A stretch of 64,000 nucleotides of DNA from a virus. Shown here in pieces: positions 1 to 64,000 of this stretch; position 1 is the first letter of the stretch; each line of letters starts with the position of its first letter. The translations under genes were made by a program, and so were the position numbers. The DNA lies in the IMG/VR virus record IMGVR_UViG_3300043410_000542, positions 22,258 through 86,257 of that record, one strand, 5' to 3'. Under the pieces are notes generated by a model. That model did not search any database and was not told where the DNA came from. It saw only the letters and a program-made list of their open reading frames with translations.

Positions 1-592
1 CTTTGTTAGTTGGTTGTGAAAGGATACTACTGAATTCTTGACTATCAACTAGCGGCTCGCATTTGATACGCCACAAGTGAGGATACCATGTTTGACTAAA
101 GCCTTCACTAGCAAAGTTACCATCTGTAACTTGATAATATCTACGCAATGCGACAGGAATAGTTTCGTTCAATGGATGAAAGTCTGTCAAGTGCGGCAAT
201 TCTAGAACGTCACCGACCATCAACTTACGTCCTATAGTTTCAATCATTTCGTTATAATGGATCGTGATGAAAATAATGTCGTTGTTTAAGAACAAACCAA
301 ACTGACTCAAATCGAAGTCTAGGTTTTGAACGTTATAGTGACCTCTGATTCTATAGATATCAGGTGCATACTTGCGGTCACGATTTTCGAGGAACAATAG
401 ATCCTGAATGTTAGTAGGGTCTAGTTGGTCATAAGCAGGTTGCGTAAGATCGGGTCCACTTGTACCGGGAACACCTAGATACTTGTGAACGTACAAATCT
501 GTACCACCCACAGTGAATTGCTCTTTGATTAAGCGGTCAAAGAACTTGTAATCATTGGATTTTTTGTCGCGGTAAAGTGATAATCTTGGCAT
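1..592 (-). CDS. Neck/head-closure protein (T4 gp14-like), runs off the window start
   Basis: Not in the ORF track; read manually from ATG at 592: MPRLSLYRDKKSNDYKFFDR...LFLENRDRKY...DLSQFGLFL...GRKLMVGDVLELPH...WYPHLWRIKCEP. The 'LSQFGL' and 'GDVLELP' motifs resemble gp14. GATAAATA lies 7 nt upstream. Confidence 0.7.
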   Translation of the reverse strand, partial: MPRLSLYRDKKSNDYKFFDRLIKEQFTVGGTDLYVHKYLGVPGTSGPDLTQPAYDQLDPTNIQDLLFLENRDRKYAPDIYRIRGHYNVQNLDFDLSQFGLFLNNDIIFITIHYNEMIETIGRKLMVGDVLELPHLTDFHPLNETIPVALRRYYQVTDGNFASEGFSQTWYPHLWRIKCEPLVDSQEFSSILSQPTNK

Positions 593-641
593 AGTCTATT
601 ATTTATCGTACCCGTAAGTGAAAAGTACTACTTTTTAGGTG

Positions 642-670
642 TTGACAAATAATGGAAACTCATATATAAT
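642..670 (+). promoter_or_regulatory. Consensus sigma70-type (early) promoter
   Basis: TTGACA (642-647), 17-bp spacer, TATAAT (665-670); AGGAG RBS at 686-690 before ATG 696. Confidence 0.9.
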
Positions 671-695
671 TACTGTATTGTTAATAGGAGAACGT

Positions 696-1859
696 ATGGC
701 AACTCGCAAGCCCAAACAGACAGCAGACCATTTCATTAAAGCATTGAATCCACGTGAAGCAGACACGAAGTATTTGGGTGACGAACCCTTCTTCCCATTG
801 CAACCCGATTCTGACTTGCGAACTACTGCATTGACCCGAGGATTCACTTGGTACAATCGTTTCTATGGCAAAAAAGATGCTAAAGACCTGTTGTGTCAGT
901 ATCTAGAACTTAACAATCGCACAGACGAAGCTAAAAAACTCCGCAAAGTTGATGAAAAAGAGTTTTTGATGACATTGTGCTGGCTTGCACGTATGACATT
1001 GCGTGGTCTTGAGTTGAATGAACACGAGGAAATGACACTTGAGAACGAAATTTCACGTTTGTTGCTGTGTGTCAATAAGCCTGAAGTTATTGAGAAGGAA
1101 GAAGACAAGCCGGTGAGCAATCGGCCTAACATTCAGGAGCTTATGAAAGAAAAAGCACGTGATGCGGCTGGCGAACTTGAGGGTTCATTTGACGAATTCT
1201 ACGCAGGTGAAAAAGTTACACAAAAGACAGTTGACATTGTTGCTAAGTTCAACGTCATGTCCCAACATATCCCATTGATTGTCGATATTTGGAAAAAGAA
1301 GCAAGCTGAGTTTGAAGAATTGTCCGAAACTGATGACAAAGAGTTGAAGGAAGCCTATGGTAACATGGGTAAAATTCAAATTCGCAACATTCTTAAGTTC
1401 ATCGAAGGCGTGCTCGGTGACTTGAATTCATATATCTCAATTAAGAAAGCTAGCAAAGCTCCTCGTAAGCGTAAAGCTGTTCCAGTCGAGAAGATTGTGG
1501 CTAAACTCAAATACTTGAAAGAATTCAAAGATGCCGCAAACAAATTGGACTTGGTCTCAGTCCACCCAACTAAGCTACACGGAGCTAGTGAAGCATGGGT
1601 ATACGACACTGCCAAGCGGAAGCTCCATCATTATATTGCTGACGAATATTCAAAGAGTTTCACAGTCAAAGGCAACACTATTCTTGGTTTCGATACTAAT
1701 GCTTCCGAAATCAAAACTTTGCGAAAGCCAGGTGAACAAATTAAAGAAGTCATGGGTTCTAAGCCCGCGGCACGAAAGTACTTCAAAGAGATTAAAGCAG
1801 TTGCGGCAATTCCTAATGGTCGATTCAACGAGAACATGATTATTCTAAAGGCATTCTAA
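696..1859 (+). CDS. Hypothetical phage protein (Lys/Glu-rich, early)
   Basis: Long ORF; start moved from 639 to ATG 696 because of the promoter and AGGAG RBS. Confidence 0.85.
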   Translation: MATRKPKQTADHFIKALNPREADTKYLGDEPFFPLQPDSDLRTTALTRGFTWYNRFYGKKDAKDLLCQYLELNNRTDEAKKLRKVDEKEFLMTLCWLARMTLRGLELNEHEEMTLENEISRLLLCVNKPEVIEKEEDKPVSNRPNIQELMKEKARDAAGELEGSFDEFYAGEKVTQKTVDIVAKFNVMSQHIPLIVDIWKKKQAEFEELSETDDKELKEAYGNMGKIQIRNILKFIEGVLGDLNSYISIKKASKAPRKRKAVPVEKIVAKLKYLKEFKDAANKLDLVSVHPTKLHGASEAWVYDTAKRKLHHYIADEYSKSFTVKGNTILGFDTNASEIKTLRKPGEQIKEVMGSKPAARKYFKEIKAVAAIPNGRFNENMIILKAF

Positions 1860-1860
1860 T

Positions 1861-2178
1861 ATGAAGATGTACATTTGTATCAAAGAAGATATTCCAGTTG
1901 GTATCGCAATGAATAGTGCCGCACACGCAGGGTTGATGTGTCACTTGCGGTTCGGTGAGGATGAAGGCGATGAAAACTATGCGACTTGGCTTGCTAAAAG
2001 TTTTAAGAAAGTAACCTGTGCGGTTACTCCAGCAGAGTTTGCTATGCTTAAAGAAGTATCAAATTCATTCGTTGTAACCGAAAGCAGAATGAATGGGCAA
2101 GAAGTTGCTGTTGTACTTTGTCCGCGCCCTGAGACTGAGTATCCTGAATTTGTTTCACTCTTAAAACTTTGGAAATAA
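1861..2178 (+). CDS. Peptidyl-tRNA hydrolase, Pth2-like
   Basis: KMYICIKEDIPVGIAMNSAAHA and W...SFKKVTCAV match the Pth2 N-terminal strand/helix and KVxxxV motifs; ends LKLW like Pth2. Confidence 0.7.
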   Translation: MKMYICIKEDIPVGIAMNSAAHAGLMCHLRFGEDEGDENYATWLAKSFKKVTCAVTPAEFAMLKEVSNSFVVTESRMNGQEVAVVLCPRPETEYPEFVSLLKLWK

Positions 2179-2179
2179 C

Positions 2180-2542
2180 ATGTGGCGAATTAAAATGTTT
2201 TTCAAGTTCACTCTTTGGCTTTTGAAGAAAGTTTTCAAAGTGCCCTTGATGTTGGTTGCTTACACTCACCTCTATCTTGACTACTGGAAGGATCAATGTA
2301 GACATGACTGGGGAATGGCAGCGTTGTTAATGGTATTGACAACCGCAAGTTGTACAGTTTCCGGTCTATTGGGAGTTCTCATATTCGTACCTGAAGCCGA
2401 CGTAACTAGGCACATGTTGGGTGAAGCAGTGATCCGCGGTTTCTTATTCGCAGTGGGAACATTTGTCGTTGTGATGTTGCTTGCCGCATACGAAGCCTTC
2501 CTTGAAGAATACGAACAATCATTTACTAAGTTGAAGGAATAA
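2180..2542 (+). CDS. Hypothetical membrane protein
   Basis: Two to three hydrophobic segments; tightly packed in the operon. Confidence 0.7.
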   Translation: MWRIKMFFKFTLWLLKKVFKVPLMLVAYTHLYLDYWKDQCRHDWGMAALLMVLTTASCTVSGLLGVLIFVPEADVTRHMLGEAVIRGFLFAVGTFVVVMLLAAYEAFLEEYEQSFTKLKE

Positions 2543-2543
2543 T

Positions 2544-2786
2544 ATGAAAATTCTAGGAGTACGTTGGTTTGCAGGACGTAACTGCGTAGGTATCGTTCAA
2601 TATATTGAAGACGAGGAGGTGTCCGTTTATCGTCAAACAGGTGATGCTGATTACAAGTATTACATCGGTGTAGGTAACGGTCGTGACGAGAAAGAAGACA
2701 TGCAAACCATCGCCGATTGGGGCAGTACCTTTGATAAGGCTGCAGGTGATGTATTGTTCAACGTCATTCCGGGAACACCTGTATAA
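2544..2786 (+). CDS. Hypothetical protein
   Basis: AAGGA RBS; tight operon packing. Confidence 0.75.
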   Translation: MKILGVRWFAGRNCVGIVQYIEDEEVSVYRQTGDADYKYYIGVGNGRDEKEDMQTIADWGSTFDKAAGDVLFNVIPGTPV

Positions 2787-3125
2787 ATGATTAACATTCA
2801 ATTACTTGAAGCTGACGACATTGTAGAACCAGAAGATTGGTGTCGTCCCCTCTCCATTACATCAATGAGCGGTGGATACTCAGACTACTACAGTTTTCAA
2901 AGTCAGTACACTGGTGCCCCAGAGAACAATGTCAAATGGGTAAAAGTAAAGTACATTTTAGGTAAACCGTGGCATGGTTCTACTGTGAAAGCTATTGACA
3001 GCGGACTCGGAAAGTATGTAAAATATGAGTTCATTCGAGGTGATATCCCTAGTCGTAGCAAACTTAGTTTGAGAGGATACAATGTCACTGACCACACAAA
3101 AGTATATAAGGAAGAAGATGAATAA
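2787..3125 (+). CDS. Hypothetical protein
   Basis: TAA-ATG coupling with the upstream gene. Confidence 0.7.
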   Translation: MINIQLLEADDIVEPEDWCRPLSITSMSGGYSDYYSFQSQYTGAPENNVKWVKVKYILGKPWHGSTVKAIDSGLGKYVKYEFIRGDIPSRSKLSLRGYNVTDHTKVYKEEDE

Positions 3126-3531
3126 CATAGATTTAAACAAATACAAAAATTTCGTAGAGGCTGTAACAAGCCGCCCAAGCAATGACCTAACTGACTTTAT
3201 CAATCGGGTAGACAACTTAGATGCTAACGAGTTGAATATCAATGTCCCGTTGTTGATGACAGCATGTATGGGACTTGCCGCAGAAGCAGGTGAGTTCATC
3301 GAAGTGCCCAAGAAAATCATTTTTCAGGGTAAGCCACTTGACGCTGATAACATCTTCCACATGAAGCGTGAATTGGGTGATGTTATGTGGTACTGGATTA
3401 ATGCTTGCAGAGCGTTGAATCTTGACCCTAACGAAGTCATTGACGAAAACGTGCGTAAGTTAGAATCACGCTACCCCGGTGGTTCATTTGATGCACATTA
3501 CAGTGAGAATCGTCAAGCCGGCGACCTCTGA
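3118..3531 (+). CDS. mazG: MazG-like nucleotide pyrophosphohydrolase
   Basis: GLAAEAGEFIEVPKK...RELGDVMWY...ENVRKLESRYP motifs; likely start ATG 3118 after AAGGA. Confidence 0.85.
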   Translation: MNNIDLNKYKNFVEAVTSRPSNDLTDFINRVDNLDANELNINVPLLMTACMGLAAEAGEFIEVPKKIIFQGKPLDADNIFHMKRELGDVMWYWINACRALNLDPNEVIDENVRKLESRYPGGSFDAHYSENRQAGDL

Positions 3532-3547
3532 TAAAGTCTAAAGCCCG

Positions 3548-3580
3548 AACTCCAGATAAATACACTATCTGGAGTTTTTT
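3548..3580 (+). promoter_or_regulatory. Hairpin containing a late promoter and hiding the RBS; may also act as a terminator
   Basis: AACTCCAGATA-AATACAC-TATCTGGAGTT followed by T run; GATAAATA at 3555-3562; GGAG in the 3' arm. Confidence 0.7.
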
Positions 3581-4351
3581 ATGGCTATTTTGCAATCAGC
3601 GACACTTAATGAATTAAAAGAAGAATTGTTTAGAAATCTTCGCCTACGTTTGGGTGAGGGTATGGTCGATCTTGAATTAGATCCTGAACATTTTGAAGCA
3701 GCCTACAAATATGCTGTGCAAATCTATCGCCAACGAGCGCAGAATGCTACTGAGGAAACATATACTCTGATGACACTACATGCACATCAGGATGTTTATA
3801 CTCTACCGAAAGAATTCATCAACGTAAGACAAGTATTCCGTAGAACTGTTGGTATGGAAACGGGCCCTGCAGCTAGTTCTTTCGATCCTTTCTCAAGTGC
3901 TATTTTGAACACGTACTTATTAAACTATAACTTAGCAGGTGGCCTAGCAACTTACGACATGTATGCTGGATACGTTGAATTGTCAGCACGTATGTTTGGT
4001 GGCTACATCGTCTACACATTCAATAATGTGACTAAAGAAATTCGTTTAGTTCGTAATATCAAGGGTGATGGTGAACAGATTCTTATCTGGGCTGACATTC
4101 AAAAGCCGGAATCTACATTACTACAAGACCCCGGTTCAAGTGTATGGATCGGTGACTGGACATTGAGCCAGTTAAAGTACACACTAGGAGAAGCACGTGA
4201 GAAGTTCGCTCAAATCGCAGGTCCAGGTGGCGGTACATCGTTGAACGGTGCTTCATTAAAGAACGAAGCAAAAGAAATGCAACTAGCGTTGTTAGAAGAC
4301 TTGAAACGTTACGTTGACTACTCACAACCACTAACTTGGATTCAAGGATAA
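3581..4351 (+). CDS. Neck/head-tail adaptor protein (T4 gp13-like)
   Basis: LRLGEGMVDLELDPEH...LGEAREKFAQIAGPGGGTSLNGASLKNEA resembles gp13 N- and C-terminal motifs. Confidence 0.8.
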   Translation: MAILQSATLNELKEELFRNLRLRLGEGMVDLELDPEHFEAAYKYAVQIYRQRAQNATEETYTLMTLHAHQDVYTLPKEFINVRQVFRRTVGMETGPAASSFDPFSSAILNTYLLNYNLAGGLATYDMYAGYVELSARMFGGYIVYTFNNVTKEIRLVRNIKGDGEQILIWADIQKPESTLLQDPGSSVWIGDWTLSQLKYTLGEAREKFAQIAGPGGGTSLNGASLKNEAKEMQLALLEDLKRYVDYSQPLTWIQG

Positions 4352-5320
4352 TTGGCTGACTTCTTCTGTCCCTTGCCCTTTAAGGGTTTATTCGTACATA
4401 CTGACAAAGTTGCAGTATGTTGTGCTTCCGTAAAACCAATAAAAAACATTACCCCTAATGATTTTCTAAACAGCGATTATCTAAAGAATCTTAGAGAGAA
4501 GTTCCTAGCAGGCGAGATAGATGAATCTTGTAGTTTCTGTGTGCAAGCAGAAGCTAAAGGGTTACAGAGTATTCGTCAGCATACATTGAAATCATTGGGA
4601 TATGATACGACACCCAAAGTAGAGTACATGGAACTAAGAGCTAGTAATCTATGCAACTTTTCATGTAAAATGTGCAACGGGTCTAACAGTTCTTCTATCT
4701 CAGGTGTTGTAGAAAACATGACAGATGAAAGCTGGCAGCAAGTTCTATCAAACACAAAAGACTTGAAAAGTGTAAGTCTGACGGGCGGTGAGCCGTTTTT
4801 GATTAAACAGTATCACGAACTATTAGACCACTTAATCGCTACAGGGAAAGAAGATATCAATATGAGAATATACACAAACTGTAGCGTGTACAACAAGAAG
4901 TTCCTAGATAAACTTGAGCATTTCAAATCCTGCGAACTTCATATGAGTATTGACGGGGTAGGGAAGACAGCAGAACTTCAACGTGCAGGTTCTGACTGGA
5001 CTGTGGTAGATGAAAATGTAAGACGATTCATGGACTTAAAGATTGGACTAGCATTTCATACAACGTTTACTAAGATGAACTTGTTAAGCGTAGATAAGTT
5101 AGCTGCGTACTTTGTGGAAATGCAACAGAAACGCCCTGACTTGAAATTCATTGCACACACTATATTCACCCCTAGTGATTTGACGGTAGAACAGACTCCG
5201 GAATCCTATAGACAATTTGTGATAGCAAGTATAGATAGGGCAATTGATATCTTGCAGGATGATGCATTCTCACAACTCAGAAATGAGTTAACCAATAACA
5301 AGCGCAAACTAACCGTTTGA
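4352..5320 (+). CDS. Radical SAM protein with N-terminal SPASM/twitch-like Cys cluster
   Basis: CNFSCKMC (CxxxCxxC), TGGEPF, YTN, SIDG motifs; N-terminal CPLPF...CC...CSFC; TTG start. Confidence 0.85.
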   Translation: MADFFCPLPFKGLFVHTDKVAVCCASVKPIKNITPNDFLNSDYLKNLREKFLAGEIDESCSFCVQAEAKGLQSIRQHTLKSLGYDTTPKVEYMELRASNLCNFSCKMCNGSNSSSISGVVENMTDESWQQVLSNTKDLKSVSLTGGEPFLIKQYHELLDHLIATGKEDINMRIYTNCSVYNKKFLDKLEHFKSCELHMSIDGVGKTAELQRAGSDWTVVDENVRRFMDLKIGLAFHTTFTKMNLLSVDKLAAYFVEMQQKRPDLKFIAHTIFTPSDLTVEQTPESYRQFVIASIDRAIDILQDDAFSQLRNELTNNKRKLTV

Positions 5321-5359
5321 CTTTTATTCGGTGTAGACTAGAGTATAATAAGTAGCTAT

Positions 5360-6007
5360 ATGATTCTAGGCGTAACAGGACTGATAGGCTCCGGAAAAGA
5401 CACTATCGCAGATTATTTGGTTACTGAGCATGGCTTCAAGCGAGTTTCATTCGCAGCCAGCTTAAAAGACGCTGTAGCAGCCGTTTTTGGCTGGGACAGA
5501 GACTTATTAGAGGGTACTACTAAACAGAGTCGTCAATGGCGTGAAGAAGTTGACACTTGGTGGGCTACTCGCTTAAACATCCCCCATTTGACTCCTAGAT
5601 GGGTCTTACAGCATTGGGGAACGGATGTTCTTAGAAATCATTTCCATACTGATATATGGGTTGCATCAGTTGAAAACAAACTTAGACAGACTAAGGACAA
5701 CGTTGTTATTACTGACTGTCGTTTCTCAAACGAAGTAAATGCTATCAAAAACGCAGGTGGTACAACTTGTAGAGTCTTTAGGGGAGAGAACCCTGAATGG
5801 TATCAGGCTGCGATTGATTACAACAGAGGTCCAAATGGTAATGAGGGATGGTCTCTAGGTAAGCGCAAGCTAGACACCTGCAAAGTACACGCTAGCGAAT
5901 ATAGCTCAGTTGGATTAAAGTACGACCACTTTATTCAAAACGATGGGACTATCCTAGACTTACACGAGCAAATCAATCAACTTCTAAATCACCCCGACGC
6001 CAGTTAA
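5360..6007 (+). CDS. Deoxynucleoside monophosphate kinase (T4 gp1-like)
   Basis: GLIGSGKDT P-loop, SFAASLKD, TPRWVLQHWGTD, ITDCRFSNE, HASE. Confidence 0.9.
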   Translation: MILGVTGLIGSGKDTIADYLVTEHGFKRVSFAASLKDAVAAVFGWDRDLLEGTTKQSRQWREEVDTWWATRLNIPHLTPRWVLQHWGTDVLRNHFHTDIWVASVENKLRQTKDNVVITDCRFSNEVNAIKNAGGTTCRVFRGENPEWYQAAIDYNRGPNGNEGWSLGKRKLDTCKVHASEYSSVGLKYDHFIQNDGTILDLHEQINQLLNHPDAS

Positions 6008-6314
6008 CTTCTTTCTTCTTAACGACCTCAACACAGTTAAGACATACAGTTCTCAAGTTAACTAGTTCAGTATTTTCTAGTTTACCATCTACATGAAACA
6101 CTGTTAACTGACTAGCTAACAAAGCCTTAAAGCCACATAAATCACATGTGGCTTTTTTCTTGTACCCACTCTTTTGCCAAGTAGGCTTTCTTGGTTTAAG
6201 TTTGTTTTTCTTACGACCACACTCATCACATATGCTACGATAGTGGGTTACTCCGGCACGGATATAGTTCACTGCACAGTGATTCTTACCGCAAGTCTTA
6301 CATATAGGTCTCAT
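5973..6314 (-). CDS. Zn-binding HNH-like protein
   Basis: Several CxxC pairs; CDLCGF...VFHVDG...NLRTVCLNC resembles a degenerate HNH; start at ATG 6314, 4 nt after TAAATA. Confidence 0.7.
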   Translation of the reverse strand: MRPICKTCGKNHCAVNYIRAGVTHYRSICDECGRKKNKLKPRKPTWQKSGYKKKATCDLCGFKALLASQLTVFHVDGKLENTELVNLRTVCLNCVEVVKKKEVNWRRGDLEVD

Positions 6315-6424
6315 ACTGTATTTAGCCTTCGAAGGCACGGTTATTGGTGCTTTTTTAATTTTTTCACTAAATAATAGTACACTAGGGAGTTAACCCTCAC
6401 AATCATAACATAAAGGAAATAAAA

Positions 6425-9400
6425 ATGGCACTAGTATCACCAGGCGTAGAAGTAAACATTATCGACCAAAGTCAATATTTACCAGCTGCCTCAAATTCAG
6501 TTCCGCTTATCGTTTTAGCCACAGCGCAAAGCAAGGCAAACGCAGCGGGAACAGCAGTTGCAGCGGCTACGACCAAAGCAACAGCTAACAAGCTATATCA
6601 GGTAACAAGTCAGCGTGACCTAGTTACATTGTACGGTAATCCGTTCTTCTATAAAACAACGAACGGCACTCCAATTCATGGATATGAATTGAACGAATAC
6701 GGTCTATTGGCTGCTTATTCATTGTTAGGTACAACAAATCGTGCGTATATCTTACGTGCTGACGTTGACCTAGCTGCATTCGTCGGTTCTGTCTCTCGTC
6801 CTTCTGGTGCTCCTGCATCAGATTCATATTGGTTAGACACAACTAACTCTACATGGGGTATCAATGAATTTGATGCTGTAACAGGTACATTCAGTGGTAT
6901 GGAACCAATCGTATTGACAGACCCTAACGATGTAGTAGACGGAGCTCCAAAAGCTACTCTAGGTAACATCGGTGACTATGCAGTTATTGCATATGCACAA
7001 GAAGGTGCTGGCTTAGACGTAAGCACATATTTCTTCAAGAACCGTTTCAACACATGGGTTGCATTAGGTTCAAGAGAGTGGAAAGAAGGTATCCCTGCAG
7101 TAACAGGTACAGTTTCTAACCCAACATTGACTTCAGGTAATACAATCATCATTACTCCATACAATGCAGTATCAGGTTCTATTACTCCTATCGCTCCTAT
7201 CACAGTTACATTGACAGGATCTACAGTTGACAGTTTAGTTACAGCAATCAACGACTTGAATTTACAAAACGTTGTTGCTTCTAACATCTCAGGTAAGTTG
7301 TCATTAGCATTCACGAACCTACAAACAGAACAGCAAACTCTATTCCCATATGGTTTGGCTAACGGTTCAGGTTCTCCATTGACAACATTGGGTATTGCCC
7401 CAGGCATCTACTACTCACCATCTGTTGTATACGGTGTTTCTTCTAGAATGCCATTATGGACAGCAAGTCAAACAACACCGCACCCAACAGGTTCTGTATG
7501 GGTTAAGGTTAACGCTGTTAATAACGGTATGAGCCTAGCATTGTCTAAGTTCAATGGTACAACAAGTTCGTATGAAAATATTAACGTAGCTACATATAGA
7601 ACAGACGCAGACGCTACTGTTGCTATCGATAGTACTGGCGGCAAAGCGGTACCAGCTGGTACTGTATACGCACAATTTGGTCTAGACGGTCTAAACCCAA
7701 CAGCACCAGTTCAGTTGTTCAAGCGTTTAGCTACAGGTGCTACAGTTGTTACTGGTATCACTACACCAACTACAGTTCCACAGAACACAACATTGCGTGT
7801 GTTCGTAACTACTCCAGGCGTAGCTACTGGTTCTACAACATCATCATCAGGTATCCCTGGTACAGCACACATTATCGTAACGACAGGTACGACAATCGAA
7901 TCATTCATTAATGATTGGACTGCTGCACAGATTCCTTACACAACAATTAAGTTAACAACTGCAGGTAATCTACAGATTACACATACTGCAGGCGGTGAAA
8001 TTTTAATGTCAGACAGAGATCCATCAACTGGTGACTTCAACACATTAATGGAAGACTTAGGCTTTGTTGCTGGTACTACAATTGGTGTTAAGAAAAGTCG
8101 TCCTGCCCCATTCACTAACCCTACTGTAAACCCATCATCTACATCAGGTGCAGGTACAGGTGCTTCATTGAGCATCACTAGCTTGGGTTACGAGTACATC
8201 GTTAACAGCGTAGCAGGCGGTTCAGGTTATCAATTGGGTGACACTATCACTATCAACGGTAGCGAATTAGGTGGCTCAACTCCTGAAAACAACTTGGTTC
8301 TTAAAGTTGTTGCTATTTCAGGTGGTTCAGTAACTAGAGTTGTTGTTGAATCAGGTTACGGTGTTGCAGACTACGGTCTTGTATTGTCTAACTGGGTTCC
8401 AGTAACATACACTGCGAACGAAGGTGCTCCAGTTGCAATCCCAAGCAACGGTACATATTGGTATTACTCAACTCCAAGCCAAGTTGACATTATGATTAAC
8501 AAAGGCAACGTATGGAGAGGTTATAGAAACATCGCATTTGATGCGAATGGTCACCCAGCATCATCAGGTACTGTTGGTCTAACTGACGCTGCAGGTCCAA
8601 TCATCGCAGCAGCAGCTCCAACTACACAAACAGATGGTACAGCTTTAGAGTACGGTGATCTATGGGTCGATACAAGTGACTTAGAAAACTACCCAATGAT
8701 TTATCGTTGGAAGTCAGTAAACAATCTACCACAGTGGGTCTTGATTGACAAGACAGACCAAACATCTAGCGAAGGTATTGTATTTGCAGATGCACGTTGG
8801 GCAGCAAGAGGTGATGTAGATCCAGTTGAAGATCCGATCCCAACAATCGCTAGCTTATTAGTAAGCGATCACTTAGACCTAGACGCACCAAGCGCAACAT
8901 TGTATCCACAAGGTACAATCTTGTTCAATACACGCCGTTCAGGTTACAACGTTAAAGAGTTCAAGACTAACTATTTCAGTGGTAAGAACTATCCTAACGC
9001 AGGTGCATACAACTCAGGTGCCCCGGCATCAAACACTAACTTGCCTAAAGTAAGTTATGCATGGGTTTCTGCTAGCGGTCTAGCAGCAGATGGTTCAGCT
9101 TACATGGGTCGTAAGGCTCAACGTAACATGGTTGTTCAAGCATTGAAGGCAGCAGTTGCTACTAACCAGACAATCCGTGAAGAAGATAACTTCTTCAACT
9201 TGATTGCTACTCCTGGTTACCCAGAACTACAACCTGATATGGTTGCATTGAACAATGACCGTCACAACACAGCGTATATCGTTGGTGACACTCCATTGCG
9301 CTTGAAGGATCAAGCAACAGACTTGACCAACTGGGCTACTAACGCAGCCGGTGCAACAGCATCTGGTGAAGATGGTTGGGTTACACGTGACAGCTACTTG

Positions 9401-10048
9401 GGCGTATTCTACCCAAGCGGTATCACAACAGACTTGTCAGGTTCTCCTGCAGTAGTTCCAGCATCACACATGATGTTGCGTACATTGTTGCGTAATGATA
9501 CTATCGCTTATCCTTGGTTAGCTCCAGCTGGTACACGCCGTGGTACAATCGACAATGCTACAAACATCGGTTACTTAGATTCAACAACTGGTGAATTCCA
9601 CACAGTTAAGAATCGTATGAGCATCCGTGATGTATTGTACACAAATCAAATCAACCCATTAGCATTCTTCACAGGCGTAGGCTTGTTGAACTATGGTAAC
9701 AAGAACTCATTTGATTCACAATCAGCATTGGATCGTATCAACGTAGCACGTTTAGTTGCATACATTCGTCAACAATTGATGATTGCAGCACGTCCATTCG
9801 TATTCGAACCAAACGATGCGTTGACTCGTCAACAAATCACAGCGGTAGTTCAATCATTGTTTATCGACTTGGTTGCTAAACGTGGTCTATACGACTATCT
9901 AGTTGTATGTGATAGTTCAAACAACACACCATCACGTATCGACAGAAACGAACTATGGATCGACATTGCGATTGAGCCAGTGAAAGCTGCGGAATTCATT
10001 TACATTCCAGTACGCTTATTGAACACAGGGGCTCTAGGAGCAGCGTAA
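6425..10048 (+). CDS. Contractile tail sheath protein (T4 gp18-like) with large inserted domains
   Basis: N-terminal LVSPGVEV; C-terminal PWLAPAGTRRG, LYTNQINP, DRINVARL, FVFEPND, CDSSNNTP, IEPVKAAEFIYI. Confidence 0.95.
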   Translation: MALVSPGVEVNIIDQSQYLPAASNSVPLIVLATAQSKANAAGTAVAAATTKATANKLYQVTSQRDLVTLYGNPFFYKTTNGTPIHGYELNEYGLLAAYSLLGTTNRAYILRADVDLAAFVGSVSRPSGAPASDSYWLDTTNSTWGINEFDAVTGTFSGMEPIVLTDPNDVVDGAPKATLGNIGDYAVIAYAQEGAGLDVSTYFFKNRFNTWVALGSREWKEGIPAVTGTVSNPTLTSGNTIIITPYNAVSGSITPIAPITVTLTGSTVDSLVTAINDLNLQNVVASNISGKLSLAFTNLQTEQQTLFPYGLANGSGSPLTTLGIAPGIYYSPSVVYGVSSRMPLWTASQTTPHPTGSVWVKVNAVNNGMSLALSKFNGTTSSYENINVATYRTDADATVAIDSTGGKAVPAGTVYAQFGLDGLNPTAPVQLFKRLATGATVVTGITTPTTVPQNTTLRVFVTTPGVATGSTTSSSGIPGTAHIIVTTGTTIESFINDWTAAQIPYTTIKLTTAGNLQITHTAGGEILMSDRDPSTGDFNTLMEDLGFVAGTTIGVKKSRPAPFTNPTVNPSSTSGAGTGASLSITSLGYEYIVNSVAGGSGYQLGDTITINGSELGGSTPENNLVLKVVAISGGSVTRVVVESGYGVADYGLVLSNWVPVTYTANEGAPVAIPSNGTYWYYSTPSQVDIMINKGNVWRGYRNIAFDANGHPASSGTVGLTDAAGPIIAAAAPTTQTDGTALEYGDLWVDTSDLENYPMIYRWKSVNNLPQWVLIDKTDQTSSEGIVFADARWAARGDVDPVEDPIPTIASLLVSDHLDLDAPSATLYPQGTILFNTRRSGYNVKEFKTNYFSGKNYPNAGAYNSGAPASNTNLPKVSYAWVSASGLAADGSAYMGRKAQRNMVVQALKAAVATNQTIREEDNFFNLIATPGYPELQPDMVALNNDRHNTAYIVGDTPLRLKDQATDLTNWATNAAGATASGEDGWVTRDSYLGVFYPSGITTDLSGSPAVVPASHMMLRTLLRNDTIAYPWLAPAGTRRGTIDNATNIGYLDSTTGEFHTVKNRMSIRDVLYTNQINPLAFFTGVGLLNYGNKNSFDSQSALDRINVARLVAYIRQQLMIAARPFVFEPNDALTRQQITAVVQSLFIDLVAKRGLYDYLVVCDSSNNTPSRIDRNELWIDIAIEPVKAAEFIYIPVRLLNTGALGAA

Positions 10049-10051
10049 ATA

Positions 10052-10078
10052 TAGTCCCCCGGAGACGGGGGATTATTT
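10052..10078 (+). terminator. GC-rich hairpin after the sheath gene (terminator or processing site)
   Basis: TAGTCCCCCG-GAGA-CGGGGGATTA with a GNRA loop; weak T tail; late promoter GATAAATA follows at 10081. Confidence 0.6.
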
Positions 10079-10109
10079 AAGATAAATAAGTATAACAGGA
10101 GAAACACAA

Positions 10110-10736
10110 ATGGCAACAGCCTCACAATCACTCTTTAACATGACAGTTGGCGCAGACAACACACCTAGTTCTCAAGGTTTGTTGATGCCTAAGTTGCAAT
10201 ATCGTTTCAGAGCTTTATTCATTAACTTCGGTACAGGCGGTTCTACTCAAGAATTGACTAAGCAAGTTATGGACATTCAACGTCCTAACGTTCAGTTTGA
10301 AGAAGTTACATTGGACATCTATAACAGCAAAGTGTATCTAGCTGGTAAGCACTCATGGCAAGAAACTCAAATCAACTTGCGTGACGATGCTGCTGGTAAC
10401 GTATCTAAGTTAGTTGGTCAACAATTACAAAAGCAATTTGACTTTGTTGAGCAAGCATCTGCTGCTACAGGTCAAGATTACAAGTTCCAAATCAACTATG
10501 AAATCTTAGACGGTGGTAACGGTACACTAACTCCAAACGTATTAGAGACATGGGAATTGTACGGTTGCTTCATCAAATCAGCAAACTACAACAACATGGA
10601 TTACAAATCAAACGATCCAGCAACTATTCAGTTGTCAATTCGTTTCGATAACGCAATTCAAAGTCCTCTATCTTCTGGTATTGGTACTAATGTCGGTCGT
10701 GCATTCGGCGGTACAGCGGTTACTGGTCTAGGTTAA
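10110..10736 (+). CDS. Tail tube protein (T4 gp19-like)
   Basis: Follows the sheath; YRFR, KVYLAGKHSW, WELYGCF, IQLSIRFDNA tube-fold motifs. Confidence 0.85.
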   Translation: MATASQSLFNMTVGADNTPSSQGLLMPKLQYRFRALFINFGTGGSTQELTKQVMDIQRPNVQFEEVTLDIYNSKVYLAGKHSWQETQINLRDDAAGNVSKLVGQQLQKQFDFVEQASAATGQDYKFQINYEILDGGNGTLTPNVLETWELYGCFIKSANYNNMDYKSNDPATIQLSIRFDNAIQSPLSSGIGTNVGRAFGGTAVTGLG

Positions 10737-10749
10737 TATTTAGGATATT

Positions 10750-11910
10750 ATGTCTGGATTTTTCCAAGACTTACTGCAATCTGCCGTTTCTACTGTAAAG
10801 AAAGAATCTGGCAACGCAGTCAAAGCATTCTTCGGTAATGAATACTTGCGTGATTACACTCACGCAAGTAAAACCTTTAGGTCTAATTCATATGGCTATG
10901 CACCGAAGTTCAAATTCTTATTCCACGTTTATTTCGATATCAACAAAGACTTGATATCTGCTACTGGTAGATTACCTACAGACCAGAACTTTGGTCTTGC
11001 AGTGAAAACAGTTCAATTACCTAAGTTTAGTTTTGACTTAGCAACAATGAATCAATACAATCGTAAACGTGTAATTCAAACAAAAATCAAATACGATCCT
11101 ATTACTATCACATTCCATGATGACCACAGTAATTTGATTCGTAAGTTATGGCACACATACTACACTTACTATTATAAAGATGCGGCTCAAACTGACATGA
11201 GTCCTGGTAGTACTAGTGGAAGAAACGTATATACTAACATAACTCAAAATGACCACGATTGGGGTTATATCGGTGAAGGTAACGACAAACCTACACCAAC
11301 AGGAGCAGCACTAGGTGCTACAAAACCTGTATTCTTCAAGACTATTGATATCTATGGAATGAGTCAACATAACTTCTCATTGTATAGATTAGTCAATCCA
11401 GTCATTGAGAGTTTCCAACATGATACACACAGCTATTCTGAAGGTAGTGGCATCATGGAAAACACAATGACACTTCAGTACGAAACAGTTAAGTATTACG
11501 AAGGTGCATTGGATGGTAAGAGACCAGACGAAATCGTTAAGATGTTTGGTCAAGATGCTCATTATGACAGAACAGTTAGTCCTATTGCTAAACCAGGTAG
11601 CCAATCAAGTATTCTTGGTCAAGGTGGTTTGGTTGATGCCGCAGGTGGTATCTTAGATGACTTGACAAACATTCCACCGAACTTCTTGGGTGCTATTCAG
11701 AAAGCTGGCACAACAGCACAGACATTTAAGAATCCTAAGAATGTATTGAACATTGCTAAAGGTGAAGCACTTGGTATGGCAGCAGATGCCATCACCGGAA
11801 CACCTAATAGAAATACGATGTTCAACTTCCCTAACGCTGCATCATCAGTTGTCAAATCAACTAATGCGGCAATCGGGCGTGTAGTTCCTCCTATCACTAT
11901 TAACAAGTAA
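10750..11910 (+). CDS. Tube-fold tail/baseplate protein (gp48/gp54-like)
   Basis: KTVQLPKF, YDPITITFHDD, MTLQYE; position after the tube gene. Confidence 0.65.
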   Translation: MSGFFQDLLQSAVSTVKKESGNAVKAFFGNEYLRDYTHASKTFRSNSYGYAPKFKFLFHVYFDINKDLISATGRLPTDQNFGLAVKTVQLPKFSFDLATMNQYNRKRVIQTKIKYDPITITFHDDHSNLIRKLWHTYYTYYYKDAAQTDMSPGSTSGRNVYTNITQNDHDWGYIGEGNDKPTPTGAALGATKPVFFKTIDIYGMSQHNFSLYRLVNPVIESFQHDTHSYSEGSGIMENTMTLQYETVKYYEGALDGKRPDEIVKMFGQDAHYDRTVSPIAKPGSQSSILGQGGLVDAAGGILDDLTNIPPNFLGAIQKAGTTAQTFKNPKNVLNIAKGEALGMAADAITGTPNRNTMFNFPNAASSVVKSTNAAIGRVVPPITINK

Positions 11911-11931
11911 TAAATATACTACGAGGTATAT

Positions 11932-12294
11932 ATGGCACAAATCGTAGACGGACCAAGAACACATTTAGACAACACAGTAAGAGTATTTGATAGCTTTTAC
12001 AATTTTGAAATTAGCATCGATGCTAACACATATGAAATTGTGAGATCCTATTTCTATTCTGTATCAGATAATGCTGACATAGCAGATAACTTCACTGCTA
12101 TGTTGTTTAGAATTTCAAGTATCACAGATGAAGAACCCTTAAACTTGTTAGGCTACTTGCAAGGTACTTCTAAGTTAGAAACTACCGCATTGATGGCTTA
12201 CTACTTAAACAGTTTAAAGAGTAAGACGACATTATACGGAGTTAGCGCAACGCCTACTCCCAACGAAAACGTACAACGTAACGTGGTGGTATAA
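11932..12294 (+). CDS. Hypothetical late protein
   Basis: ATAAATA promoter and GAGG RBS. Confidence 0.75.
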   Translation: MAQIVDGPRTHLDNTVRVFDSFYNFEISIDANTYEIVRSYFYSVSDNADIADNFTAMLFRISSITDEEPLNLLGYLQGTSKLETTALMAYYLNSLKSKTTLYGVSATPTPNENVQRNVVV

Positions 12295-12731
12295 TGGCTA
12301 AGTGGGCACAGGGTATTTATGAAGTAAGAAATCCAGAGAAGTACATAGGTAATCACAAACCTAAGTATCGTTCAGGATGGGAATTTACTTTCATGCAGTT
12401 CTGTGACAACAACAAAGCAGTGTTGAAATGGGCAAGCGAGGCAATCGCAATTCCCTATATGAATCCTATAACTGGCAAGAGAGCCAACTACATCCCTGAC
12501 TTTTTCGTAGTCTACCAAAACAAACATGGCAAGCAAATTGCCGAAATGATTGAAATCAAACCCAAGAAACAAAGTCTTATTGAAAGTCGTGTAGCGTCAG
12601 CACGTGATAGGGCAGTTGTAGCAGTGAATCATGCTAAGTGGGCAAGTGCAAAAGCATATTGCATTCAAAGCGGATTCACATTTAGAGTCATCACCGAAGA
12701 TGACCTTTTCTACAACGGCAGACGCAAGTAA
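12294..12731 (+). CDS. Head completion nuclease (T4 gp4 / TnsA-like PD-(D/E)xK)
   Basis: NPEKYIG, YRSGWE, WASE, YIPDF, IEIKP, NHAKW, FRVITE. Confidence 0.9.
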   Translation: MAKWAQGIYEVRNPEKYIGNHKPKYRSGWEFTFMQFCDNNKAVLKWASEAIAIPYMNPITGKRANYIPDFFVVYQNKHGKQIAEMIEIKPKKQSLIESRVASARDRAVVAVNHAKWASAKAYCIQSGFTFRVITEDDLFYNGRRK

Positions 12732-12758
12732 TAAATACTACTATTATAGGATAGTAGT

Positions 12759-13250
12759 ATGACCAAGAAACTCAGTGAATTATTTGAACTGCCGGAAGAT
12801 GAGCAGACTCCTGAGCCACATGAATTACAAGCAGAGCAAGCATTCGAAGTAACACAAGAAGCATACTCTACATTAGAAAAGATTGAAAATGCACTGCCTC
12901 AAGTCAGAGGATTAGAAGCAAGTGACAATGAGATGGATGAATTAGCAACTTTAGCCACAGAATCATACAAAGACTTGATGGATTTAGGCATGCAAGTTGA
13001 CAGTAGATTTGCTAGTGAGATTTTCAACTCGGCAAGTAGTATGTTAGGTCATGCTATCACTGCTAAGACTGCAAAGATTAACAAGAAGCTAAAAATGCTT
13101 GATTTGCAGTTGAAAAAAGCAGGTTTAGATGCTAAGAAAGCTGGCAAAGAAGAAGAAATAGAAAATATTCCACTAGGGGAAGGGTCACTAGTAGACAGAA
13201 ACGAACTACTAAGAACGATCCTAGCAAAAAAACCCACTAGTGATAAATAA
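12759..13250 (+). CDS. Hypothetical helical protein (possibly terminase small subunit)
   Basis: Helical, acidic N-terminus, late promoter, next to the gp4-like gene; function is a guess. Confidence 0.5.
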   Translation: MTKKLSELFELPEDEQTPEPHELQAEQAFEVTQEAYSTLEKIENALPQVRGLEASDNEMDELATLATESYKDLMDLGMQVDSRFASEIFNSASSMLGHAITAKTAKINKKLKMLDLQLKKAGLDAKKAGKEEEIENIPLGEGSLVDRNELLRTILAKKPTSDK

Positions 13251-13268
13251 TATAATAGGAATAACACA

Positions 13269-13877
13269 ATGAAAAGCCTTCGACATTACTTAACAGAAAG
13301 TGCTCGTACATATCACTACACGATTAAAATCTTGGGTGATGTTGACAAGAACTTTTTAGACTTATTCAAGCACAACTTGAGCAAATTCGATCCTGTAAAG
13401 ATTGAAGAACCAAAGACAACACCTATTCAGAAGAACCCATACGGTTTTACTGATGCTGAACCTAATCAGAGTGTTACTATCATCAAAGCAGAATTCAGAT
13501 ATCCAGCGACTGAACCAATGATTCAGCAAGTTGCGATGCAACAAGGATTTAACATTAATAGAATTCGTGCGTTGACTACAGATTTCAATGACAGTTTGAA
13601 TGCAGAAAATGACATGTATGCAAATGAAATGTCCGATGAAGATAAAGAACCATTGTTGAACACTGAAGAAATGGGAGACAATGGTAAGCAAGCAGGTGAA
13701 GATTATTCAAAACAATATCTAGACAAAGTTGTTCCTACAAAGCCTAGTATTGATTATGCGTTCGCAGGAAAGCCAGCCCCGAAGGATGTCAACAAGACCA
13801 AAGAAGGTATACAGACCAAGAGCCCGTTTAGCAAAATTAATATGCCTCCTAAGCCAACGACTGGAGCGAGCCGATAA
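13269..13877 (+). CDS. Putative head/internal protein
   Basis: Late promoter 13242-13249; N-terminus MKSLRHYLTE resembles a capsid-targeting leader. Confidence 0.6.
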   Translation: MKSLRHYLTESARTYHYTIKILGDVDKNFLDLFKHNLSKFDPVKIEEPKTTPIQKNPYGFTDAEPNQSVTIIKAEFRYPATEPMIQQVAMQQGFNINRIRALTTDFNDSLNAENDMYANEMSDEDKEPLLNTEEMGDNGKQAGEDYSKQYLDKVVPTKPSIDYAFAGKPAPKDVNKTKEGIQTKSPFSKINMPPKPTTGASR

Positions 13878-13878
13878 A

Positions 13879-14091
13879 ATGATTGACTTCACAGCAAAAC
13901 AATTGAGTTGGATTGTTCTTACTGCATGTGGCATTGGTGGCGGTGGCTACTTAACTATTGACGGTAAGATTAAAGAAGTTGATAACAAGCTAACAGTTAA
14001 CAGTGTTAGACAAGAATCAATTAATGATAAACTAGCCGAGTTGACTAAACAGCTAGGTAGAATCGAAGATAAATTAGATAGAAGAAGATAA
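13879..14091 (+). CDS. Small membrane-anchored coiled-coil protein
   Basis: Start at ATG 13879 (MIDFTAKQLSWIVLTACGIGGGGYL...); one TM segment then heptads. Confidence 0.6.
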   Translation: MIDFTAKQLSWIVLTACGIGGGGYLTIDGKIKEVDNKLTVNSVRQESINDKLAELTKQLGRIEDKLDRRR

Positions 14092-14101
14092 GGAAACGAA
14101 T

Positions 14102-16162
14102 ATGGATTTCAGAAGCCTATTACAATCAATTACTGACCTTTCTGAGTCAGAAGGTAGTCGAGTACATAAAGGTACATACGGTACAAGTTACGGCAAAGAA
14201 GATGTTCGTGACCAATATGGCCATAAAGTTGGTAAAGTAGATAAGGGTGCAGAAGCATCTAAAGAAGCACCAAAGAAAGGTCGCGGTCGTCCAAAGAAGG
14301 ATGGTGGTGAAGGTGCTAAGTTTGATTCATCAGCATTAAGCGCAGCATTTGGTAGCAAGAAGCCAAGCGGTAAAGTTGGTACAGTTTCAGCAAAGCATTC
14401 ATTAAAAGAATACATTGAATCACAGGAACAACTGAAAAGATTTGAAACTGTTATGGAAGGCATCTTCGGTGGTAGTGTTGACCATTCATCAATCGCAGCT
14501 AACTTATCTAAACTAGCAAGAGTTATCAAGTCAGTACAAACTCCAGAACAATTTGCAGTTGCACAAAAGTACGCTCAACGTATGTCTGGTACTATTCAAA
14601 AACATCAGCACGACGGAATGGGTTTTGGTCCAGGCTTGAGAGCTAACATTGGTGTATCTAGAGATATCCAGAAAGACCTAGCAGCTAAGGCTCGTGAGTT
14701 AGGTATTGAATACAAAGCGTTGGAAGAAGAAGAATTAACAATCAAGCCTTTGCCAGGTGCAAGTCAAATTGTTGACCCTACAGGTAAAACAATCGGTACA
14801 GCAGATGCACAAACAGCAAACGTATTGAAGCAAGCTGCCGCAAAAGGCACATTAAACTTAGGTGGACAAAATATGGCAGAAGGTAAAAAAGCAAAGCCAG
14901 ATTTCTTAGACGTTGATGACGATAAAAATGAAAAGGAATCATTTAAAAAGGCTGTATCTGATAAAGAAAAAGACAAGAAAGAAGTTAAAGAAAGTATCAG
15001 CTTTAACGAAATGTCACAAGAAACTCAAAATGATGCACAAGAAATGTTGGCTGAATTGCAATCAGACATTGATGAATTCATCAACACCGGTCATTGCAGT
15101 GATAAGTTAGAAGCATTCTTAAAAGTGCATGGTCATAGCAAGAAGAAAATTGCAGATGAAGCAACTACAATCCCTACATCTTCATTTACAAAACCAGGTA
15201 GCCCGATGGCAGAACCTAGAACTTCAGCTCCTTTAAGTCCTGCAGTTCCAGCAACAGGTGGTGCAGCTCCAATGGACGGTGGTTCTTTCCTTAAGAATCT
15301 AACAATGCCTACAAAAACATTTGAAAGTACAGATATGAAAGATATTCAATTAGAAGGCTGGGAAAAGCAGCTAAACGGTTTATTAACAGAAGGTATCACT
15401 GTATCTTCAAGTCAAGGTCAACAAGGTGCTCCTGATTCAGTATCAGTGACAGCTAATGATGCAGATGCACAACAGTTATTAGCTGTATTGCGTCAAGCAG
15501 GTTTAGGTGTATTCGGTGGCGGTGAGCAACCAACTAGTAACTATGGTGCTCCGATGCCCGCACATGGTGAAGAGCCAGAAGGTAACGGTACAGAGCCAGA
15601 AGCTAGCCCAGAAGTAGCTGATGCAGATGACGATATCATGTCTCTAATCAAGAAAATGACTGGTATTGAGCAAGGTGGTGAACAGCCTCAAACTCTAGAG
15701 CCAGCGCAAGGCGGTGAAGAAGGCAGCGAAGATTACAAAGATGAAGAAGGTTCAGAAGAACAATCTCAAGGTTCAGAAGAACAATCAGGTGAAGAAGAAG
15801 TTACTGACGAAGGTAACGACGGTAATCTAGCTAATAACGCTGAACCATACGATGAAATCACTCAAGGTGACGTAGTTGCAGGTCGTTTAGGTAAAGATGA
15901 AGAAGGCGGCGAAGCAGAGCACGAGCATGAAGAAACTTGTTCTGATTGCGGTCAAGCATCATGCGAATGCGATGACGAAGAATCTAAAGTAGAAGAAGGT
16001 TATGCTAATGAGCCAGACGAAGAAATGGCTAAATTGAAAGCATTGCTATCAATGGGCAACGACATGCACCGCATGAAAGGCTCACAAGCAGTTGGTAATC
16101 CTGTAAGAGTTGCAGAATCTAACATGATTAACGACTGGAAAAAGTTAAGCGGAATAAAATAA
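14102..16162 (+). CDS. Acidic low-complexity prohead core/internal protein with AT-hook
   Basis: KKGRGRPKK AT-hook; very Glu-rich C-half; many [LIVM]-x-E motifs; ends WKKLSGIK. Confidence 0.6.
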   Translation: MDFRSLLQSITDLSESEGSRVHKGTYGTSYGKEDVRDQYGHKVGKVDKGAEASKEAPKKGRGRPKKDGGEGAKFDSSALSAAFGSKKPSGKVGTVSAKHSLKEYIESQEQLKRFETVMEGIFGGSVDHSSIAANLSKLARVIKSVQTPEQFAVAQKYAQRMSGTIQKHQHDGMGFGPGLRANIGVSRDIQKDLAAKARELGIEYKALEEEELTIKPLPGASQIVDPTGKTIGTADAQTANVLKQAAAKGTLNLGGQNMAEGKKAKPDFLDVDDDKNEKESFKKAVSDKEKDKKEVKESISFNEMSQETQNDAQEMLAELQSDIDEFINTGHCSDKLEAFLKVHGHSKKKIADEATTIPTSSFTKPGSPMAEPRTSAPLSPAVPATGGAAPMDGGSFLKNLTMPTKTFESTDMKDIQLEGWEKQLNGLLTEGITVSSSQGQQGAPDSVSVTANDADAQQLLAVLRQAGLGVFGGGEQPTSNYGAPMPAHGEEPEGNGTEPEASPEVADADDDIMSLIKKMTGIEQGGEQPQTLEPAQGGEEGSEDYKDEEGSEEQSQGSEEQSGEEEVTDEGNDGNLANNAEPYDEITQGDVVAGRLGKDEEGGEAEHEHEETCSDCGQASCECDDEESKVEEGYANEPDEEMAKLKALLSMGNDMHRMKGSQAVGNPVRVAESNMINDWKKLSGIK

Positions 16163-16180
16163 TAAAAATCCGCATTTTTA

Positions 16181-16209
16181 AATAGCACTCTTCGGGGTGC
16201 TATTTTTTT
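16181..16209 (+). terminator. Rho-independent terminator
   Basis: AATAGCACTC-TTCG-GGGTGCTATT followed by T run. Confidence 0.9.
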
Positions 16210-16260
16210 GGGCATGTGTTTATTTAAAAACGATAAATACATAATAAGGTGTAATAGAAC

Positions 16261-19200
16261 ATGGCACAACAAATTATCGACTTCGGCGCATTCCCTAACG
16301 ATCCTGCAGCCGATCCTATACGAGCAGCCTTTGCAAAGGTACAGAACAACTTCACGGACTTGTATTCAGCTACATTGAATACAGGTGTACAATCGCTTCA
16401 AACTGGACCTGGGTTAACTCAGAATAGAACGACTGGTAACGTAGTAATATCAGCAAACATATCAAATATCACAATTCAGACTGGACCTGGATTGTTTGTC
16501 GGCGCGGGCGTTGCAGGCACAAATAGCTCTGCTACTATCAGTAGTTATAACACCCCATTCGTTATTACCCTATCACCTAACGTTACTACTTCAAACATCA
16601 CTGCGAGTAACATTAGTGGTACTATTAGAACTGGTGCACAACCTTATATCACATCGGTAGGTACTTTAACTAGCTTATCCGTAACAGGTGGTATTACTGC
16701 AAGTTCATTCTCCGGTAACGTAGTTGGTGGGCAAATTTCAGGTACAATTACTGCACCTGGTTCTAACACACAAATCTTATTCAATAACAGAGGTAACGTA
16801 GGTGCTACTTCTAACTTAGTATACACTGGTACCACATTGACATTGACTGGTGCATTGTCAGTTGTAGGTAACATCACAGCACGTAACGTAGACGGTGGTA
16901 ACTTAGTTTCTGCTAACTACTTCCAAGGTACATTCTTGGGCCCTGCTGCTAACGCAAGTACAGTTAGTGCTAGTTCACAACCTAACATTACATCAGTTGG
17001 TGTATTGACTGGTCTACAAGTTGCAGGTACATTGAATGCTCCTAGCGTTCAGGGTAACTTGTTAGGTAACGTTACTGGTAACGTTATCGGTAACCTAGTA
17101 GGTACTGCTGCAAACTCAGTAACAGTTACAGCAAGTAATCAACCAAACATCACTGCACTGGGTAACCTAGTATTACTAAACGTTGACGGCAATGCGAACA
17201 TCGGTAACATTAGCGCAACGTATGTAACAGCATCATTGACTGCTGATGCAAGTAATCAGCCTAACATTCGTAAAGTTGGTTTACTAGACGGTCTACAAGT
17301 TTCAGGTACAATGGAAGGTGGCAACATCACCTTGACTGGTAACTTAGTAGCTCCTAACATGAGCGTTACGACATTCAGTGCAACGTCAATGTCTGGTAAC
17401 TTGGTAGGTAATGTACAAGGTAATATTTCTGGCAACGTATCAGGTAACGTATCAGGTAACATCAGTGGTAATATCTCTGGTAACATCAGCATCCCAGGTC
17501 AAAACACATACGTTGTATTCAATGATGGTGGGTTAGCTAACACACATAGCGGCATGTCATATAATAGAACAACAGCGTTGTTGTCTATTACAGGTAACGT
17601 TCAAGGCGGTAACGTAACTGCTGCTGGTATTATGTTTGCTACAGTTGCAGCCAACGTAGGTCGTGTAGAATCTGCTAGCAGAACTATCACACTTGCACCT
17701 AGCAATCCAATTACATATTCTGGTACAAGAGTAACAGTTAACACAGCTTCACCTCATGGATTGTCTGTTGGAAATGAAGTCACGTTGAGTGGCATCACTG
17801 GTCCTACTCTAGGTAGTCCTACAAGTGAACCTAACGGTAGCTGGGCAATTGATACAGTACCATCAGCAACATCTTTCACAATCGTTACGGCAAGTACATA
17901 TACAGGTACATTCGGTGGTACACAAGTATTGACAGCACTAGGTACAGTAAGTGCAACTGGTACTATTAAAGGTGCTAACTTAGTTACAAACGGTTTCTTA
18001 AGTGTTCAAGGTAACGCTAACGTTGGTAACATCTATGCAACAACTCACACTGGTGTTGCAGTATCAGTTTCCGGTAACGTATCAGGCGCTAACTTAGTTG
18101 CTAGCGGATTGTTGAACGTTGTCGGTACATCTAACTTGTCAGGTGGTGCAAACATCAATGGTACTATCGTTAACAACGGTAATATTACAACACCTAACGT
18201 AAACGTAACAACAAAATTAACCACACTAGACTTGTCTGCACGTGGTAACTTAGACGGTGCAAACATCAGTACTGGTGGTATTCTATCAGTAACAGGTAAT
18301 GCTTCTACTGGTAACTTAGCTACAGGTATCATCGTAGCAACTGGCAACATTACAGGTGGTGCTGGCACTAACATCAGTATCGGTGGCAACTTTGTAACAA
18401 CAAGTGGTGTACAAGGTGCAACATTAAGATCAACCGGTGGTGCAAACGTAGGTGGCACTGCTAACGTAGGTAGCTTAGAAACACCGGGCACAATTACTGC
18501 TACTGGTAACATCAATGCTAATGCTGCAACTGTTAACGCTGCAAACTTAGTTGCAACTAACTCAATGACAGCCGGTAATCTAGTGACACCGGGTACTCTC
18601 GCAGTAACTGGTAATGCGAACGTAGGTAACTTAGGTGCAACTACAATGACTGGTGTAACTTTGATTGCATCAGGTAACGTATCGGGTGCTAACTTAGTTG
18701 CTAGTGGTTTACTATCAGTAACCGGTAATGCTAATGCAGGTAACGTCGGCACTCAACATATTGTTGCAACCGGTGATATCACTGCATCTTCTGGCACACT
18801 AACATCTAACGTTGCTAACGCTAACTTAATCAATGCCGGTAATGTACAATCAGGTAACATTTATGCAAACAGTGGTTTAATCAGAGCATTGAATCATACT
18901 GTAACTGGACAAGCGACATTGTTGCACGTTGCAGCTTCGGGTACTGCTAGCTTCACTGGTGCTACATTCAGCGTATCTGGTACAGCTACATTAGGTGAAG
19001 TTCCTACAGTCGGTAACATTACATCGCAAGCAAACGTTCAAGCTGCAAACTTAGTTGCAACTAACACATTGACCGGTGGTAACTTAACAACTCCTGGACA
19101 ATTGAGCGTTGCTGGTACAGCTAACGTATCACATATGACATTGCCTACAGTCACATTGACTGGCACAGGCAGTATCACTTCTATTGCATATAGTAGCACT

Positions 19201-21990
19201 ACAATTCGTGTTACTACAGTAAACCCACACGGCATGACAATCGTGGGTGCAACAATCACGGTAACAAACGCATCTGCTACATCAAACGCACCTAATGGTA
19301 CATATGTAGTAAGCAACATCATCGATCCTAATAAGTTTGAATTTATTGCTGCGTTAACACCATCAAACACACCATCTGGCTCAATTACAATTAGTTCTTC
19401 TACTACTATCGTAATCAAGCCATTATTGTCAAGTACTGGTTCAGGGTCATTCGGCGGCACATTGAGCGTATCTGGTAACAGCAACGTAGGTAACGTCGGT
19501 ACTCAGCACGTAGTTGCGTCGGGTGACGTTTACGCTAACAGCGGTACATTGTACTCTAACGTTGCTAATGCAAACACTATTAATACAGGTAACTTAGCAA
19601 CTACAGGTAACTTGTATGCTAATACTGGTTTAATTAAGTCTGCAAACAGTACTATCACTGATACTCTATCAGCATTGCATGTTACCGGTACAGGTAACTT
19701 AGTCTTTACTAATGCGGCAGCAAACTTCACTGTAGCTGCGAATGCTAACATCGGTAACATTGCAAGTGTAATGCACATCAATGCGACTGGTGACTTCACA
19801 GCATTGAATGGTACAGTGAAGTCATTGAATGCTAACGTAACTGGCTTACACACTGCTGGCAACTTGAAGATTACAACTGATGCAAACATAGTAGGTAACA
19901 GTACGCACGGTAACATTGAATCGTTAGGTTTATTGAACGTTAGAGGTAATGCTAACATCGGTAACGTGGGTATACAACACATCGTTGCTACTGGTAATGC
20001 AAACATTTCCGGTGCAATCAAAGTTACTGGGCAAGCTAACGTAGGTAACTTGAGCTTCCCACCAACAGCAACTATAGCAATGTCAAGTGTAGGTTATTCA
20101 AGTACAACTATTACAGTTGGCACTTCTGCTCCACACGGTTTAGCAGTTGGTAACGAAATTATCTTAGCTGGTCTAACTGCAACCACGAATGCTCCTAACG
20201 GAATCTATTTGATTGCAACTGTCCCTAGCGACTCTACATTTACTATTACTGCAACAGTAGCTCCGACAGGCGCTATTGGTTTCGGCAGTGCTACATTGAC
20301 AGTACGTCCATTGATTACTTCACAAGGTTCTGGTATATTCAATGGTAGATTAGTAGTCGGTGGTGATGCTTCATTGGGTAACATCCCATCAGTAATGCAC
20401 ATCACTGCAACCGGTAACGTACAAGCTGCGTTTATGGCATCAGGCAATGCTAATATCAGTTCTAACTTAAGCGTACTTGGTACTGCTAACTTGAACAACG
20501 TCAACATGACTGGTGTATTAGGTACAACAGGTGGTGCTAACTTCGGTAGCGGTAATGCAGTGTTCTATGCCAACGGTGCAGCTAACTTGACCGGAAATAT
20601 CGGCGCACCTCATGTATTCGTTTCAGGCAACGTTGAAGCAGGTATATTGAAATCATCTGGTATCATGTTCGCTACTGGTAACGTAACAGGTGGCAACTTA
20701 GTAACCAACGGTGTACTAGATGTTAAAGGTGATGCTAGTGTTGGTAACATCACTACGAAAGATATCAATGGTACATTAGTAACTGTATCAGGTAACGTAT
20801 CGGGTGCTAACTTAGTTGCTAGCGGCGTATTGAAAGTTGCAGGTACTGCTAACGTAGGTAACTTGAACTTACCAAGTACATTAGTAGGTATCACAAGTGT
20901 ATCTTATTCAGGTACGACTATCACTGTTGTTACAGCGACAGCACATGGTGCATCAGTTGGTACAGAATTCACATTAACTGGTATTACAACATCAGGTGCT
21001 AATCCACCAAACATCAATGCAGGCGGTAACCCAGCATGGTTCACAGTTACAAGCGTAACTAACACAACAACATTCGTGTTCACGGCTGCTGTTGCACCGT
21101 CTGGTACATTGAATACTAGTGCAGGTTCATTGAACATTCGCCCATACTTAATCAGTACAGGTTCTGCTACATATGGTGGTAACTTAACTGCTACCGGTAA
21201 CGTTGTTGCTGGTGCATTTACTGGTGTAGGTTCTGGGTTAACTTCATTGAATGCTAGTGCGATTACGTCAGGTACTATCTCATCTAGCTTGATCCCTACA
21301 TTGAATCAAAGCACAACAGGTTATGCAGGTACCGTATCAGCATCAAATCAACCTAACATTACAGCAGTTGGTCAATTGCTATCATTGGCAGTTGGTGCAG
21401 CAGGTGGAGGTGCGAACGTTAACTTGTATGCTAACGGTGCAGCTAACTTCAGTGGTAACTTGAATGCATCGTACATCAGTGCTAACGGTTCATTGCTAAC
21501 ATCTATTAACGGTAGCAACGTAAGTAAAGTTGGTACTGCAGGCACTGCTGATATTGCAAACGATATTAAAGCAGGTTCATACACTAACATTACTGGTGTA
21601 GGTACATTGAACGCATTGAGCATGAGCGGTGCTATCACCGGTGTTACTAACATCACTGCTAGCGGCTTTGTAATGCACAGTGCAGGTACTGGTATTGCAG
21701 CTACAGGTACTACACAAGGTACTTCAACTCCGTTGACTAAACAGATTAACGTAGTTACAAGTTCAACTCCTGCAGTAAATGATGGTGTTATGTTACCGAC
21801 AGTTGCAGCTGGTATGACATGTATCATCATTAATACAGCAGTAGCGAACATCAAAGTATATCCACAATCATCAGGATATGTTGATGGTTTAGCAGTTAAC
21901 ACACCATTCGTATTAGGGCCAGGTGCAAGACTAATGTTCGTTGGAACAAGTTTGACACAATGGTACACAATGACAGCAGTTTATGGATAA
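16261..21990 (+). CDS. Giant Gly/Asn/Thr-rich virion fibre-like protein (1909 aa)
   Basis: Very many GN(I/V/L) beta-repeats; four interspersed 'T(V)xTxxPHG...PNG' modules; late promoter 16232-16239. Confidence 0.75.
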   Translation: MAQQIIDFGAFPNDPAADPIRAAFAKVQNNFTDLYSATLNTGVQSLQTGPGLTQNRTTGNVVISANISNITIQTGPGLFVGAGVAGTNSSATISSYNTPFVITLSPNVTTSNITASNISGTIRTGAQPYITSVGTLTSLSVTGGITASSFSGNVVGGQISGTITAPGSNTQILFNNRGNVGATSNLVYTGTTLTLTGALSVVGNITARNVDGGNLVSANYFQGTFLGPAANASTVSASSQPNITSVGVLTGLQVAGTLNAPSVQGNLLGNVTGNVIGNLVGTAANSVTVTASNQPNITALGNLVLLNVDGNANIGNISATYVTASLTADASNQPNIRKVGLLDGLQVSGTMEGGNITLTGNLVAPNMSVTTFSATSMSGNLVGNVQGNISGNVSGNVSGNISGNISGNISIPGQNTYVVFNDGGLANTHSGMSYNRTTALLSITGNVQGGNVTAAGIMFATVAANVGRVESASRTITLAPSNPITYSGTRVTVNTASPHGLSVGNEVTLSGITGPTLGSPTSEPNGSWAIDTVPSATSFTIVTASTYTGTFGGTQVLTALGTVSATGTIKGANLVTNGFLSVQGNANVGNIYATTHTGVAVSVSGNVSGANLVASGLLNVVGTSNLSGGANINGTIVNNGNITTPNVNVTTKLTTLDLSARGNLDGANISTGGILSVTGNASTGNLATGIIVATGNITGGAGTNISIGGNFVTTSGVQGATLRSTGGANVGGTANVGSLETPGTITATGNINANAATVNAANLVATNSMTAGNLVTPGTLAVTGNANVGNLGATTMTGVTLIASGNVSGANLVASGLLSVTGNANAGNVGTQHIVATGDITASSGTLTSNVANANLINAGNVQSGNIYANSGLIRALNHTVTGQATLLHVAASGTASFTGATFSVSGTATLGEVPTVGNITSQANVQAANLVATNTLTGGNLTTPGQLSVAGTANVSHMTLPTVTLTGTGSITSIAYSSTTIRVTTVNPHGMTIVGATITVTNASATSNAPNGTYVVSNIIDPNKFEFIAALTPSNTPSGSITISSSTTIVIKPLLSSTGSGSFGGTLSVSGNSNVGNVGTQHVVASGDVYANSGTLYSNVANANTINTGNLATTGNLYANTGLIKSANSTITDTLSALHVTGTGNLVFTNAAANFTVAANANIGNIASVMHINATGDFTALNGTVKSLNANVTGLHTAGNLKITTDANIVGNSTHGNIESLGLLNVRGNANIGNVGIQHIVATGNANISGAIKVTGQANVGNLSFPPTATIAMSSVGYSSTTITVGTSAPHGLAVGNEIILAGLTATTNAPNGIYLIATVPSDSTFTITATVAPTGAIGFGSATLTVRPLITSQGSGIFNGRLVVGGDASLGNIPSVMHITATGNVQAAFMASGNANISSNLSVLGTANLNNVNMTGVLGTTGGANFGSGNAVFYANGAANLTGNIGAPHVFVSGNVEAGILKSSGIMFATGNVTGGNLVTNGVLDVKGDASVGNITTKDINGTLVTVSGNVSGANLVASGVLKVAGTANVGNLNLPSTLVGITSVSYSGTTITVVTATAHGASVGTEFTLTGITTSGANPPNINAGGNPAWFTVTSVTNTTTFVFTAAVAPSGTLNTSAGSLNIRPYLISTGSATYGGNLTATGNVVAGAFTGVGSGLTSLNASAITSGTISSSLIPTLNQSTTGYAGTVSASNQPNITAVGQLLSLAVGAAGGGANVNLYANGAANFSGNLNASYISANGSLLTSINGSNVSKVGTAGTADIANDIKAGSYTNITGVGTLNALSMSGAITGVTNITASGFVMHSAGTGIAATGTTQGTSTPLTKQINVVTSSTPAVNDGVMLPTVAAGMTCIIINTAVANIKVYPQSSGYVDGLAVNTPFVLGPGARLMFVGTSLTQWYTMTAVYG

Positions 21991-22002
21991 TAAGGAAATA
22001 TT

Positions 22003-22626
22003 ATGATTACAGTAGATTTATTACAGGCACTATGCCCAAAGACAAAGCGTTCAGTTTTAGAATTGTACGCACAACCTCTACACGAAGTTGCAACATACTA
22101 CGATATGTATGATAATATGCATCGTGCGGCCGCATTCGTTGCTCAGACAGCACACGAATCAGGTGGCTTTAATTTTGTTAAAGAAAACTTGAACTACAGT
22201 GCTAAAGGTTTGATGGGTACTTTCAAAAAGTACTTCCCTAACGAAGCAATTGCTAAAGAGTATGAGCGTAAACCAGAGAAGATTGCTAACAGAGTTTATG
22301 CTAATCGTATGTCTAATGGCGATGAAGCATCAGGTGATGGCTACAAGTTCTGTGGTCGTGGTTTGATTCAATTGACTGGTCGTGCTAACTATACAAAGTT
22401 TGCAGAAGACTTGGGTATCAGCTTAGATGAAACAGTAGCATACCTAGAAACACCAGAAGGTGCTGTAAGTTCAGCTGGTTGGTTCTGGGACAATAACAAC
22501 TTGAACAGCTATTGCGACAAAGACGATTTTGTTACATTGACAAAACGTATCAACGGCGGTACTATTGGATTAGAAGATAGACAACATCATTATCACATTG
22601 CACTAGACTTGTTACAAGGTCATTAA
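22003..22626 (+). CDS. Glycoside hydrolase family 19 endolysin
   Basis: AFVAQTAHESGGF, ENLNYS, GRGLIQLTGRANY, SAGWFW, TKRINGGTIGLEDR. Confidence 0.92.
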   Translation: MITVDLLQALCPKTKRSVLELYAQPLHEVATYYDMYDNMHRAAAFVAQTAHESGGFNFVKENLNYSAKGLMGTFKKYFPNEAIAKEYERKPEKIANRVYANRMSNGDEASGDGYKFCGRGLIQLTGRANYTKFAEDLGISLDETVAYLETPEGAVSSAGWFWDNNNLNSYCDKDDFVTLTKRINGGTIGLEDRQHHYHIALDLLQGH

Positions 22627-22627
22627 T

Positions 22628-24787
22628 ATGTCACAACCAGTATGGAAAACGCAAGCAGGTAGCTTAGGAACATACCCTACAGGAATCCCGATATCTATTC
22701 AATTAGCAGCGACTCCTGAAATACCTGCGACAATGGTATCATATACGTTGTTGAGTGGTAACTTACCAGCTGGTGCATTGACCTTAAGTTATTCAGGATT
22801 GTTGTCGGGAACTCCTGACAATATTTCAACTGAAGAAACATCTACGTTTACAATACGTGCCAAAGATGATTTGAACAACATAAGAGACAGAACATTTTCG
22901 TTGACTGTATCAGGATCTAATCGTCCTACGTTTACAGTTCCACCTGGTGAACTGTTGCACATACAAGACAGTGTTTATGTAGAGTATCATCTAAGTTATT
23001 CTAATCCTATCAGTGACAATGAAGTTACTGTATCAGTATCATCTGGTAGTTTGCCACCTGGTCTGTATATGGATCCTAAGGGTATCATTAAGGGATATCC
23101 TGAGATTCCCGTAATGGCTGATAGAAGCCCTACAACTACAGTGTCTACATTCTCAGTGCAATTGAGAAGTGCGCTGGGCGATGATTTGACTGTATATTCA
23201 ATAACCATTATGAATCAGCAATTACGCAATCCACCTAATACACGATTGCCTGTAATTCTAAATAAGAAACCATTGAGCGAGCCTATTGCTAATGATGACT
23301 TGAACTACGATTTTTATTTGTTGAACAATAAACAGATTCCCACTATTCGTGCGAATGAAAACTTCTCATTCAAAATCATAGGTCATGACTTTGACCGAAA
23401 TGAACTTCAGTATCATTACGGTGATTTGCCACCTGGACTAGTCGGAGATCCTAGCACAGGCTGGATAACAGGTGCACCTGTTCTTCCTGATTTCTCCATT
23501 AAGAGATACGATGTTACTGTCAGCGTAGCTAAGAAATTTGCTTTGGGTATTACCAGTCGCCCTGAAACATTCACCATACTTGTAACTAATCAAGTACCAG
23601 AAGATATTGTATGGGTAACTAAACCTGACTTGGGTACTATCTTTAATGGCACTGTCAGTACCATGACACTAGAAGCAACTTCTACGTTGGATTTGGTTTA
23701 TAGAATAACAGATGGATCATTGCCACCTAACTTAGTATTATTAGATACAGGTGAGATAGTAGGTCGTGTAGCAGAACAACCAACCGAGTATATCTTGCCA
23801 GAAGGTGCAGATACATTATACACATTTACAGTAGAAGCGTTGAACCCAAACAATCCTGCATTGTCTAAGTTTCAAACATTTACTCTCGTTGTAAATCAGT
23901 ATTACCCTGAACCTTTAGAGAACGTATATTTTAAGGCAGCATCGTCAATCAAAGAGAAAAGAACAATTCATAGTTTGTTGACAAATGAAGCTATCATCCC
24001 TACTGAGATGTTATACAGACCACGAGATCCGTATTACGGTAAGGCAACAGATGTTAGAATCATTCAAGCATATGGCATGAAAGCTAGCACTGTAAATGAT
24101 TACGTCAATGCTGTAAGAGAGAACCACTATCAACGAACAATCGTATTGGGCGAGATACAAACCGCAGTTGCTACAGACGCACACGGCAATGTAATCTACG
24201 AAGTTGTCTACAGTAAAGTTATGGATGACTTAGTAAATGAAAAAGACGTTAGTGTATCAAAAACTTTGATATGGCCTAGACCTATCAATTTACGTTTAGG
24301 TCCATGGACTATCAATAATTCTTCAATCAAACCTAAAGAAATGAGGACGTTGCATACTAACTTAAGTCCTGGCAATATCAGTTCTTTGAACACCGGTAGT
24401 TTGGAGAATATGCGTAAAGAGCTAACAGATAATATAAGCCAAAACGTAGATAGTCGCTTGTTGCCACAATGGATGGTAACACAACAAACAGATAGCACAA
24501 CATTGGGCTTCACATTAGCATGGGTAATCTGCTACACAAAGCCAGGAATGTCTGCCACTATCAAAAACAACATTGAGACATTGTGGGGTCACAAACTCAA
24601 TGAAATCGACTTTACAATAGATAGATATGTAGTCGATAAGAGTGCAACCTATAATTGGAACACAAATCTTGCTGTTCCTACATGGAACTCATTACCTAGC
24701 GGAGTTCCGGTGCCCGATCCATTCGATTCTAATGACATTGTAGTTCTATTCCCTAGAAAAACAATTTTGCCTAAAGAAATCGAATAA
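22628..24787 (+). CDS. Virion (baseplate-type) protein with putative Ig-like repeats
   Basis: Repeated SGxLPPGL...G.I.G.P motifs typical of putative Ig domains. Confidence 0.7.
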   Translation: MSQPVWKTQAGSLGTYPTGIPISIQLAATPEIPATMVSYTLLSGNLPAGALTLSYSGLLSGTPDNISTEETSTFTIRAKDDLNNIRDRTFSLTVSGSNRPTFTVPPGELLHIQDSVYVEYHLSYSNPISDNEVTVSVSSGSLPPGLYMDPKGIIKGYPEIPVMADRSPTTTVSTFSVQLRSALGDDLTVYSITIMNQQLRNPPNTRLPVILNKKPLSEPIANDDLNYDFYLLNNKQIPTIRANENFSFKIIGHDFDRNELQYHYGDLPPGLVGDPSTGWITGAPVLPDFSIKRYDVTVSVAKKFALGITSRPETFTILVTNQVPEDIVWVTKPDLGTIFNGTVSTMTLEATSTLDLVYRITDGSLPPNLVLLDTGEIVGRVAEQPTEYILPEGADTLYTFTVEALNPNNPALSKFQTFTLVVNQYYPEPLENVYFKAASSIKEKRTIHSLLTNEAIIPTEMLYRPRDPYYGKATDVRIIQAYGMKASTVNDYVNAVRENHYQRTIVLGEIQTAVATDAHGNVIYEVVYSKVMDDLVNEKDVSVSKTLIWPRPINLRLGPWTINNSSIKPKEMRTLHTNLSPGNISSLNTGSLENMRKELTDNISQNVDSRLLPQWMVTQQTDSTTLGFTLAWVICYTKPGMSATIKNNIETLWGHKLNEIDFTIDRYVVDKSATYNWNTNLAVPTWNSLPSGVPVPDPFDSNDIVVLFPRKTILPKEIE

Positions 24788-24810
24788 TAAATACATCACG
24801 GAACAACAAT

Positions 24811-25617
24811 ATGAGCGCAATCAACACTAACAGCATTAATGTAAATTATCCAACTCCCGGAGTCAACAACAGTACTCAGGGTTTCAGAGATAACTTTGCT
24901 GGAATCAAAAATAACTTAGATACTATCAAGACTGAGATTACTGATATCCAAAGCAAAGCAGTAGTTAAAACAGGTTTAAACGGAGTAACGTTGAACAATG
25001 ACATGGCTAACACATTGATTAGCAATGCATTAGTACGTTCATTCAGAGCATCGACTTACCCATTGGGTAATGACTTGCAAGGAACTGTCATTGTTGACGT
25101 ATCTAAAGGTGATGTGCAGTATGGTACTATTGTTGCTGATACTACAATCAACTTTGGTGGATGGGCACCCACTAACACACAAAGTAATGTTCAATTGAAT
25201 TTGACAATTGCAAACTCTGCGGCAATAATCCACTTCCCTGATAGCAATTATCAAAACCAAGTATTAGTATCTGGTATGACTAAGACTGCGTTCGTGCTAG
25301 AAAACTACGAATCTGAATCTACAATCAGCGGTGCTAACGAAACATTGACAAATCAAGTCGCTATCCCTGTTGGAGTGACAGAACTACAATACACATTCAG
25401 TACAACAGATTGCGGAACAACAATTGACATTTACCCACTAAACAGAAGTCAATCTGCAAGTAGAGTTACACTTAGATCACCTTCAGCAGTGGGACTTCCA
25501 GGTGACCAAGCTGGCGCCATATGTGTTGCTGACAACTTGCTATATGTATGTGTTGGTACATATGATGGTAGCACACCTATCTGGGGCTACACTCCTCTAT
25601 ACGCAGTAGGTAGTTAA
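24811..25617 (+). CDS. Putative structural protein
   Basis: Late promoter; NSTQGFRDNF coiled segment; C-terminal GxPGDxAG..DNLLYVCV fibre-type motif. Confidence 0.6.
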   Translation: MSAINTNSINVNYPTPGVNNSTQGFRDNFAGIKNNLDTIKTEITDIQSKAVVKTGLNGVTLNNDMANTLISNALVRSFRASTYPLGNDLQGTVIVDVSKGDVQYGTIVADTTINFGGWAPTNTQSNVQLNLTIANSAAIIHFPDSNYQNQVLVSGMTKTAFVLENYESESTISGANETLTNQVAIPVGVTELQYTFSTTDCGTTIDIYPLNRSQSASRVTLRSPSAVGLPGDQAGAICVADNLLYVCVGTYDGSTPIWGYTPLYAVGS

Positions 25618-25618
25618 T

Positions 25619-25852
25619 ATGTCACATCCCTTCATGCCTGATATATCTGGTAAGTCGATGGAAGAAATTCAGAATTCGATACAAGACCTAACGAGCAAAC
25701 TCACATTCGCATATAGAATGGGCAAGCCTATGATGGTCAATCAGATTCAGATGGTACTTGAAGGGTACAAGACTGAATACGCAAAGAAAATGGATGAGCT
25801 TTACAAGAAGCAAAACATCCAAAATAAAATTAGCATCAATAATTCCAAATAA
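25619..25852 (+). CDS. Hypothetical protein
   Basis: Coupled ORF, helical. Confidence 0.7.
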   Translation: MSHPFMPDISGKSMEEIQNSIQDLTSKLTFAYRMGKPMMVNQIQMVLEGYKTEYAKKMDELYKKQNIQNKISINNSK

Positions 25853-25865
25853 GGGCAAATCGCTC

Positions 25866-25893
25866 TTGCTTTTTGTTAAGTCTATGTTATAAT
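25866..25893 (+). promoter_or_regulatory. sigma70-type promoter with extended -10
   Basis: TTGCTT-16 bp-TATAAT with TG at 25885-25886; ATG only 5 nt downstream. Confidence 0.65.
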
Positions 25894-25898
25894 AGGCT

Positions 25899-26405
25899 AT
25901 GCGTAATGACAAATACAGCCAGCAAATTTTAGACGAGAACGACCTAATCAGTGCGTACTTGACTGATCCAGGTAGAGATTTACATGATGCATTTGTTTCG
26001 GATGAAATCAAATTCGATGACATCCTAGAAGTACAAAACAAACCCAAACTAATTCAATACATAGACCCGAAACTCTCTGTAGCAGAATTTGACAAGCAGA
26101 AACAATCTAACTGGTTTATGCCGGACGAGTACAAGCAATTTGACATTGCTAAGTGGGTTCTAGACCAATGCAAAACAGATGTAGAGTTACAACGAGTTGG
26201 AGACGAACTAATCAAATTCCAAGAACGTGACTTGTTTCCATTACTACAGTACACAAAATACCTAGTTGATACAATGCGTAAGCATAATGTACTTTGGGGA
26301 GTAGGTCGTGGTAGTAGCGTAGCCAGTTATGTATTGTTTTTGATAGGGGTACACCGTATAAATAGTTTGCATTTTGACTTGTCTATAGACGAGTTCTTAA
26401 AATAA
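25899..26405 (+). CDS. dnaE: Stand-alone fragment of DNA polymerase III alpha (DnaE-like)
   Basis: RVGDEL...LVDTMRKHNVLWGVGRGSSVASYVLFLIGVHRIN...L.IDEFL matches the DnaE GxGRGS region; only 168 aa. Confidence 0.8.
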   Translation: MRNDKYSQQILDENDLISAYLTDPGRDLHDAFVSDEIKFDDILEVQNKPKLIQYIDPKLSVAEFDKQKQSNWFMPDEYKQFDIAKWVLDQCKTDVELQRVGDELIKFQERDLFPLLQYTKYLVDTMRKHNVLWGVGRGSSVASYVLFLIGVHRINSLHFDLSIDEFLK

Positions 26406-26415
26406 GGAGAATAAA

Positions 26416-26763
26416 ATGGCAATACACAGATCCGCAATGGGAAAGACAGTTGATATGGCTTCCCTGTCAGGAAGAAATGAAAAAGTAAGAGCAGTCGGCA
26501 ATATGAACGTCAATGCCCGTGGTGATGTATTAGACAGTCACAATCGTGTGATTCAGGATAACACACAACGAGTTCAAGCATCTTACCGAAATACAGTGTC
26601 AGAGACACCGGCGCACTTGACACCTAGTAGACCTACAAGTACAATTCAAGAAGATACTGTTGTCCAAGAAGTACCAGTTGAACTACCAGTTGAAGAACCG
26701 GTTGAATTGACAGCAGAAGAACAAGAATTGTTTGACGACACTGACGAGGAAGAAACTAAGTGA
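26416..26763 (+). CDS. Hypothetical protein
   Basis: AAGGAG RBS; AVGNMNVNARGD motif; acidic tail. Confidence 0.75.
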   Translation: MAIHRSAMGKTVDMASLSGRNEKVRAVGNMNVNARGDVLDSHNRVIQDNTQRVQASYRNTVSETPAHLTPSRPTSTIQEDTVVQEVPVELPVEEPVELTAEEQELFDDTDEEETK

Positions 26764-27140
26764 CCGATGAAAAGAAATTAGCATTTGAACCACACAAGTT
26801 CAATAAAAGCCAATTTAAAGCAATCAGTGACCACGTGATTGTGTGCGATATGAACTTTGAAGAACGTATCACACACAGTGGCATTGTGCTACCCAATGAC
26901 GATATGAAGTCTGCGGGTATTCGCCCAAGATGGGCAAGGATTTATGCTGTTGGCCCTGACCAGAAAGATCCTGAACTAGTTGTAGGTAAATGGATTTGGA
27001 TTAGTCACGGACGATGGACACGCGGTGTTAATATCGAAGACGAAGAGGGTAAAAAGACCATACGCAGAGTAGATAATAATGATATACTACTTGCATCAGA
27101 TGAACCAGTATACGACATGACATGGAGTGATAAGATATAA
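26760..27140 (+). CDS. groES: GroES/Cpn10-like co-chaperonin
   Basis: AISDHVIV, ERITHSGIVLP mobile loop, IYAVGP, DILL; GTG start. Confidence 0.8.
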   Translation: MTDEKKLAFEPHKFNKSQFKAISDHVIVCDMNFEERITHSGIVLPNDDMKSAGIRPRWARIYAVGPDQKDPELVVGKWIWISHGRWTRGVNIEDEEGKKTIRRVDNNDILLASDEPVYDMTWSDKI

Positions 27141-27493
27141 TGAAATGGTTTTTTAATTGGCTCTATAAGGGTCTTAAGAATGTAGAATCGGATGAGGAAG
27201 AAAGACGGGCAGATAGAGACAGTCCGCTTATTCCCCGTGTTCGTGCAGCTAGGTCACCTGGACTAAAGATTAATATGGCTGTGGGAACATCCACTCCTGA
27301 AGGTCATGTTCACCTTAATCAACAACCTCTACACTTTAAGATTTACCCAGCAACGGGCGGACACATCGTAGAATACACATTCTACAATGAAAAAAGAGAT
27401 AACAATGACCAAGCACTTCACTTGATACCCAGTGAGCTTGACTTAGGCACAGAACTTGCTAAAATTATGACTTTAGAGGCATTGAAGCGATGA
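27140..27493 (+). CDS. Hypothetical protein
   Basis: Coupled ORF. Confidence 0.75.
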   Translation: MKWFFNWLYKGLKNVESDEEERRADRDSPLIPRVRAARSPGLKINMAVGTSTPEGHVHLNQQPLHFKIYPATGGHIVEYTFYNEKRDNNDQALHLIPSELDLGTELAKIMTLEALKR

Positions 27494-28413
27494 ACAATCA
27501 ATTATGGGTAGAAAAGTATCGTCCACAATCTGTTGAAGATTATGTGTTTGTGGATGAGCGTCAAAAGCAACAAGTTACTGGTTGGATTGAGAATGAATCA
27601 ATCCCGCATCTATTGCTTTCAGGTGAACCGGGTACAGGTAAAACAACACTAGCAAAAGTGTTGATGAAAGAACTAGGTGTAGAAGAATTCGATATCTTGG
27701 AAATCAACGCATCACGTGAAAATAGTGTTGACGTTGTTCGTAACAAGATTGTTGGCTTTGTTCAAACTATGCCATTCGGTAAGTTCAAAGTTGTTTTGCT
27801 AGACGAAGCAGATTATTTGACTCCAGCTGGGCAGGCTGCTTTGCGTAATGATATGGAAGCATATCACATGACTGCACGTTTCATTCTAACTTGTAACTAT
27901 GAGCATAGAATTATCCCTGCACTTAAGAGCAGATGCCATGAATTCCGTATCACTAAGACTGATAAGACAGAATTTACAGCAAGAGCCGCAACAGTTTTAG
28001 TATCAGAGCAAGTTGAGTTTGATTTAGACGTGTTGGATAGCTATGTAGATGCTACATATCCAGACTTGCGTAAGTGTTTGAATCAGCTACAAGTAAATAG
28101 TAGCACAGGTAAGTTGTTGCCACCAGTCGATTCAGGTAACGGCGAAGATGAATTGTTGTTCCAAGCAACTGAGTTGTTTAAGAATGGTAAAATCTTAGAA
28201 GGTCGTCAACAACTATTGCAATATCTAGGAATGTATCCTACACGTTTAGAAGATATCTATCGTTGGATGTACAACAACTTAGATTTGTGGGGAGATTCTA
28301 ATGAGAAGCGTGATGCTAGCATCATTATCATTAGAAATGGTCTAGCCAACTTGAGTCTCGTGGGTATTCCCGAGATTAGCTTGGCAGCAACATTAGTAGA
28401 ATTAACGGGTTAA
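27490..28413 (+). CDS. Clamp loader AAA+ subunit (T4 gp44 / RFC-like)
   Basis: LWVEKYRP, GEPGTGKTT, INAS, LLDEADYL, LKSRC. Confidence 0.93.
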   Translation: MNNQLWVEKYRPQSVEDYVFVDERQKQQVTGWIENESIPHLLLSGEPGTGKTTLAKVLMKELGVEEFDILEINASRENSVDVVRNKIVGFVQTMPFGKFKVVLLDEADYLTPAGQAALRNDMEAYHMTARFILTCNYEHRIIPALKSRCHEFRITKTDKTEFTARAATVLVSEQVEFDLDVLDSYVDATYPDLRKCLNQLQVNSSTGKLLPPVDSGNGEDELLFQATELFKNGKILEGRQQLLQYLGMYPTRLEDIYRWMYNNLDLWGDSNEKRDASIIIIRNGLANLSLVGIPEISLAATLVELTG

Positions 28414-28414
28414 T

Positions 28415-28666
28415 ATGAGATATCTAGTAGTTACATACGTAAAGAAACCAGACGGTAAAATTGACGAACAAGTTGAGATTACGAAGAATTTAAAAGAGCG
28501 TGACCTAACAATGTCAAACATCATTTTGGATTTCAAAGAAAAGAAAGTTCAAAAGAGTACAGTGAATGGTCAGCAAATTAATACAAGCTGGGATGTGTTA
28601 GTAGAACACTATCGCAAAATCTATCCAGACTATATTGCAGAATTAGAAAAACTGCAAGACGAATAA
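28415..28666 (+). CDS. Hypothetical protein
   Basis: Coupled ORF before a terminator. Confidence 0.75.
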   Translation: MRYLVVTYVKKPDGKIDEQVEITKNLKERDLTMSNIILDFKEKKVQKSTVNGQQINTSWDVLVEHYRKIYPDYIAELEKLQDE

Positions 28667-28690
28667 AAAGGGGCGTTAAGCCCCTTTTTT
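28665..28690. terminator. Bidirectional Rho-independent terminator
   Basis: AAAAAGGGGC-GTTAA-GCCCCTTTTTT between convergent genes. Confidence 0.88.
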
Positions 28691-28691
28691 A

Positions 28692-29477
28692 TTAAGCATA
28701 CAAGCGAAGTACATGCTCAATGATACGATGCCTTTGAACATCTTTTAGTTCAAAGTGGCATAGTTGCAACCCTGGAATCACCCCCTTCCTCAATCGATTT
28801 TGTAAGTCTAGTAGCCCATTGTCGGCTGTTTTTCTATCGGCTTGTTCAATGTCACCAGTAATTACAATCTTACTGTTAACGCCGATTCTAGTCATAATCA
28901 TCTTGAGTTGACCAGGTGTTGCATTTTGAGCTTCATCTAAGATTATCCAGCTATTTTTAAAGTTTCGACCTCGACAGAATGCTAGGGGTGCTATTTCCAC
29001 TATCTGTTCTTCTAGCATGTGGGCGATTTCCGCTGCCGTATAATACTCTCTCAGCACATCCAATAAAGGTCTTGTCCAAGGTTCCATCTTCTGATTGATA
29101 TCACCTGGCAAGAATCCATGTTGTTCGTCATCTACGGTTACCGCAGGTCTAGTCAAGATAATACGGTCTGTCTCACCTGCTTTTAGAGCCTTGATGGCTG
29201 CTAACATAGCAAGATAAGTCTTACCTGTACCTGCAGGTCCACCGACTACTACAATATCTGTAGTCTCATCAGTAAGTGCTAGGATGTATTTTTCTTGATT
29301 GACTGACTTAGGGACCAATGTAATCGGTCTTTTGTCAACTTTAGCGCGGACTTGATTGAAATTTATTGTCTTGTTTTCATTTACGTAGAATGTTTGCTGA
29401 CTATCGTGTTTTTTGCTGTGTGAGTAACGTGTGTCTTGTTCTGTTTTGCGTAATGCGCTAGTTTTTCGCTTGCTCAA
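28692..29477 (-). CDS. phoH: PhoH-like ATPase
   Basis: GPAGTGKTYLA, TRPAV, GFLPGD, RGRNF, DEAQN, TRIG, GDIEQAD; likely TTG start at 29477 after AAGGAG. Confidence 0.93.
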   Translation of the reverse strand: MSKRKTSALRKTEQDTRYSHSKKHDSQQTFYVNENKTINFNQVRAKVDKRPITLVPKSVNQEKYILALTDETTDIVVVGGPAGTGKTYLAMLAAIKALKAGETDRIILTRPAVTVDDEQHGFLPGDINQKMEPWTRPLLDVLREYYTAAEIAHMLEEQIVEIAPLAFCRGRNFKNSWIILDEAQNATPGQLKMIMTRIGVNSKIVITGDIEQADRKTADNGLLDLQNRLRKGVIPGLQLCHFELKDVQRHRIIEHVLRLYA

Positions 29478-29648
29478 AGTATTCTCCTTCTCTAGAGCCT
29501 GTGTGTTCTCATAAAACACAAAGATATTTACAGGCTAATGATATGCGTCAAGTAGTGTACTTTAAACGCAACAGATTTTGATAAATATTAAGCTAACCCC
29601 AGAAGGTTCTTTAATGCTCAAAGTCATTGCAAGAATGATAAATACAAC

Positions 29649-30284
29649 ATGAGCAAACTACCAGCAGACGATTTTTTCAAAGATGTGGACTACGAACACA
29701 TCATTGACACCATTAAGGGTATCTATACCAGCGACGGTTCCATCAGCACTTTGTTAGACTTTGAACGTGTGTTGGATGAAGCAGATTTGTATGCGTACAA
29801 AAACTGGATTCTAGGGGAACTTGTAGACGGACCCATCATCAAGAAATACACCGTAGCGTGTATCTTTATGTACCCTGAAACACTTATGCCCGATCCGAGA
29901 GGTGGCAAGCGATTGACGCACTTGGACTGTATGATTCACTTTAAGAAAACTCAGATTGAAGTTCCAGTAAAAGTTGAAGGGCATGATGACTTTCAGCCCG
30001 GAACTACTTATCCTAAGATGGTTAAGAAGTGGGTTTGGTTAGTTCGTATTGAGATTCCAAAAGAACTAATGAACGATATCCGTGAAGGATCGATTGACTT
30101 AGCGGGTGAGACACTTGATTTAGAAGAACTAGATGATGCATATGACGAGGATCTAGATAAAGCAGGTGTTGAGGAAGAAGAAGGACAGGCTCCTGCTGAC
30201 CAAGGTATGGGTGGCGGAATGGGTGGCCCTGCTCCAGCAATGGGCGGCGCAGCTCCGTTGCCAATGCCCGGAGGACAGATGTAA
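29649..30284 (+). CDS. Hypothetical late protein
   Basis: GATAAATA 4 nt before ATG; Gly/Pro/Met-rich tail. Confidence 0.8.
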   Translation: MSKLPADDFFKDVDYEHIIDTIKGIYTSDGSISTLLDFERVLDEADLYAYKNWILGELVDGPIIKKYTVACIFMYPETLMPDPRGGKRLTHLDCMIHFKKTQIEVPVKVEGHDDFQPGTTYPKMVKKWVWLVRIEIPKELMNDIREGSIDLAGETLDLEELDDAYDEDLDKAGVEEEEGQAPADQGMGGGMGGPAPAMGGAAPLPMPGGQM

Positions 30285-30832
30285 TGCAACTTAATGAAAA
30301 CTTAGATTACCATGATTTGGCTGGACAAGTTATCTCTACTTTATCAGTGGATGAATACTCAGCTAAAGCAGGTACAGATGATGAAATCGTTACATTAGCT
30401 TTCATCGTTAGAGGCACACAAGCAAGTCAGGATATTACTGATTGGTTTGAACGTGGGTATGATTGGGTTCTTGATGCTCAAGTAAGTGAAGGCGAATATG
30501 TACCGGGTAAAAACTTGGTGTTTGTTGAAATGCCAAGACGTACTAAGTCAGCAGAAAGAATCATTGAACTATTACAGGACTTAGAAACTTTGACTGATAT
30601 TAAATTAACCGAATGGACTATTAGCGTTGACGGTGAAGAGTATGACGCAGACGTTGAAGTACTGAAATCAGTTATTATCTCATCACCACATGATTATCGT
30701 GAAGCACACCCAGAGGGCGAAGAAGAAGCAGAATTAAACGAGATGCGTGAAATTGCAGGTATCCCGCATAAAGATGTTTACAAAGAACACGACCAGACAT
30801 TAAAGAATTTTTTAGCAAAGGCAGGATTATAA
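30284..30832 (+). CDS. Hypothetical protein (possibly head-associated)
   Basis: Coupled ORF; MQLNE and LNEMREIAGI motifs. Confidence 0.75.
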   Translation: MQLNENLDYHDLAGQVISTLSVDEYSAKAGTDDEIVTLAFIVRGTQASQDITDWFERGYDWVLDAQVSEGEYVPGKNLVFVEMPRRTKSAERIIELLQDLETLTDIKLTEWTISVDGEEYDADVEVLKSVIISSPHDYREAHPEGEEEAELNEMREIAGIPHKDVYKEHDQTLKNFLAKAGL

Positions 30833-30833
30833 A

Positions 30834-31445
30834 ATGGCAACATTACTAGCAAGAAAAGCAGGAACAGAAACGCCAATCGCAACTGATGATGACCATCACG
30901 AAGCATTAGCATCTGATCCAGCAGTATCAGCATTCCCTACAGGGAGTTCATTTGGTGGAGGATTCGGAAATGCAACAAGCAGCACAGCAGCACCTGGCGC
31001 TACGCCAGCAGGAGGCTTCGGTAGTACCGGTGGCTTTAGTTCTACAACATCAACATCTACAACAACGAGCAGTTTCGGATCAGGTTCGCCAGTATCAGGA
31101 GCAGCAGCCCCTCAACACAACCCAGCAGACTTATTAAAGTCAGGTGGCGGTGCAATGTCAGAAGGTGGAGAATCTACTGTAGCACTAGACAAAGACGCAA
31201 CAGATTGGATCAACAAGAAGATGCGCCCGATGATGGGTTGGATCTATATGTTGACATGTACTTGCGACTTCGTTATCTTCCCAATCTTATGGTCACTGTT
31301 ACAAGCATTAACACACGGTAACGTTACAAGTCAATGGCAACCATTAACACTTCAAGGCGCTGGTCTATACCATATCGCTATGGGTGCTGTTCTTGGTATC
31401 GCAGCATACGGCAGAACAAAAGAAAAGGTTGCCGGGGTAGCTTAA
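30834..31445 (+). CDS. Holin-like membrane protein (GTA 3TM holin-like) with low-complexity N-terminus
   Basis: MRPMMGWIY...TM...AVLGIAAYGRTKEK resembles the RPxxGW...LG...RTxEK signature. Confidence 0.65.
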   Translation: MATLLARKAGTETPIATDDDHHEALASDPAVSAFPTGSSFGGGFGNATSSTAAPGATPAGGFGSTGGFSSTTSTSTTTSSFGSGSPVSGAAAPQHNPADLLKSGGGAMSEGGESTVALDKDATDWINKKMRPMMGWIYMLTCTCDFVIFPILWSLLQALTHGNVTSQWQPLTLQGAGLYHIAMGAVLGIAAYGRTKEKVAGVA

Positions 31446-31449
31446 TAAA

Positions 31450-31485
31450 TATTGACTTAGCAGACAAACTCTGCTAAAATCAATA
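31450..31485 (+). promoter_or_regulatory. sigma70-type promoter overlapped by an inverted repeat
   Basis: TTGACT-17 bp-TAAAAT with extended TG; TTAGCAGA-CAAAC-TCTGCTAA between the boxes. Confidence 0.65.
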
Positions 31486-31486
31486 C

Positions 31487-32290
31487 ATGAGTGACCATTA
31501 TCAAACTCTCGGGGTAGCACGTGATGCTACTCCCGACGAAATCAAAAAAGCATATAGAAAATTAGCAGCCATTCATCACCCAGACAAGGGTGGTGATACT
31601 GCTACATTCCAAAAGGTACAAGCTGCCTACGAAATATTGTCTGACCCACAAAAGAAACAAGAATATGACAGCCCTCGCCAACAATTTGGTGGCAGTGGAT
31701 TCCCGGGCGGATTCAGTTTCCATACTCAAGGATTTGATATCAATGATATTATCGGGCAAATGTTTGGTGGAGGAGGCGGTCCCTTTCACAATCCATTCCA
31801 ACAGAATTTCAGAACTACAATTTGGGTAACGCTTGAACAAGTGTATTCGGGTAGCGAACAAATGCTACAGATGCAAGGCCCTAATGGGGTTCAAGTTGTA
31901 AAGATTCAGATTCCTAAGGGTGTAGAGAATGGACAAACAATGCGCTTTGATAACATCATTCAAGGTGCTATACTGTTAGTGGATTTTAGAATTCATCCGC
32001 ATGCTAAGTTCACTAGAATTGGGCAAGATTTACAAGTCACACAGCGAATCAGTGTTTTAGATTTACTTGCCGGAACGAGTTTTGAAGTAACAACTATTTC
32101 GGGCAAAACGTTCACTGTTGCAGTGAAACCCGGAACGCAGCCTGATGCTACATTGAAAGTAGCGGGTCAGGGTTTACCAATTCAAAATAGTACCCAATTT
32201 GGTGACCAATTAATCTTGCTAAAACCCTTCATACCTGATAAAATAGACGACAGAATCATTGATAGCATTAAACAATTTAAAGGAAACTAA
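31487..32290 (+). CDS. dnaJ: DnaJ-family co-chaperone (CbpA-like, no Zn finger)
   Basis: HYQTLGV...IKKAYRKLA..HHPDKGG J-domain, G/F region, DnaJ C-terminal domain. Confidence 0.92.
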   Translation: MSDHYQTLGVARDATPDEIKKAYRKLAAIHHPDKGGDTATFQKVQAAYEILSDPQKKQEYDSPRQQFGGSGFPGGFSFHTQGFDINDIIGQMFGGGGGPFHNPFQQNFRTTIWVTLEQVYSGSEQMLQMQGPNGVQVVKIQIPKGVENGQTMRFDNIIQGAILLVDFRIHPHAKFTRIGQDLQVTQRISVLDLLAGTSFEVTTISGKTFTVAVKPGTQPDATLKVAGQGLPIQNSTQFGDQLILLKPFIPDKIDDRIIDSIKQFKGN

Positions 32291-34570
32291 ATGCACTCAC
32301 CCGAAATCGAATCAATCATCGAACATGCGATTGGTTTAGCTAAAGAGCGTAACCATCAGTATTGTACTGTAGAGCATTTGTTACTAGCCCTAGTCACCCA
32401 TGCACCGTTTAAAAAGTGCATCGAGCAGTTTGGCACTAATGTTGAGGGTCTAACAGGTGATATCAATGCATACTTAGATAGCCTCAAATCTATCGTAGTT
32501 AATGTAGACCAAGGTCAAGAAGTTGCACCGCGCAAAACTAACAGCTTGGAACGAGTAATGAACCGTTCTGTGACGCAGGTTATGTTCACTGGTCGTAAAA
32601 TGATTACTACAGTTGATTTGTACTTGTCAATCTCAGCAGAAACTAACAGTCACGCCCATTACTTCTTATTGAAGTATGGTTTCTCTAAGACAGAGTTTGT
32701 TCCCTTCTGGCAGAAGAATTACAAGAGCAATCAATCTGAAGTTAATATGAGCGAAGACCAGGCTGACGAAGTTCTGGAAGAATACACAACTAATCTTACA
32801 GCAATGGCACGTGCTGATAAGCTAGAACCAGTTATCGGTCGCAACAAAGAAGCGGAAGACATTGTTAACGTACTCGCTAAACGTTTCAAGTCGAACGTAT
32901 TGATGGTCGGCGACCCTGGTGTAGGTAAAACTGCTATTGCAGAAGGTCTAGCACAGAAGATTATCGCAAAAGATGTACCTGACTTCTTGCAGGGCCACGA
33001 ATTGTACTCACTTGAAATCGGTTCATTGCTTGCTGGTTCTAAATATCGCGGTGACTTTGAAGAAAAGGTCAAAGCTGTACTAGAAGCACTAAACACTAAG
33101 AAGAAATCTATCCTATTCATTGACGAAGCACACACAATGCAAAGTGCAGGTAGTTCAACGAATGGTTCAGTTGACTTTGCTAACATGATTAAGCCTGCAT
33201 TGACTAAAGGCACAATCAAAGTTATTGCAAGCACAACTTGGGAAGAGTATTACGAGAGTTTCGAGAAGGATCGTGCGTTGATGCGCCGATTCTACAAAGT
33301 CTCAGTTGACGAACCAAGTCAAGAATCTACAGTTCGCATTTTGAAGGGCTTGTCAGCACGACTTAACGACTTCCACAGTGTTGAAATCACTGACGAAGCT
33401 ATCGAAGCCGCAGTTGAAGGTGCTACTCGTTACATTCAGGATCGTAAGAACCCGGATAAGTCAATCGACTTGATTGATGCCGCGTGTGCTAAACAACGTG
33501 TAGCAGAAAACAAGGGTGCAATCATCACTAAAGAACTTGTCTACGAACAAATTGAGAAGTACACAGGTGTTCCTGCTGATAAGTTGAGCGATGACCGCAG
33601 TGACCGCATTGTTAACTTGGAATCTAACGTTAAAGACAAGCTATACGGTCAAGAAGAATCAGTTGACAAAGTACTTGAACGTGTCTATGTGTCATTCGCC
33701 GGTATCGGCAACGAAACTAAGCCTCTAGCAAGTTTCTTGTTCTTAGGTCCAACTGGTACAGGTAAAACTGAACTTGCTAAGTTGTTGAGTAAGAACTTAG
33801 ACATGCCATTGCACAAATACGATATGTCAGAATACGGCGAGAAGTTCTCTGTATCTAGCTTGATCGGTGCTCCCCCCGGATATGTAGGTTACGGTGAAGG
33901 TAACTTAGGTGGTGGTCGTTTGATTAACGACTTGAGCAAGAACCCTCATGCTATCTTGTTGTTTGATGAAGTTGAAAAAGCTCACCCTGATATCTTCAAC
34001 ATCTTCTTGCAGTTGTTGGATGAAGGTCGTATCACTGGTAGTAACGGTAAAGTCGTTAACGCTAAGAACACTATTGTTATTATGACTAGTAACTTGGGTT
34101 CTGCTGACAGTGAAAAGAACGTCATTGGCTTCGGTTCACAAGAAAAAGTCGGTGAAGATGACAAAGCATTGAAAGAGTTCTTTAAGCCAGAATTTAGAAA
34201 CCGTATTGACTTGATTTGTAAGTTCAACAAGTTGGACATGCTTGCTATTAAGAAGATTGTGGTTAAGTTTGCAGATGATTTGAAGAAGTCATTGAAGTCT
34301 GTACACGATATCACATTGAATCTAAGTGAGCCAGTTATTGAATACTTGGCAGAAAAAGGTTACGATCCTAAGATGGGTGCTCGTCCGTTGTCTCGTAAGA
34401 TTGATGAATTGATTCGGGTGCCTCTATCTAAGAAAATCTTGTTTGAGCGAATCAAAAGTGCTACAATCAACGTACACATTGGACTCTCTAATGAGATTGA
34501 GTTTGATGTAGTACAGAAATTAGTAGCGAAAGTAGGAGAAGATGGCATTATCGAAGTCACATCCGAATAA
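32291..34570 (+). CDS. clpA: ClpA-like two-ring AAA+ unfoldase
   Basis: Clp N-domain (EHLLLAL), GDPGVGKT, KYRGDFEE, FIDEAH, GPTGTGKTE, LFDEVEKAHPD, GARPL; no ClpB M-domain; IGF loop at 34124-34132. Confidence 0.92.
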   Translation: MHSPEIESIIEHAIGLAKERNHQYCTVEHLLLALVTHAPFKKCIEQFGTNVEGLTGDINAYLDSLKSIVVNVDQGQEVAPRKTNSLERVMNRSVTQVMFTGRKMITTVDLYLSISAETNSHAHYFLLKYGFSKTEFVPFWQKNYKSNQSEVNMSEDQADEVLEEYTTNLTAMARADKLEPVIGRNKEAEDIVNVLAKRFKSNVLMVGDPGVGKTAIAEGLAQKIIAKDVPDFLQGHELYSLEIGSLLAGSKYRGDFEEKVKAVLEALNTKKKSILFIDEAHTMQSAGSSTNGSVDFANMIKPALTKGTIKVIASTTWEEYYESFEKDRALMRRFYKVSVDEPSQESTVRILKGLSARLNDFHSVEITDEAIEAAVEGATRYIQDRKNPDKSIDLIDAACAKQRVAENKGAIITKELVYEQIEKYTGVPADKLSDDRSDRIVNLESNVKDKLYGQEESVDKVLERVYVSFAGIGNETKPLASFLFLGPTGTGKTELAKLLSKNLDMPLHKYDMSEYGEKFSVSSLIGAPPGYVGYGEGNLGGGRLINDLSKNPHAILLFDEVEKAHPDIFNIFLQLLDEGRITGSNGKVVNAKNTIVIMTSNLGSADSEKNVIGFGSQEKVGEDDKALKEFFKPEFRNRIDLICKFNKLDMLAIKKIVVKFADDLKKSLKSVHDITLNLSEPVIEYLAEKGYDPKMGARPLSRKIDELIRVPLSKKILFERIKSATINVHIGLSNEIEFDVVQKLVAKVGEDGIIEVTSE

Positions 34571-35282
34571 AGCAACTACAGGGATCGACCTAGTCGACCA
34601 ACGTAGCACACTTTATTACAGTAAGTATCAGTTTAGGGCACGTATTACGCTAGATGGTTTGAACAGAACCTACTATGCTAAGAACTTTGCGGAGTACCAA
34701 AAAGTTATTGACCGTAACAAAAACAAGTCTAGTAAACGTTTGCGTGAGGAACTTGACAAAATCGATATGGCTAGTGTAGAACGTTATATTGATTGGCGGA
34801 ACAAAGCCAAGGGCAATAAAACTGCAATGATTCGTGTCGAGGGCAACACTGCAGGCGTTTTCAGTAACGATTTGCAGTTATTGAAAACGCTAGAAGCTAT
34901 TGCACCGGGTATTGCGACGGTCGATTACACTGAGGTAGACCAGTCTATCCCGCATGGCACAAAGTATTACGTCAAACAACCTAAACATAACTATCGTGTT
35001 TATCTAAAATCTAAGCGAGTAGATAAAGCATGGAAAGAAAGTTTATCTAGGTTCATTGACAGATACAAGAATACTGAGACGGTTGTGGTTCCTAGCACAG
35101 CATTGAAATGGTGGTTAGAACCTAATAAAAATTCAAATCATTGGTACTGGAATGATAGCTATTGTTCTAGTCATTATTTCATTGATTTTGACCAAGAATC
35201 AACCGACACACTGTTTGCATTGATGTTCGGGGACATGATTAGCAGACGTTTCAAACTAGAAAAACGACCCGATCCTGTTTAA
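34542..35282 (+). CDS. Hypothetical protein
   Basis: 246-aa ORF with AGGAG RBS inside the clpA end. Confidence 0.8.
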   Translation: MALSKSHPNKATTGIDLVDQRSTLYYSKYQFRARITLDGLNRTYYAKNFAEYQKVIDRNKNKSSKRLREELDKIDMASVERYIDWRNKAKGNKTAMIRVEGNTAGVFSNDLQLLKTLEAIAPGIATVDYTEVDQSIPHGTKYYVKQPKHNYRVYLKSKRVDKAWKESLSRFIDRYKNTETVVVPSTALKWWLEPNKNSNHWYWNDSYCSSHYFIDFDQESTDTLFALMFGDMISRRFKLEKRPDPV

Positions 35283-35317
35283 CTATGATAAATACTCTAT
35301 TACATAGGGTATTTACC

Positions 35318-35485
35318 ATGGCAAAGATCGTAGAAGATGTACTAGTCATCAAATTCAGCAAAATCGTTAAAGATTCTGAAACAGAAACTTCAGGAATCGC
35401 AGGACATGACGTTCAGCAAGCATTAGAACAAGTCGCCCAAGAATTAGTTGGCGACACCGTTGTCGTAGAAGTGGTAAGAGCATAA
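35318..35485 (+). CDS. Small hypothetical late protein
   Basis: MAKIVEDVLVIKFSK...; late promoter/hairpin at 35287-35315. Confidence 0.7.
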   Translation: MAKIVEDVLVIKFSKIVKDSETETSGIAGHDVQQALEQVAQELVGDTVVVEVVRA

Positions 35486-35841
35486 TGGCACAAACTACTA
35501 TATTAACTCTTTTGCCTCAAACTAACGCAGTTGTAGTTGGTACTAAACAGCCTGCAGCCTGCTACTACGTTTCAGGTAAGATTATGCAAACAATCACATG
35601 GAAAGCTACAGGTTTCATCGGAACAGCAGTAGTTCAAGCTAGTCTAGTTGACGATCCACAAACTGACAGTGATTGGTTTACTGTGTATAACTTAGTTTGT
35701 ACATTGAACAACGGCAACGGCGGAACATTAGATACCCCTAAATTTGCGTACATGAACATTCAAGGTAACTTTGCATGGGTTCGTGCTAAAGTTACATCAT
35801 ATACTTCAGGTACATTAGATTATTTGAAGGTCTGTTACTAA
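35485..35841 (+). CDS. Hypothetical beta-rich (probably structural) protein
   Basis: Coupled ORF; QASL...DWF...GNFAWVRA. Confidence 0.7.
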   Translation: MAQTTILTLLPQTNAVVVGTKQPAACYYVSGKIMQTITWKATGFIGTAVVQASLVDDPQTDSDWFTVYNLVCTLNNGNGGTLDTPKFAYMNIQGNFAWVRAKVTSYTSGTLDYLKVCY

Positions 35842-35842
35842 G

Positions 35843-38536
35843 ATGGCTACGATTGTTGTTTATGGCGGTGGTTTTCAGCCGTTTCACGTAGGTCATTTAT
35901 CTAGTTACCTACAAGCAAAGAAAGCATTCCCTAATGCCGCTTTATATGTTGCTGCTAGTAACGATACTAAGCAACGTCCTATCCCGTTCAAAGATAAACA
36001 ATTCTTAGCACAGCAAGCTGGTGTTAAGGATCCAATGGTCGAGACTAGAAATCCTATCAACCCAGTTGAGATTTTAAGTCAGTACGATCCAAACAAAGAT
36101 GTGTATATCATTGTTCGCAGTGAACGTGATCCTATGCCATATACAAAGAAAGATGGTAGTCCTGCATATTATCAGCCATATGTTCCGGGCGAACCAATGC
36201 AACCTTTCAGCAAACATGGTTATGTGTTTGTGACAAAGAAGCACACGTTCATGGTCGGTGGACATGAAATCTATTCAGGTACTCAGGTGCGTGACATGTA
36301 TACTAGTGCAAATGACAAAGGTAGAATGGAATTGATCCATGAACTTTATCCTAATAGCAAACAACAACTAACAATTAAGAAAATGCTAGACAAGTATTTG
36401 GCTGCAGGCCCAATAACTACAGGAAGTGCTGTGTCTAAACTAAAACAAAAGAAATTAGCGGAACATATTAAGAAGATTCGTCCTCTGTTGAAAGAAGCTA
36501 CAGGTGAACAAAAGTTAAAGTTAATGAAACTTATGAAATCTGCTTTAAATGAGAATAGAATCATGGATCGTAACGCATTGATTAATGCTTACTATGTTTC
36601 TACAAAAGGTGACCGTCACAAAGTTGCAGAGAAGATTCCCTATTATCTATTAGACAGGCTAGTGGGGTTATTGACTAAGAAATACAATATCACAATGAAC
36701 GATATTGAAGTTCGTCCTGCCGACAAGAATCAATATCGTAGAACACACCAGCCTGAATTAGCAGAGAAGAAAGAAAATGATATCGGTGACGAGTTCACAG
36801 ATCCAACTGCTAAACGTGCATTAGACTTAGCTAAACAACATTATCCGGGTTCCAAGTCTAAACAAGAAGCGTTTATTAAGTTTGTCCAACGTTCATTAGC
36901 TCACGCCGAGCAAGATGATAGACAACAGGATCAACAGATTCAACGTTTAGAACAAGAGTTAGCACAGATTAAACAAGCGTTGTTGAATCAACAAGGTGTT
37001 CAAGAAACAGCATTGCAAGGTCAAGATGATTTAGATGCAAAACGTCAATCACTACAGCAGATGGAGCTTGAGCCTGGTCATGACAAAGAAGCTATTCGTC
37101 AACGTAAGTTAGACTTAGATAGAGAAGCACGTGCCAAGAACTTACAAGAGTTCGCAGTAGATGACAACAGTGGTGACAGTGAAGATGCATTCTTCAAATA
37201 CGCCAAAATGTGGTACAATGGTGACTTGCAAGTACAACAACAAGTTGAACAAATCTTAGCTAATGCTGGTTGGGAAATCGGTGAATTAGAATCAGAAGAA
37301 GGTGGCGCATTCATCGTTCAATCTGGTGATGAAAATGGTGACACTTACCTGGGTTGGTCAGCAGAACAACTTCAAGGTTTAAATGAGTTCGCACCGAACG
37401 GCTTTGATGGATTTGAAGATGACAATAGAGTACCGATGCACTTTGTCGTTGAAAAAGAATTGTATAACCGTCGTAGTAAGTGGAAGAAGTCTAGAGATGC
37501 TGATGGCGTTATCTTATTTGCTACTAAACAACAAGCAATTCAAGCCGCAGAAAAGTTCAACAAGCTAGATCCAAATCGTGAATTCGCTTACGGTGGGACA
37601 CAAATGGTTCATGTAGATGATGAAGATTTAGATGAAGGTTTCGACAAAGAAGAATTCCGCAGACACATGAAAGATTTGGAAGCACGTGAAGAATTACGCA
37701 AGACTGATCCAGTAAGTGCAAAAGCATTAGACTTGCGTGGACAACTGCCACAACAATCTAAAAAGAAACCAGAAGATGATTCAATGAGCATCAATGATCC
37801 ACGTCATCCTGGCTACTCTTATACTGAGATAGGGCATCACAAAGTTGACGAAGGTGATGTAGTTCAATTTCCTAAGAAGCATCGCGGTGATATAAGTGAC
37901 ATGCACGAATGTCCAAAGTGTGGCGGAGACTTACAAGGCGGCAAGTACATGGGGCATCAAGTTCAAGTATGTATGCCATGCAAGCAAGTATATCTTCCAC
38001 CTAATAGTGGTATTGACCAACAGGGCAATAAGATTAAAGAAGCTATCGGTCGTAGAGGTATTCTTAAAGGCTTAGGTGCAGCAATGGCTGCAGGTGCAGC
38101 AGGTAAAGCAAGTGCTATCGCAGGAGCTTTTCCAACACCAAGTCATCAACAAGCTATGTACAAAGCGGCCGCAGATAGTAACGCTGCCCAAGCTCGTGCT
38201 GATGCAGCCGAGAAAGCAAAGCGTGATGCACAGCGTTTGAAACAAGGTACAGCCGACATTGAAAGACTAAACAAAATCAACTATCACGGTGGCAAAGTTA
38301 CTCCTATCAATGCTACATGGGATGGCGACAGTGACTTCATGGATGTAGATGGTACAAAGTACGCTATGGCAAGTAGAATGCCTATCAAAGGTGATGAGCC
38401 TGGCAATATGAAACTTGTATCTACTAAAGAAGGACGTCAAGTTTACATGTGGACACGCAACAGCTTGAAAGGTGTTGTAGGTCGTTACTTCTACCCAGCA
38501 CCAGCAAACGAATCCGACGACTATTTGGACGAATAA
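35843..38536 (+). CDS. Multi-module protein: N-terminal HIGH-class cytidylyltransferase-like domain, about 8 short modules, a Zn ribbon and a Tat-like peptide
   Basis: YGGGFQPFHVGH (HxGH) and SGTQVR; CPKC...CMPC; modules bounded by LNE/LAE/VQE/LQE/LNE/LDE/VDE/IKE. Confidence 0.75.
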   Translation: MATIVVYGGGFQPFHVGHLSSYLQAKKAFPNAALYVAASNDTKQRPIPFKDKQFLAQQAGVKDPMVETRNPINPVEILSQYDPNKDVYIIVRSERDPMPYTKKDGSPAYYQPYVPGEPMQPFSKHGYVFVTKKHTFMVGGHEIYSGTQVRDMYTSANDKGRMELIHELYPNSKQQLTIKKMLDKYLAAGPITTGSAVSKLKQKKLAEHIKKIRPLLKEATGEQKLKLMKLMKSALNENRIMDRNALINAYYVSTKGDRHKVAEKIPYYLLDRLVGLLTKKYNITMNDIEVRPADKNQYRRTHQPELAEKKENDIGDEFTDPTAKRALDLAKQHYPGSKSKQEAFIKFVQRSLAHAEQDDRQQDQQIQRLEQELAQIKQALLNQQGVQETALQGQDDLDAKRQSLQQMELEPGHDKEAIRQRKLDLDREARAKNLQEFAVDDNSGDSEDAFFKYAKMWYNGDLQVQQQVEQILANAGWEIGELESEEGGAFIVQSGDENGDTYLGWSAEQLQGLNEFAPNGFDGFEDDNRVPMHFVVEKELYNRRSKWKKSRDADGVILFATKQQAIQAAEKFNKLDPNREFAYGGTQMVHVDDEDLDEGFDKEEFRRHMKDLEAREELRKTDPVSAKALDLRGQLPQQSKKKPEDDSMSINDPRHPGYSYTEIGHHKVDEGDVVQFPKKHRGDISDMHECPKCGGDLQGGKYMGHQVQVCMPCKQVYLPPNSGIDQQGNKIKEAIGRRGILKGLGAAMAAGAAGKASAIAGAFPTPSHQQAMYKAAADSNAAQARADAAEKAKRDAQRLKQGTADIERLNKINYHGGKVTPINATWDGDSDFMDVDGTKYAMASRMPIKGDEPGNMKLVSTKEGRQVYMWTRNSLKGVVGRYFYPAPANESDDYLDE

Positions 38537-38592
38537 AAATATTTCGTACCCCTCTTTAAAGTGTAAATATTTTCATCTTTAAAGAGGACCAA

Positions 38593-39558
38593 ATGGCAAC
38601 AAAGAAAACAACAGCAAAACCCGCAGCAAAAAAAGCTGCTCCAGTTAAAGCAGCAGCGGCTAAGAAAGCTCCTGCAAAGGCACCGGCAAAAGCAACTAAG
38701 GCTACGAAATCTGTCGAACCAAAGACAGTTCCAGTAGAACGAGTTCAAGAAATTGCTGAACAGGCTGCACAAGAACAACAACAAAAACAGGCTCAACAAG
38801 GGCAAGTTCAAGTTAACGTTGACTTCTTGAAAACAACTAAAGTCCACATTGCAATGCCATGCTATGGTGGCATGTTGACAGAATCTACATTCATGTCATT
38901 CATCAAATGGGCTAACACTGCTCGTCAATTGGGTATTGATTGGACATTGGAAACAATGGTCAACGAATCACTAATCTCACGTGCTCGTAACACACTAACA
39001 GCTAAGTTTTTAGAGCAAGAGGGTGCAACTCACTTGTTCTTCGTTGACGCTGACATTGGTTGGGAGCCATGGCACTTGTTAGTATTGTTGAACCGTGACG
39101 TTGATGTTATCGGTGGTTTATACCCAATGAAGACTATGCCAATCAAGTGGGTAGTTAATGGCTTTGAAGGCGCAGAAGAAGGACCAGACGGTCTACAAGA
39201 AGTATCTAAAGCAGGTACAGGTTTCTTGTTGATGAAGCGTCATGTATTTGAGAAATTGAAGTCTCACCCAGCTGTTAAGCAATACAAGAACGACATTGGT
39301 TTAGATCCAAAGTACGACCAACACTTGAAGACCTACTTCGATACAGCAGTTCGTCAGAATCGTTACTACAGTGAAGACTGGACATTCTGTGAAAACTGGC
39401 GTGACTTAGGTGGTAAGATTTGGGTTGACAAGCGTGTATTGTTACGTCACTCAGGATCTTATGTATTCTGTATGGAGAATCAAACTCACTTGTTGAATAC
39501 AATCGGACCTATGTACGTTGAAGAACAACGCAAACAACAAGGTCAACAACCCCAATAA
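38593..39558 (+). CDS. GT-A fold glycosyltransferase-like protein with histone H1-like N-terminal tail
   Basis: IAMPCYGG, ESLISRARN, LFFVDADIGW (DxD), GTGFLL, SEDWTFC, LRHSG; AKP-rich N-terminus. Confidence 0.75.
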   Translation: MATKKTTAKPAAKKAAPVKAAAAKKAPAKAPAKATKATKSVEPKTVPVERVQEIAEQAAQEQQQKQAQQGQVQVNVDFLKTTKVHIAMPCYGGMLTESTFMSFIKWANTARQLGIDWTLETMVNESLISRARNTLTAKFLEQEGATHLFFVDADIGWEPWHLLVLLNRDVDVIGGLYPMKTMPIKWVVNGFEGAEEGPDGLQEVSKAGTGFLLMKRHVFEKLKSHPAVKQYKNDIGLDPKYDQHLKTYFDTAVRQNRYYSEDWTFCENWRDLGGKIWVDKRVLLRHSGSYVFCMENQTHLLNTIGPMYVEEQRKQQGQQPQ

Positions 39559-39577
39559 TAGTCTACTATTATGACAC

Positions 39578-39612
39578 AATGGTTATCGCGGAAACGTGAT
39601 AACCATTTTTTT
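39578..39612 (+). terminator. Rho-independent terminator
   Basis: AATGGTTATCGCG-GAAA-CGTGATAACCATT followed by T run. Confidence 0.9.
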
Positions 39613-39625
39613 ATATAAATACAAT

Positions 39626-40543
39626 ATGCACTTTAGAGAATTAGAGAACTTTAGCCTGAAAGATGTGGTTCACTTCCATGATGAACTGAATCAGGCCCTC
39701 TTTGATGGCGACCACTTAAACCCTGAAGTCAGAGAGCAACTATTAGTGATTGCTAATGATTTCATGGAACATCTAGGATTACCTGATATCCATGTCCAAG
39801 ACATTACATTGTCAGGATCCAACGCAGCGTACAGTTATACAAGATTAAGTGATATCGACTTGCATTTGCTAGTGGATATATCACAGTTTGAGCATGATGA
39901 CGTTTACCGTGAACTATTTGACGCTAAAAAGACAGTTTACAACGAGAACCATGACATTATCATCAAGGGGTTTGAAGTAGAGTTATACATACAGGATGCT
40001 AACATGCCTGTTATTAGTCTAGGTGAGTACTCAGTATTAAACGATAAGTGGATCAAGTTACCTAGAAAGAGAAAAGCAGACTTTGACCAAGTTGCTACTA
40101 AAGAAAAGTATCGTAAGATTTTCAAACTAGCACAATATGCGTTGAAGACTAGTAATGCAGAGAAGATTACCCGAGTTATCAAAACACTAAAGAAATACAG
40201 ACAAGTTGGATTAGATAAGGCCGGTGAATTCAGCCCTGAGAATCTAGCATTCAAAATATTGCGTAGGAAAGGTACAATCAAAGATTTGTACGAGAAACTA
40301 AGAGAACTACACGATGAACATTTAAGTTTAGCAGAGAATGAACCTGATATCATGCCTGGAATTCAACAAGAATGGCAGATGTATGAATGTTCGGGGTACA
40401 TTCCTAGCGAATCTGAAAAAGACGACCCACGTTGGAAGATGGCACTGTCTGTGGACGTAACCCCACAATCAATCAAAGACAATGCACGTAGATTGGGAAG
40501 TAACATAAAAAGAAACGGCAGACCGCCGTTATTGAGACCTTAA
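39626..40543 (+). CDS. Pol-beta superfamily nucleotidyltransferase-like protein
   Basis: LSGSNAAYSYTRLSDIDLH (GS...DxD) and VELYIQD; exact TATAAATA 4 nt before ATG 39626. Confidence 0.75.
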   Translation: MHFRELENFSLKDVVHFHDELNQALFDGDHLNPEVREQLLVIANDFMEHLGLPDIHVQDITLSGSNAAYSYTRLSDIDLHLLVDISQFEHDDVYRELFDAKKTVYNENHDIIIKGFEVELYIQDANMPVISLGEYSVLNDKWIKLPRKRKADFDQVATKEKYRKIFKLAQYALKTSNAEKITRVIKTLKKYRQVGLDKAGEFSPENLAFKILRRKGTIKDLYEKLRELHDEHLSLAENEPDIMPGIQQEWQMYECSGYIPSESEKDDPRWKMALSVDVTPQSIKDNARRLGSNIKRNGRPPLLRP

Positions 40544-40552
40544 GGAATAAAC

Positions 40553-41020
40553 ATGTCAACTATTTTATATAGACCACCGTCAGTCAATACTAAATTCGAT
40601 CCTGGTTTAGAATACATAGCTCAACACGAACAGCAAACAGTGTTGAATAGTACCACTGCAGCCGGCGATACTAAACAAGGTGTTGTGTTGGAACAAATCA
40701 ATAACGTCATTACAAATATTGTACGTAATGACCCTGCCGATACTGTATTGGACTTGGTTGATTTGAATCTAGTAGAATACATTTTGATTGACTCAAGCGT
40801 AACAGCCACGATCCTAACCGGCGCGCCAATAAATATTGATAGAACAATTCGTTTAGCTCCAGCTGTAACAATGACAGGTAGAAGAATGATTGTTATTAAC
40901 AGAAGTCCTTTCCAACATCTAATTGTACAGGATAGTCAGTTAAATACTATAGTGGTTGTCGAGGGAGAGACGAGTGAAGAAATCTTGTCAGATGGATACG
41001 ATTGGATAGCGGTAAACTAA
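40553..41020 (+). CDS. Hypothetical (fibre-associated) protein
   Basis: AAGGA RBS; C-terminal SDGYDW fibre-type motif. Confidence 0.65.
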   Translation: MSTILYRPPSVNTKFDPGLEYIAQHEQQTVLNSTTAAGDTKQGVVLEQINNVITNIVRNDPADTVLDLVDLNLVEYILIDSSVTATILTGAPINIDRTIRLAPAVTMTGRRMIVINRSPFQHLIVQDSQLNTIVVVEGETSEEILSDGYDWIAVN

Positions 41021-41021
41021 T

Positions 41022-41258
41022 ATGAAAATACAAGATTTAATTAAAGTACTAACTGATATGGCTGGCGCAGAAGAAGCTGCGGCCGCACCCGAAGAAAAAC
41101 AAGAAACAATGGTATCTCCGCTACAACAAGAGTTAGAGTTACTAAAGAAAGCAACCGGCGTAGAGAGTATGTACGATGATTGCGAAGAGGAAGAATTGAC
41201 AATAATAAAAAAGAACGCTGGCATACCAGTGCAACAAATACAAAGGGGAGAAATCTAA
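41022..41258 (+). CDS. Small acidic hypothetical protein
   Basis: MKIQDLIK...PLQQELELLKK...IKKNAGI. Confidence 0.65.
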   Translation: MKIQDLIKVLTDMAGAEEAAAAPEEKQETMVSPLQQELELLKKATGVESMYDDCEEEELTIIKKNAGIPVQQIQRGEI

Positions 41259-44150
41259 GTGTCAAATACAAAAAAGATTAAAGCAGGCTTAGTATTACAA
41301 GAACCATCAGAGTTCATTGGACATGCTGGCACACTATTTTATAATCCAGATACAGGTTCAATGTATCTTAGTGACGGCGTTACTCCCGGTGGTATTTCAT
41401 TAGGTCAGGGCGGTGGCGGCGGTGGCTTCAGCGGTAACTATGCTGATTTGACAAACAAGCCAAACCTACAAGTTTACGCTACAAACACATATGTTGATAA
41501 CAAGACAACATGGGGCAATATCACAAGCAAGCCAAGTTTTGCTGCTGTGGCAACTAGTGGTTCATATAATGACTTGACAAATAAACCTAGTATCCCTAGC
41601 TTGAGTGGCTATGCTACTGAATCATATGTTAGTAGTGCAGTATCAGGTAAGGTTGATTCTAGCAGTTTAGCAACTGTTGCGACTAGCGGTAACTACCATG
41701 ATTTGGAATACTTACCAACTATTTCTACAGTTGGTACTACTGGTAATTACGAAGATTTACGCAACAAGCCTTCAATTCCTAGCGTTGTTGGATTAGCGAC
41801 TGAGAACTATGTTACAAGTCAGGGTTATATCACATCATCCGCATTGAGTTCATACGCAACTCAAACATGGGTGGAAGGTAAAAACTATTTAACTAGCGCA
41901 TCATTAAGTTCTTATGCAACTACATCTTGGGTTACCGATCAAAGCTACGTAACTACAGATGGATTAACTTCTGCGTTATCAGGATATGCATCAACTAGTG
42001 ATATCCCTGCAAATACTAGCGACTTAAATAATGATAGTGGCTTCATCACAACTGCTGATTTGCCAGACTTAAGTGGGTATGCGTTATCTTCAAGTGTTCC
42101 TACTAAGACAAGTGATTTAACTAATGACAGTGGCTTCGTCACTTCTGCTGATTTACCAACGGTCAATGCTGCTGATAGATTAGTAAGTGGTGATTATGAA
42201 ATCGTATTAGGTACTGATGGAGTATTGACCACAGGTAACATTGATGTTGGTAACTTAGCATTGATTACAGTACCAGGCGGTGATGCTATTACTAGCTATA
42301 ATAGCAAAGATGTTGATATTTTCACGAACGTAGGTGATGGTGCTTATAGTGAAGTTTGGATTCACCATGAAGGTAATGTAGAGATTACTACAAACGGCGG
42401 CCAATTAAGCTGGAACTTTGACACAACTGGCAATTTAGTATTGCCACCGGTGGATGCTAGTGCATTATCTGTTACTAGCGGTATCGTATTCAGTGATGGT
42501 ACATTCCAGAATACAGCGGCAATCAGCTTCAGTGGGTCATATAATGACTTAACAAACACACCGACTCTTTTCAGCGGTTCGTATACTGACTTAACTAACA
42601 AGCCTACAGAGTTGCCATCACAAACGAATGGCTTCTTGCAATCGCTTAACGGTTCTTTATCATGGGGAAACCCGACTTCTATTACAGAAGGTACTATAAC
42701 TGACAGTCAAATTATTTGGACAGGTGGTTCTAATTCATCGTTAGTAGATGAACCAGAATTTTCTCGTGTTTCTCTAATTACTGACCAAAACGGTGACTCA
42801 GATGGTTATGTATTTGGATTCGGATATGACGGCATATTACGAGTTCCTGGACAGATTTATGATGCTAGCGGTCGCCCTGTAATTAACAGAGAAACACAGT
42901 TTGAATACAAAGAGTACAGTGATTTTGATGCAGAATTCAATAAACGATATATTGTCCGCACTCAAAACAATCCAGTAACAGTAACACTACCAAGTACTGG
43001 TTTGGTGGGCGGTGAAGCTATTTTCTTTGCTGACGCATACAATACATTTAGTGTAGAAAATCCTTTAATCATCACAGGTGGATATATCGGGGATAGTGTT
43101 TCAGATACTTTTGCAATGGATACTCCCGGGTCATACATCGGTGTATTCTATACAGGCAATGGTCGCTGGAGAGTTTATGCTCAAGGCCCTGTAACCGGTG
43201 GAGGTAATTTTAGTGGTTCTTATCTAGACTTATCAAACAAACCTAGTATCCCATCAAGTCTAAGTGACTTGGGTATTACTGCAGGTTCAGACGGTCAAGT
43301 ATTGACTCTTAACAGCAGTCTAGTTCCTGTATGGTCTACACCATCATCTAGCGGTGGCACAACCGATAGATTAGTCAACGGAGACTACTCTTTTGTTTTA
43401 GATGAACATGGTGGCATCGTTGCAACAAATGGCAGTATTGGACCTACCCAAGCAGGTGAGTTTGGCTTTGGCGCCGATACAGGTGCAGACGCAGTTATCA
43501 AAGCGAACGGCGGATTTAGTACATGGACTTTCAAATCTGACAATACTTTACAATTACCGGCTGGTGGTGACATTGTTGATAGCAATGGTACTAGTGTATT
43601 AGGCGGCGGTGGTGCAAGCACAGGTAATATTACATTCAGTGATACTACAATGACAAGCACTAACGGTTCTATCTATATTGGATTCGAACCATCAGCAAGC
43701 CCTGCGGTGAGTTTCTCGTTTACTGATAATGGTATATTAAGTGCGCCCACAATTCAAACAGGGTCAGTTGAAGCACAAGGCTCGGTTAAAATCGGTGATG
43801 CAAACATCTCAACCACTAGTATGGTAACGTGCCCGCCTAATGTGGATACGATTGTGTACACTGGCACTAACCAACTAACTACAACTATTAAAGCTCTATT
43901 CCATGTTGAAGGTAATGAAGATGGTACACAAAGTTATGAAGCACAAAGCTGTGAAATGATGGTTGCACAAATAAGTGGAAGAGTCGCAGGAAGTGTGTAT
44001 GGTTTAGCATATACTAGTACTACACCATTGGCAACGTTCAACGCTCGTATAGATTCATCTTACTTGATAGAAATCACATGTAGACCTACTAGTACAACTG
44101 AAACAGTTTATGTTATAACACATGCAACTGAAATGTTCACAACACCGTAA
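41259..44150 (+). CDS. Tail fibre-like protein with SGSYxDLxNKP and KTSDLxNDSGF repeats
   Basis: GTG start; repeated fibre motifs; SDGVTPGG N-terminal motif. Confidence 0.75.
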   Translation: MSNTKKIKAGLVLQEPSEFIGHAGTLFYNPDTGSMYLSDGVTPGGISLGQGGGGGGFSGNYADLTNKPNLQVYATNTYVDNKTTWGNITSKPSFAAVATSGSYNDLTNKPSIPSLSGYATESYVSSAVSGKVDSSSLATVATSGNYHDLEYLPTISTVGTTGNYEDLRNKPSIPSVVGLATENYVTSQGYITSSALSSYATQTWVEGKNYLTSASLSSYATTSWVTDQSYVTTDGLTSALSGYASTSDIPANTSDLNNDSGFITTADLPDLSGYALSSSVPTKTSDLTNDSGFVTSADLPTVNAADRLVSGDYEIVLGTDGVLTTGNIDVGNLALITVPGGDAITSYNSKDVDIFTNVGDGAYSEVWIHHEGNVEITTNGGQLSWNFDTTGNLVLPPVDASALSVTSGIVFSDGTFQNTAAISFSGSYNDLTNTPTLFSGSYTDLTNKPTELPSQTNGFLQSLNGSLSWGNPTSITEGTITDSQIIWTGGSNSSLVDEPEFSRVSLITDQNGDSDGYVFGFGYDGILRVPGQIYDASGRPVINRETQFEYKEYSDFDAEFNKRYIVRTQNNPVTVTLPSTGLVGGEAIFFADAYNTFSVENPLIITGGYIGDSVSDTFAMDTPGSYIGVFYTGNGRWRVYAQGPVTGGGNFSGSYLDLSNKPSIPSSLSDLGITAGSDGQVLTLNSSLVPVWSTPSSSGGTTDRLVNGDYSFVLDEHGGIVATNGSIGPTQAGEFGFGADTGADAVIKANGGFSTWTFKSDNTLQLPAGGDIVDSNGTSVLGGGGASTGNITFSDTTMTSTNGSIYIGFEPSASPAVSFSFTDNGILSAPTIQTGSVEAQGSVKIGDANISTTSMVTCPPNVDTIVYTGTNQLTTTIKALFHVEGNEDGTQSYEAQSCEMMVAQISGRVAGSVYGLAYTSTTPLATFNARIDSSYLIEITCRPTSTTETVYVITHATEMFTTP

Positions 44151-44167
44151 TTAAGGAAATAATAAAA

Positions 44168-46426
44168 ATGACAATGAAACCTTTTGAAATTCAAAGCCCA
44201 TCACTTAGCATCAATGGCGTACTAATTGATACTAGTGCTCAGGGCAAACTAGTTATTCCAGGTGTAACTAGAGCAGGAACTAGTGTTGCTATTGAAGTAG
44301 AAGATACAGGAGACCAAAGTTATAGCTTTGGAGCAAACGCTGATCCCTCTACAATTACTGTTATTGATGGATATCAGTTCGCAGTATTAAACGGTGATGT
44401 GCAAGCACAAGTAGGCTGGACCGCAGCAACTTATTCGGCTGATGAAATAGACGATGAAGGATATATTGATGGTATTAGTGTAGTCGACGGTGGCGCAGGT
44501 TATACAGGTGAAGCAGTTACATACAGTCATCAAATGTTGGCAACAGAATTTGCAGATCCTCTAAGTAGCTTTGATCCTAGCGTTTGGACTTGGATTCCAT
44601 TTAGAGTTCGTTGTGGTGCTGGAGAGATTGAAAGTGAATTTGGATCTGGTGGCGGCGCGGATACAGGTGATGTTAGATTTGATGGGACACAAATCTATGT
44701 TCAAACTGACGACAGCATGGAACTTCATGTTGACACTGAAGATAATGACAATAATAATATTGAGTTAAACAATAAAACTATTGACATTTATGCATGGAAC
44801 GAAGATACAAATAACTGGTCAGAAGTTTACCTAAATAACGGCGGTTCTAGTGCTGAGGTTAGAATCACTGTTGCTGAAAATGACGTACAGAAAGATTGGA
44901 CTTTTGATAAAGATGGTGGCATTACGTTCCCAGACAATACAGTTCAAACTACAGCGTACACTGGTGGCAGCTCAGGTGGCGGAGCGAGTGTAACAACTTC
45001 CGATACTGCACCATCAAGCCCCAGTGAAGGTGATTTGTGGTTTGATATTGTAGGTGGACAATTATATGTTTACTTTGAAGATACATGGGTAGATTCTAGT
45101 CCATCAACGGGTGGAAGTAGCGGCAGTAGCGCAGATACCGGTAACATTTCTTTTGTAGTAACTAGTCTGCAAAGTCCGACAGATAGTAACGTAGGTTGGC
45201 CTAATGGCGTCATCAGTTTGATGCCCGGCGCAGCAACAGACACTGGATATATTGATAGAGGGCAATACTTAAACATCTATCCTACTATTGGCTATGACGA
45301 ACCTCACATTCACATTGCACCGGGGTTTGCAACAACTGGTAGTTTTAGTCGCGGTGATTTGATATTAGGTGACGATTCGTATCATGTTAGTATTAGCAAT
45401 GATGGTAATGTTTATGTAAAAACTAATGGTCAAGGCTATGCGTGGACGTTTGGTGACGATGGCAATTTAACAATCCCAAGTAACATTAACTATTCTAATG
45501 GTGTAAGTATTTTAGATGGACTTGGTGGCGGTACTTCATTACCATCTGATGCTGCTGGTGTATTAAAGAATGATGGCACAGGAACTTTATCTTGGTCTAC
45601 ACTAGATGTTCAGGATTTAACAGATAACAGTAATTTATTAGGTGGCAGCGGAGGTGGTACTTCATTACCATCTGATGCCGCTGGTTACTTGCATAACGAC
45701 GGTTCTGGTGGATTATCTTGGACACAAAATACTGCTGGCACTGGAACTAATAGCTTCAGTGATGTTTGGGTAACTAGTACTAAGGCTAGTAACTTCTGGA
45801 CTACTTACACCTTAACTGGTAATATAACATTGTTGTTTAATTATGGTGGACAACCAGTTAGCGATATTACACTATCTAACCAAGCTGTATCAGGGAAACA
45901 AATCACTGTAGGACAAAAGATTCTTGTAATCAATGATGCTGCATCATTGAATAGCAATAGCTATGGTATCGTAATTGAATTCCCATCAAGCCCAAGCGTG
46001 GGCGACACCTTTTCAGCTCCCGTCATGTGTCCTACTGCATTAACTACAATAAGCGTAAGTCAAATGCAACCCGGACAGGTATATACAATTGTATCACTAG
46101 GTACTACTAATTGGGGTACGCTTGGGGTATATGGTGCCACTGTGGGACAACAATTTCAGTACAATGGTGGTTCAATAACAGGTGACGGCACAGTTTCTAC
46201 GTCGGGTATAACTGGTGTATCTAAAGTAATCTTTAAGCCAGCAAGCGGTCATCGTGCAATATCATACAATCAAGGTAACGCAGGATCTGCTACTATATTT
46301 GGTCAAGGTGCAACACCTATTGCTAGTTACACAGACCTAACAACCGGTATGGGGCAACAGCCTATTACTTGGGTGTATGCAGGTATAGTAGACAGTATCC
46401 CAACATGGTACCAAATCTGGGGTTAA
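44168..46426 (+). CDS. Tail fibre-like protein
   Basis: FPDNTVQTTAY, APSSPSEGDLWFD, duplicated GGGTSLPSDAAG-L-NDG-G-LSW. Confidence 0.7.
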   Translation: MTMKPFEIQSPSLSINGVLIDTSAQGKLVIPGVTRAGTSVAIEVEDTGDQSYSFGANADPSTITVIDGYQFAVLNGDVQAQVGWTAATYSADEIDDEGYIDGISVVDGGAGYTGEAVTYSHQMLATEFADPLSSFDPSVWTWIPFRVRCGAGEIESEFGSGGGADTGDVRFDGTQIYVQTDDSMELHVDTEDNDNNNIELNNKTIDIYAWNEDTNNWSEVYLNNGGSSAEVRITVAENDVQKDWTFDKDGGITFPDNTVQTTAYTGGSSGGGASVTTSDTAPSSPSEGDLWFDIVGGQLYVYFEDTWVDSSPSTGGSSGSSADTGNISFVVTSLQSPTDSNVGWPNGVISLMPGAATDTGYIDRGQYLNIYPTIGYDEPHIHIAPGFATTGSFSRGDLILGDDSYHVSISNDGNVYVKTNGQGYAWTFGDDGNLTIPSNINYSNGVSILDGLGGGTSLPSDAAGVLKNDGTGTLSWSTLDVQDLTDNSNLLGGSGGGTSLPSDAAGYLHNDGSGGLSWTQNTAGTGTNSFSDVWVTSTKASNFWTTYTLTGNITLLFNYGGQPVSDITLSNQAVSGKQITVGQKILVINDAASLNSNSYGIVIEFPSSPSVGDTFSAPVMCPTALTTISVSQMQPGQVYTIVSLGTTNWGTLGVYGATVGQQFQYNGGSITGDGTVSTSGITGVSKVIFKPASGHRAISYNQGNAGSATIFGQGATPIASYTDLTTGMGQQPITWVYAGIVDSIPTWYQIWG

Positions 46427-46461
46427 TCAGAGATAACAAATATTAAATAAGGATAAAAACA

Positions 46462-47484
46462 ATGGCAGCTTTAAATTTTCCATCAAACCCATCTAACGGT
46501 GACTCTTATGTTGGTGATAATGGAATCACATACACATACGACGGGGTCAAATGGACCTCTACAAGCAGCGGCGGAGGAGGCGGGTCAACTACTCTTTCTG
46601 GATTAAATGATGTAGGTTTGGACAGTCCTGCTGATGGTCAAATTCTAATGTGGGTAGACTCTCAAAGTCGTTGGGAGAACATGGACTTACCAACAGGCGG
46701 CGTTGTAAGCCAGCTGACCAATGGTAGTAATAGTGTAAGCCTAGGTGATGATGGTAATTTATCAATGCCAGGTAACACTGTTGTTTTTACCCCAACTGAT
46801 ACTACATTGAGATTGCAAAGTACAGGTAGTACTTACGGTGGCACTAGTATTGAATTTAAGGCAGATCCTGAACAAGAAACACCTTACAGTGCTAAGGTTC
46901 AACTAGATACAGCCGGTGTAAAAATTAATACCTCAGGTGATAGTTGTCAGTGGACTTTTGATTATAATGGCAACCTAACGTTACCGTCTATCGGCGGCGA
47001 TATTAAAACCAGTGATGGTAATAGTATCTTAGATAGAATTTCAGCAGGTGGTAAGTCAGCATCATTGGATAGTTCTTCACACGACTTGATGTTACCAAAT
47101 GGTGTTGTTTATCGTTATGATGAAACTGTGTTAGGTGGTGTTGGTACTGGCCCTGACGGGTACACGTTGTACTCAATGGACGCTAAGACTATTAATATCA
47201 TGGCGCAAGCAAACGGACAACCGGTCAACTGGCAGTTTAACGGTGGTGGCGAGATTATATTCCCTGACGGAACAGTTCAAACTACAGCGTACAACTATGC
47301 TCCCCAGGATCTAGTTAACATAGATGGTGGAATCGCAAGTACACAATTTGATGTTAGCTATGCATATATTGACTGCGGTGGTAGTGCTAGAAGAGGTGTA
47401 CTAGACGTAGATACGTTTGACGGAGAAGACAATGGCGCAGGACAAACACAATTTGATAAAGTATTAAACGGAGGCGGAGCATAA
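46462..47484 (+). CDS. Tail fibre-like protein
   Basis: LNFPSNPSNGD...YTYDGVKW, LSGLNDV, FPDGTVQTTAY, C-terminal DGG motifs. Confidence 0.7.
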   Translation: MAALNFPSNPSNGDSYVGDNGITYTYDGVKWTSTSSGGGGGSTTLSGLNDVGLDSPADGQILMWVDSQSRWENMDLPTGGVVSQLTNGSNSVSLGDDGNLSMPGNTVVFTPTDTTLRLQSTGSTYGGTSIEFKADPEQETPYSAKVQLDTAGVKINTSGDSCQWTFDYNGNLTLPSIGGDIKTSDGNSILDRISAGGKSASLDSSSHDLMLPNGVVYRYDETVLGGVGTGPDGYTLYSMDAKTINIMAQANGQPVNWQFNGGGEIIFPDGTVQTTAYNYAPQDLVNIDGGIASTQFDVSYAYIDCGGSARRGVLDVDTFDGEDNGAGQTQFDKVLNGGGA

Positions 47485-47485
47485 T

Positions 47486-48970
47486 ATGTCAAACAGAATA
47501 CAATTACGTAGAGATTCAACGTACAATTGGAATAACATTAATCCAATATTAGCAGACGGTGAACCAGGATTAGACTACGATACAAATAAAATTAAGATAG
47601 GTGACGGTAGTTCATACTGGAGTGATTTGCCTTGGGCAACTAATACACTACCATCGTTAGCGACAGTAGCAACAACTGGTAGTTACACTGATTTGGACAA
47701 TAGACCTACAAATTTGTTTGATATTTTAGGTGGCGCATCTAGTCTGGATAATAGACGTTTCTTACGTTTAAACTTCAGTGAAAGCTCAATCGAATATAGC
47801 TCTGATTTTAGAGTAGTCCCATTCTCCAACGTGGTATACCCGGCAGGTACAATAGGTCAAGATAAAGTAGGCGATGTTGCATTCTCATCAGGAGCAATTT
47901 ACTATTGCGTACAAGAACCTAACTCATACACAGTTACATGGCAAGGTGATTCATTTAACCCGTGGGTCCCTGATGTTATTGCACTTTCAAACATTGGAGG
48001 TTCTCAGCCAACAGTGGGTGCTAAATTGACAGACGGTACACACACTGCTGTAGTTACTGAGGTCATAGCATGGTGGGATGGTTCTAGAACAGGTCTTAGA
48101 ATTAGTCCAACAGTGAACGATTGGCATACTGGTACTGGCACATTAACTGTGTTCACTGGTGATGCGCCATCTACTCATATATGGGCAAAGATTGGTAGTG
48201 AACTAGTTTCAGCACCATCTACACTAACAAGTCCTGGCATAGTAGGGCAAATGGCGTATGATAGTAACTACATCTACCGATGCACCCAGACTAATGTATC
48301 TGAAATTAGTTCAGTTTACTCTACCCCTCATTCATATAACGGCGGAGGAAATCAAAATGCCGGTTCTAGTATGATGAACGTACTTGACGCTGGCGGAGTT
48401 CCTGCTCCGCAAGTTGGATGGATAATAAGTGATGGTTCTAGTCAACGAACTATCACAAACGTAGTACGTCAGAATAGTGCTTGGGGTTACATATACACAC
48501 TGACATTTAGCGGCGGAGATATTAACTGGAATACACTTAACAGTATAACTATTATTTCTCAACCAGCAGTTTCAGGTCAGTGGGTTAAAGCTAAGTGGTT
48601 CAGTGGTTCATACAATGATTTAACAGATAAACCAACTACAGTAGTTGATGTTAACCAGTTAACTGATACCCATGCCCTATTAGATAAAGAACCTAAATTT
48701 AATGTACAGTATCAAAACTTTAACGCACTATCAGGCACTCGTTATTGCATCGATGCAGTTGGTCAAGCAGTGACAGCAACATTACCAGCAAGTCCTGATA
48801 TAGGAGATGCAATATACTTTGTTGATGCTTACGGTCAATTCGACACACACAACCTTACTATCAATGGCAACGGTAACACAATCATGGGTGCATCAACTCA
48901 AGTTATCTCAACAGCAAATGAAAGTATTGGTGTTTTCTATAATGGTTCAGAATGGAGATTCTACGGATGA
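47486..48970 (+). CDS. Receptor-binding/fibre protein with Mtd-like N-terminal domain
   Basis: IQLRRD...W...NPILADGEPGLDYDTNKIKIGDG..W.DLP is the major tropism determinant N-terminal pattern. Confidence 0.75.
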   Translation: MSNRIQLRRDSTYNWNNINPILADGEPGLDYDTNKIKIGDGSSYWSDLPWATNTLPSLATVATTGSYTDLDNRPTNLFDILGGASSLDNRRFLRLNFSESSIEYSSDFRVVPFSNVVYPAGTIGQDKVGDVAFSSGAIYYCVQEPNSYTVTWQGDSFNPWVPDVIALSNIGGSQPTVGAKLTDGTHTAVVTEVIAWWDGSRTGLRISPTVNDWHTGTGTLTVFTGDAPSTHIWAKIGSELVSAPSTLTSPGIVGQMAYDSNYIYRCTQTNVSEISSVYSTPHSYNGGGNQNAGSSMMNVLDAGGVPAPQVGWIISDGSSQRTITNVVRQNSAWGYIYTLTFSGGDINWNTLNSITIISQPAVSGQWVKAKWFSGSYNDLTDKPTTVVDVNQLTDTHALLDKEPKFNVQYQNFNALSGTRYCIDAVGQAVTATLPASPDIGDAIYFVDAYGQFDTHNLTINGNGNTIMGASTQVISTANESIGVFYNGSEWRFYG

Positions 48971-50118
48971 TTACAGTAGAAGAATATAAAAAGCGTCACC
49001 TAACAGTTGTAGTTGACGAACAGCATGGCTTAGAAACTCTTACAGGTCCGAGAGGCGAACGCGGTGAGAAAGGCGACAAAGGAGATCCCGGAGAAAGTAA
49101 TATCCCAGGACCCAAAGGTGACACCGGTGAGAAGGGCGACAAAGGGGATAAAGGCGACCAAGGTATTCCTGGTATCAAGGGAGATAAAGGCGACACTGGC
49201 GACAAAGGCGACCAAGGTATTCCTGGTATCAAGGGAGATAAAGGAGACAAGGGCGACACTGGTGCAAACGGTATAAACGGAACCAACGGTAAAGACGGTC
49301 TACCTGGCGCTAAAGGAGACAAGGGCGACATGGGCCCAGTAGGCACACCCGGCGCAATGAACTATAAAGTCTATGCTCCTGGTAGAGTAACTGGTGTCAA
49401 TTCTATTGGTAGAACTATTCTAAGTACAACATTTACTAGTACAGGTAATCCAGTAATGATTATTGTAACTGGTGATGCTAACCCAACAAGTCCAGGTTAT
49501 GCTGTGTTACAACTGGCTAGAAATGGTAGTCCTATTGGCATGAAGGTGCAAGCAGAACAATTGAGTGCCAATGTCAACGTTCCTTACTGTGTACAAGTAA
49601 TTGATACTCCACCTGCAGGTACATATACTTACAGTATGCAAACTGTTACTGTTCTAGGTGGCTCATGGGACTTTGGTGAGCAAGATGGTCCTACAATGAC
49701 TATCGTAGAATTAACTGGTGCTACTGGTGCTCAAGGTCCCGCAGGTGTAGGTATTAAAGGGTTTGTATCAGGTTACGTAGATGCTGGCACGTTCCTTACA
49801 TTAGATAACATCAAAGTTTCAGTAACAACCGGTGGACAACGAGGCTTATGTATGGCTACAGTATCCGGAAACATGACTTGTAGCATATCTGCCAACTATG
49901 CCCTTGCTGGTGGTGCTAGTGGTTACGCAACTAACTACCCCGGCGCTAACTATAGCCCAACACCTAGCGGTTCATTCTTCGGTTGGAGTTTCCCCAACGC
50001 AGGTGACGGATCGACATATACTATCAACGATTACGCAAATCAAAGATGTTATAGAGTTACACTAATGATTGGTGCAGCATATAGAGCCAACTTCATCAGC
50101 ATCGAAAGATTGGCATAA
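48967..50118 (+). CDS. Collagen-like triple-helix fibre protein
   Basis: About 35 G-x-y triplets (GDKGD...); ATGA overlap start at 48967. Confidence 0.85.
   Translation: MITVEEYKKRHLTVVVDEQHGLETLTGPRGERGEKGDKGDPGESNIPGPKGDTGEKGDKGDKGDQGIPGIKGDKGDTGDKGDQGIPGIKGDKGDKGDTGANGINGTNGKDGLPGAKGDKGDMGPVGTPGAMNYKVYAPGRVTGVNSIGRTILSTTFTSTGNPVMIIVTGDANPTSPGYAVLQLARNGSPIGMKVQAEQLSANVNVPYCVQVIDTPPAGTYTYSMQTVTVLGGSWDFGEQDGPTMTIVELTGATGAQGPAGVGIKGFVSGYVDAGTFLTLDNIKVSVTTGGQRGLCMATVSGNMTCSISANYALAGGASGYATNYPGANYSPTPSGSFFGWSFPNAGDGSTYTINDYANQRCYRVTLMIGAAYRANFISIERLA
49150..49244 (+). repeat. Exact 41-bp direct repeat (54-bp period) in the collagen region
   Basis: aaaggcgaccaaggtattcctggtatcaagggagataaagg at 49150-49190 and 49204-49244. 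Confidence 0.9.
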
Positions 50119-50145
50119 AGATAAATAATAATAGGAGATATTTAA

Positions 50146-51570
50146 ATGGCAAGCAAAATACAATTAAGACGAGACACAGCACAGAATTGGTCTAACACTA
50201 ACCCAGTATTGGGTGCAGGTGAACCAGGTTTTGAAACTGACACTGGTCACTTTAAGATAGGCGATGGTAACACATATTGGAATGATTTATCATACGCCGG
50301 CGGCGCAGGCGTTGGTGGTTGTGGTCAAATTGCAATCGGTAATAACGCAGGTCAGTCATGTCAATCAAGTTATGCAGTTGCTATCGGTGACAATGCTGGT
50401 AATTGCTGCCAATGCAATAGTGCTGTTGCAATTGGTCACAACGCAGGTTACGAAAATCAAGACTTCGGCGCTGTAGCAGTTGGTCACAATGCAGGTTACT
50501 GCGGACAAGGAACACACTCAGTTGCAATCGGATATAACTCAGGTCGCTATGAACAAAATTCTCACTCAGTTGCAATCGGTATTGCATCTGGACGTTGCGG
50601 TCAAGGTGAATATTCTGTAGCAGTGGGATATCAAGCTGCTCACTGCTATCAAAGTGAAAACAGCATTGCTATCGGTAACAATGCAGGTTATTGCAATCAA
50701 GGTAATGGTAATCAATTATGGACATCAGGCGGGGCTGTCGCTGTAGGTACGGATGCAGGTAACAACCAACAAGAATATCATGCTGTTGCTGTTGGTTTAG
50801 AAGCAGGTCGTTGTAATCAGGGATTTAGTGCTGTAGCGATTGGACGCAGTGCAGGTCATTGCAGTCAAGGCAACGGTGCTGTTGCTGTTGGTAAACAAGC
50901 TGGTTATTGCAGCCAAGATTCTGACGCAGTTGCTATCGGTAACTATGCAGGTAACTATAATCAAAGTTATGCAGCAGTTGCAGTAGGTTATAATGCAGCT
51001 ACATGCTGCCAAGGTGACAACGCAGTTGCTGTGGGTTCTTACTCTGCAAGTCAATGTCAACAACAAAATGCGATTGCGATCGGTAACTATGCTGGCGCAA
51101 GTATAGATTACAATGCTAGCGGAGATAATTGGTATGACTTTTGGGTAGACGCAACATCAGGCGACGGGTCTGATAGTACAGTCAAGTTATCTGATGCAAG
51201 TAAAGTTGTACCGGGTATGGTTGTTTATAACAACGGCTGGAGCGGTGCAACTGTAGTTTCTGTAAATTACGGAACTAACGTTGTTACATTAGATTCTGCT
51301 GCAACACAGACATTGTATCCAGATAGCAATATCAACTTTGCAGGTCGTCAAGGTCAGAACTCAATCGCTATTGGTGCATTTGCATCAGTAAGATCACAAT
51401 CTCCGAACAGTATTGTTATCAACGCAACTGGTGCTGAGTTACATAGTGTAGGTTCTGGAACAACAGTTATTCAATCACTACGTCAAGTATCAGGTGGAAC
51501 TATTCCAGCTGGATTCTATCAAGTTGCTTGGAACCCAACAACAGGTGAACTAATCGTAGTTACACCATAA
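50146..51570 (+). CDS. Receptor-binding protein: Mtd-like N-terminus plus YadA-head-like 16-aa repeats
   Basis: IQLRRDT..NW...NPVLGAGEPGFETDT..FKIGDG; repeated (S/A)VA(I/V)GxxAGxxxQ. Confidence 0.8.
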   Translation: MASKIQLRRDTAQNWSNTNPVLGAGEPGFETDTGHFKIGDGNTYWNDLSYAGGAGVGGCGQIAIGNNAGQSCQSSYAVAIGDNAGNCCQCNSAVAIGHNAGYENQDFGAVAVGHNAGYCGQGTHSVAIGYNSGRYEQNSHSVAIGIASGRCGQGEYSVAVGYQAAHCYQSENSIAIGNNAGYCNQGNGNQLWTSGGAVAVGTDAGNNQQEYHAVAVGLEAGRCNQGFSAVAIGRSAGHCSQGNGAVAVGKQAGYCSQDSDAVAIGNYAGNYNQSYAAVAVGYNAATCCQGDNAVAVGSYSASQCQQQNAIAIGNYAGASIDYNASGDNWYDFWVDATSGDGSDSTVKLSDASKVVPGMVVYNNGWSGATVVSVNYGTNVVTLDSAATQTLYPDSNINFAGRQGQNSIAIGAFASVRSQSPNSIVINATGAELHSVGSGTTVIQSLRQVSGGTIPAGFYQVAWNPTTGELIVVTP

Positions 51571-51593
51571 TCTAACATTTAAAGGAAAATAAA

Positions 51594-51803
51594 ATGGCAC
51601 AATTTAATATCACAGCAACATCTGCTTCAAAGAACCAAACAGTTACTAACGCAGATACTAAAACTCGCAAGGCTTATAATAGCCCTGCAGAGTGTGCAGA
51701 CCAAGCAGCAGCGGATGCGTTAGCTACTAAGTTTGCAAGAGACTTGAATGTTGATGGATACAGTGAAGCTACTGACTGGATCGGTCAAGCTACACCAGTT
51801 TAA
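51594..51803 (+). CDS. Small hypothetical protein
   Basis: AAGGA RBS. Confidence 0.7.
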   Translation: MAQFNITATSASKNQTVTNADTKTRKAYNSPAECADQAAADALATKFARDLNVDGYSEATDWIGQATPV

Positions 51804-52036
51804 TCAGTTCTTATTTCGTTAATAATGACCGTAGCAGTTTCGGCTTCTACGGTCATATAACCTTCACAAGCGATATTCCAATCTTCGCCTGTTCTTTCAC
51901 TGTATGATGGCACGTTAATCTTCACGTGCTTTGCTAGATACTCGGTATCATTCTCAAACACACGCCATACGTGATCCATTGTACCTCTACCCTCTTGTCC
52001 CCTAGTTTTGTTGAAACGAATTAGATACTTGTTCAT
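51800..52036 (-). CDS. Small hypothetical protein
   Basis: ATGA-coupled to the oxygenase gene; YLIRFNKTRG...HVWRVFEN. Confidence 0.7.
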   Translation of the reverse strand: MNKYLIRFNKTRGQEGRGTMDHVWRVFENDTEYLAKHVKINVPSYSERTGEDWNIACEGYMTVEAETATVIINEIRTD

Positions 52037-52662
52037 AGTACAACTGCCTTTTGTTTTGGTGGCATTGATTTAACACCTAAGTTAAAGTGAACTAGTCGAG
52101 TTGGATCTAGACCTAAGTTTCTTGTAATAGAATGGGGCAACCAAGAGTTAACAAAATACATCATCCCTGGCTTTGGAACATACAATACAGTTTTACTTGC
52201 ATCAGTGATTTTATCTAAGTCAGCTTCAGGTAACGCAATTTGTCTACGAGTATAGATAGGATCGTGTAGTGCAACTTTAGAACCACCCTCAGGTGCATCT
52301 AAAAAGTAAAACCCTGAAATTTGATTGCCCTCACTGTGGATGTGTTCATCATGCCCTTGCAATTGATTGTGTTCCTGACACCACATTTCTTGAAAGAACA
52401 TTGCTTTATCAGTCATGTTGTACCCTTGATTTTTTAAAATAGCATATGCTGAATTAAGAATGAACGCATTGAATTCATATAGTTCAGGTTCGTGAAAAAA
52501 TCCCCCTGTTTGTGCTGGATACAAAAGATTTGGCTCTTTTTCTTTCTTAATCTTGTCTAAGTACGTCATTGCAATAGTGCGTACTGTTTCTAAGAATTCA
52601 GGCTTTTCGATAGCGTAGATAGTTACCGGGAAATGATTGTATGGTGTTAAAATTGCTGTCAT
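52033..52662 (-). CDS. Putative 2OG-Fe(II) oxygenase
   Basis: HIH...ISGFYFL...DP...PKPG...SWLPHSI...RLVHFN double-stranded beta-helix pattern. Confidence 0.8.
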   Translation of the reverse strand: MTAILTPYNHFPVTIYAIEKPEFLETVRTIAMTYLDKIKKEKEPNLLYPAQTGGFFHEPELYEFNAFILNSAYAILKNQGYNMTDKAMFFQEMWCQEHNQLQGHDEHIHSEGNQISGFYFLDAPEGGSKVALHDPIYTRRQIALPEADLDKITDASKTVLYVPKPGMMYFVNSWLPHSITRNLGLDPTRLVHFNLGVKSMPPKQKAVVL

Positions 52663-52744
52663 AATATACTACTTATTTCCATTTCCATCTTGTCTCACAT
52701 TTTAAATCACCGTTTTTTGATAAATATCAATAGGGAGACAACAA

Positions 52745-53494
52745 ATGCCACAAAACAAATATCATTGGACAAGAGACACTGTAGATAATAGAGACCACGT
52801 ATTCGCACCGAGACTAAGTTCTTTGCCTACATCAGTAGACTTACGTAATAACTGTTCTCCGGTTGAAGACCAAGGCGACTTGGGAAGTTGTACAGGTAAT
52901 GCTATTGCAGGTATCATGGAATACTTAGCACGTAAAGCAAGAAAGACTACTGATGTAAGTAGATTATTCATTTACTATCAAGAACGTTTACTTGAAGGTA
53001 CTGTAAATTATGATTCAGGTGCGTACATTCGTGACGGGATCAAGGCAGTAAACAAGTATGGTGTACCTACTGAAAATCTATGGCCGTATGATGTTAGAAA
53101 ATATACATACCGCCCAACACAGGCAGCTTACACAAATGCTGCAACTAGAAAAGCAGTATCATATCAAAAATGCGCTAACTTTGCAGCCGTAAAATCAGCT
53201 CTTGCTCAGGGTTACCCTGTAGTTATCGGGTTTGACGTTTATGAGAGTTTTGAAAGTGACACAGTAGCACGTACCGGTATGATGCCAATGCCTAATAAAG
53301 CACGTGAACAATTGTTAGGTGGACATGCTGTTACAATCGTAGGATATAACGATACTACACAACGTTTCATTGTTAGAAACTCGTGGGGGACAAGCTGGGG
53401 AGACCATGGATATTTCTATATGCCCTACGGTGTTATTCAGGATACTACAATGTCTAGTGATTTCTGGATAATTACTTCTATCACAAACCCTTGA
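52745..53494 (+). CDS. Papain-like cysteine peptidase (C1A)
   Basis: VDLR, DQGDLGSCTG (catalytic Cys), GGHAV (His), VRNSWGTSWGDHGYF (Asn). Confidence 0.92.
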   Translation: MPQNKYHWTRDTVDNRDHVFAPRLSSLPTSVDLRNNCSPVEDQGDLGSCTGNAIAGIMEYLARKARKTTDVSRLFIYYQERLLEGTVNYDSGAYIRDGIKAVNKYGVPTENLWPYDVRKYTYRPTQAAYTNAATRKAVSYQKCANFAAVKSALAQGYPVVIGFDVYESFESDTVARTGMMPMPNKAREQLLGGHAVTIVGYNDTTQRFIVRNSWGTSWGDHGYFYMPYGVIQDTTMSSDFWIITSITNP

Positions 53495-53527
53495 GATAAG
53501 ATAAATATCTTATTAGCGGATATTTTT

Positions 53528-56191
53528 ATGAAAATCAAACACTTACAAGAAAATTTAACCCCTGCATCAACCCCTAGCGTTAAGACTATTCCTCCTGAAT
53601 TCGGTCGTAGCAATGAAATGCTAGAATCAGGTGCAGGTACTACTGGCGCCGGAGCAGTTGCATCAGTATCAAGTCCAGTCGGTGGAATGCAACGTAGAGG
53701 TAAAGGCTCTATGTTTCAAGGTATCAAGACAAGCGCAAAATATCCTAACTCAGCCGCAGTCAAAGAAGAAGCAATGGGGACATTCGCTGCTCTTAAGGGT
53801 TTAAAGACTTGGCAAGTTGTTATTTTCAATAACTACTATGCAGGTAAGTACAGTGACTATCGTGGAAGATACTATTATGTATTAGCAACTAGCCCACAAG
53901 AAGCTAAACAAGTTGTACTAGATAATGCAGATGGCATCTTGCAAGAACTATTAGCAATGAAGTCACACAACGGTAAGAAGATTCTTCCTCGTGGCTCTGC
54001 CGTTCGTATTACATCCGACCGAATTGGTAAGATTGAAGACGGTACAGTTGCAGGTCGTATGAGTACAGCAGGCTTTAAGAAAATGTTTGGTCCACAAGGT
54101 CCTGTAATGGTTAAGCTAAGTGGCGGCGCCGTAGTTGATATGCAGGATCCAGTAGTGCAAGGTAGTGACCTTAAGACTGTAGCTAAAGCTGACTTAGGTA
54201 GTAATTCAATGAATCTACCTAGTGGTTACGGTGATGTTGTTCAACCACAAAAAGTAAGTGAAGAACATTTAGATGAAATCTTTAATCCAACATCAGGCGT
54301 TGCACGTTTTTTAAGAGCAGCGAGTGCATTTGCAGGTGATTACATTCCTGTAGCTATCGGTGCAGCAGGTACATTTGCAGCTACGACCGCGGTATTAGGT
54401 CCAGTAGCAGCGATGATGGCAAGTAGTACAGTTGGTAGTCAAATTCTACAAACAATACAAAATCAACAAAATAAAGTACCAGGTGTTATTCAACAAATGG
54501 TCGAAAAGTATTTCGGTAGTGAACAAGAAGAAGTTGAATTTGCTTTGATTCATGCAAAGGCAGCATTCTTGGGTCAGAGAGAATTTAGATGGAGAGGCCA
54601 ACAATGGCCTGTTACCCTAGAGAAAAATGCAGCAGAAGCAATTGTTGAAAAGAATGATAGATATTGGTTAGAACAACAAGCTCGTCAACAGCAGCAACCT
54701 GCATTTGCCGAAGCTAAGAAGGCTGCTAACACTAAGACGGTAAGACATGCTTTAAGTAAGCGTCCACCGGCTAAACTAAGCGACAAAGAACAAGAAAAGA
54801 AAAAATCTGAATCTGATGCAGCTTGGGAAAGACTAATGGCTTATGCTGCTGCACAGGAAAAAGAAGTAGATGAAGCCAGAGTTGGTAACAGAATGAGCGA
54901 CATTAGTGTTGGTAGTCCAAAGATTGTCAACTACAAAGGTAAAGCAGTGGGTGAAGTTGGTATTGACCACGAACCAAGTCCAGGCAATGGCCCTTATTAT
55001 TGGAAACATTATCTAACTGGTAAGTACATGGTTGGATATGATACTAAACAAGAAGCATTAGCTGACTTAAAACATCTAGTAATGCAAAATGAAGGTCAGC
55101 AAGGTGTGGCGGAAGCAGGTGAGTGGACTAAGTTACCAAATGGTAACTGGAGAAACATGCACACTGGTGCACAACAATCAACACCTCCCAAGACAAAGAA
55201 ACCTCGCAGAACAATGGGACTAAACGCTAGTTTAGAACAACATGCTGATGACAAGATGAAAGAATTAGGTCATAAGTTTAAACCTGTGAAAGAAGGTTCA
55301 GAATCAGACCGCATCCAAGCATTGTATGACAAGCTAGAACGTTTTGAAGAACGTCTAGGTTCTGATGATCCTAGAGTACAAGCACTCAAAGATGAAATTC
55401 GTGGCTTGAAAGATGAGTACAGAGTAGTTGGGCAAAACACTGCAAACTCATTGAGAGGTGTAACAGAAAACTCTATGGCTGATTTCTTTGCCAAAGCAGC
55501 ACAAGAAAAGTTTCCAAATGCTTTAGTTCGTAAGAACGGTGAGACAATTCAAGAACCACCGAAGCGTGAAGTTCCTCCAGCATTGCCGAAAACTCCGGTG
55601 GATGTTCCAGCATTGCAACAACAATTAGTAGACTTAGAAAAGAGATACGAGCAACTAGGTGGTGACTCATGGCAATATGCTGACCGCATGATGGACAGAG
55701 ACCGTGAAGCGCAGCAAGTAGGTCAACAAATTAGGTATATCAAGCAACAACTTGCTAATGCAGGAAATCAACTTGATGAGAAATCAAAGAGCCAGGCACA
55801 ATTCAGAACAATGGCAGCAGTAGCACATAATCCAAAGTTCGCTAAGAAAGTTGGTATCAAGCAATCTGTTGGTAAAGAGTTTCACAAAGCAGACAAAGGT
55901 GTAAACTATAAGTCATTGCCAAAGAAAGTAGATGAAGCTGAAATTTCAGAAGAAATGTTAGCTAGTGAACTATACAAAGATTTCCAAATCTTTAGTAAAG
56001 GCAAAGACAAAGCAATCTCGGGTAAAGCTAAAAGCAAAGACTTGTCAGGTAAACCAAAAGATAAAGAAATCATTGCTAAAGTAACTAAGATGGCAAATGA
56101 AGATAAAGATCCATGCTGGAACAGCTACAAGCAAGTCGGCATGAAGAAAAAGAATGGCAAGACAGTGCCTAACTGTGTACCTAAGAAGTAA
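53528..56191 (+). CDS. Multi-module putative internal head polyprotein
   Basis: MKIKHLQE leader; about 12 short unrelated modules bounded by [LVI]-x-E; ends with DPCWNSYKQVGMKKKNGKTVPNCVP. Confidence 0.65.
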   Translation: MKIKHLQENLTPASTPSVKTIPPEFGRSNEMLESGAGTTGAGAVASVSSPVGGMQRRGKGSMFQGIKTSAKYPNSAAVKEEAMGTFAALKGLKTWQVVIFNNYYAGKYSDYRGRYYYVLATSPQEAKQVVLDNADGILQELLAMKSHNGKKILPRGSAVRITSDRIGKIEDGTVAGRMSTAGFKKMFGPQGPVMVKLSGGAVVDMQDPVVQGSDLKTVAKADLGSNSMNLPSGYGDVVQPQKVSEEHLDEIFNPTSGVARFLRAASAFAGDYIPVAIGAAGTFAATTAVLGPVAAMMASSTVGSQILQTIQNQQNKVPGVIQQMVEKYFGSEQEEVEFALIHAKAAFLGQREFRWRGQQWPVTLEKNAAEAIVEKNDRYWLEQQARQQQQPAFAEAKKAANTKTVRHALSKRPPAKLSDKEQEKKKSESDAAWERLMAYAAAQEKEVDEARVGNRMSDISVGSPKIVNYKGKAVGEVGIDHEPSPGNGPYYWKHYLTGKYMVGYDTKQEALADLKHLVMQNEGQQGVAEAGEWTKLPNGNWRNMHTGAQQSTPPKTKKPRRTMGLNASLEQHADDKMKELGHKFKPVKEGSESDRIQALYDKLERFEERLGSDDPRVQALKDEIRGLKDEYRVVGQNTANSLRGVTENSMADFFAKAAQEKFPNALVRKNGETIQEPPKREVPPALPKTPVDVPALQQQLVDLEKRYEQLGGDSWQYADRMMDRDREAQQVGQQIRYIKQQLANAGNQLDEKSKSQAQFRTMAAVAHNPKFAKKVGIKQSVGKEFHKADKGVNYKSLPKKVDEAEISEEMLASELYKDFQIFSKGKDKAISGKAKSKDLSGKPKDKEIIAKVTKMANEDKDPCWNSYKQVGMKKKNGKTVPNCVPKK

Positions 56192-56192
56192 T

Positions 56193-57650
56193 ATGAAAAT
56201 CAGACAATTAACAGAATCAAATTTACCCGGCGCATTTAAAGGTGTCAAGGTTATGTCACCTGAAGAATTCGTAGGTGCGAGTCAAGAACCGGAAGCTGTC
56301 GAACCAGAACAAGAAGTAGAAGAAGATAAAACCTCACGTGATACAAATCGTTTGTGGCAAATGATTACTGACTATGAGCGTAGAGCTAAAATGTCAAGTA
56401 GCGACATTCGTAAGCAACACTATATGAAGATGGCTAGTGACTTACGTGCTAAGTTGCCAACTAATGACTTAGATGAAGCAACTGCATTGCCAGCGCAACA
56501 ACGTGAATTAGGTGGTCAAGAGTTTCAGGATTACATGAAGCGTATTGTCGGTGCACCTGATATTGACAAGAAGACTGGTAAAGTCAAAGTTGGTAAAGAT
56601 AAAGTTAATAAGAAGACAGGTGAAGTAACACCCGGTGAAGAAAAGTATATCAGTGGTAAAACAAAGACTGACAAGTACAAGATGCCTTATATGCATCGTT
56701 CAAGTGTTGTAACATACTATGACGAAGCAGGTAAAAGATTCCGTGAAGAGGATGTTATCAAAGCATTACAAGTACGTCCTAAGAAATTACTAAAGCAAAA
56801 CGAAAAGATGAAACATTCAAACGGTGCGTTTGAACAATTCTTTAACGTTGGCTTTGCTGCTTTGACAGGTATCGCCGTTGACGAATCTACAGGTAAACTA
56901 GTTATTGTCAACACATGTCCAGGTGCTGGCTCATGTAAAGTTGATTGCTTTGCTATGAAGGGTGGTAAAGTTCAGTTCAAGAATGCATGGTTATCAGATG
57001 GTAAGATTCTTACATATCTATTGAATGACCCAACTGGCTTCTTCAATCAACTAAGTGCTGAAATTTCCGCAGAAGAAAAAGCAGGACAAAAGGGTGACAA
57101 GAAGTTCCCTAATGGTTGGAATGTAACTATTCGTTGGCATGACGCAGGCGACTTCTTTAGTCCAGAGTACTTAGACTTAGCATTGAAGATGGCTGCAAAG
57201 CATCCTAACACTAAGTTCTATGCGTACACTAAGATGGCAGGAGCAGCACTAGCAAAGAAGCCAGCGAACTTCATTATCAACTGGTCAGAAGGTGCTCATA
57301 CTTCACAAGAGAAACAAGTCAAGGCTGCTGATCCTAACTTAGATACAACTAAGAATAGTCGTATCGTTCCAGATAACATGTTCCAAGACTTGTTAGTTAA
57401 AGACCAGAAGGGTAATCTAGTTAAGGGAGCTGCGGGTCAATGGCAAGTTCAACCAGATAAACTACCTGAACTAAAACAACGACTAGCAAAAGCATATCAG
57501 ATTAGCCCAAATAGTATTTTGAGTTATGACGAGTACACAAGTAAGCCTAAAGTTCAAGGTATGAAGTACAACGTTATTGTTGCTCCTGGTGAGGGTGACA
57601 TTAGTGCTAACGATACTAATGTTTTAAGCACATTGTTATTGAGACACTAA
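56193..57650 (+). CDS. Modular protein with C-terminal GP88-like (radical-SAM-related) domain
   Basis: Start at ATG 56193 (MKIRQLTE); TCPGAGSCKVDCFA, IRWHDAGDF, FYAYTK. Confidence 0.7.
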   Translation: MKIRQLTESNLPGAFKGVKVMSPEEFVGASQEPEAVEPEQEVEEDKTSRDTNRLWQMITDYERRAKMSSSDIRKQHYMKMASDLRAKLPTNDLDEATALPAQQRELGGQEFQDYMKRIVGAPDIDKKTGKVKVGKDKVNKKTGEVTPGEEKYISGKTKTDKYKMPYMHRSSVVTYYDEAGKRFREEDVIKALQVRPKKLLKQNEKMKHSNGAFEQFFNVGFAALTGIAVDESTGKLVIVNTCPGAGSCKVDCFAMKGGKVQFKNAWLSDGKILTYLLNDPTGFFNQLSAEISAEEKAGQKGDKKFPNGWNVTIRWHDAGDFFSPEYLDLALKMAAKHPNTKFYAYTKMAGAALAKKPANFIINWSEGAHTSQEKQVKAADPNLDTTKNSRIVPDNMFQDLLVKDQKGNLVKGAAGQWQVQPDKLPELKQRLAKAYQISPNSILSYDEYTSKPKVQGMKYNVIVAPGEGDISANDTNVLSTLLLRH

Positions 57651-57705
57651 ATATGGATAGAACAACATTTGAATTCTATCTAAGATATAAGGGAAATCCA
57701 CCAAA

Positions 57706-58146
57706 ATGCTCTCAGACAGCTTAAAGACATTATTAGCAAGCACACAATCGTTTGCAATCAAATCACAGAACTTTCACTGGAACGTTGAAGGTTCTGATTT
57801 CCCACAATATCACGCATTCTTTGATACACTATACAGTGATGTAGCCGGCACAATCGACCAGATTGCTGAGTACGTAAGAATCTTAGGTGCTTATACACCG
57901 GGCAGTCTAACTCGCTATGCTGAGTTATCTATCATTCAAGACCAAACAAAGATTCCACGTGCTGAATTGATGTTTGCTGAATCATTGCAGGACTGTGAAA
58001 CGATGATTCAGTTAGTGGTTGATATGTTTGACCAAGCAACACAAGAACGTCAGCAAGGTATTGCTAACTATATGGCTGAGTTGCAAGACTTGTATGCTAA
58101 GAAAGCATGGTTCATTCGTTCTATTCTAAAGAAAGAACGTGAGTAA
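57706..58146 (+). CDS. dps: Dps ferritin-like DNA-protection protein
   Basis: KSQNFHWNVEGSDFPQYHAFFD, IDQIAEYVRILG, KKAWFIRS. Confidence 0.9.
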   Translation: MLSDSLKTLLASTQSFAIKSQNFHWNVEGSDFPQYHAFFDTLYSDVAGTIDQIAEYVRILGAYTPGSLTRYAELSIIQDQTKIPRAELMFAESLQDCETMIQLVVDMFDQATQERQQGIANYMAELQDLYAKKAWFIRSILKKERE

Positions 58147-58677
58147 TCAACGTTTCCACTCTGCGTAGAGTCTGTTCTTTGTGTCCCAAGAACACTCTAC
58201 TAACTTAAACCCAAACTTATCACTAAGACGCACGTGCTCTAGTACGCTCCATGGATAAAATGGTATCTGTTTGCAATCATCGCTAACGTGATCCTTCAAT
58301 CCAGGATTGCATCGCCAGTAGATTCTCGCCTTCGGCTTTAACAATGAAACAAACTTTGTTATCTGTCGTTCAATGTCACTCGCATCACCGAAGTTAATAC
58401 TACCCAAGCAGAATGCTACATCAAACTTATCCTCAGTAACAAAATCCTCAATAGTACACTTATAGTCAGCTTGGTCGAATGCAGGATCAATGCCCACTAA
58501 GTTCTTAATCAATCCTTTGAATGGATTACTACCGCAACCAACGTCTAATACTGATTCATCGTCAGAAACTTTGTCAACTAATGCCAAGCCTGTCTTGTTG
58601 TACTGAGAAAGGTCTCCGTTTCCGCGATACCAAACTGTGCCGAAGTAATGATTTAAATAATTTTGGTCTATTGTCAT
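58147..58677 (-). CDS. Class I SAM-dependent methyltransferase
   Basis: VLDVGCG, GID, FDVAFCLGSINF, LLKP. Confidence 0.85.
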   Translation of the reverse strand: MTIDQNYLNHYFGTVWYRGNGDLSQYNKTGLALVDKVSDDESVLDVGCGSNPFKGLIKNLVGIDPAFDQADYKCTIEDFVTEDKFDVAFCLGSINFGDASDIERQITKFVSLLKPKARIYWRCNPGLKDHVSDDCKQIPFYPWSVLEHVRLSDKFGFKLVECSWDTKNRLYAEWKR

Positions 58678-58692
58678 ATTAAATAGTTATTT

Positions 58693-59538
58693 ATGAACAA
58701 GCCCAGAGTATTCATTAGATTTTTCCCCGGTGCATCAGGTAACTTCTTTTCATTGTTGTTGCATATGCTATCGCACACGCCTAAACCCGTAGCAGGATTC
58801 ACGGGTCACATACATTCAGATGATGTGTACTCAGGACATAACTTTCGTGAGGGTCACTTTGTAGGTAGCAAGAACCTTCACACACCTAGAGAACTAAATG
58901 AGTTTCGAAGTAAAGTAGAGAACTACACTAAGTATACTAATCCTGAAGCACCGTTGAACGAAGCAGTGTTGTATTTGACTAGTAACTTTAGATTCACTGA
59001 GACCGATAACCCTATCTATACTGTTCCTACACATGCTATGGATCCAAAAGTGTTATTATTCGCATATCATCCTGCAAAACTAATCAACATACAAACTACA
59101 GAAGCAGATTGTGAACAGATATGGTATAACACTGTCATCAAACAAGTGATTCCGAACCAGAAAGAATTGATTACATTAAAGATACTAGAATACTTCAAAA
59201 CAAAGTACCCCGAGAAAGCAAATAGACCTAAGTTTAACAGAGTTGACTTCTCAGACGAACGTTTCTTATGCTATCTGTATAAGTTCAACAGTGAAAGACC
59301 TGAAGGTTATTACAATACATTCAATAATTTTGTGCTGGGCACGGGATATGACTATCTTAACATACCTTTCAGTAGTATTGACGATGAATCATTAGCAGAT
59401 AGATTTGATGAACTTGTAGATTACATGGGTGTCGAGACTGACCCTCAACGAAAAGCAATAGCGAAAGATGCATTGTCTAAATATGCATCAGTACAAATAC
59501 AAAACCCTTATAAGGATCTACACATAGATGATTACTAG
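58693..59538 (+). CDS. Hypothetical protein, possibly sulfotransferase/P-loop-like
   Basis: N-terminal FFPGASGNFFSLLL resembles a degenerate P-loop; ends TAG. Confidence 0.5.
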   Translation: MNKPRVFIRFFPGASGNFFSLLLHMLSHTPKPVAGFTGHIHSDDVYSGHNFREGHFVGSKNLHTPRELNEFRSKVENYTKYTNPEAPLNEAVLYLTSNFRFTETDNPIYTVPTHAMDPKVLLFAYHPAKLINIQTTEADCEQIWYNTVIKQVIPNQKELITLKILEYFKTKYPEKANRPKFNRVDFSDERFLCYLYKFNSERPEGYYNTFNNFVLGTGYDYLNIPFSSIDDESLADRFDELVDYMGVETDPQRKAIAKDALSKYASVQIQNPYKDLHIDDY

Positions 59539-60490
59539 AATTTTAATGTTATTAATGATATGCACTAGCGCACTAGCATGGGAACCAACTAAACCCATCA
59601 CTGTTATTATAGGCAATCAACCCGGCTCAGGTAACGAAATCGGCTTTCGTGCTATTTCAGCAGTAGTCAACAAGACAAACCCCGACGTTACGTTCGTTAT
59701 TGAACTGAAACCTGGTGGTGATAGTGTAGTTGCGATGAACTATATGAATGAAGCTAAACCCGATGGTTACACTGTTGCTATTCCTAGCTATATGAGCACG
59801 TTTGTTACGAATGATATCTGGCAGAAAGACATTAAGAAGTTTCAATATAATAGCTTTACAAACATCATGGGCATGGGAAAGAGTCCATTGTGTATCGTAA
59901 CCAATCCAAACAGTAAAATTAACTCTATCAATGAGTTAGCAGAGTTAGTTAGAACAACAGACAAGCCTATTACGTTTGCAGTAGGTGGCGGCGCACATAG
60001 AATGACGTTTGAGTACTTCATGTTGAAAGCTAAAGGTAACAAGAAGCAAGTCAAATTCACACAATATCCCGGTCCATTACAAGCAGTTACAGCAGTAGCA
60101 AGTAATGCAGGTATAGAATTTGGAATAATGCCTATCTCAGTAGCATTACCTTTAGTTCAAGCAGATAAAGTCAAAGTGCTAGGTATTACAGGTGATAGAA
60201 AGTTAGCAAGATTACCAAACGTAGAACCGATCAGAGTAGGAGGTTCATATATTGATGTGTTCGCTGCCTGGGCGATGGTCTTGCCACCGAACACCCCACC
60301 TGAAATAGTAGAATGGTATAGAAAAACATTCGCTCCGGCATTAAATAGTAATGAAGTAAAGCGTTACTACGAAGAAAACTTGATATTCGTAGACGAGAAA
60401 GAGTTAAACCCAGAAGGATTTATTAAAGGGATTGAGAAATTAAGAGGAGTATGGATTCCTCTGTCTCAGCAAGTAAATCTACTGGACTAA
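59528..60490 (+). CDS. tctC: Tripartite tricarboxylate transporter substrate-binding protein (TctC/Bug family)
   Basis: Signal peptide (ALA|W), PTKPITVIIG..PG, KPGG, AKPDGYT, YPG, PPNTPPEIV. Confidence 0.85.
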   Translation: MITRILMLLMICTSALAWEPTKPITVIIGNQPGSGNEIGFRAISAVVNKTNPDVTFVIELKPGGDSVVAMNYMNEAKPDGYTVAIPSYMSTFVTNDIWQKDIKKFQYNSFTNIMGMGKSPLCIVTNPNSKINSINELAELVRTTDKPITFAVGGGAHRMTFEYFMLKAKGNKKQVKFTQYPGPLQAVTAVASNAGIEFGIMPISVALPLVQADKVKVLGITGDRKLARLPNVEPIRVGGSYIDVFAAWAMVLPPNTPPEIVEWYRKTFAPALNSNEVKRYYEENLIFVDEKELNPEGFIKGIEKLRGVWIPLSQQVNLLD

Positions 60491-60493
60491 GAA

Positions 60494-60581
60494 CACACTA
60501 CCTTAGGACCTTTGCGTTATAAAGTGTGGGCCGGCTGCTGGCCTGAGAAAGCGATTCGCTACCGTGGACTCAAAAGTGAGC
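60494..60581. ncRNA. Candidate structured RNA of unknown class
   Basis: GC-rich intergenic island with several hairpins: CACACT/AGTGTG, GGCCGG-CTG-CTGGCC, AGCG-ATT-CGCT, CTCA-AAAG-TGAG. Confidence 0.4.
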
Positions 60582-60608
60582 ATTTTCCTATTTCTGATAA
60601 ATACTAAT

Positions 60609-61181
60609 ATGAGAGCCAAAGAATTCGCCAACCTTAATACAACATCACATGACGAAGTGGTGCTACAAAAGCTAATCAATAAAGCAAATCTAGGTGATGT
60701 AAAGTCCGCTGTAAAGTTACAGGATCTATTCAAAGGAGCCTTTGGTAAGCCACGTGACTATTGGATCAGAAAGTACAAAAAAGAACTTGAAGAATGTGGC
60801 GTATTCATTTCAGAGGGTGTAGAAACTCCCCAAGACGAACAAAAGATTAAGCACTTTATTGAATGGTCATATAAAGCATTGAACATGCAGGACCCTAAAC
60901 CAAAGTTCCACTTCAGTAGAGACACAGAACAAGCACAAACAGACCATCGTACAGGTATGCACACTGAGGATGGTTCTATTTTGATTTACATTGAGAATAG
61001 AAACTTAGTTGATATCATGCGTACTATATTCCATGAGTTAGTACATCACAGACAGGATCAACTAAACATGATTAAAGATGGGGACAGCTATCCTGGCAGT
61101 CCTATCGAAGCAATGGCAGATATGATGGCTGGAAAGTACATAAAGATTTATGGCAAACAACATCCCGAAATCTTCCAATAA
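60609..61181 (+). CDS. HExxH zinc metallopeptidase-like protein with targeting-type leader
   Basis: Start at ATG 60609 (MRAKEF); RTIFHELVHHRQ...IEAMAD; internal ISE. Confidence 0.7.
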   Translation: MRAKEFANLNTTSHDEVVLQKLINKANLGDVKSAVKLQDLFKGAFGKPRDYWIRKYKKELEECGVFISEGVETPQDEQKIKHFIEWSYKALNMQDPKPKFHFSRDTEQAQTDHRTGMHTEDGSILIYIENRNLVDIMRTIFHELVHHRQDQLNMIKDGDSYPGSPIEAMADMMAGKYIKIYGKQHPEIFQ

Positions 61182-61335
61182 AACACTACAGAAGTTAAGA
61201 GAAGTCCCTGACGATTTATTTGAAGCAGGGAAAGATGATATTGATTTTAAAGCAGAAGTTATTAAAAGACAGTACAAGAAAGATCCTTCAAGTATCTTTA
61301 CTTTGATTAAGAGAATGATAAATGAGAGCAAATGA
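61150..61335 (+). CDS. Small hypothetical protein
   Basis: Fills the gap between two genes, overlapping both ends. Confidence 0.45.
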   Translation: MANNIPKSSNKTLQKLREVPDDLFEAGKDDIDFKAEVIKRQYKKDPSSIFTLIKRMINESK

Positions 61336-62899
61336 ATTCGTCACTGAAATGTTTGAACCCGGTAGAAAGAACTGGGAGTGGGCCCGTCTTGGAACTGACG
61401 AAGTATCTGCTTTTTTCAAAGTAGGTGGTAGAGATTATCTTTGGCAAGCGTTTACGGGGCGTGGTAATCCCAAGAAGTGGGAAATACAATTTCGTTTAAT
61501 AAGAAAGCCCGACACTGACCCTGATGAGTTAGATTTGTTTGGAACAACAGGCACCGGCAATTCAGCGGAAGTAATGTCAACAGCAGTTGATATTACAAGA
61601 GCATTCTTAAAAGAATATGGGCTTGATAGAGTAGAAGAAATTACATTCAATGCTAAAGAAGATAGTCGCATTGGATTATACGCTAAGATGATTAAACGTT
61701 TATTGCCTGGGTGGGACTTGTATAGCAAGAAAGATTCAGTTGATGGTATGGTGTTCTCTCTCACTGACCGCAGAGCATACGACAAGCCTGAAAACAAAAT
61801 TAATGAAGTATTTGAACCTGGCTCTGGTTATCCACTACATTGGGATACTGAATTTGGTCCTGAAGAAATTCACGCACGTGCGTATGATAGACAAGGTCAG
61901 TACATTGACATTCATTTTGTTCCTGTAAGAGACAATATAATTGACATTGAATTCAGTAAGATGGACAACTATGAACTCACTGGCAAAGGTGACGAAATGG
62001 CTATCTTTGCTACAGTAGTTAATGCTATCAGACGATACTTAAAAATGAATCAACCAAAGATTATCATATTCAGCGGTAAAGGTGAAAATCGAGGTGCATT
62101 GTATCAGAAGATGATTAATAGATTAGCTGGACAGTTTGGCTATCAACAGTTTGATACAAGCAAACTAAGCCCACAAGGTCAGTCACAAATAGGTGCTACG
62201 GGTACTAACGTATTCGTATTACGTAAATCATTCAACCAACAAGTCGAAGAAGAAGTATTAGATGAAATGCCTCTTCCCGCTGATTGGGATCAAAGTCAAT
62301 ATGGACCGGGATCATCATTCAAACAAAGATTAGCATACGCATTAGAACGTGCTAAAAAGATCGGCACTGGATCCAGTCGTGTTGCTACTACAATTGAATA
62401 TCAAGGTCGCCCAACAGTATTGAAGATTGCTAAGAACGGAAAAGGCTTGGCACAAAATTCAGTTGAAGCGGACATTTTAAGCGATGGATATGCTAGTCAA
62501 CTTGGTATCTTAATTCCTATTATTGACTATGATGAACAGAATCGTGAACCTACTTGGGTTCACACTGAAATGGCTACTAAAGCTAATGAAAAGCAACTAT
62601 GTAACTTAATGAAGTGTAATTCATTAGGATCATTAGTACGCTATGCTAATGCCATCGCAGGCAAGTATCGTAATGTCACAGCACAGAGTTACCAAGAAGA
62701 AATGATTAACGGCGGTAAATCTGAACGAGACATTGAAACAATGACAGAGTATGCCAATAAACTAGCAGACCTAGCAAACTCGTTTGATGTTGAGTTAGCT
62801 GACTTCGGTAGAGCAGCTAACTGGGGAATATATAACGGTCAACCAGTTGTCATTGACGTTGGCTTTAACAGCAACGTGATGAATCAGTATTACAAATGA
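61322..62899 (+). CDS. Three-module protein: two tandem paralogous domains plus a kinase-like domain
   Basis: VTE|MFEPG and INE|VFEPG modules share TGxG...T.V...F...R..LY.KMI.RL; LDE|MP module has IGTGSSRVA, VLKIA, NSVE, DF...NWG, VIDVG. Confidence 0.7.
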   Translation: MRANEFVTEMFEPGRKNWEWARLGTDEVSAFFKVGGRDYLWQAFTGRGNPKKWEIQFRLIRKPDTDPDELDLFGTTGTGNSAEVMSTAVDITRAFLKEYGLDRVEEITFNAKEDSRIGLYAKMIKRLLPGWDLYSKKDSVDGMVFSLTDRRAYDKPENKINEVFEPGSGYPLHWDTEFGPEEIHARAYDRQGQYIDIHFVPVRDNIIDIEFSKMDNYELTGKGDEMAIFATVVNAIRRYLKMNQPKIIIFSGKGENRGALYQKMINRLAGQFGYQQFDTSKLSPQGQSQIGATGTNVFVLRKSFNQQVEEEVLDEMPLPADWDQSQYGPGSSFKQRLAYALERAKKIGTGSSRVATTIEYQGRPTVLKIAKNGKGLAQNSVEADILSDGYASQLGILIPIIDYDEQNREPTWVHTEMATKANEKQLCNLMKCNSLGSLVRYANAIAGKYRNVTAQSYQEEMINGGKSERDIETMTEYANKLADLANSFDVELADFGRAANWGIYNGQPVVIDVGFNSNVMNQYYK

Positions 62900-63432
62900 G
62901 AGCAAGCGAACTAACTAAGAATAGATGGGCACTAATTGTATCAGACCCTGAGAAACATCAGTGGTCAGATAACCTCATCCAACTCGTTAATAATGCATAT
63001 CAGAATACAAGTCTAGGATCATTCGTTAACTCTGCACAAGAAGTTGCAGCTAGTGATTGGGTGGCATTAGATTGGGACCCGCAACCAGATTTAGATTGCA
63101 CTGTGTTCTATCGCAGAGCAAGACCAAACGAACATTGGACTGGTTATAAGATTCAAGGCATCGGTCATGACGGTAAACAAGAATCAAAACAAAAAGTCAT
63201 TCAACGAGTTAAAGCGTTGTTAGGTAAGCCGGGTACATGGATTGAATCTAGTGACGCTATGGCACGTACATTAGGTAAGCTAGGACTGCAACCTGTTACA
63301 GACGAACAAACATTAAATACATTGTTCCCTGGATCTAACTTAAAGATGTTAGACCAAAATGGTACCTATGAGCGTGATGCAGGTGGCTCACGCATACGTG
63401 AGCAAGTATTCGGAAACCCGGTGACAAAATGA
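62896..63432 (+). CDS. Hypothetical protein with targeting-type leader
   Basis: MRASEL start; ATGA-coupled on both sides. Confidence 0.75.
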   Translation: MRASELTKNRWALIVSDPEKHQWSDNLIQLVNNAYQNTSLGSFVNSAQEVAASDWVALDWDPQPDLDCTVFYRRARPNEHWTGYKIQGIGHDGKQESKQKVIQRVKALLGKPGTWIESSDAMARTLGKLGLQPVTDEQTLNTLFPGSNLKMLDQNGTYERDAGGSRIREQVFGNPVTK

Positions 63433-64000
63433 GAGCAAGAGAATTTATCAACGAAGAAGTCAACCCTGATATTCGTCACTCTGAATTCAAACATGAATTA
63501 GAGATACATGGATTGCGTTATACTGCTGAAACAGACAATAATTCAGGTTACGGTAATCAACTTATCATCAAAGTATACGATGGCAACAAAGAGGTTGCTA
63601 ACGCTGAGTTCTACGAAGAACCACACGACAAAGCATTGATTAGTATGAACACTTGGGTTATTAGTGCCTACCAAGGACAGAATATCGCAACTAACATGTA
63701 TGCTTATGCTAAGATGTTGGGCAATGATATTATGCCTAGCGATACACAAACCGACCAAGGTGAAAGAATGTGGCGCTCTTGGAACCAATCAGGCCAATCT
63801 AAACATATCTTGCCAAAAGGTCAAAAAGGCTACAGAGAACTAGATGAAGACACTGGTACATTCTCTAAAGTAATGACACATGAGACAAGCCCAGAAGCTG
63901 CGGCAATCATTATGAAAACCGGATTCAGACCCAGTCGCACTGGTATCTTCTTTAACGTTGCAGGTACTAACTACAGCGGTGGAGGTTACGGTGGTACAGA
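63429..64000 (+). CDS. Partial multi-module protein: GNAT-like domain, then an ADP-ribosyltransferase-like start
   Basis: Not in the ORF track; read manually: MRAREFINEE...WVISAYQGQNIATNMY...QTDQGERMW...LDE|...HETSPEAAAIIMKTGFRPSRTGIFF; open to the window end. Confidence 0.65.
   Translation, partial: MRAREFINEEVNPDIRHSEFKHELEIHGLRYTAETDNNSGYGNQLIIKVYDGNKEVANAEFYEEPHDKALISMNTWVISAYQGQNIATNMYAYAKMLGNDIMPSDTQTDQGERMWRSWNQSGQSKHILPKGQKGYRELDEDTGTFSKVMTHETSPEAAAIIMKTGFRPSRTGIFFNVAGTNYSGGGYGGT

Follow-up and report, generated by a model that had tools for sequence, protein, structure and literature searches.

The window, the whole 64-kb stretch of DNA analyzed here, is the right-hand part of an 86-kb IMG/VR contig that represents about 25% of a jumbo myophage genome; the phage is described as giant and from freshwater. 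Its site-bearing open reading frames (ORFs) are built as strings of modules, 50-170 aa long, that evolve independently and turn up rearranged in hundreds of related phage proteins. An 897-aa polyprotein (35843..38536, + strand) opens, without a leader, directly with a cytidylyltransferase-like domain (PF01467, residues 6-91), which is followed by about ten small modules. The original prediction had placed module borders on the motif [LIV]-x-E, in this protein at LNE 36545, LAE 36758, VQE 36998 and LQE 37142 (residues 235, 306, 386 and 434) and at LNE 37379, LDE 37628, VDE 37844 and IKE 38033 (residues 513, 596, 668 and 731), with YLDE as the C-terminus; every listed site is present at its coordinate, and the protein ends in DDYLDE (38516..38533, +). 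Putative cuts after residues 207, 218, 308, 436, 481, 515, 598, 670 and 733 (36455..38041, +) each have a homology breakpoint within 5 aa in a set of 18 sequences. No more than 9-42% of its length is shared by any of the 111 homologues, whose parts come in differing order, and the same module can follow different sites: ALNE/NRIMDR here, QVAE/SRIMDR or ELEE/ARIMDR in relatives (the slash marks the putative cut).

The second large polyprotein, of 887 aa (53528..56191, +), comprises about 11 modules of 50-170 aa behind the capsid-targeting-like leader MKIKHLQE (53528..53551, +). It holds 15 [LIV]xE sites, among them all those predicted, and its junction-type sites follow residues 80, 245, 250, 449, 529, 589, 647, 751 and 803 (53759..55936, +). 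Parts of it are matched by 2136 representative proteins, whose best stretches coincide with the module limits. A gene for a papain-like cysteine peptidase (52745-53494; PF00112, E 2.7e-22) lies directly upstream on the same strand.

The smaller proteins, all on the + strand, have borders supported by one to three comparisons each, which is thinner support than for the two large ones. The 485-aa protein (56193..57650) consists of the leader MKIRQLTE, two short modules and a GP88-like domain (PF17338); its homologue in a related contig (L004) matches only from residue 92, a break near LDE95. The 190-aa protein (60609..61181) contains the HExxH motif HELVH, passes no Pfam family cut-off, and is matched by a homologue (L007) from a break at residue 67, adjoining ISE69. 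Both starts are in-frame ATGs with the shared leader, which at 60609 reads MRAKEFANL and has no Glu at the cut position. The 525-aa protein (61322..62899) has the leader MRANEFVTE, two paralogous modules (VTE/MFEPG and INE/VFEPG) and a third module after LDE315; homologues break at 161 (INE162) and at about 303 (VEE310/LDE315), PF22028 covers residues 211-272, and phrog_4301 covers 309-524. The 178-aa protein (62896..63432) matched no PHROGs family, and only its leader-like start MRASELTK, again without Glu at the cut position, makes it a candidate member of the set. Finally, an ORF with the leader MRAREFINE (63429..63998) is open-ended because the contig stops there; a partial homologue (L009) covers its residues 1-131, and LDE140 lies 9 aa from the break at 131.

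The abundance of the motif says little about its role. The original prediction held that a motif frequency no higher than in shuffled sequences would speak against it, and the counts come close to that outcome. Relative to 500 composition-preserving shuffles per protein, the 897-aa protein has 15 [LIV]xE motifs where 9.7 are expected (z 1.9) and the 887-aa protein has 15 where 10.2 are expected (z 1.8), while the remaining named proteins sit at expectation (5 vs 5.6, 2 vs 2.9, 7 vs 7.4 and 10 vs 10.8), the open-ended ORF at 63429 being left out of the scoring. Across the 101 ORFs of the contig, 322 motifs are observed and 295 expected.

The position of the motif is far more informative. Among 18 sequences, 84 of 222 breakpoints fall within 5 aa of an [LIV]xE (36.7 expected), and among 112 mosaic homologues the figure is 515 of 1213 well-supported similarity breakpoints (198 expected, 2.6x), although the p-values for both sets ignore kinship of the sequences. 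Six control motifs in the 112 sequences ([LIV]xD, [LIV]xK, [LIV]xQ, Ex[LIV], [AGS]xE and [KRQDEN]xE) are flat at 0.70-1.21x. Exactly on the Glu of [LIV]xE lie 395 of 4453 unique alignment ends, compared with 87 for the [LIV]xK control. The claim that borders fall on the motif is thus borne out far above chance, and so is the expectation, part of the original prediction, that the ends of module gain, loss and shuffling among homologues would coincide with this motif and not with others. The joint consensus is (Q)(G)-[VLI]-x-E/[GFAS], and modules are exchanged exactly there. Stand-alone homologues consist of one leader and one module, and their leader site aligns with an internal junction of the longer chains. 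In this way TVNE/RINPTG of one such protein (P0183) lines up with HLDE/IFNPTSG in the window, and IVGE/SMADFF of another (P0225) with GVTE/NSMADFF, the cut positions coinciding in both; sites 647, 250 and 751 of the 887-aa protein correspond in the alignments to the leader site, or the beginning, of P0225, P0183 and P0246, respectively. The module that begins at residue 752 has the same start as a free 52-aa ORF of phage BUCT555 and as gp51 of phage 121Q.

Homology borders and local composition suggest that these sites lie in linkers. Of 34 homologues, the module labeled NNYY has a site on its upstream side in 27 and on its downstream side in 22. The motif copy at residue 140 of the 887-aa protein, an interior one, is not conserved as Glu: 7 of 34 homologues have Glu there and 21 have Asp. 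In T4, Asp at the cut position blocks processing (PMC9026906). The "dozens" of products once predicted are about right as an upper bound if all sites are cut, but some [LIV]xE sites, residue 140 for example, sit inside domains.

The commonest linker, QGVAE, is also conserved as DNA. Its 15-nt word, CAAGGTGTGGCGGAA (55100..55114, +), encodes the junction after residue 529 of the 887-aa protein and occurs exactly once in the window (0.07 expected). In other phage contigs the same rare-codon word recurs in frame, with 110 copies in 80 IMG/VR loci, of which 96 read as QGVAE within an open frame of 150 aa or more and 4 lie in the other two frames. GVAE is written GGT GTG GCG GAA in 9 of 15 cases (0.3% expected), GTG and GCG each making up 8% of their own codon sets. 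In-frame module exchange, a part of the original prediction, is therefore real and has a DNA-level signature in the linker word. One could go further and regard the joint as a recombination linker and nothing else, a stretch of microhomology for in-frame cassette exchange in proteins that work uncut, its likeness to a protease site being incidental. The rare codons would fit this, as would the fact that, across 168 unique contexts, conservation reaches no more than about 3 nt beyond the word in either direction and that copies are spaced 50-200 codons apart in frame. We nevertheless consider it improbable, because GVAE accounts for only 82 of 444 junction-supported sites and the others vary at P2 (A 32, D 20, N 14 and K 10%) and P4 while keeping V/L/I at P3 and Glu at P1. 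Freely varying P2 and P4 around a fixed P3 and P1 is, as read from the alignments, a constraint at the protein level. Furthermore, the rule also holds at the end of the N-terminal leaders, a place without any cassette junction, and it marks the major capsid protein (MCP), the scaffold and the protease N-terminus of relatives.

A leader of about ten residues ending in [LIV]-x-Glu begins the ORFs at 53528, 56193, 61322, 63429 and 13269 and another at contig position 11200; a cleavable form is absent from the 897-aa protein and from those at 60609 and 62896. Most family members carry a leader of 8-10 residues ending in the same motif as the module borders. Its strict form is found in 46 of 112 members in one set and 61 of 141 in another, as against 8 of 86 and 4 of 80 among control ORFs. 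Members that open directly with an enzyme domain, as the 897-aa protein does, instead end in a tail of the type DY[LIV][DE]E, in relatives (S/E)DY[LIV][DE]E followed by 0-2 Lys. This tail ends 37 of the 112 homologues, only three of which also have a leader (Fisher p 1e-9, uncorrected for relatedness), and one or the other is present in 88 of 112.

The motif is the cutting rule, I/LxE, of the T4 prohead protease gp21 (PMC12991175, PMC5694885), as had been predicted. None of the protease, capsid and portal genes is in the 86-kb contig, so the link to a head protease runs through relatives. An S77-family protease (PF03420) occurs in three of the five records searched: two of four related contigs, above the cut-off, and 121Q. 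Both positive contigs also hold homologous polyproteins, together with MCP propeptides with 4-5 [LIV]xE sites, protease N-termini with one, and scaffolds of 365 aa with 22 sites and of 328 aa with 15 (6.0 and 4.6 per 100 aa). The one experimental link comes from a phage in culture, phAPEC6: residues 4-60 of its gp161c are 56% identical to residues 752-806 of the 887-aa protein (E 7e-11), and its gp162c starts with the leader MKYNQLQE; both are listed in Table 1 of the phAPEC6 structural (virion) proteome, a table that shows presence, not processing. Asteriusvirus is a distant relative, with a tail tube identity of 28%.

On this evidence we think it reasonably probable that these ORFs are capsid-cargo polyproteins, cut at their joints by a putative prohead protease. 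We propose that the leader, or the tail, would bind the prohead core in the manner of the T4 capsid targeting sequence (CTS), and that a gp21-type protease would then cut after every accessible joint Glu, removing the leader and freeing the modules inside the head. The products would remain with the DNA as internal proteins, and some would pass into the next host on ejection. Cargo would be added or swapped by recombination inside the common linker word, regenerating the word and keeping the frame. Joining modules in this way probably allows the phage to load many cargo proteins into its capsid, to separate them by cutting and to exchange them easily.

Two other routes to cleavage deserve mention. 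T4 gp21 also cuts a loop of a host CD-NTase in the cytoplasm, outside proheads (PMC12991175), so cutting need not mean packaging. Late in infection, free prohead protease or some other enzyme specific for Glu might accordingly cut the polyproteins in the cytoplasm, and the modules would act, unpackaged, in the producing cell; several leader genes do lie among replication genes. The leader, which in shape and position matches a capsid targeting sequence, and the homologues listed in the phAPEC6 virion proteome make this very improbable. Still more doubtful is that the adjacent papain-like peptidase processes the 887-aa polyprotein. It lies immediately upstream on the same strand, as it does in two related contigs (L004 and L006), but it is not found beside the homologues in three others (L003, L008 and L009) and is not seen in the contigs that yield most family members. 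Papain-type enzymes select mainly at P2, and the joint rule, a hydrophobic P3 and Glu at P1, is that of gp21. Counting against the cargo reading itself, the polyprotein-type genes are scattered, some adjoining replication genes, and we found no enrichment of the T4-type late promoter word.

If loaded and cut as proposed, the chains most resemble the T4 internal proteins IPI-III and Alt, in which a CTS of about ten residues ends in hydrophobic-x-Glu (PMC9026906, PMC9958956, PMC7411985, PMC5694885), the protease is of family S77 (here seen in relatives), and enzymes and basic proteins, otherwise unrelated, follow a shared leader. The ten-residue T4 CTS loads foreign proteins (PMC9026906), and Alt is cut at ITE-6 and also near its C-terminus, at LTE-619 (PMC5694885). 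In contrast to these single proteins with trimmed ends, chains of up to about 12 modules here carry the same site at each joint, modules move between chains, the joint has a conserved DNA word, and enzyme-first proteins seem to have the C-terminal tail in place of the leader. Searches against Pfam and PHROGs gave no homology to IPI-III or Alt. Multi-module chains with a protease motif at their joints are, as far as sequence goes, a variation on the T4 capsid-targeting system. The ejection or inner-body proteins of phiKZ, 201phi2-1 and SPN3US are likewise numerous head-loaded proteins of jumbo phages, cut after the Glu of a three-residue motif by a gp21-like protease (gp175/gp245). Their propeptides may hold multiple sites, and for a C-terminal propeptide a role in targeting has been proposed (PMC5694885, PMC10052503, PMC7411985). 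Their motif is A/S/G-x-E, however, which has no real excess at our breakpoints (200 of 1213, 177.5 expected, 1.13x; range 1.13-1.18x), and in SPN3US, as far as that account goes, all cleavages but the protease's own yield cleared N-terminal propeptides rather than retained, shuffled modules (PMC10052503).

The nature of the cargo is less clear. The original prediction saw mostly modifying enzymes among the recognizable modules, and this does not hold: only PF01467, PF17338 and PF22028 pass Pfam cut-offs, 19 of 20 module-sized segments match nothing above a family cut-off, and sequence searches of the PDB gave no match. Kinase-like and ART-like domains could not be reproduced, and of the GNAT-like call there remains a hint in the source name of one homologue (P0108). 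Enzyme domains do occur in homologues, namely HD hydrolases (PF13328/PF01966) and a deaminase (PF00383). Small, basic modules are common, so a role as "effectors" is just one possibility among others. The chains might be loaded and cut just as we propose, yet yield structural products, such as DNA-condensing internal peptides, inner-body or core material, or partly expelled scaffold-like filler, instead of enzymes or effectors for the next host. The strongly basic predicted pieces of the 887-aa protein (residues 9-80, 375-449, 530-589, 752-803 and 809-887; pI 9.3-10.2) and the blank segments agree with this, and an inner body with unassigned proteins is described for 121Q and phAPEC6 (PMC7247149, PMC5646251). 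The T4 core proteins gp22, gp67 and gp68, with several gp21 sites each, are cut to peptides (PMC9958956), and the relatives' scaffolds show the same pattern. Those scaffolds, however, are 3-4 times denser in sites (4.6-6.0 per 100 aa as against 1.7 in the polyproteins) and such cores are degraded to small peptides, while the modules here are kept as domain-sized units across very many proteins, some of them enzymes, and their fast shuffling is more like that of conflict-driven cargo. We regard the structural role as unlikely, if still the strongest competitor to delivered cargo.

Delivered cargo recalls the polyvalent proteins known from phages and conjugative elements (Iyer et al. 2017, PMC5512222). 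These join many unrelated domains per polypeptide with heavy mosaicism, and are predicted to travel in the head and to be delivered along with the DNA. The chains described here fall within that class's two to fifteen distinct domains per polypeptide and have mosaic relatives. Their modules are much smaller, however, and neither MuF, ART, MPTase and DarB-like domains nor other hallmark conflict domains were detected in Pfam and segment searches. For polyvalent proteins the processing proposed there is by embedded zincin-like peptidase domains or autoproteolysis, not at prohead-protease sites at every joint. In the literature searched, with subscription journals and supplements outside its scope, we found no description of protease sites at module joints or of the DNA word.

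If the joints are cut, the T4 head-loading trick has been scaled up to a modular delivery platform in which one gene would furnish the capsid with a dozen separate proteins and new cargo would come without new regulation. This would account for the filling of the head, possibly of the inner body, in Rak2/121Q-like and related uncultured jumbo phages, and would mark a large pool of small proteins as candidates for the earliest phage proteins that host defenses encounter. The linker and leader would also be an easily copied design rule for packing foreign proteins into phage heads. A bolder reading, which we offer tentatively, is that the modules are phage-borne, self-propagating cassettes. The word of about 15-20 nt, (C/G)AG CAA GGT GTG GCG GAA GG, with its codons rare in the phage, would serve both as an in-frame recombination joint for the trade of small modules among many aquatic jumbo and T4-like phages and, once translated, as a head-protease site, while the C-terminal DY[LIV][DE]E tail would direct leaderless chains that start with an enzyme to the head. 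Cutting might then also unmask signals on some products, for example in the module with the Tat-like RRGILKG, which always stands directly after a joint.

Outside the range 35843-64000, the acidic 686-aa protein (14102..16162, +) is a weaker member of the set, with a second kind of start, MDFRSLLQSITDLSE, a site count at expectation and a break near residue 109 (LKE103/VME119). Its homologues in two contigs (L052 and L058) carry GVAE words and have residues 1-109 and about 260-520 in common around a different middle. A nearby 202-aa ORF (13269..13877, +) has the leader-like start MKSLRHYLTE, and its neighbor (12759-13250) starts with MTKKLSELFE.

Borders between the modules of these putatively late proteins fall on the motif [LIV]-x-E, with a putative cut after the Glu (marked here by a slash; we call such a place a site or joint), and this part of the original prediction is upheld by the breakpoints of relatives. 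All of the sites that it listed are present at the correct coordinates, and the C-terminus of the 897-aa protein (35843..38536, +) is indeed ..DDYLDE, but the raw frequency of the motif is a weak signal that lies near that of shuffled sequences. The 897-aa protein has 15 sites against 9.7 in 500 shuffles (z 1.9) and the 887-aa protein (53528..56191, +) has 15 against 10.2 in 500 shuffles (z 1.8), while the remaining named proteins are at shuffle expectation and all 101 ORFs of the contig together hold 322 sites against 295. Motif counting was dropped as a criterion, because the named proteins are not separable from shuffles by count alone.

Scans of IMG/VR provided relatives of the 887-aa protein at 7 loci and of the 897-aa protein at 27. 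The products of these loci are mosaics, in which the same modules appear in altered order or with other partners. After the common first module, which ends in NSAAVKE/, each of four phages has a different module. Conversely, a given module may follow different joints: ARVGNRMS comes after EVDE/ in the window and DLEE/ in the relative L003, AGEWTKLPNGNW after GVAE/ in the window and GVTE/ in the relative L007, xRIMDR after ALNE/, QVAE/ or ELEE/, and FAPGNGDDG after QINE/ or KLDE/.

Alignment of the relatives' homologues, the comparison on which the claim about borders was to be judged, places breakpoints on [LIV]-x-E far above expectation, unlike control motifs. Among 18 sequences, 84 of the 222 clustered alignment-end breakpoints lie no more than 5 residues from a site, against 36.7 expected, and the controls ([LIV]xD, [LIV]xK, [LIV]xQ, Ex[LIV], [AGS]xE and [KRQ]xE) are near expectation. 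A larger set of 112 proteins was obtained by searching 5.8 billion proteins, the query being residues 190-897 of the 897-aa protein. The members of this set are 493-1473 aa long, some are encoded on contigs as long as 360 kb, and the other 111 each share only 9-42% of the query. Counting only all-against-all breakpoints with at least 3 supporting alignment ends, 515/1213 are within 5 residues of [LIV]xE, compared to 198 expected (2.6x), and the six control motifs, which are the fair yardstick since the breakpoint p-values take no account of kinship, are at 0.70-1.21x expectation. In this set the peak of the alignment ends is right at the Glu (395 of the 4453 unique ends, versus 87 for [LIV]xK) and alignment starts peak three residues upstream of the cut, on the motif itself. 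The 444 unique junction-supported sites favor Q at P5, G at P4, V50/L35/I15 at P3, A/D/N at P2, E at P1 and G/F/A/S at P1'.

Modules also occur as genes of their own. With the 887-aa protein as query, a profile-free scan of 1.84 billion representatives gave 2136 proteins at E<=1e-3, and the best-matched stretches begin and end at module limits (residues 81-208, 245-388, 446-529, 520-590, 645-745 and 746-805). Short matches consist of one leader, an N-terminal start of 8-10 residues ending at a site, and one module, and the leader cut aligns with an internal joint of the 887-aa protein. For example, MRADEFTVNE/RINPTG.. of the homolog P0183 aligns with ..EHLDE/IFNPTSG.. of the window, and MKINQIVGE/SMADFF.. 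of the homolog P0225 with ..RGVTE/NSMADFF... The KSKSQAQF.. module, which follows NQLDE/ in the window, is the N-terminus of gp51 in phage 121Q and a free 52-aa ORF in Stenotrophomonas phage BUCT555, where it is located between a portal-like gene and the capsid gene. By eye, 121Q gp22 (L040 18227-18391, 54 aa, annotated as hypothetical), which starts MKKKNIKE/NASSGATSAGAIAS, resembles a leader joined to the first module of the 887-aa protein (..GAGTTGAGAVASVSS..).

Whole-protein MAFFT alignments of the mosaic homologs misaligned modules and were left out in favor of single-module alignment. For the module of the 887-aa protein that contains residue 140 (NNYY module), a site is found no more than 30 residues upstream in 27/34 homologs and no more than 25 downstream in 22/34, and most of the remaining homologs simply terminate at that border. 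The motif copy within the module, at residue 140, has Glu in only 7 of the 34 homologs and Asp in 21; in T4, an Asp where the cut would fall is reported to block processing (PMC9026906).

The joint motif is also that of the canonical head substrates of this phage group. The gp21-type protease family Peptidase_S77 (PF03420) exceeded its cut-off in 3 of the 5 records examined, namely 121Q and the L007 and L030 contigs, which carry homologous polyproteins; it was not found in the two other contig fragments searched, nor on the 86,257-base contig from which the window derives. A gp23-type capsid gene and a scaffold gene adjoin the PF03420 gene. In the L007 and L030 contigs the two scaffolds carry 22 and 15 sites in 365 and 328 aa, respectively, the capsid N-terminal propeptides have 4-5 sites of which the last is LLAE/SSAG.. 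or QIME/ASPT.., and the proteases themselves start with MALYLRE/ or MKLITE/. The reported cutting rule of T4 gp21, I/LxE (PMC12991175), matches the joint motif, and T4 Alt is described as cut at ITE-6 and LTE-619 (PMC5694885).

Immediately upstream of the 887-aa gene lies one for a cysteine peptidase of the papain family (PF00112, E 2.7e-22; 52745-53494, +), which is unusual in a phage. A papain-like gene also lies beside the polyprotein in the relatives L004 and L006. We rejected this peptidase as the processing enzyme of the 887-aa protein because it was not found beside the homologs in L003, L008 and L009 or in the contigs of most family members, and because the joint rule, hydrophobic at P3 with Glu at P1, is that of gp21, whereas papain-type enzymes select mainly at P2.

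The virion proteome of a cultured relative, phAPEC6, includes proteins of this kind. Its gp161c corresponds to 121Q gp51 and its gp162c to 121Q gp50, and the two are listed with 6 and 10 unique peptides, respectively, in Table 1 of its structural proteome (PMC7247149). Residues 4-60 of gp161c are 56% identical to residues 752-806 of the 887-aa protein (E 7e-11), and the N-terminus of gp162c is the leader MKYNQLQE/. The listing shows presence in virions, not processing. Both phAPEC6 (PMC7247149) and 121Q (PMC5646251) have an inner body, the composition of which is given as not known.

Head targeting may be encoded at either end of these chains. The start M-[RK]-[AI]-x-[EQH]-[FL] occurs in six ORFs of the contig, and a strict leader opens 46/112 and 61/141 family proteins against 8/86 and 4/80 ORFs in control sets that themselves include true leader genes. 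Chains that start with a nucleotidyltransferase domain, like the 897-aa protein, terminate in (S/E)DY[LIV][DE]E with 0-2 Lys (37 of 112). The tail and the leader are almost never combined (3 proteins of the 112), and some relatives place a leader before the same enzyme (MKFREFITE/AKTGKVIVVYGGGFQPFH). A C-terminal propeptide has been proposed as the head-targeting signal of the SPN3US protease (PMC7411985), and we suggest, from its sequence and position, that the (S/E)DY[LIV][DE]E(K)(K) tail (window 38516-38533) may be a comparable signal. Leader genes are not limited to a late or structural block, as three further leader-like ORFs lie among helicase- and ligase-like genes to the left of the window (contig 11200-11895, starting MRANEFINE; 14494-15225, MKLTEF; 15227-15550, MRLFEF). 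In the first 50 kb of 121Q, 6/10 leader-like proteins are annotated as structural compared to 20/64 overall, although these numbers are too small to carry weight and one of the six labels was found in the note field only.

The last module of the 897-aa protein (38042-38533, +) starts xxGRRGILKGLGAAMAAGAAGKASA directly after IKE/. In relatives a joint always precedes this RRGILKG module (GLGE/, GVAE/ or MKE/), and one homolog (P0021) has a precomputed TAT_signal Pfam match. A putative twin-arginine-like signal in this module would be unmasked only by cutting.

Exchange of modules appears to have left a mark in the DNA as well. Nine of 15 distinct codings of GVAE in the window and early loci are GGT GTG GCG GAA, where the expected share is 0.3%, GTG and GCG each being just 8% of their codon set in the phage. 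The window holds one copy of the 15-mer CAAGGTGTGGCGGAA (55100) against 0.07 expected, the earlier relatives' loci hold 10, and at least 120 IMG/VR stretches contain it. The 80 loci listed hold 110 copies, 96 of which lie in an open QGVAE frame of at least 150 aa versus 4 in the other two frames, and about 8 look like chance matches in tiny frames. Adjacent copies among the matches listed are mostly 50-200 codons apart and in frame. Across 168 unique contexts, conservation spans about -2 to +17 and none is seen beyond; recombination within a common word would regenerate that word, which would account for conservation that stops at its edges. We infer that the word is a putative trace of exchange at the joint. 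The rule at the protein level cannot follow from this word, since GVAE is present in only 82/444 joints and both P2 and P4 are variable in the rest.

What the modules do is less in keeping with the original prediction, which took the recognizable ones to be mostly modifying enzymes. Only three Pfam families are above cut-off, a cytidylyltransferase-like domain at residues 6-91 of the 897-aa protein, GP88 (ORF 56193) and DUF6934 (ORF 61322), and 19/20 module-sized segments have no Pfam match above cut-off. The segment at 37853-38041 has a weak zinc ribbon match, the 60609 protein has an HExxH motif, and several predicted cut products are very basic. Homologous chains elsewhere contain an HD-type hydrolase, a deaminase and further domains; PDB sequence searches with the modules gave nothing useful on function. 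The packaged-polyprotein interpretation is partly supported, as to module borders on a protease motif and not as to a cargo of mostly modifying enzymes. With moderate confidence, we propose that these sequences are best explained as encoding head-targeted, protease-jointed cargo polyproteins. The mode of working would be like that of the T4 CTS/gp21 system, but T4 has single trimmed proteins where here there would be chains of retained, exchangeable modules. Polyvalent proteins (Iyer et al.) are similar, but their processing is proposed to occur via embedded peptidases, and their hallmark domains were not detected here. The cargo of phiKZ and SPN3US is cut at a different motif, by cleavages that are described as removing N-terminal propeptides (PMC10052503). 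Searches of the openly available literature turned up neither protease sites at module joints nor the linker word.

The source phage is only partly represented. The window spans bases 22258-86257 of an IMG/VR virus contig of 86,257 bases, and a completeness of about 25% (CheckV) suggests a genome of roughly 340 kb. PHROGs identify a tail sheath of 1207 aa and a tail tube about 28% identical to the tubes of PA5oct-like and Asteriusvirus jumbo phages; among the contig's ORFs we saw neither a capsid nor a portal gene. Megablast with the 897-aa gene gave no match in cultured phages, and tblastn with its protein matched the NTase domain only, in 2 records. The T4-type late promoter word shows no enrichment (2 seen versus 4.2 expected). 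Two runs of one freshwater sample contain 94-95% of the sampled words of one 4-kb stretch and may be the source sample of the contig (runs with a small share of words were excluded from the assignment of habitat); no RNA run was among those listed as containing these words.

For 53400-57700 of the window, contigs from the freshwater runs X1 and X2, both of one sample, give a full tiling with zero differences. The module at 55115-55294 has a depth of 188-278 versus 13-70 beside it (4-10x), variant contigs branch near 55131 and 55287, at its two joints, and another contig branches at 54255, adjoining the joint at 54262. This fits the presence of the same modules in other, more abundant phages of the sample. 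Because a more abundant variant of the module is present, no single contig listed spans the joints at 55114 and 55294, and the path of the window there depends on the original assembly. Contig joints with low depth and short sides were left uninterpreted. The M5-M6-M7 order of the 887-aa protein is the same in the independent proteins P0143, P0172 and P0231 and in L003.

Several other genes lie among or near those for the cargo. Between cargo genes are a 2OG-Fe(II) oxygenase (PF13759; 52033-52662, -), a ferritin-like protein (PF00210; 57706-58146) that is syntenic in L003, L004, L008 and L009, and a TctC-type solute receptor (PF03401; 59528-60490). Downstream of the tail tube genes, a 1909-aa ORF (16261-21990, +) with no PHROG match and one [LIV]xE versus 2.6 expected is possibly a tape-measure or hub protein. 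An ORF within 31487-34570 (+) that starts MSDHYQTLGVAR is J-domain-like by eye and is followed by a 759-aa AAA+ protein, which matches phrog_4871 'ATP-dependent protease' (E 4e-238); the two could form a phage chaperone/unfoldase pair with a possible bearing on head loading.

Follow-up and report, generated by a model that had tools for sequence, protein, structure and literature searches.

The window analyzed here is a stretch of 64,000 nucleotides (positions 22,258 to 86,257) of the IMG/VR virus record IMGVR_UViG_3300043410_000542, and it carries an ORF of 897 codons, P0001, whose product looks like a polyprotein assembled from modules (Table 1). The relatives of P0001 are in fact mosaics of shuffled modules ranging from 285 to 1417 aa. 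The first module of P0001 is a nucleotidyltransferase-like domain, instead of which some other family members start with hydrolase domains of the HD/RelA-SpoT type. The zinc-ribbon-like module that precedes the last part of the protein is followed in relatives either by a twin-arginine (RR) cassette, as in P0030 and P0039, or by VDE joined directly to IAGAFP, as in P0025, P0044, P0049, and P0068. The C-terminal tail follows a pattern, D[YW]x[DEA][EQ], that ends 29 of the 67 family proteins irrespective of the preceding module, and we infer that it might be an address tag. Ahead of the gene pair to which P0001 belongs stands the motif GATAAATA, presumably similar to the T4 late promoter; it is found 12 times in the window against 3.5 expected, with 11 matches on the plus strand, most of them 15–30 nt ahead of structural or leader-bearing genes. 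Cultured relatives of the protein were not found by megablast, and tblastn gave only two weak matches, both in the N-terminal enzyme domain.

Table 1. Features of the P0001 locus, in positions of the window.
Feature	Position	Strand	Basis
GATAAATA motif, 5' of the gene pair 35485-38536	35287..35294	+	Motif count in window
P0001, 897-aa mosaic, polyprotein-like ORF	35843..38536	+	Sequence; 17 [LIVM]-x-E motifs
N-terminal cytidylyltransferase-like (HxGH nucleotidyltransferase) domain, aa 6-91	35858..36115	+	Pfam PF01467, 32.2 bits, E 1.4e-07
Zinc-ribbon-like module CPKCGG...CMPCKQ, aa 690-714, just 5' of signal	37910..37984	+	Weak Pfam Zn_ribbon_TFIIB match, E 0.043
I-K-E junction, aa 731-733, putative cleavage after Glu733	38033..38041	+	Sequence; Glu position in homologues
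Tat-like signal cassette AIGRRGILKGLGAAMAAGAAGKASA, aa 734-758	38042..38116	+	Sequence pattern; TAT_signal 14.2 bits
n-region AIG of cassette		+	
RR of cassette	38051-38056	+	
GILK of cassette	38057-38068	+	
h-region of cassette	38069-38104	+	
c-region K-A-S-A of cassette	38105-38116	+	
Cargo module IAGAFPTPS...PANE	38117..38512	+	AF2: long helix and small beta domain
Predicted long helix of cargo	about 38138-38281	+	AF2
Predicted small beta domain of cargo	about 38336-38497	+	AF2
C-terminal tail SDDYLDE and stop codon	38513..38536	+	D[YW]x[DEA][EQ] tail

A preliminary description of this DNA had claimed that the last module of the protein opens, right after I-K-E, with a signal of the twin-arginine (Tat) type composed of RR-x-[I/F]-L-K, an Ala/Gly h-region, and an AxA site. 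All these elements are present in the ORF, which reads ...NKIKE, then AIGRRGILKGLGAAMAAGAAGKASA, then IAGAFPTPS...: the motif is RRGILK (aa 737-742, RRxFLK with I in place of F), the core is formed by 12 Gly, Ala, Met, and Leu residues, and the c-region K-A-S-A (aa 755-758) places a Lys at -4 and A-S-A at -3 to -1. Nowhere else is P0001 as hydrophobic as in this segment, although the segment is itself only weakly hydrophobic (best Kyte-Doolittle means of 1.34 over 12 aa and 1.15 over 19 aa), and going by these means its h-region appears to fall short of the hydrophobicity of Sec signals and of membrane spans. The segment shares with bacterial Tat signals the RRxFLK-type motif, the weakly hydrophobic Gly/Ala h-region, the basic c-region residue, and the AxA site; the textbook features given in the available text of the source are RRXFLK, a weakly hydrophobic h-region, a basic "Sec-avoidance" residue in the c-region, and processing by SPase I (PMC9360617). 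Unlike those signals, it lies 733 residues into the ORF and scores below the Pfam cut-off. As encoded, it starts at residue 734 of 897, away from the N-terminus, and would become N-terminal only after a cut at Glu733, with an n-region of three residues.

In residue shuffles of P0001, a strict pattern (RRx-phi-phi-K, 10–20 uncharged residues, small-x-small) appeared once in 20,000 and a looser Tat-like pattern six times in 20,000, and the real site is the sole pattern match among the 105 ORFs of at least 100 aa (29,308 aa) in the 86-kb record. The strict shuffles, together with the conservation in homologues described below, led us to reject a chance resemblance. Against Pfam TAT_signal the window peptide gave 14.2 bits (E 0.045; cut-off 22.7), and 15.1 bits in a six-frame search. 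Scans of the whole 164-aa or 897-aa protein with this profile gave no match, and the six-frame search of five related records gave no site above the cut-off, the best reaching 21.4 bits. In the AF2 model, pLDDT is below 50 across the cassette. An internal translation start was also discarded as a general explanation: no in-frame ATG, GTG, or TTG occurs in the 15 codons 5' of the signal in the window and in five of the 11 related loci, and where a related locus does have an in-frame start upstream of the signal, its position varies and none is conserved.

The expectations that the RR pair would be conserved and that a Glu would stand ahead of it at module starts were both borne out. Among 65 homologues, which are clustered metagenomic proteins related to one another such that the counts do not represent independent events, 41 carry RRx[FILV][LI]K, and all 41 have a Glu at four (31 proteins) or five (10 proteins) residues ahead of the first Arg. 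These RR-class proteins hold 27 distinct signal sequences. The residue before RR is S in 31, T in seven, and G in three; the C-terminal edge is AxA in 39 and AxG in two; a basic residue is found among the last six of the signal in 38; and the length from Glu to AxA is 25–26 aa. A V, I, L, or M lies two residues ahead of the nearest Glu in 30 of the 41, and in the others it sits one or two positions away. Another 18 of the 65 homologues are devoid of the 25-aa segment, and their IAGAFP is immediately preceded by [VLIA]-x-E, such that the Glu site and the AxA site would yield the same mature N-terminus; the AxA edge coincides exactly with the hydrophobic-x-E junction point of these signal-less relatives. 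In five homologues a non-RR hydrophobic cassette is found, whose residues at -3 and -1 are still small and whose c-region has no Lys. From the Glu-site and AxA-site boundaries, and from the existence of segment-less and non-RR forms, we conclude that the segment is a discrete cassette. As 24 of the 65 homologues have no RR signal, export of the cargo cannot be obligatory.

On a tree of the cargo module, the signal class switches at least 12 times, and decayed RK, KR, or KK forms of the cassette were not seen among the homologues. Comparison of the signal codons with those of 11 related loci gave 4–12 synonymous and 1–9 nonsynonymous differences, with RRG[IV]LKG and GAAGKAS unchanged in all the related-locus rows listed. 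Among 46 scanned family members, 13 matched Pfam TAT_signal (PF10518) at E<=0.01, 10 matched TIGR01409, and seven matched formate_TAT; P0003 reached 27.7 bits with TAT_signal, above the cut-off. In P0003 and P0043 the signal module is located at the true N-terminus, behind MKINEIVTE. Together, motif and conservation make it probable that aa 734-758 are a real export signal.

The other element of the configuration is the Glu junction. P0001 has 17 [LIVM]-x-E motifs, a pattern that is more frequent than in shuffles (792 versus 587 +/- 20) and concentrated where homology breaks off (0.35 versus 0.15 at breakpoints). Modules found upstream of the signal in 21 proteins have homologues downstream of it in 16 (63 pairs), an arrangement that fits modules that become separated. 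Many family members begin with MKLRQLFEN, MRAKQFTEA, or MKINEIVTE, and at least seven other ORFs of the window have leaders similar to a capsid-targeting sequence (CTS), for example, MRANEFVTE and MRAREFINE. These leaders resemble MKTYQEFIAE of the T4 internal proteins IPII and IPIII. According to the available portions of the published accounts, CTS residues 8 and 10 (I-x-E) govern the processing of IPIII (PMC9026906), and in cleavage of the T4 type the cut follows Glu while P3 is hydrophobic (PMC9026906, PMC5694885). IPI, IPII, IPIII, and Alt of T4, which have a CTS, are processed by gp21, and are injected along with the DNA, share with the proteins described here a short N-terminal leader ending in hydrophobic-x-Glu, the Glu site itself, and a very diverse cargo behind a common leader. 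They differ in that here many modules are joined in one chain with internal junctions, in that P0001 starts with MATIVVYGGG and has no CTS-like leader, and in that the piece behind the junction starts with an export signal, a feature that we did not find described for T4-type internal proteins in the literature searched.

The cargo that follows the signal was modeled with AF2 on P0002, giving a helix at residues 33-80 and strands within 99-152; the beta domain modeled alone had a pLDDT of 85.6. The I-A-G-A-F-P start is the best-conserved part of the cargo, with A27, G28, and A29 invariant in 66 rows. As to its function, Pfam and PHROGs returned nothing and the ESM Atlas no usable match. With Foldseek, neither the complete model nor its beta domain matched a PDB entry at E<=0.001, a wide VIA-align search gave only coiled-coil rows for the helix at Z of about 5 and a best Z of 3.7 for the beta domain, and the best hit in BFVD (E 0.037) was to an unnamed protein. 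Superinfection exclusion, a role that the preliminary description had offered as an example, is thus pure conjecture, as the cargo matches no known fold.

Our preferred reading, to which we assign a probability of about 45%, is that a genuine Tat-type signal, in the form of a portable 25-aa cassette, heads the C-terminal module in a cargo polyprotein encoded by an uncultured giant phage related to T4. The 897-aa protein would be made late and then taken into the prohead, where a T4-type head protease would cut after Glu at the hydrophobic-x-E junctions, including that between I-K-E and the following Ala at 38041/38042. The freed C-terminal fragment would begin with A-I-G-R-R-G-I-L-K, that is, with a Tat signal having a three-residue n-region. 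It would enter the next host along with the DNA, the Tat system would move it to the periplasm, and signal peptidase I would cut after A-S-A to release IAGAFPTPS..., the predicted helix and small beta domain. The arrangement suggests that cutting may uncover an address by which the last module would reach the host periplasm. The steps are not equally secure: for exposure of the signal by a cut at the Glu site the odds seem even to us, and export of the last module in the next host after injection is doubtful. The comparison of homologues thus supports in part the idea of the preliminary description that maturation cleavage would unmask the signal. It may be that a Tat motif does not strictly require a free N-terminus, as internal Tat motifs work in the dual Sec-Tat membrane proteins described in the available literature.

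The last point opens an alternative, which we consider unlikely, in which the producing cell would read the uncut segment as an internal Tat (or Sec) signal: the 733 upstream residues would stay in the cytoplasm, the C-terminal module would be translocated and released by signal peptidase, and hydrophobic-x-E would be a generic linker. There is a precedent in the dual Sec-Tat Rieske protein Sco2149 of Streptomyces, which uses an internal Tat motif (PMC9360617). The actinobacterial protein resembles P0001 in having the motif inside the polypeptide. It differs in that, by the available description, its motif precedes the last span of a polytopic protein and is uncleaved, whereas here the motif comes after about 700 soluble residues and has an AxA site; the internal Tat motifs described in the available sources follow Sec-inserted membrane spans.

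A different cargo counts in favor of the preferred reading and, in its leader-plus-Tat forms, also offers a second argument for this alternative. Using a gene of a neighbor phage as query, the cassette E|D[MIL]SRRGFL..A.A was found in 58 among the 120 GH19 relatives listed. In 46 of these it stands behind a M[KR]A.EF..E leader, such that the protein consists of a T4-CTS-like leader, the Tat-like cassette, and a cell-wall hydrolase; in 10 it is internal, preceded by an unrelated module of 60–160 aa; and two have the RR at residue 37. In cultured phages, GH19 domains carry the annotation endolysin. For the N-terminal leader-plus-Tat forms the simpler reading is export in the producing cell as a secreted endolysin, with no need of unmasking. 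The leader-plus-Tat part of the GH19 protein itself had no match in cultured phages, all matches starting at query residue 34 or later. Peptidoglycan, the substrate of GH19 hydrolases, is periplasmic. P0026 has a further cassette ahead of yet another sequence. Against an uncut internal signal stand the Glu at -4/-5 in every RR-class protein despite many different upstream modules, and the occurrence of homologous modules on both sides of the signal, by which the same module would end up in different compartments.

It is also conceivable, and in our view quite improbable, that a protease in the cytoplasm of the producing cell, instead of or alongside one in proheads, cuts the Glu sites and that the exposed signal exports the module there, for example, in lysis control or envelope remodeling, with no injection involved. 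The sequence evidence for this is identical to that for a head protease, and the GH19 cargo would be most sensible late in the producing cell. In addition, a gene for a papain-family peptidase (52745-53494) adjoins another mosaic protein of the window. Enzymes of the papain family prefer a hydrophobic residue at P2, whereas the hydrophobic residue of the junction is at P3. A hydrophobic P3 with Glu is the rule of T4 gp21-type enzymes, and gp21, by the available accounts, acts inside proheads.

The preferred reading, with its head protease, turns attention to the Peptidase_S77 family. By tail sheath, the nearest cultured phages are Atu_ph07 and PA5oct, and both encode such a T4-type (gp21-type) prohead protease. 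The record of the window, a fragment that is 25% complete, and ten related fragments, none above 38% completeness, gave no Peptidase_S77 match. Using the PA5oct/Atu_ph07 alignment, we obtained 80 Peptidase_S77 loci. Ten of the corresponding records had no homologue of the cargo, and five of these ten had no TAT_signal-like match; both sets include a complete genome of 328 kb. With both searches negative in the opposite contig sets, protease and cassette were never seen together in one genome. The flanks of the protease loci have almost nothing in common with the record of the window, and the protease-bearing contigs seem to belong to another sub-lineage.

A different use of the segment, which we regard as distinctly improbable, is as a membrane-inserting N-terminus of an ejected protein: once exposed by proteolysis, the Gly/Ala-rich stretch would tether the fragment to the inner membrane while the DNA enters, instead of making it a Tat substrate. 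The stretch is the protein's most hydrophobic one and, as we take it, resembles viral fusion peptides. Ejection proteins with predicted transmembrane helices do exist, as in SPN3US gp47 according to the part of the source available. However, a 12-residue core with a best 19-residue mean of 1.15 is poor for a stable span, and a stable membrane anchor as such was rejected on core length and hydropathy. The segment also has marks specific to Tat signals, namely the invariant S/T-R-R-x-phi-L-K, the Lys in the c-region, and the AxA end, and 18 relatives do without it. A further possibility, chance resemblance or a remnant without function of fusion to a secreted protein that used to be separate, is very improbable: the family clearly fuses and splits its proteins often, and P0003 and P0043 do carry the module at a true N-terminus, but the shuffles, the 27 distinct sequences that keep the same rules, the pattern of codon differences around unchanged motifs, and the lack of decayed cassettes among the homologues all speak against it.

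Among other giant phages, the ejection or inner-body proteins of phiKZ, 201phi2-1, and SPN3US are a parallel to the preferred reading in that many head proteins are cut after Glu at short motifs, often at several sites each. They differ in using A/S/G-x-E motifs and in belonging to a different lineage, and the available portions of those reports mention no export signal at a new N-terminus. Judging by titles or abstracts, we found no paper on a twin-arginine signal in phage ejection or prohead-processed proteins, and none of the papers listed described a Tat-exported phage lysin. We likewise found no paper in the literature searched with a Tat signal buried behind a head-protease-type motif in a phage polyprotein. 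In chloroplasts, proteins of the thylakoid lumen lose the second of their two signals to a type I signal peptidase. Their bipartite transit peptides offer a likeness in that a processing protease removes the first part and may thereby expose a second signal of the Tat or Sec type, as stated in the available text (PMC10267391). This is an analogy only, as capsid packaging and injection would be the first transport here and a viral head protease the unmasker.

Even read modestly, Tat-exported GH19 lysins and other modules from uncultured giant phages would form a further, Tat-dependent class among secreted phage proteins. Only tentatively do we go further and propose a two-stage delivery to the periplasm, in which the head protease would split the polyproteins packed in the capsid and thereby expose Tat (or Sec-like) signals, after which the separated pieces would be injected with the DNA, re-exported through the inner membrane by the host Tat system, and trimmed by signal peptidase. 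If this is true, the route would parallel, in a virus, the bipartite chloroplast transit peptides and be a new way of addressing a pre-made protein, with a secretion signal that is silent in the polyprotein and switched on by the capsid maturation protease. As the Tat system exports finished, folded proteins after translation, it would be a fitting route. The cassette would then be a natural, portable device of 25 residues for protease-gated export, and injected phage proteins would reach beyond the cytoplasm to the periplasm, where receptors, the cell wall, and envelope defenses are possible targets.

The sequence at the junction of P0001, the mosaic protein in which the preliminary description saw a hidden Tat signal, was re-read exactly: I-K-E, AIGRRGILKGLGAAMAAGAAGKASA and IAGAFPTPS occupy the coordinates listed in the table. 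On the basis of sequence comparison we regard this segment as a genuine Tat-type export cassette, placed where a module begins in what is probably a processed cargo polyprotein. A strict Tat-like pattern appeared in 1 of 20,000 shuffles of P0001 and a loose one in 6 of 20,000, and when all 105 ORFs of 100 aa or longer in the whole record are considered, the P0001 site alone matches. The window's own peptide scores 14.2 bits against Pfam TAT_signal, below the cut-off of 22.7, and therefore the case rests on the comparison with homologues. Above a curated cut-off P0001 matches a single family, with a cytidylyltransferase-like domain at residues 6-91.

Coordinates and carriers of the features discussed (window positions unless another record is named)
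Feature	Location	Remark
P0001 ORF	35843-38536 (+)	897 aa
I-K-E	38033-38041	
Tat-like segment	38042-38116	AIGRRGILKGLGAAMAAGAAGKASA
Cargo start	from 38117	IAGAFPTPS
C-terminal tail of P0001	38513-38533	DYLDE
GH19-like gene of the window	22003-22626	without signal
GH19 hydrolases with leader and Tat-like signal	L032:1474-2148; L033:904-1584	loci in relatives G005 and G004
Papain-family cysteine peptidase	52745-53494	PF00112, 80 bits
887-aa mosaic protein	53528-56191	
Leader-bearing genes	13269, 53528, 56193, 60609, 61322, 62896, 63429; 11194, 14494, 15227 in G000	G000, whole record
GATAAATA copies	3555, 10081, 13242, 16232, 29580, 29637, 35287, 50120, 52719, 53500, 60596	
Second (non-RR) cassette	P0009, P0010, P0017, P0018, P0063; P0134, P0141, P0158	last three, examples of GH19 relatives
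Enzyme N-termini	P0007, P0008, P0014, P0029, P0031, others	

The window covers bases 22258-86257 of an 86,257-bp IMG/VR record (CheckV completeness 25%). Its products include a contractile tail sheath, tail tubes, a head-tail adaptor, long fibre-like proteins, a clamp-loader subunit, PhoH, DnaJ and a ClpA-like ATPase, which marks the window as part of a giant myovirus genome. Comparison of tail sheaths places Agrobacterium phage Atu_ph07, Sinorhizobium phage Phosso and the Pseudomonas PA5oct group nearest among cultured phages (45-47% identity). Twelve copies of the element GATAAATA are present where 3.5 would be expected, 11 of them on the + strand, mostly 15-30 nt upstream of structural or leader-bearing genes; we regard it as a candidate late-promoter element.

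With the 164-aa C-terminal piece as query, HMMER against 1.84 billion representatives (26 hits) and two word-index searches (2 and 58 hits) gave 67 proteins combined. The anchor [IV][AS]GA[FIL]P is present in 65, all of which except P0003 and P0043 carry the cargo module inside long mosaic proteins of 341-1417 aa; the N-terminally truncated P0004, which lacks the anchor, likewise has it within a long mosaic protein. A script put 41 of the 65 in an RR class and 18 in a direct class, in which hydrophobic-x-E abuts IAGAFP; 2 were hydrophobic without RR and 4 fell elsewhere. Row inspection showed a K/R-started uncharged stretch in three of the last as well (P0009, P0010 and P0063), which brings the final count to 41 RR, 18 direct and 5 non-RR hydrophobic proteins, with P0046 alone unclassed. 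A Glu-preceded RR motif, of the kind that the preliminary description proposed to look for in related proteins, is found in 41/65, the nearest Glu lying four residues upstream of the first Arg in 31 and five in 10. These 41 proteins hold 27 distinct signals, in which RR follows S (31), T (7) or G (3), the cassette ends in AxA (39/41) or AxG (2/41), and a basic residue falls within the last six positions in 38/41, features that agree with the Tat signal as described in PMC9360617. Some members are also recognised by independent family models (of 46 scanned, PF10518 matched 13 at E ≤ 0.01, TIGR01409 10 and formate_TAT 7). Twelve viral-contig loci share the layout; between the 11 related loci and the window the signal codons show 4-12 synonymous and 1-9 nonsynonymous differences, and RRG[IV]LKG and GAAGKAS are retained in all rows shown of this comparison.

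The cassette behaves as a portable unit. In the 18 direct-class proteins V/L/I/A-x-E abuts IAGAFP, such that a cut after this Glu and, in the RR class, a signal-peptidase cut after AxA would yield an identical mature N-terminus. An upstream zinc-ribbon module (...CMPCKQVYLPPNSGID..GNK) is followed, depending on the protein, by IKE and the cassette (P0001, P0030), by IENE and the cassette (P0039), or by the signal-less VDE|IAGAFP (P0025, P0044, P0049, P0068). In a tree that uses the first 58 residues of the cargo, few columns in all, and omits those of the signal itself, the class label switches at least 12 times, and well-supported branches force at least six switches for the RR class; thus the cassette was often gained, lost or swapped. 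The five non-RR versions form a distinct hydrophobic cassette (E|GWKQK..., E|SLKGKL...), which looks Sec-like because it keeps small residues at -3/-1 and lacks the c-region Lys. Such a second portable cassette (E|[GS]W[KR]..., E|[GS]LK.KL...) takes the same position ahead of both cargo types and may be a Sec-type or signal-anchor version. P0026 has an additional RR cassette at residues ~680-710 (MEE|DTTRRGFLKG...SDA) before sequence unrelated to the IAGAFP cargo, and its own IAGAFP module is of the signal-less type.

When five related records were searched in six frames with TAT_signal, two 225-aa genes emerged besides the polyprotein sites, both GH19 hydrolases (55-56 bits), starting MRANEFVTE|DMSRRGFLGALGAGAMAASGVAQA|K... 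and MRINEIITE|DMSRRGFLG...; they may be Tat-exported lysins. The GH19-like gene of the window scores 25.4 bits, just below the cut-off of 25.5. In the best 120 of 1,345 GH19 relatives, RR lies within five residues after Glu in 58 (distance 4 in 56, 3 in 2), and the residue two before that Glu is I (20), V (17), L (17), T (3) or G (1). Of these 58, 46 have the signal at the N-terminus, preceded by an M[KR]..E[FIV]-type leader, 10 have it internally after an unrelated module (RR at residues 65-158), and 2 have RR at residue 37; in most of the other 62 the same leader is followed by another hydrophobic segment, frequently of the second cassette type (E|GWKDW...). In cultured phages GH19 domains carry endolysin annotation, and the GH19 substrate lies outside the inner membrane, which together give the best functional hint that the cassettes are export signals.

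That the Glu site is a cutting site is inferred from the sequences. In favour, [LIVM]xE is commoner in the 67 proteins than chance predicts (792 occurrences, shuffles giving 587 ± 20), and 35% of BLAST homology edges have one nearby where 15% would be expected, these edges not being independent. Leaders such as MRANEFVTE, MRAREFINE and MKLRQLFEN stand at the start of many family members and of at least seven ORFs in the window, and resemble the T4 IPII/IPIII capsid-targeting sequence MKTYQEFIAE (NC_000866), in which residues 8 and 10 govern processing (PMC9026906, section 2.6) and cutting falls after Glu (PMC5694885). Across the 86-kb record at least 10 genes share the leader M-[KR]-x-x-E-[FL]-[IV]-x-E (MRANEFVTE, MRAREFINE, MKIRQLTES, others). 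Against cutting, P0001 itself has no N-terminal leader. A C-terminal DY[LIV]DE(K) tail closes 29/67 family proteins, P0001 and others in the range P0006-P0062, whatever module precedes it and mostly where the leader is lacking; it may be an alternative address tag. Peptidase_S77, the T4 gp21-type prohead protease, is above cut-off in both Atu_ph07 and PA5oct, which supports processing; against it, the protease is absent from this 25% complete record and ten related fragments, and no genome with both protease and cassette was found among the fragments and protease-bearing contigs examined. The papain-family peptidase gene lies directly upstream of the 887-aa mosaic protein, which has a long Gly/Ala-rich hydrophobic stretch immediately behind L-D-E.

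We propose that a cut after Glu733 would expose the cassette, which signal peptidase would then remove. For the full chain including delivery by injection we give a probability of 0.45 at most, injection being the weakest link; cutting and export may instead both take place inside the producing cell. Alternatively, the internal signal could act there with no cut, and internal Tat motifs do occur in dual Sec-Tat proteins. Homologous modules, however, are found before the signal in 21 RR-class proteins and after it in 16 (63 ordered pairs, e.g., P0001 residues 597-670 and P0037 residues 744-816), which is readily understood if cutting separates the modules and sits awkwardly with a signal that divides an uncut chain between two compartments. 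The segment might also be a membrane-inserting N-terminus of an ejected protein; it is the most hydrophobic part of P0001, yet weakly so (best 19-residue mean 1.15), closer to what a Tat h-region would show than to a membrane span. As for a gene-fusion relic, no half-decayed RR form occurs among the 65 anchor-bearing homologues.

An AlphaFold2 model of the 164-aa piece (66 aligned rows) leaves the signal (residues 1-28) unstructured and predicts a helix (33-80) and a small beta domain (99-152; pLDDT 85.6 modelled on its own), and no structure search run gave a meaningful match to the cargo fold; its suggested role in superinfection exclusion is a guess. The family N-termini include HD/RelA-SpoT-type hydrolase domains (14/46) and NMN/CTP-transferase-like domains (9-10/46). 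If delivered as cargo, such enzymes might have the alarmone or NAD metabolism of the host as their target. Conceptually the closest precedent lies in thylakoid-lumen proteins, whose bipartite transit peptide may expose a Tat or Sec signal once its first part is removed (PMC10267391). Our literature searches turned up no account of a phage protein with a Tat signal following a head-protease site; each element is known by itself, Tat signals as well as T4-type processed head cargo, and their combination is new.
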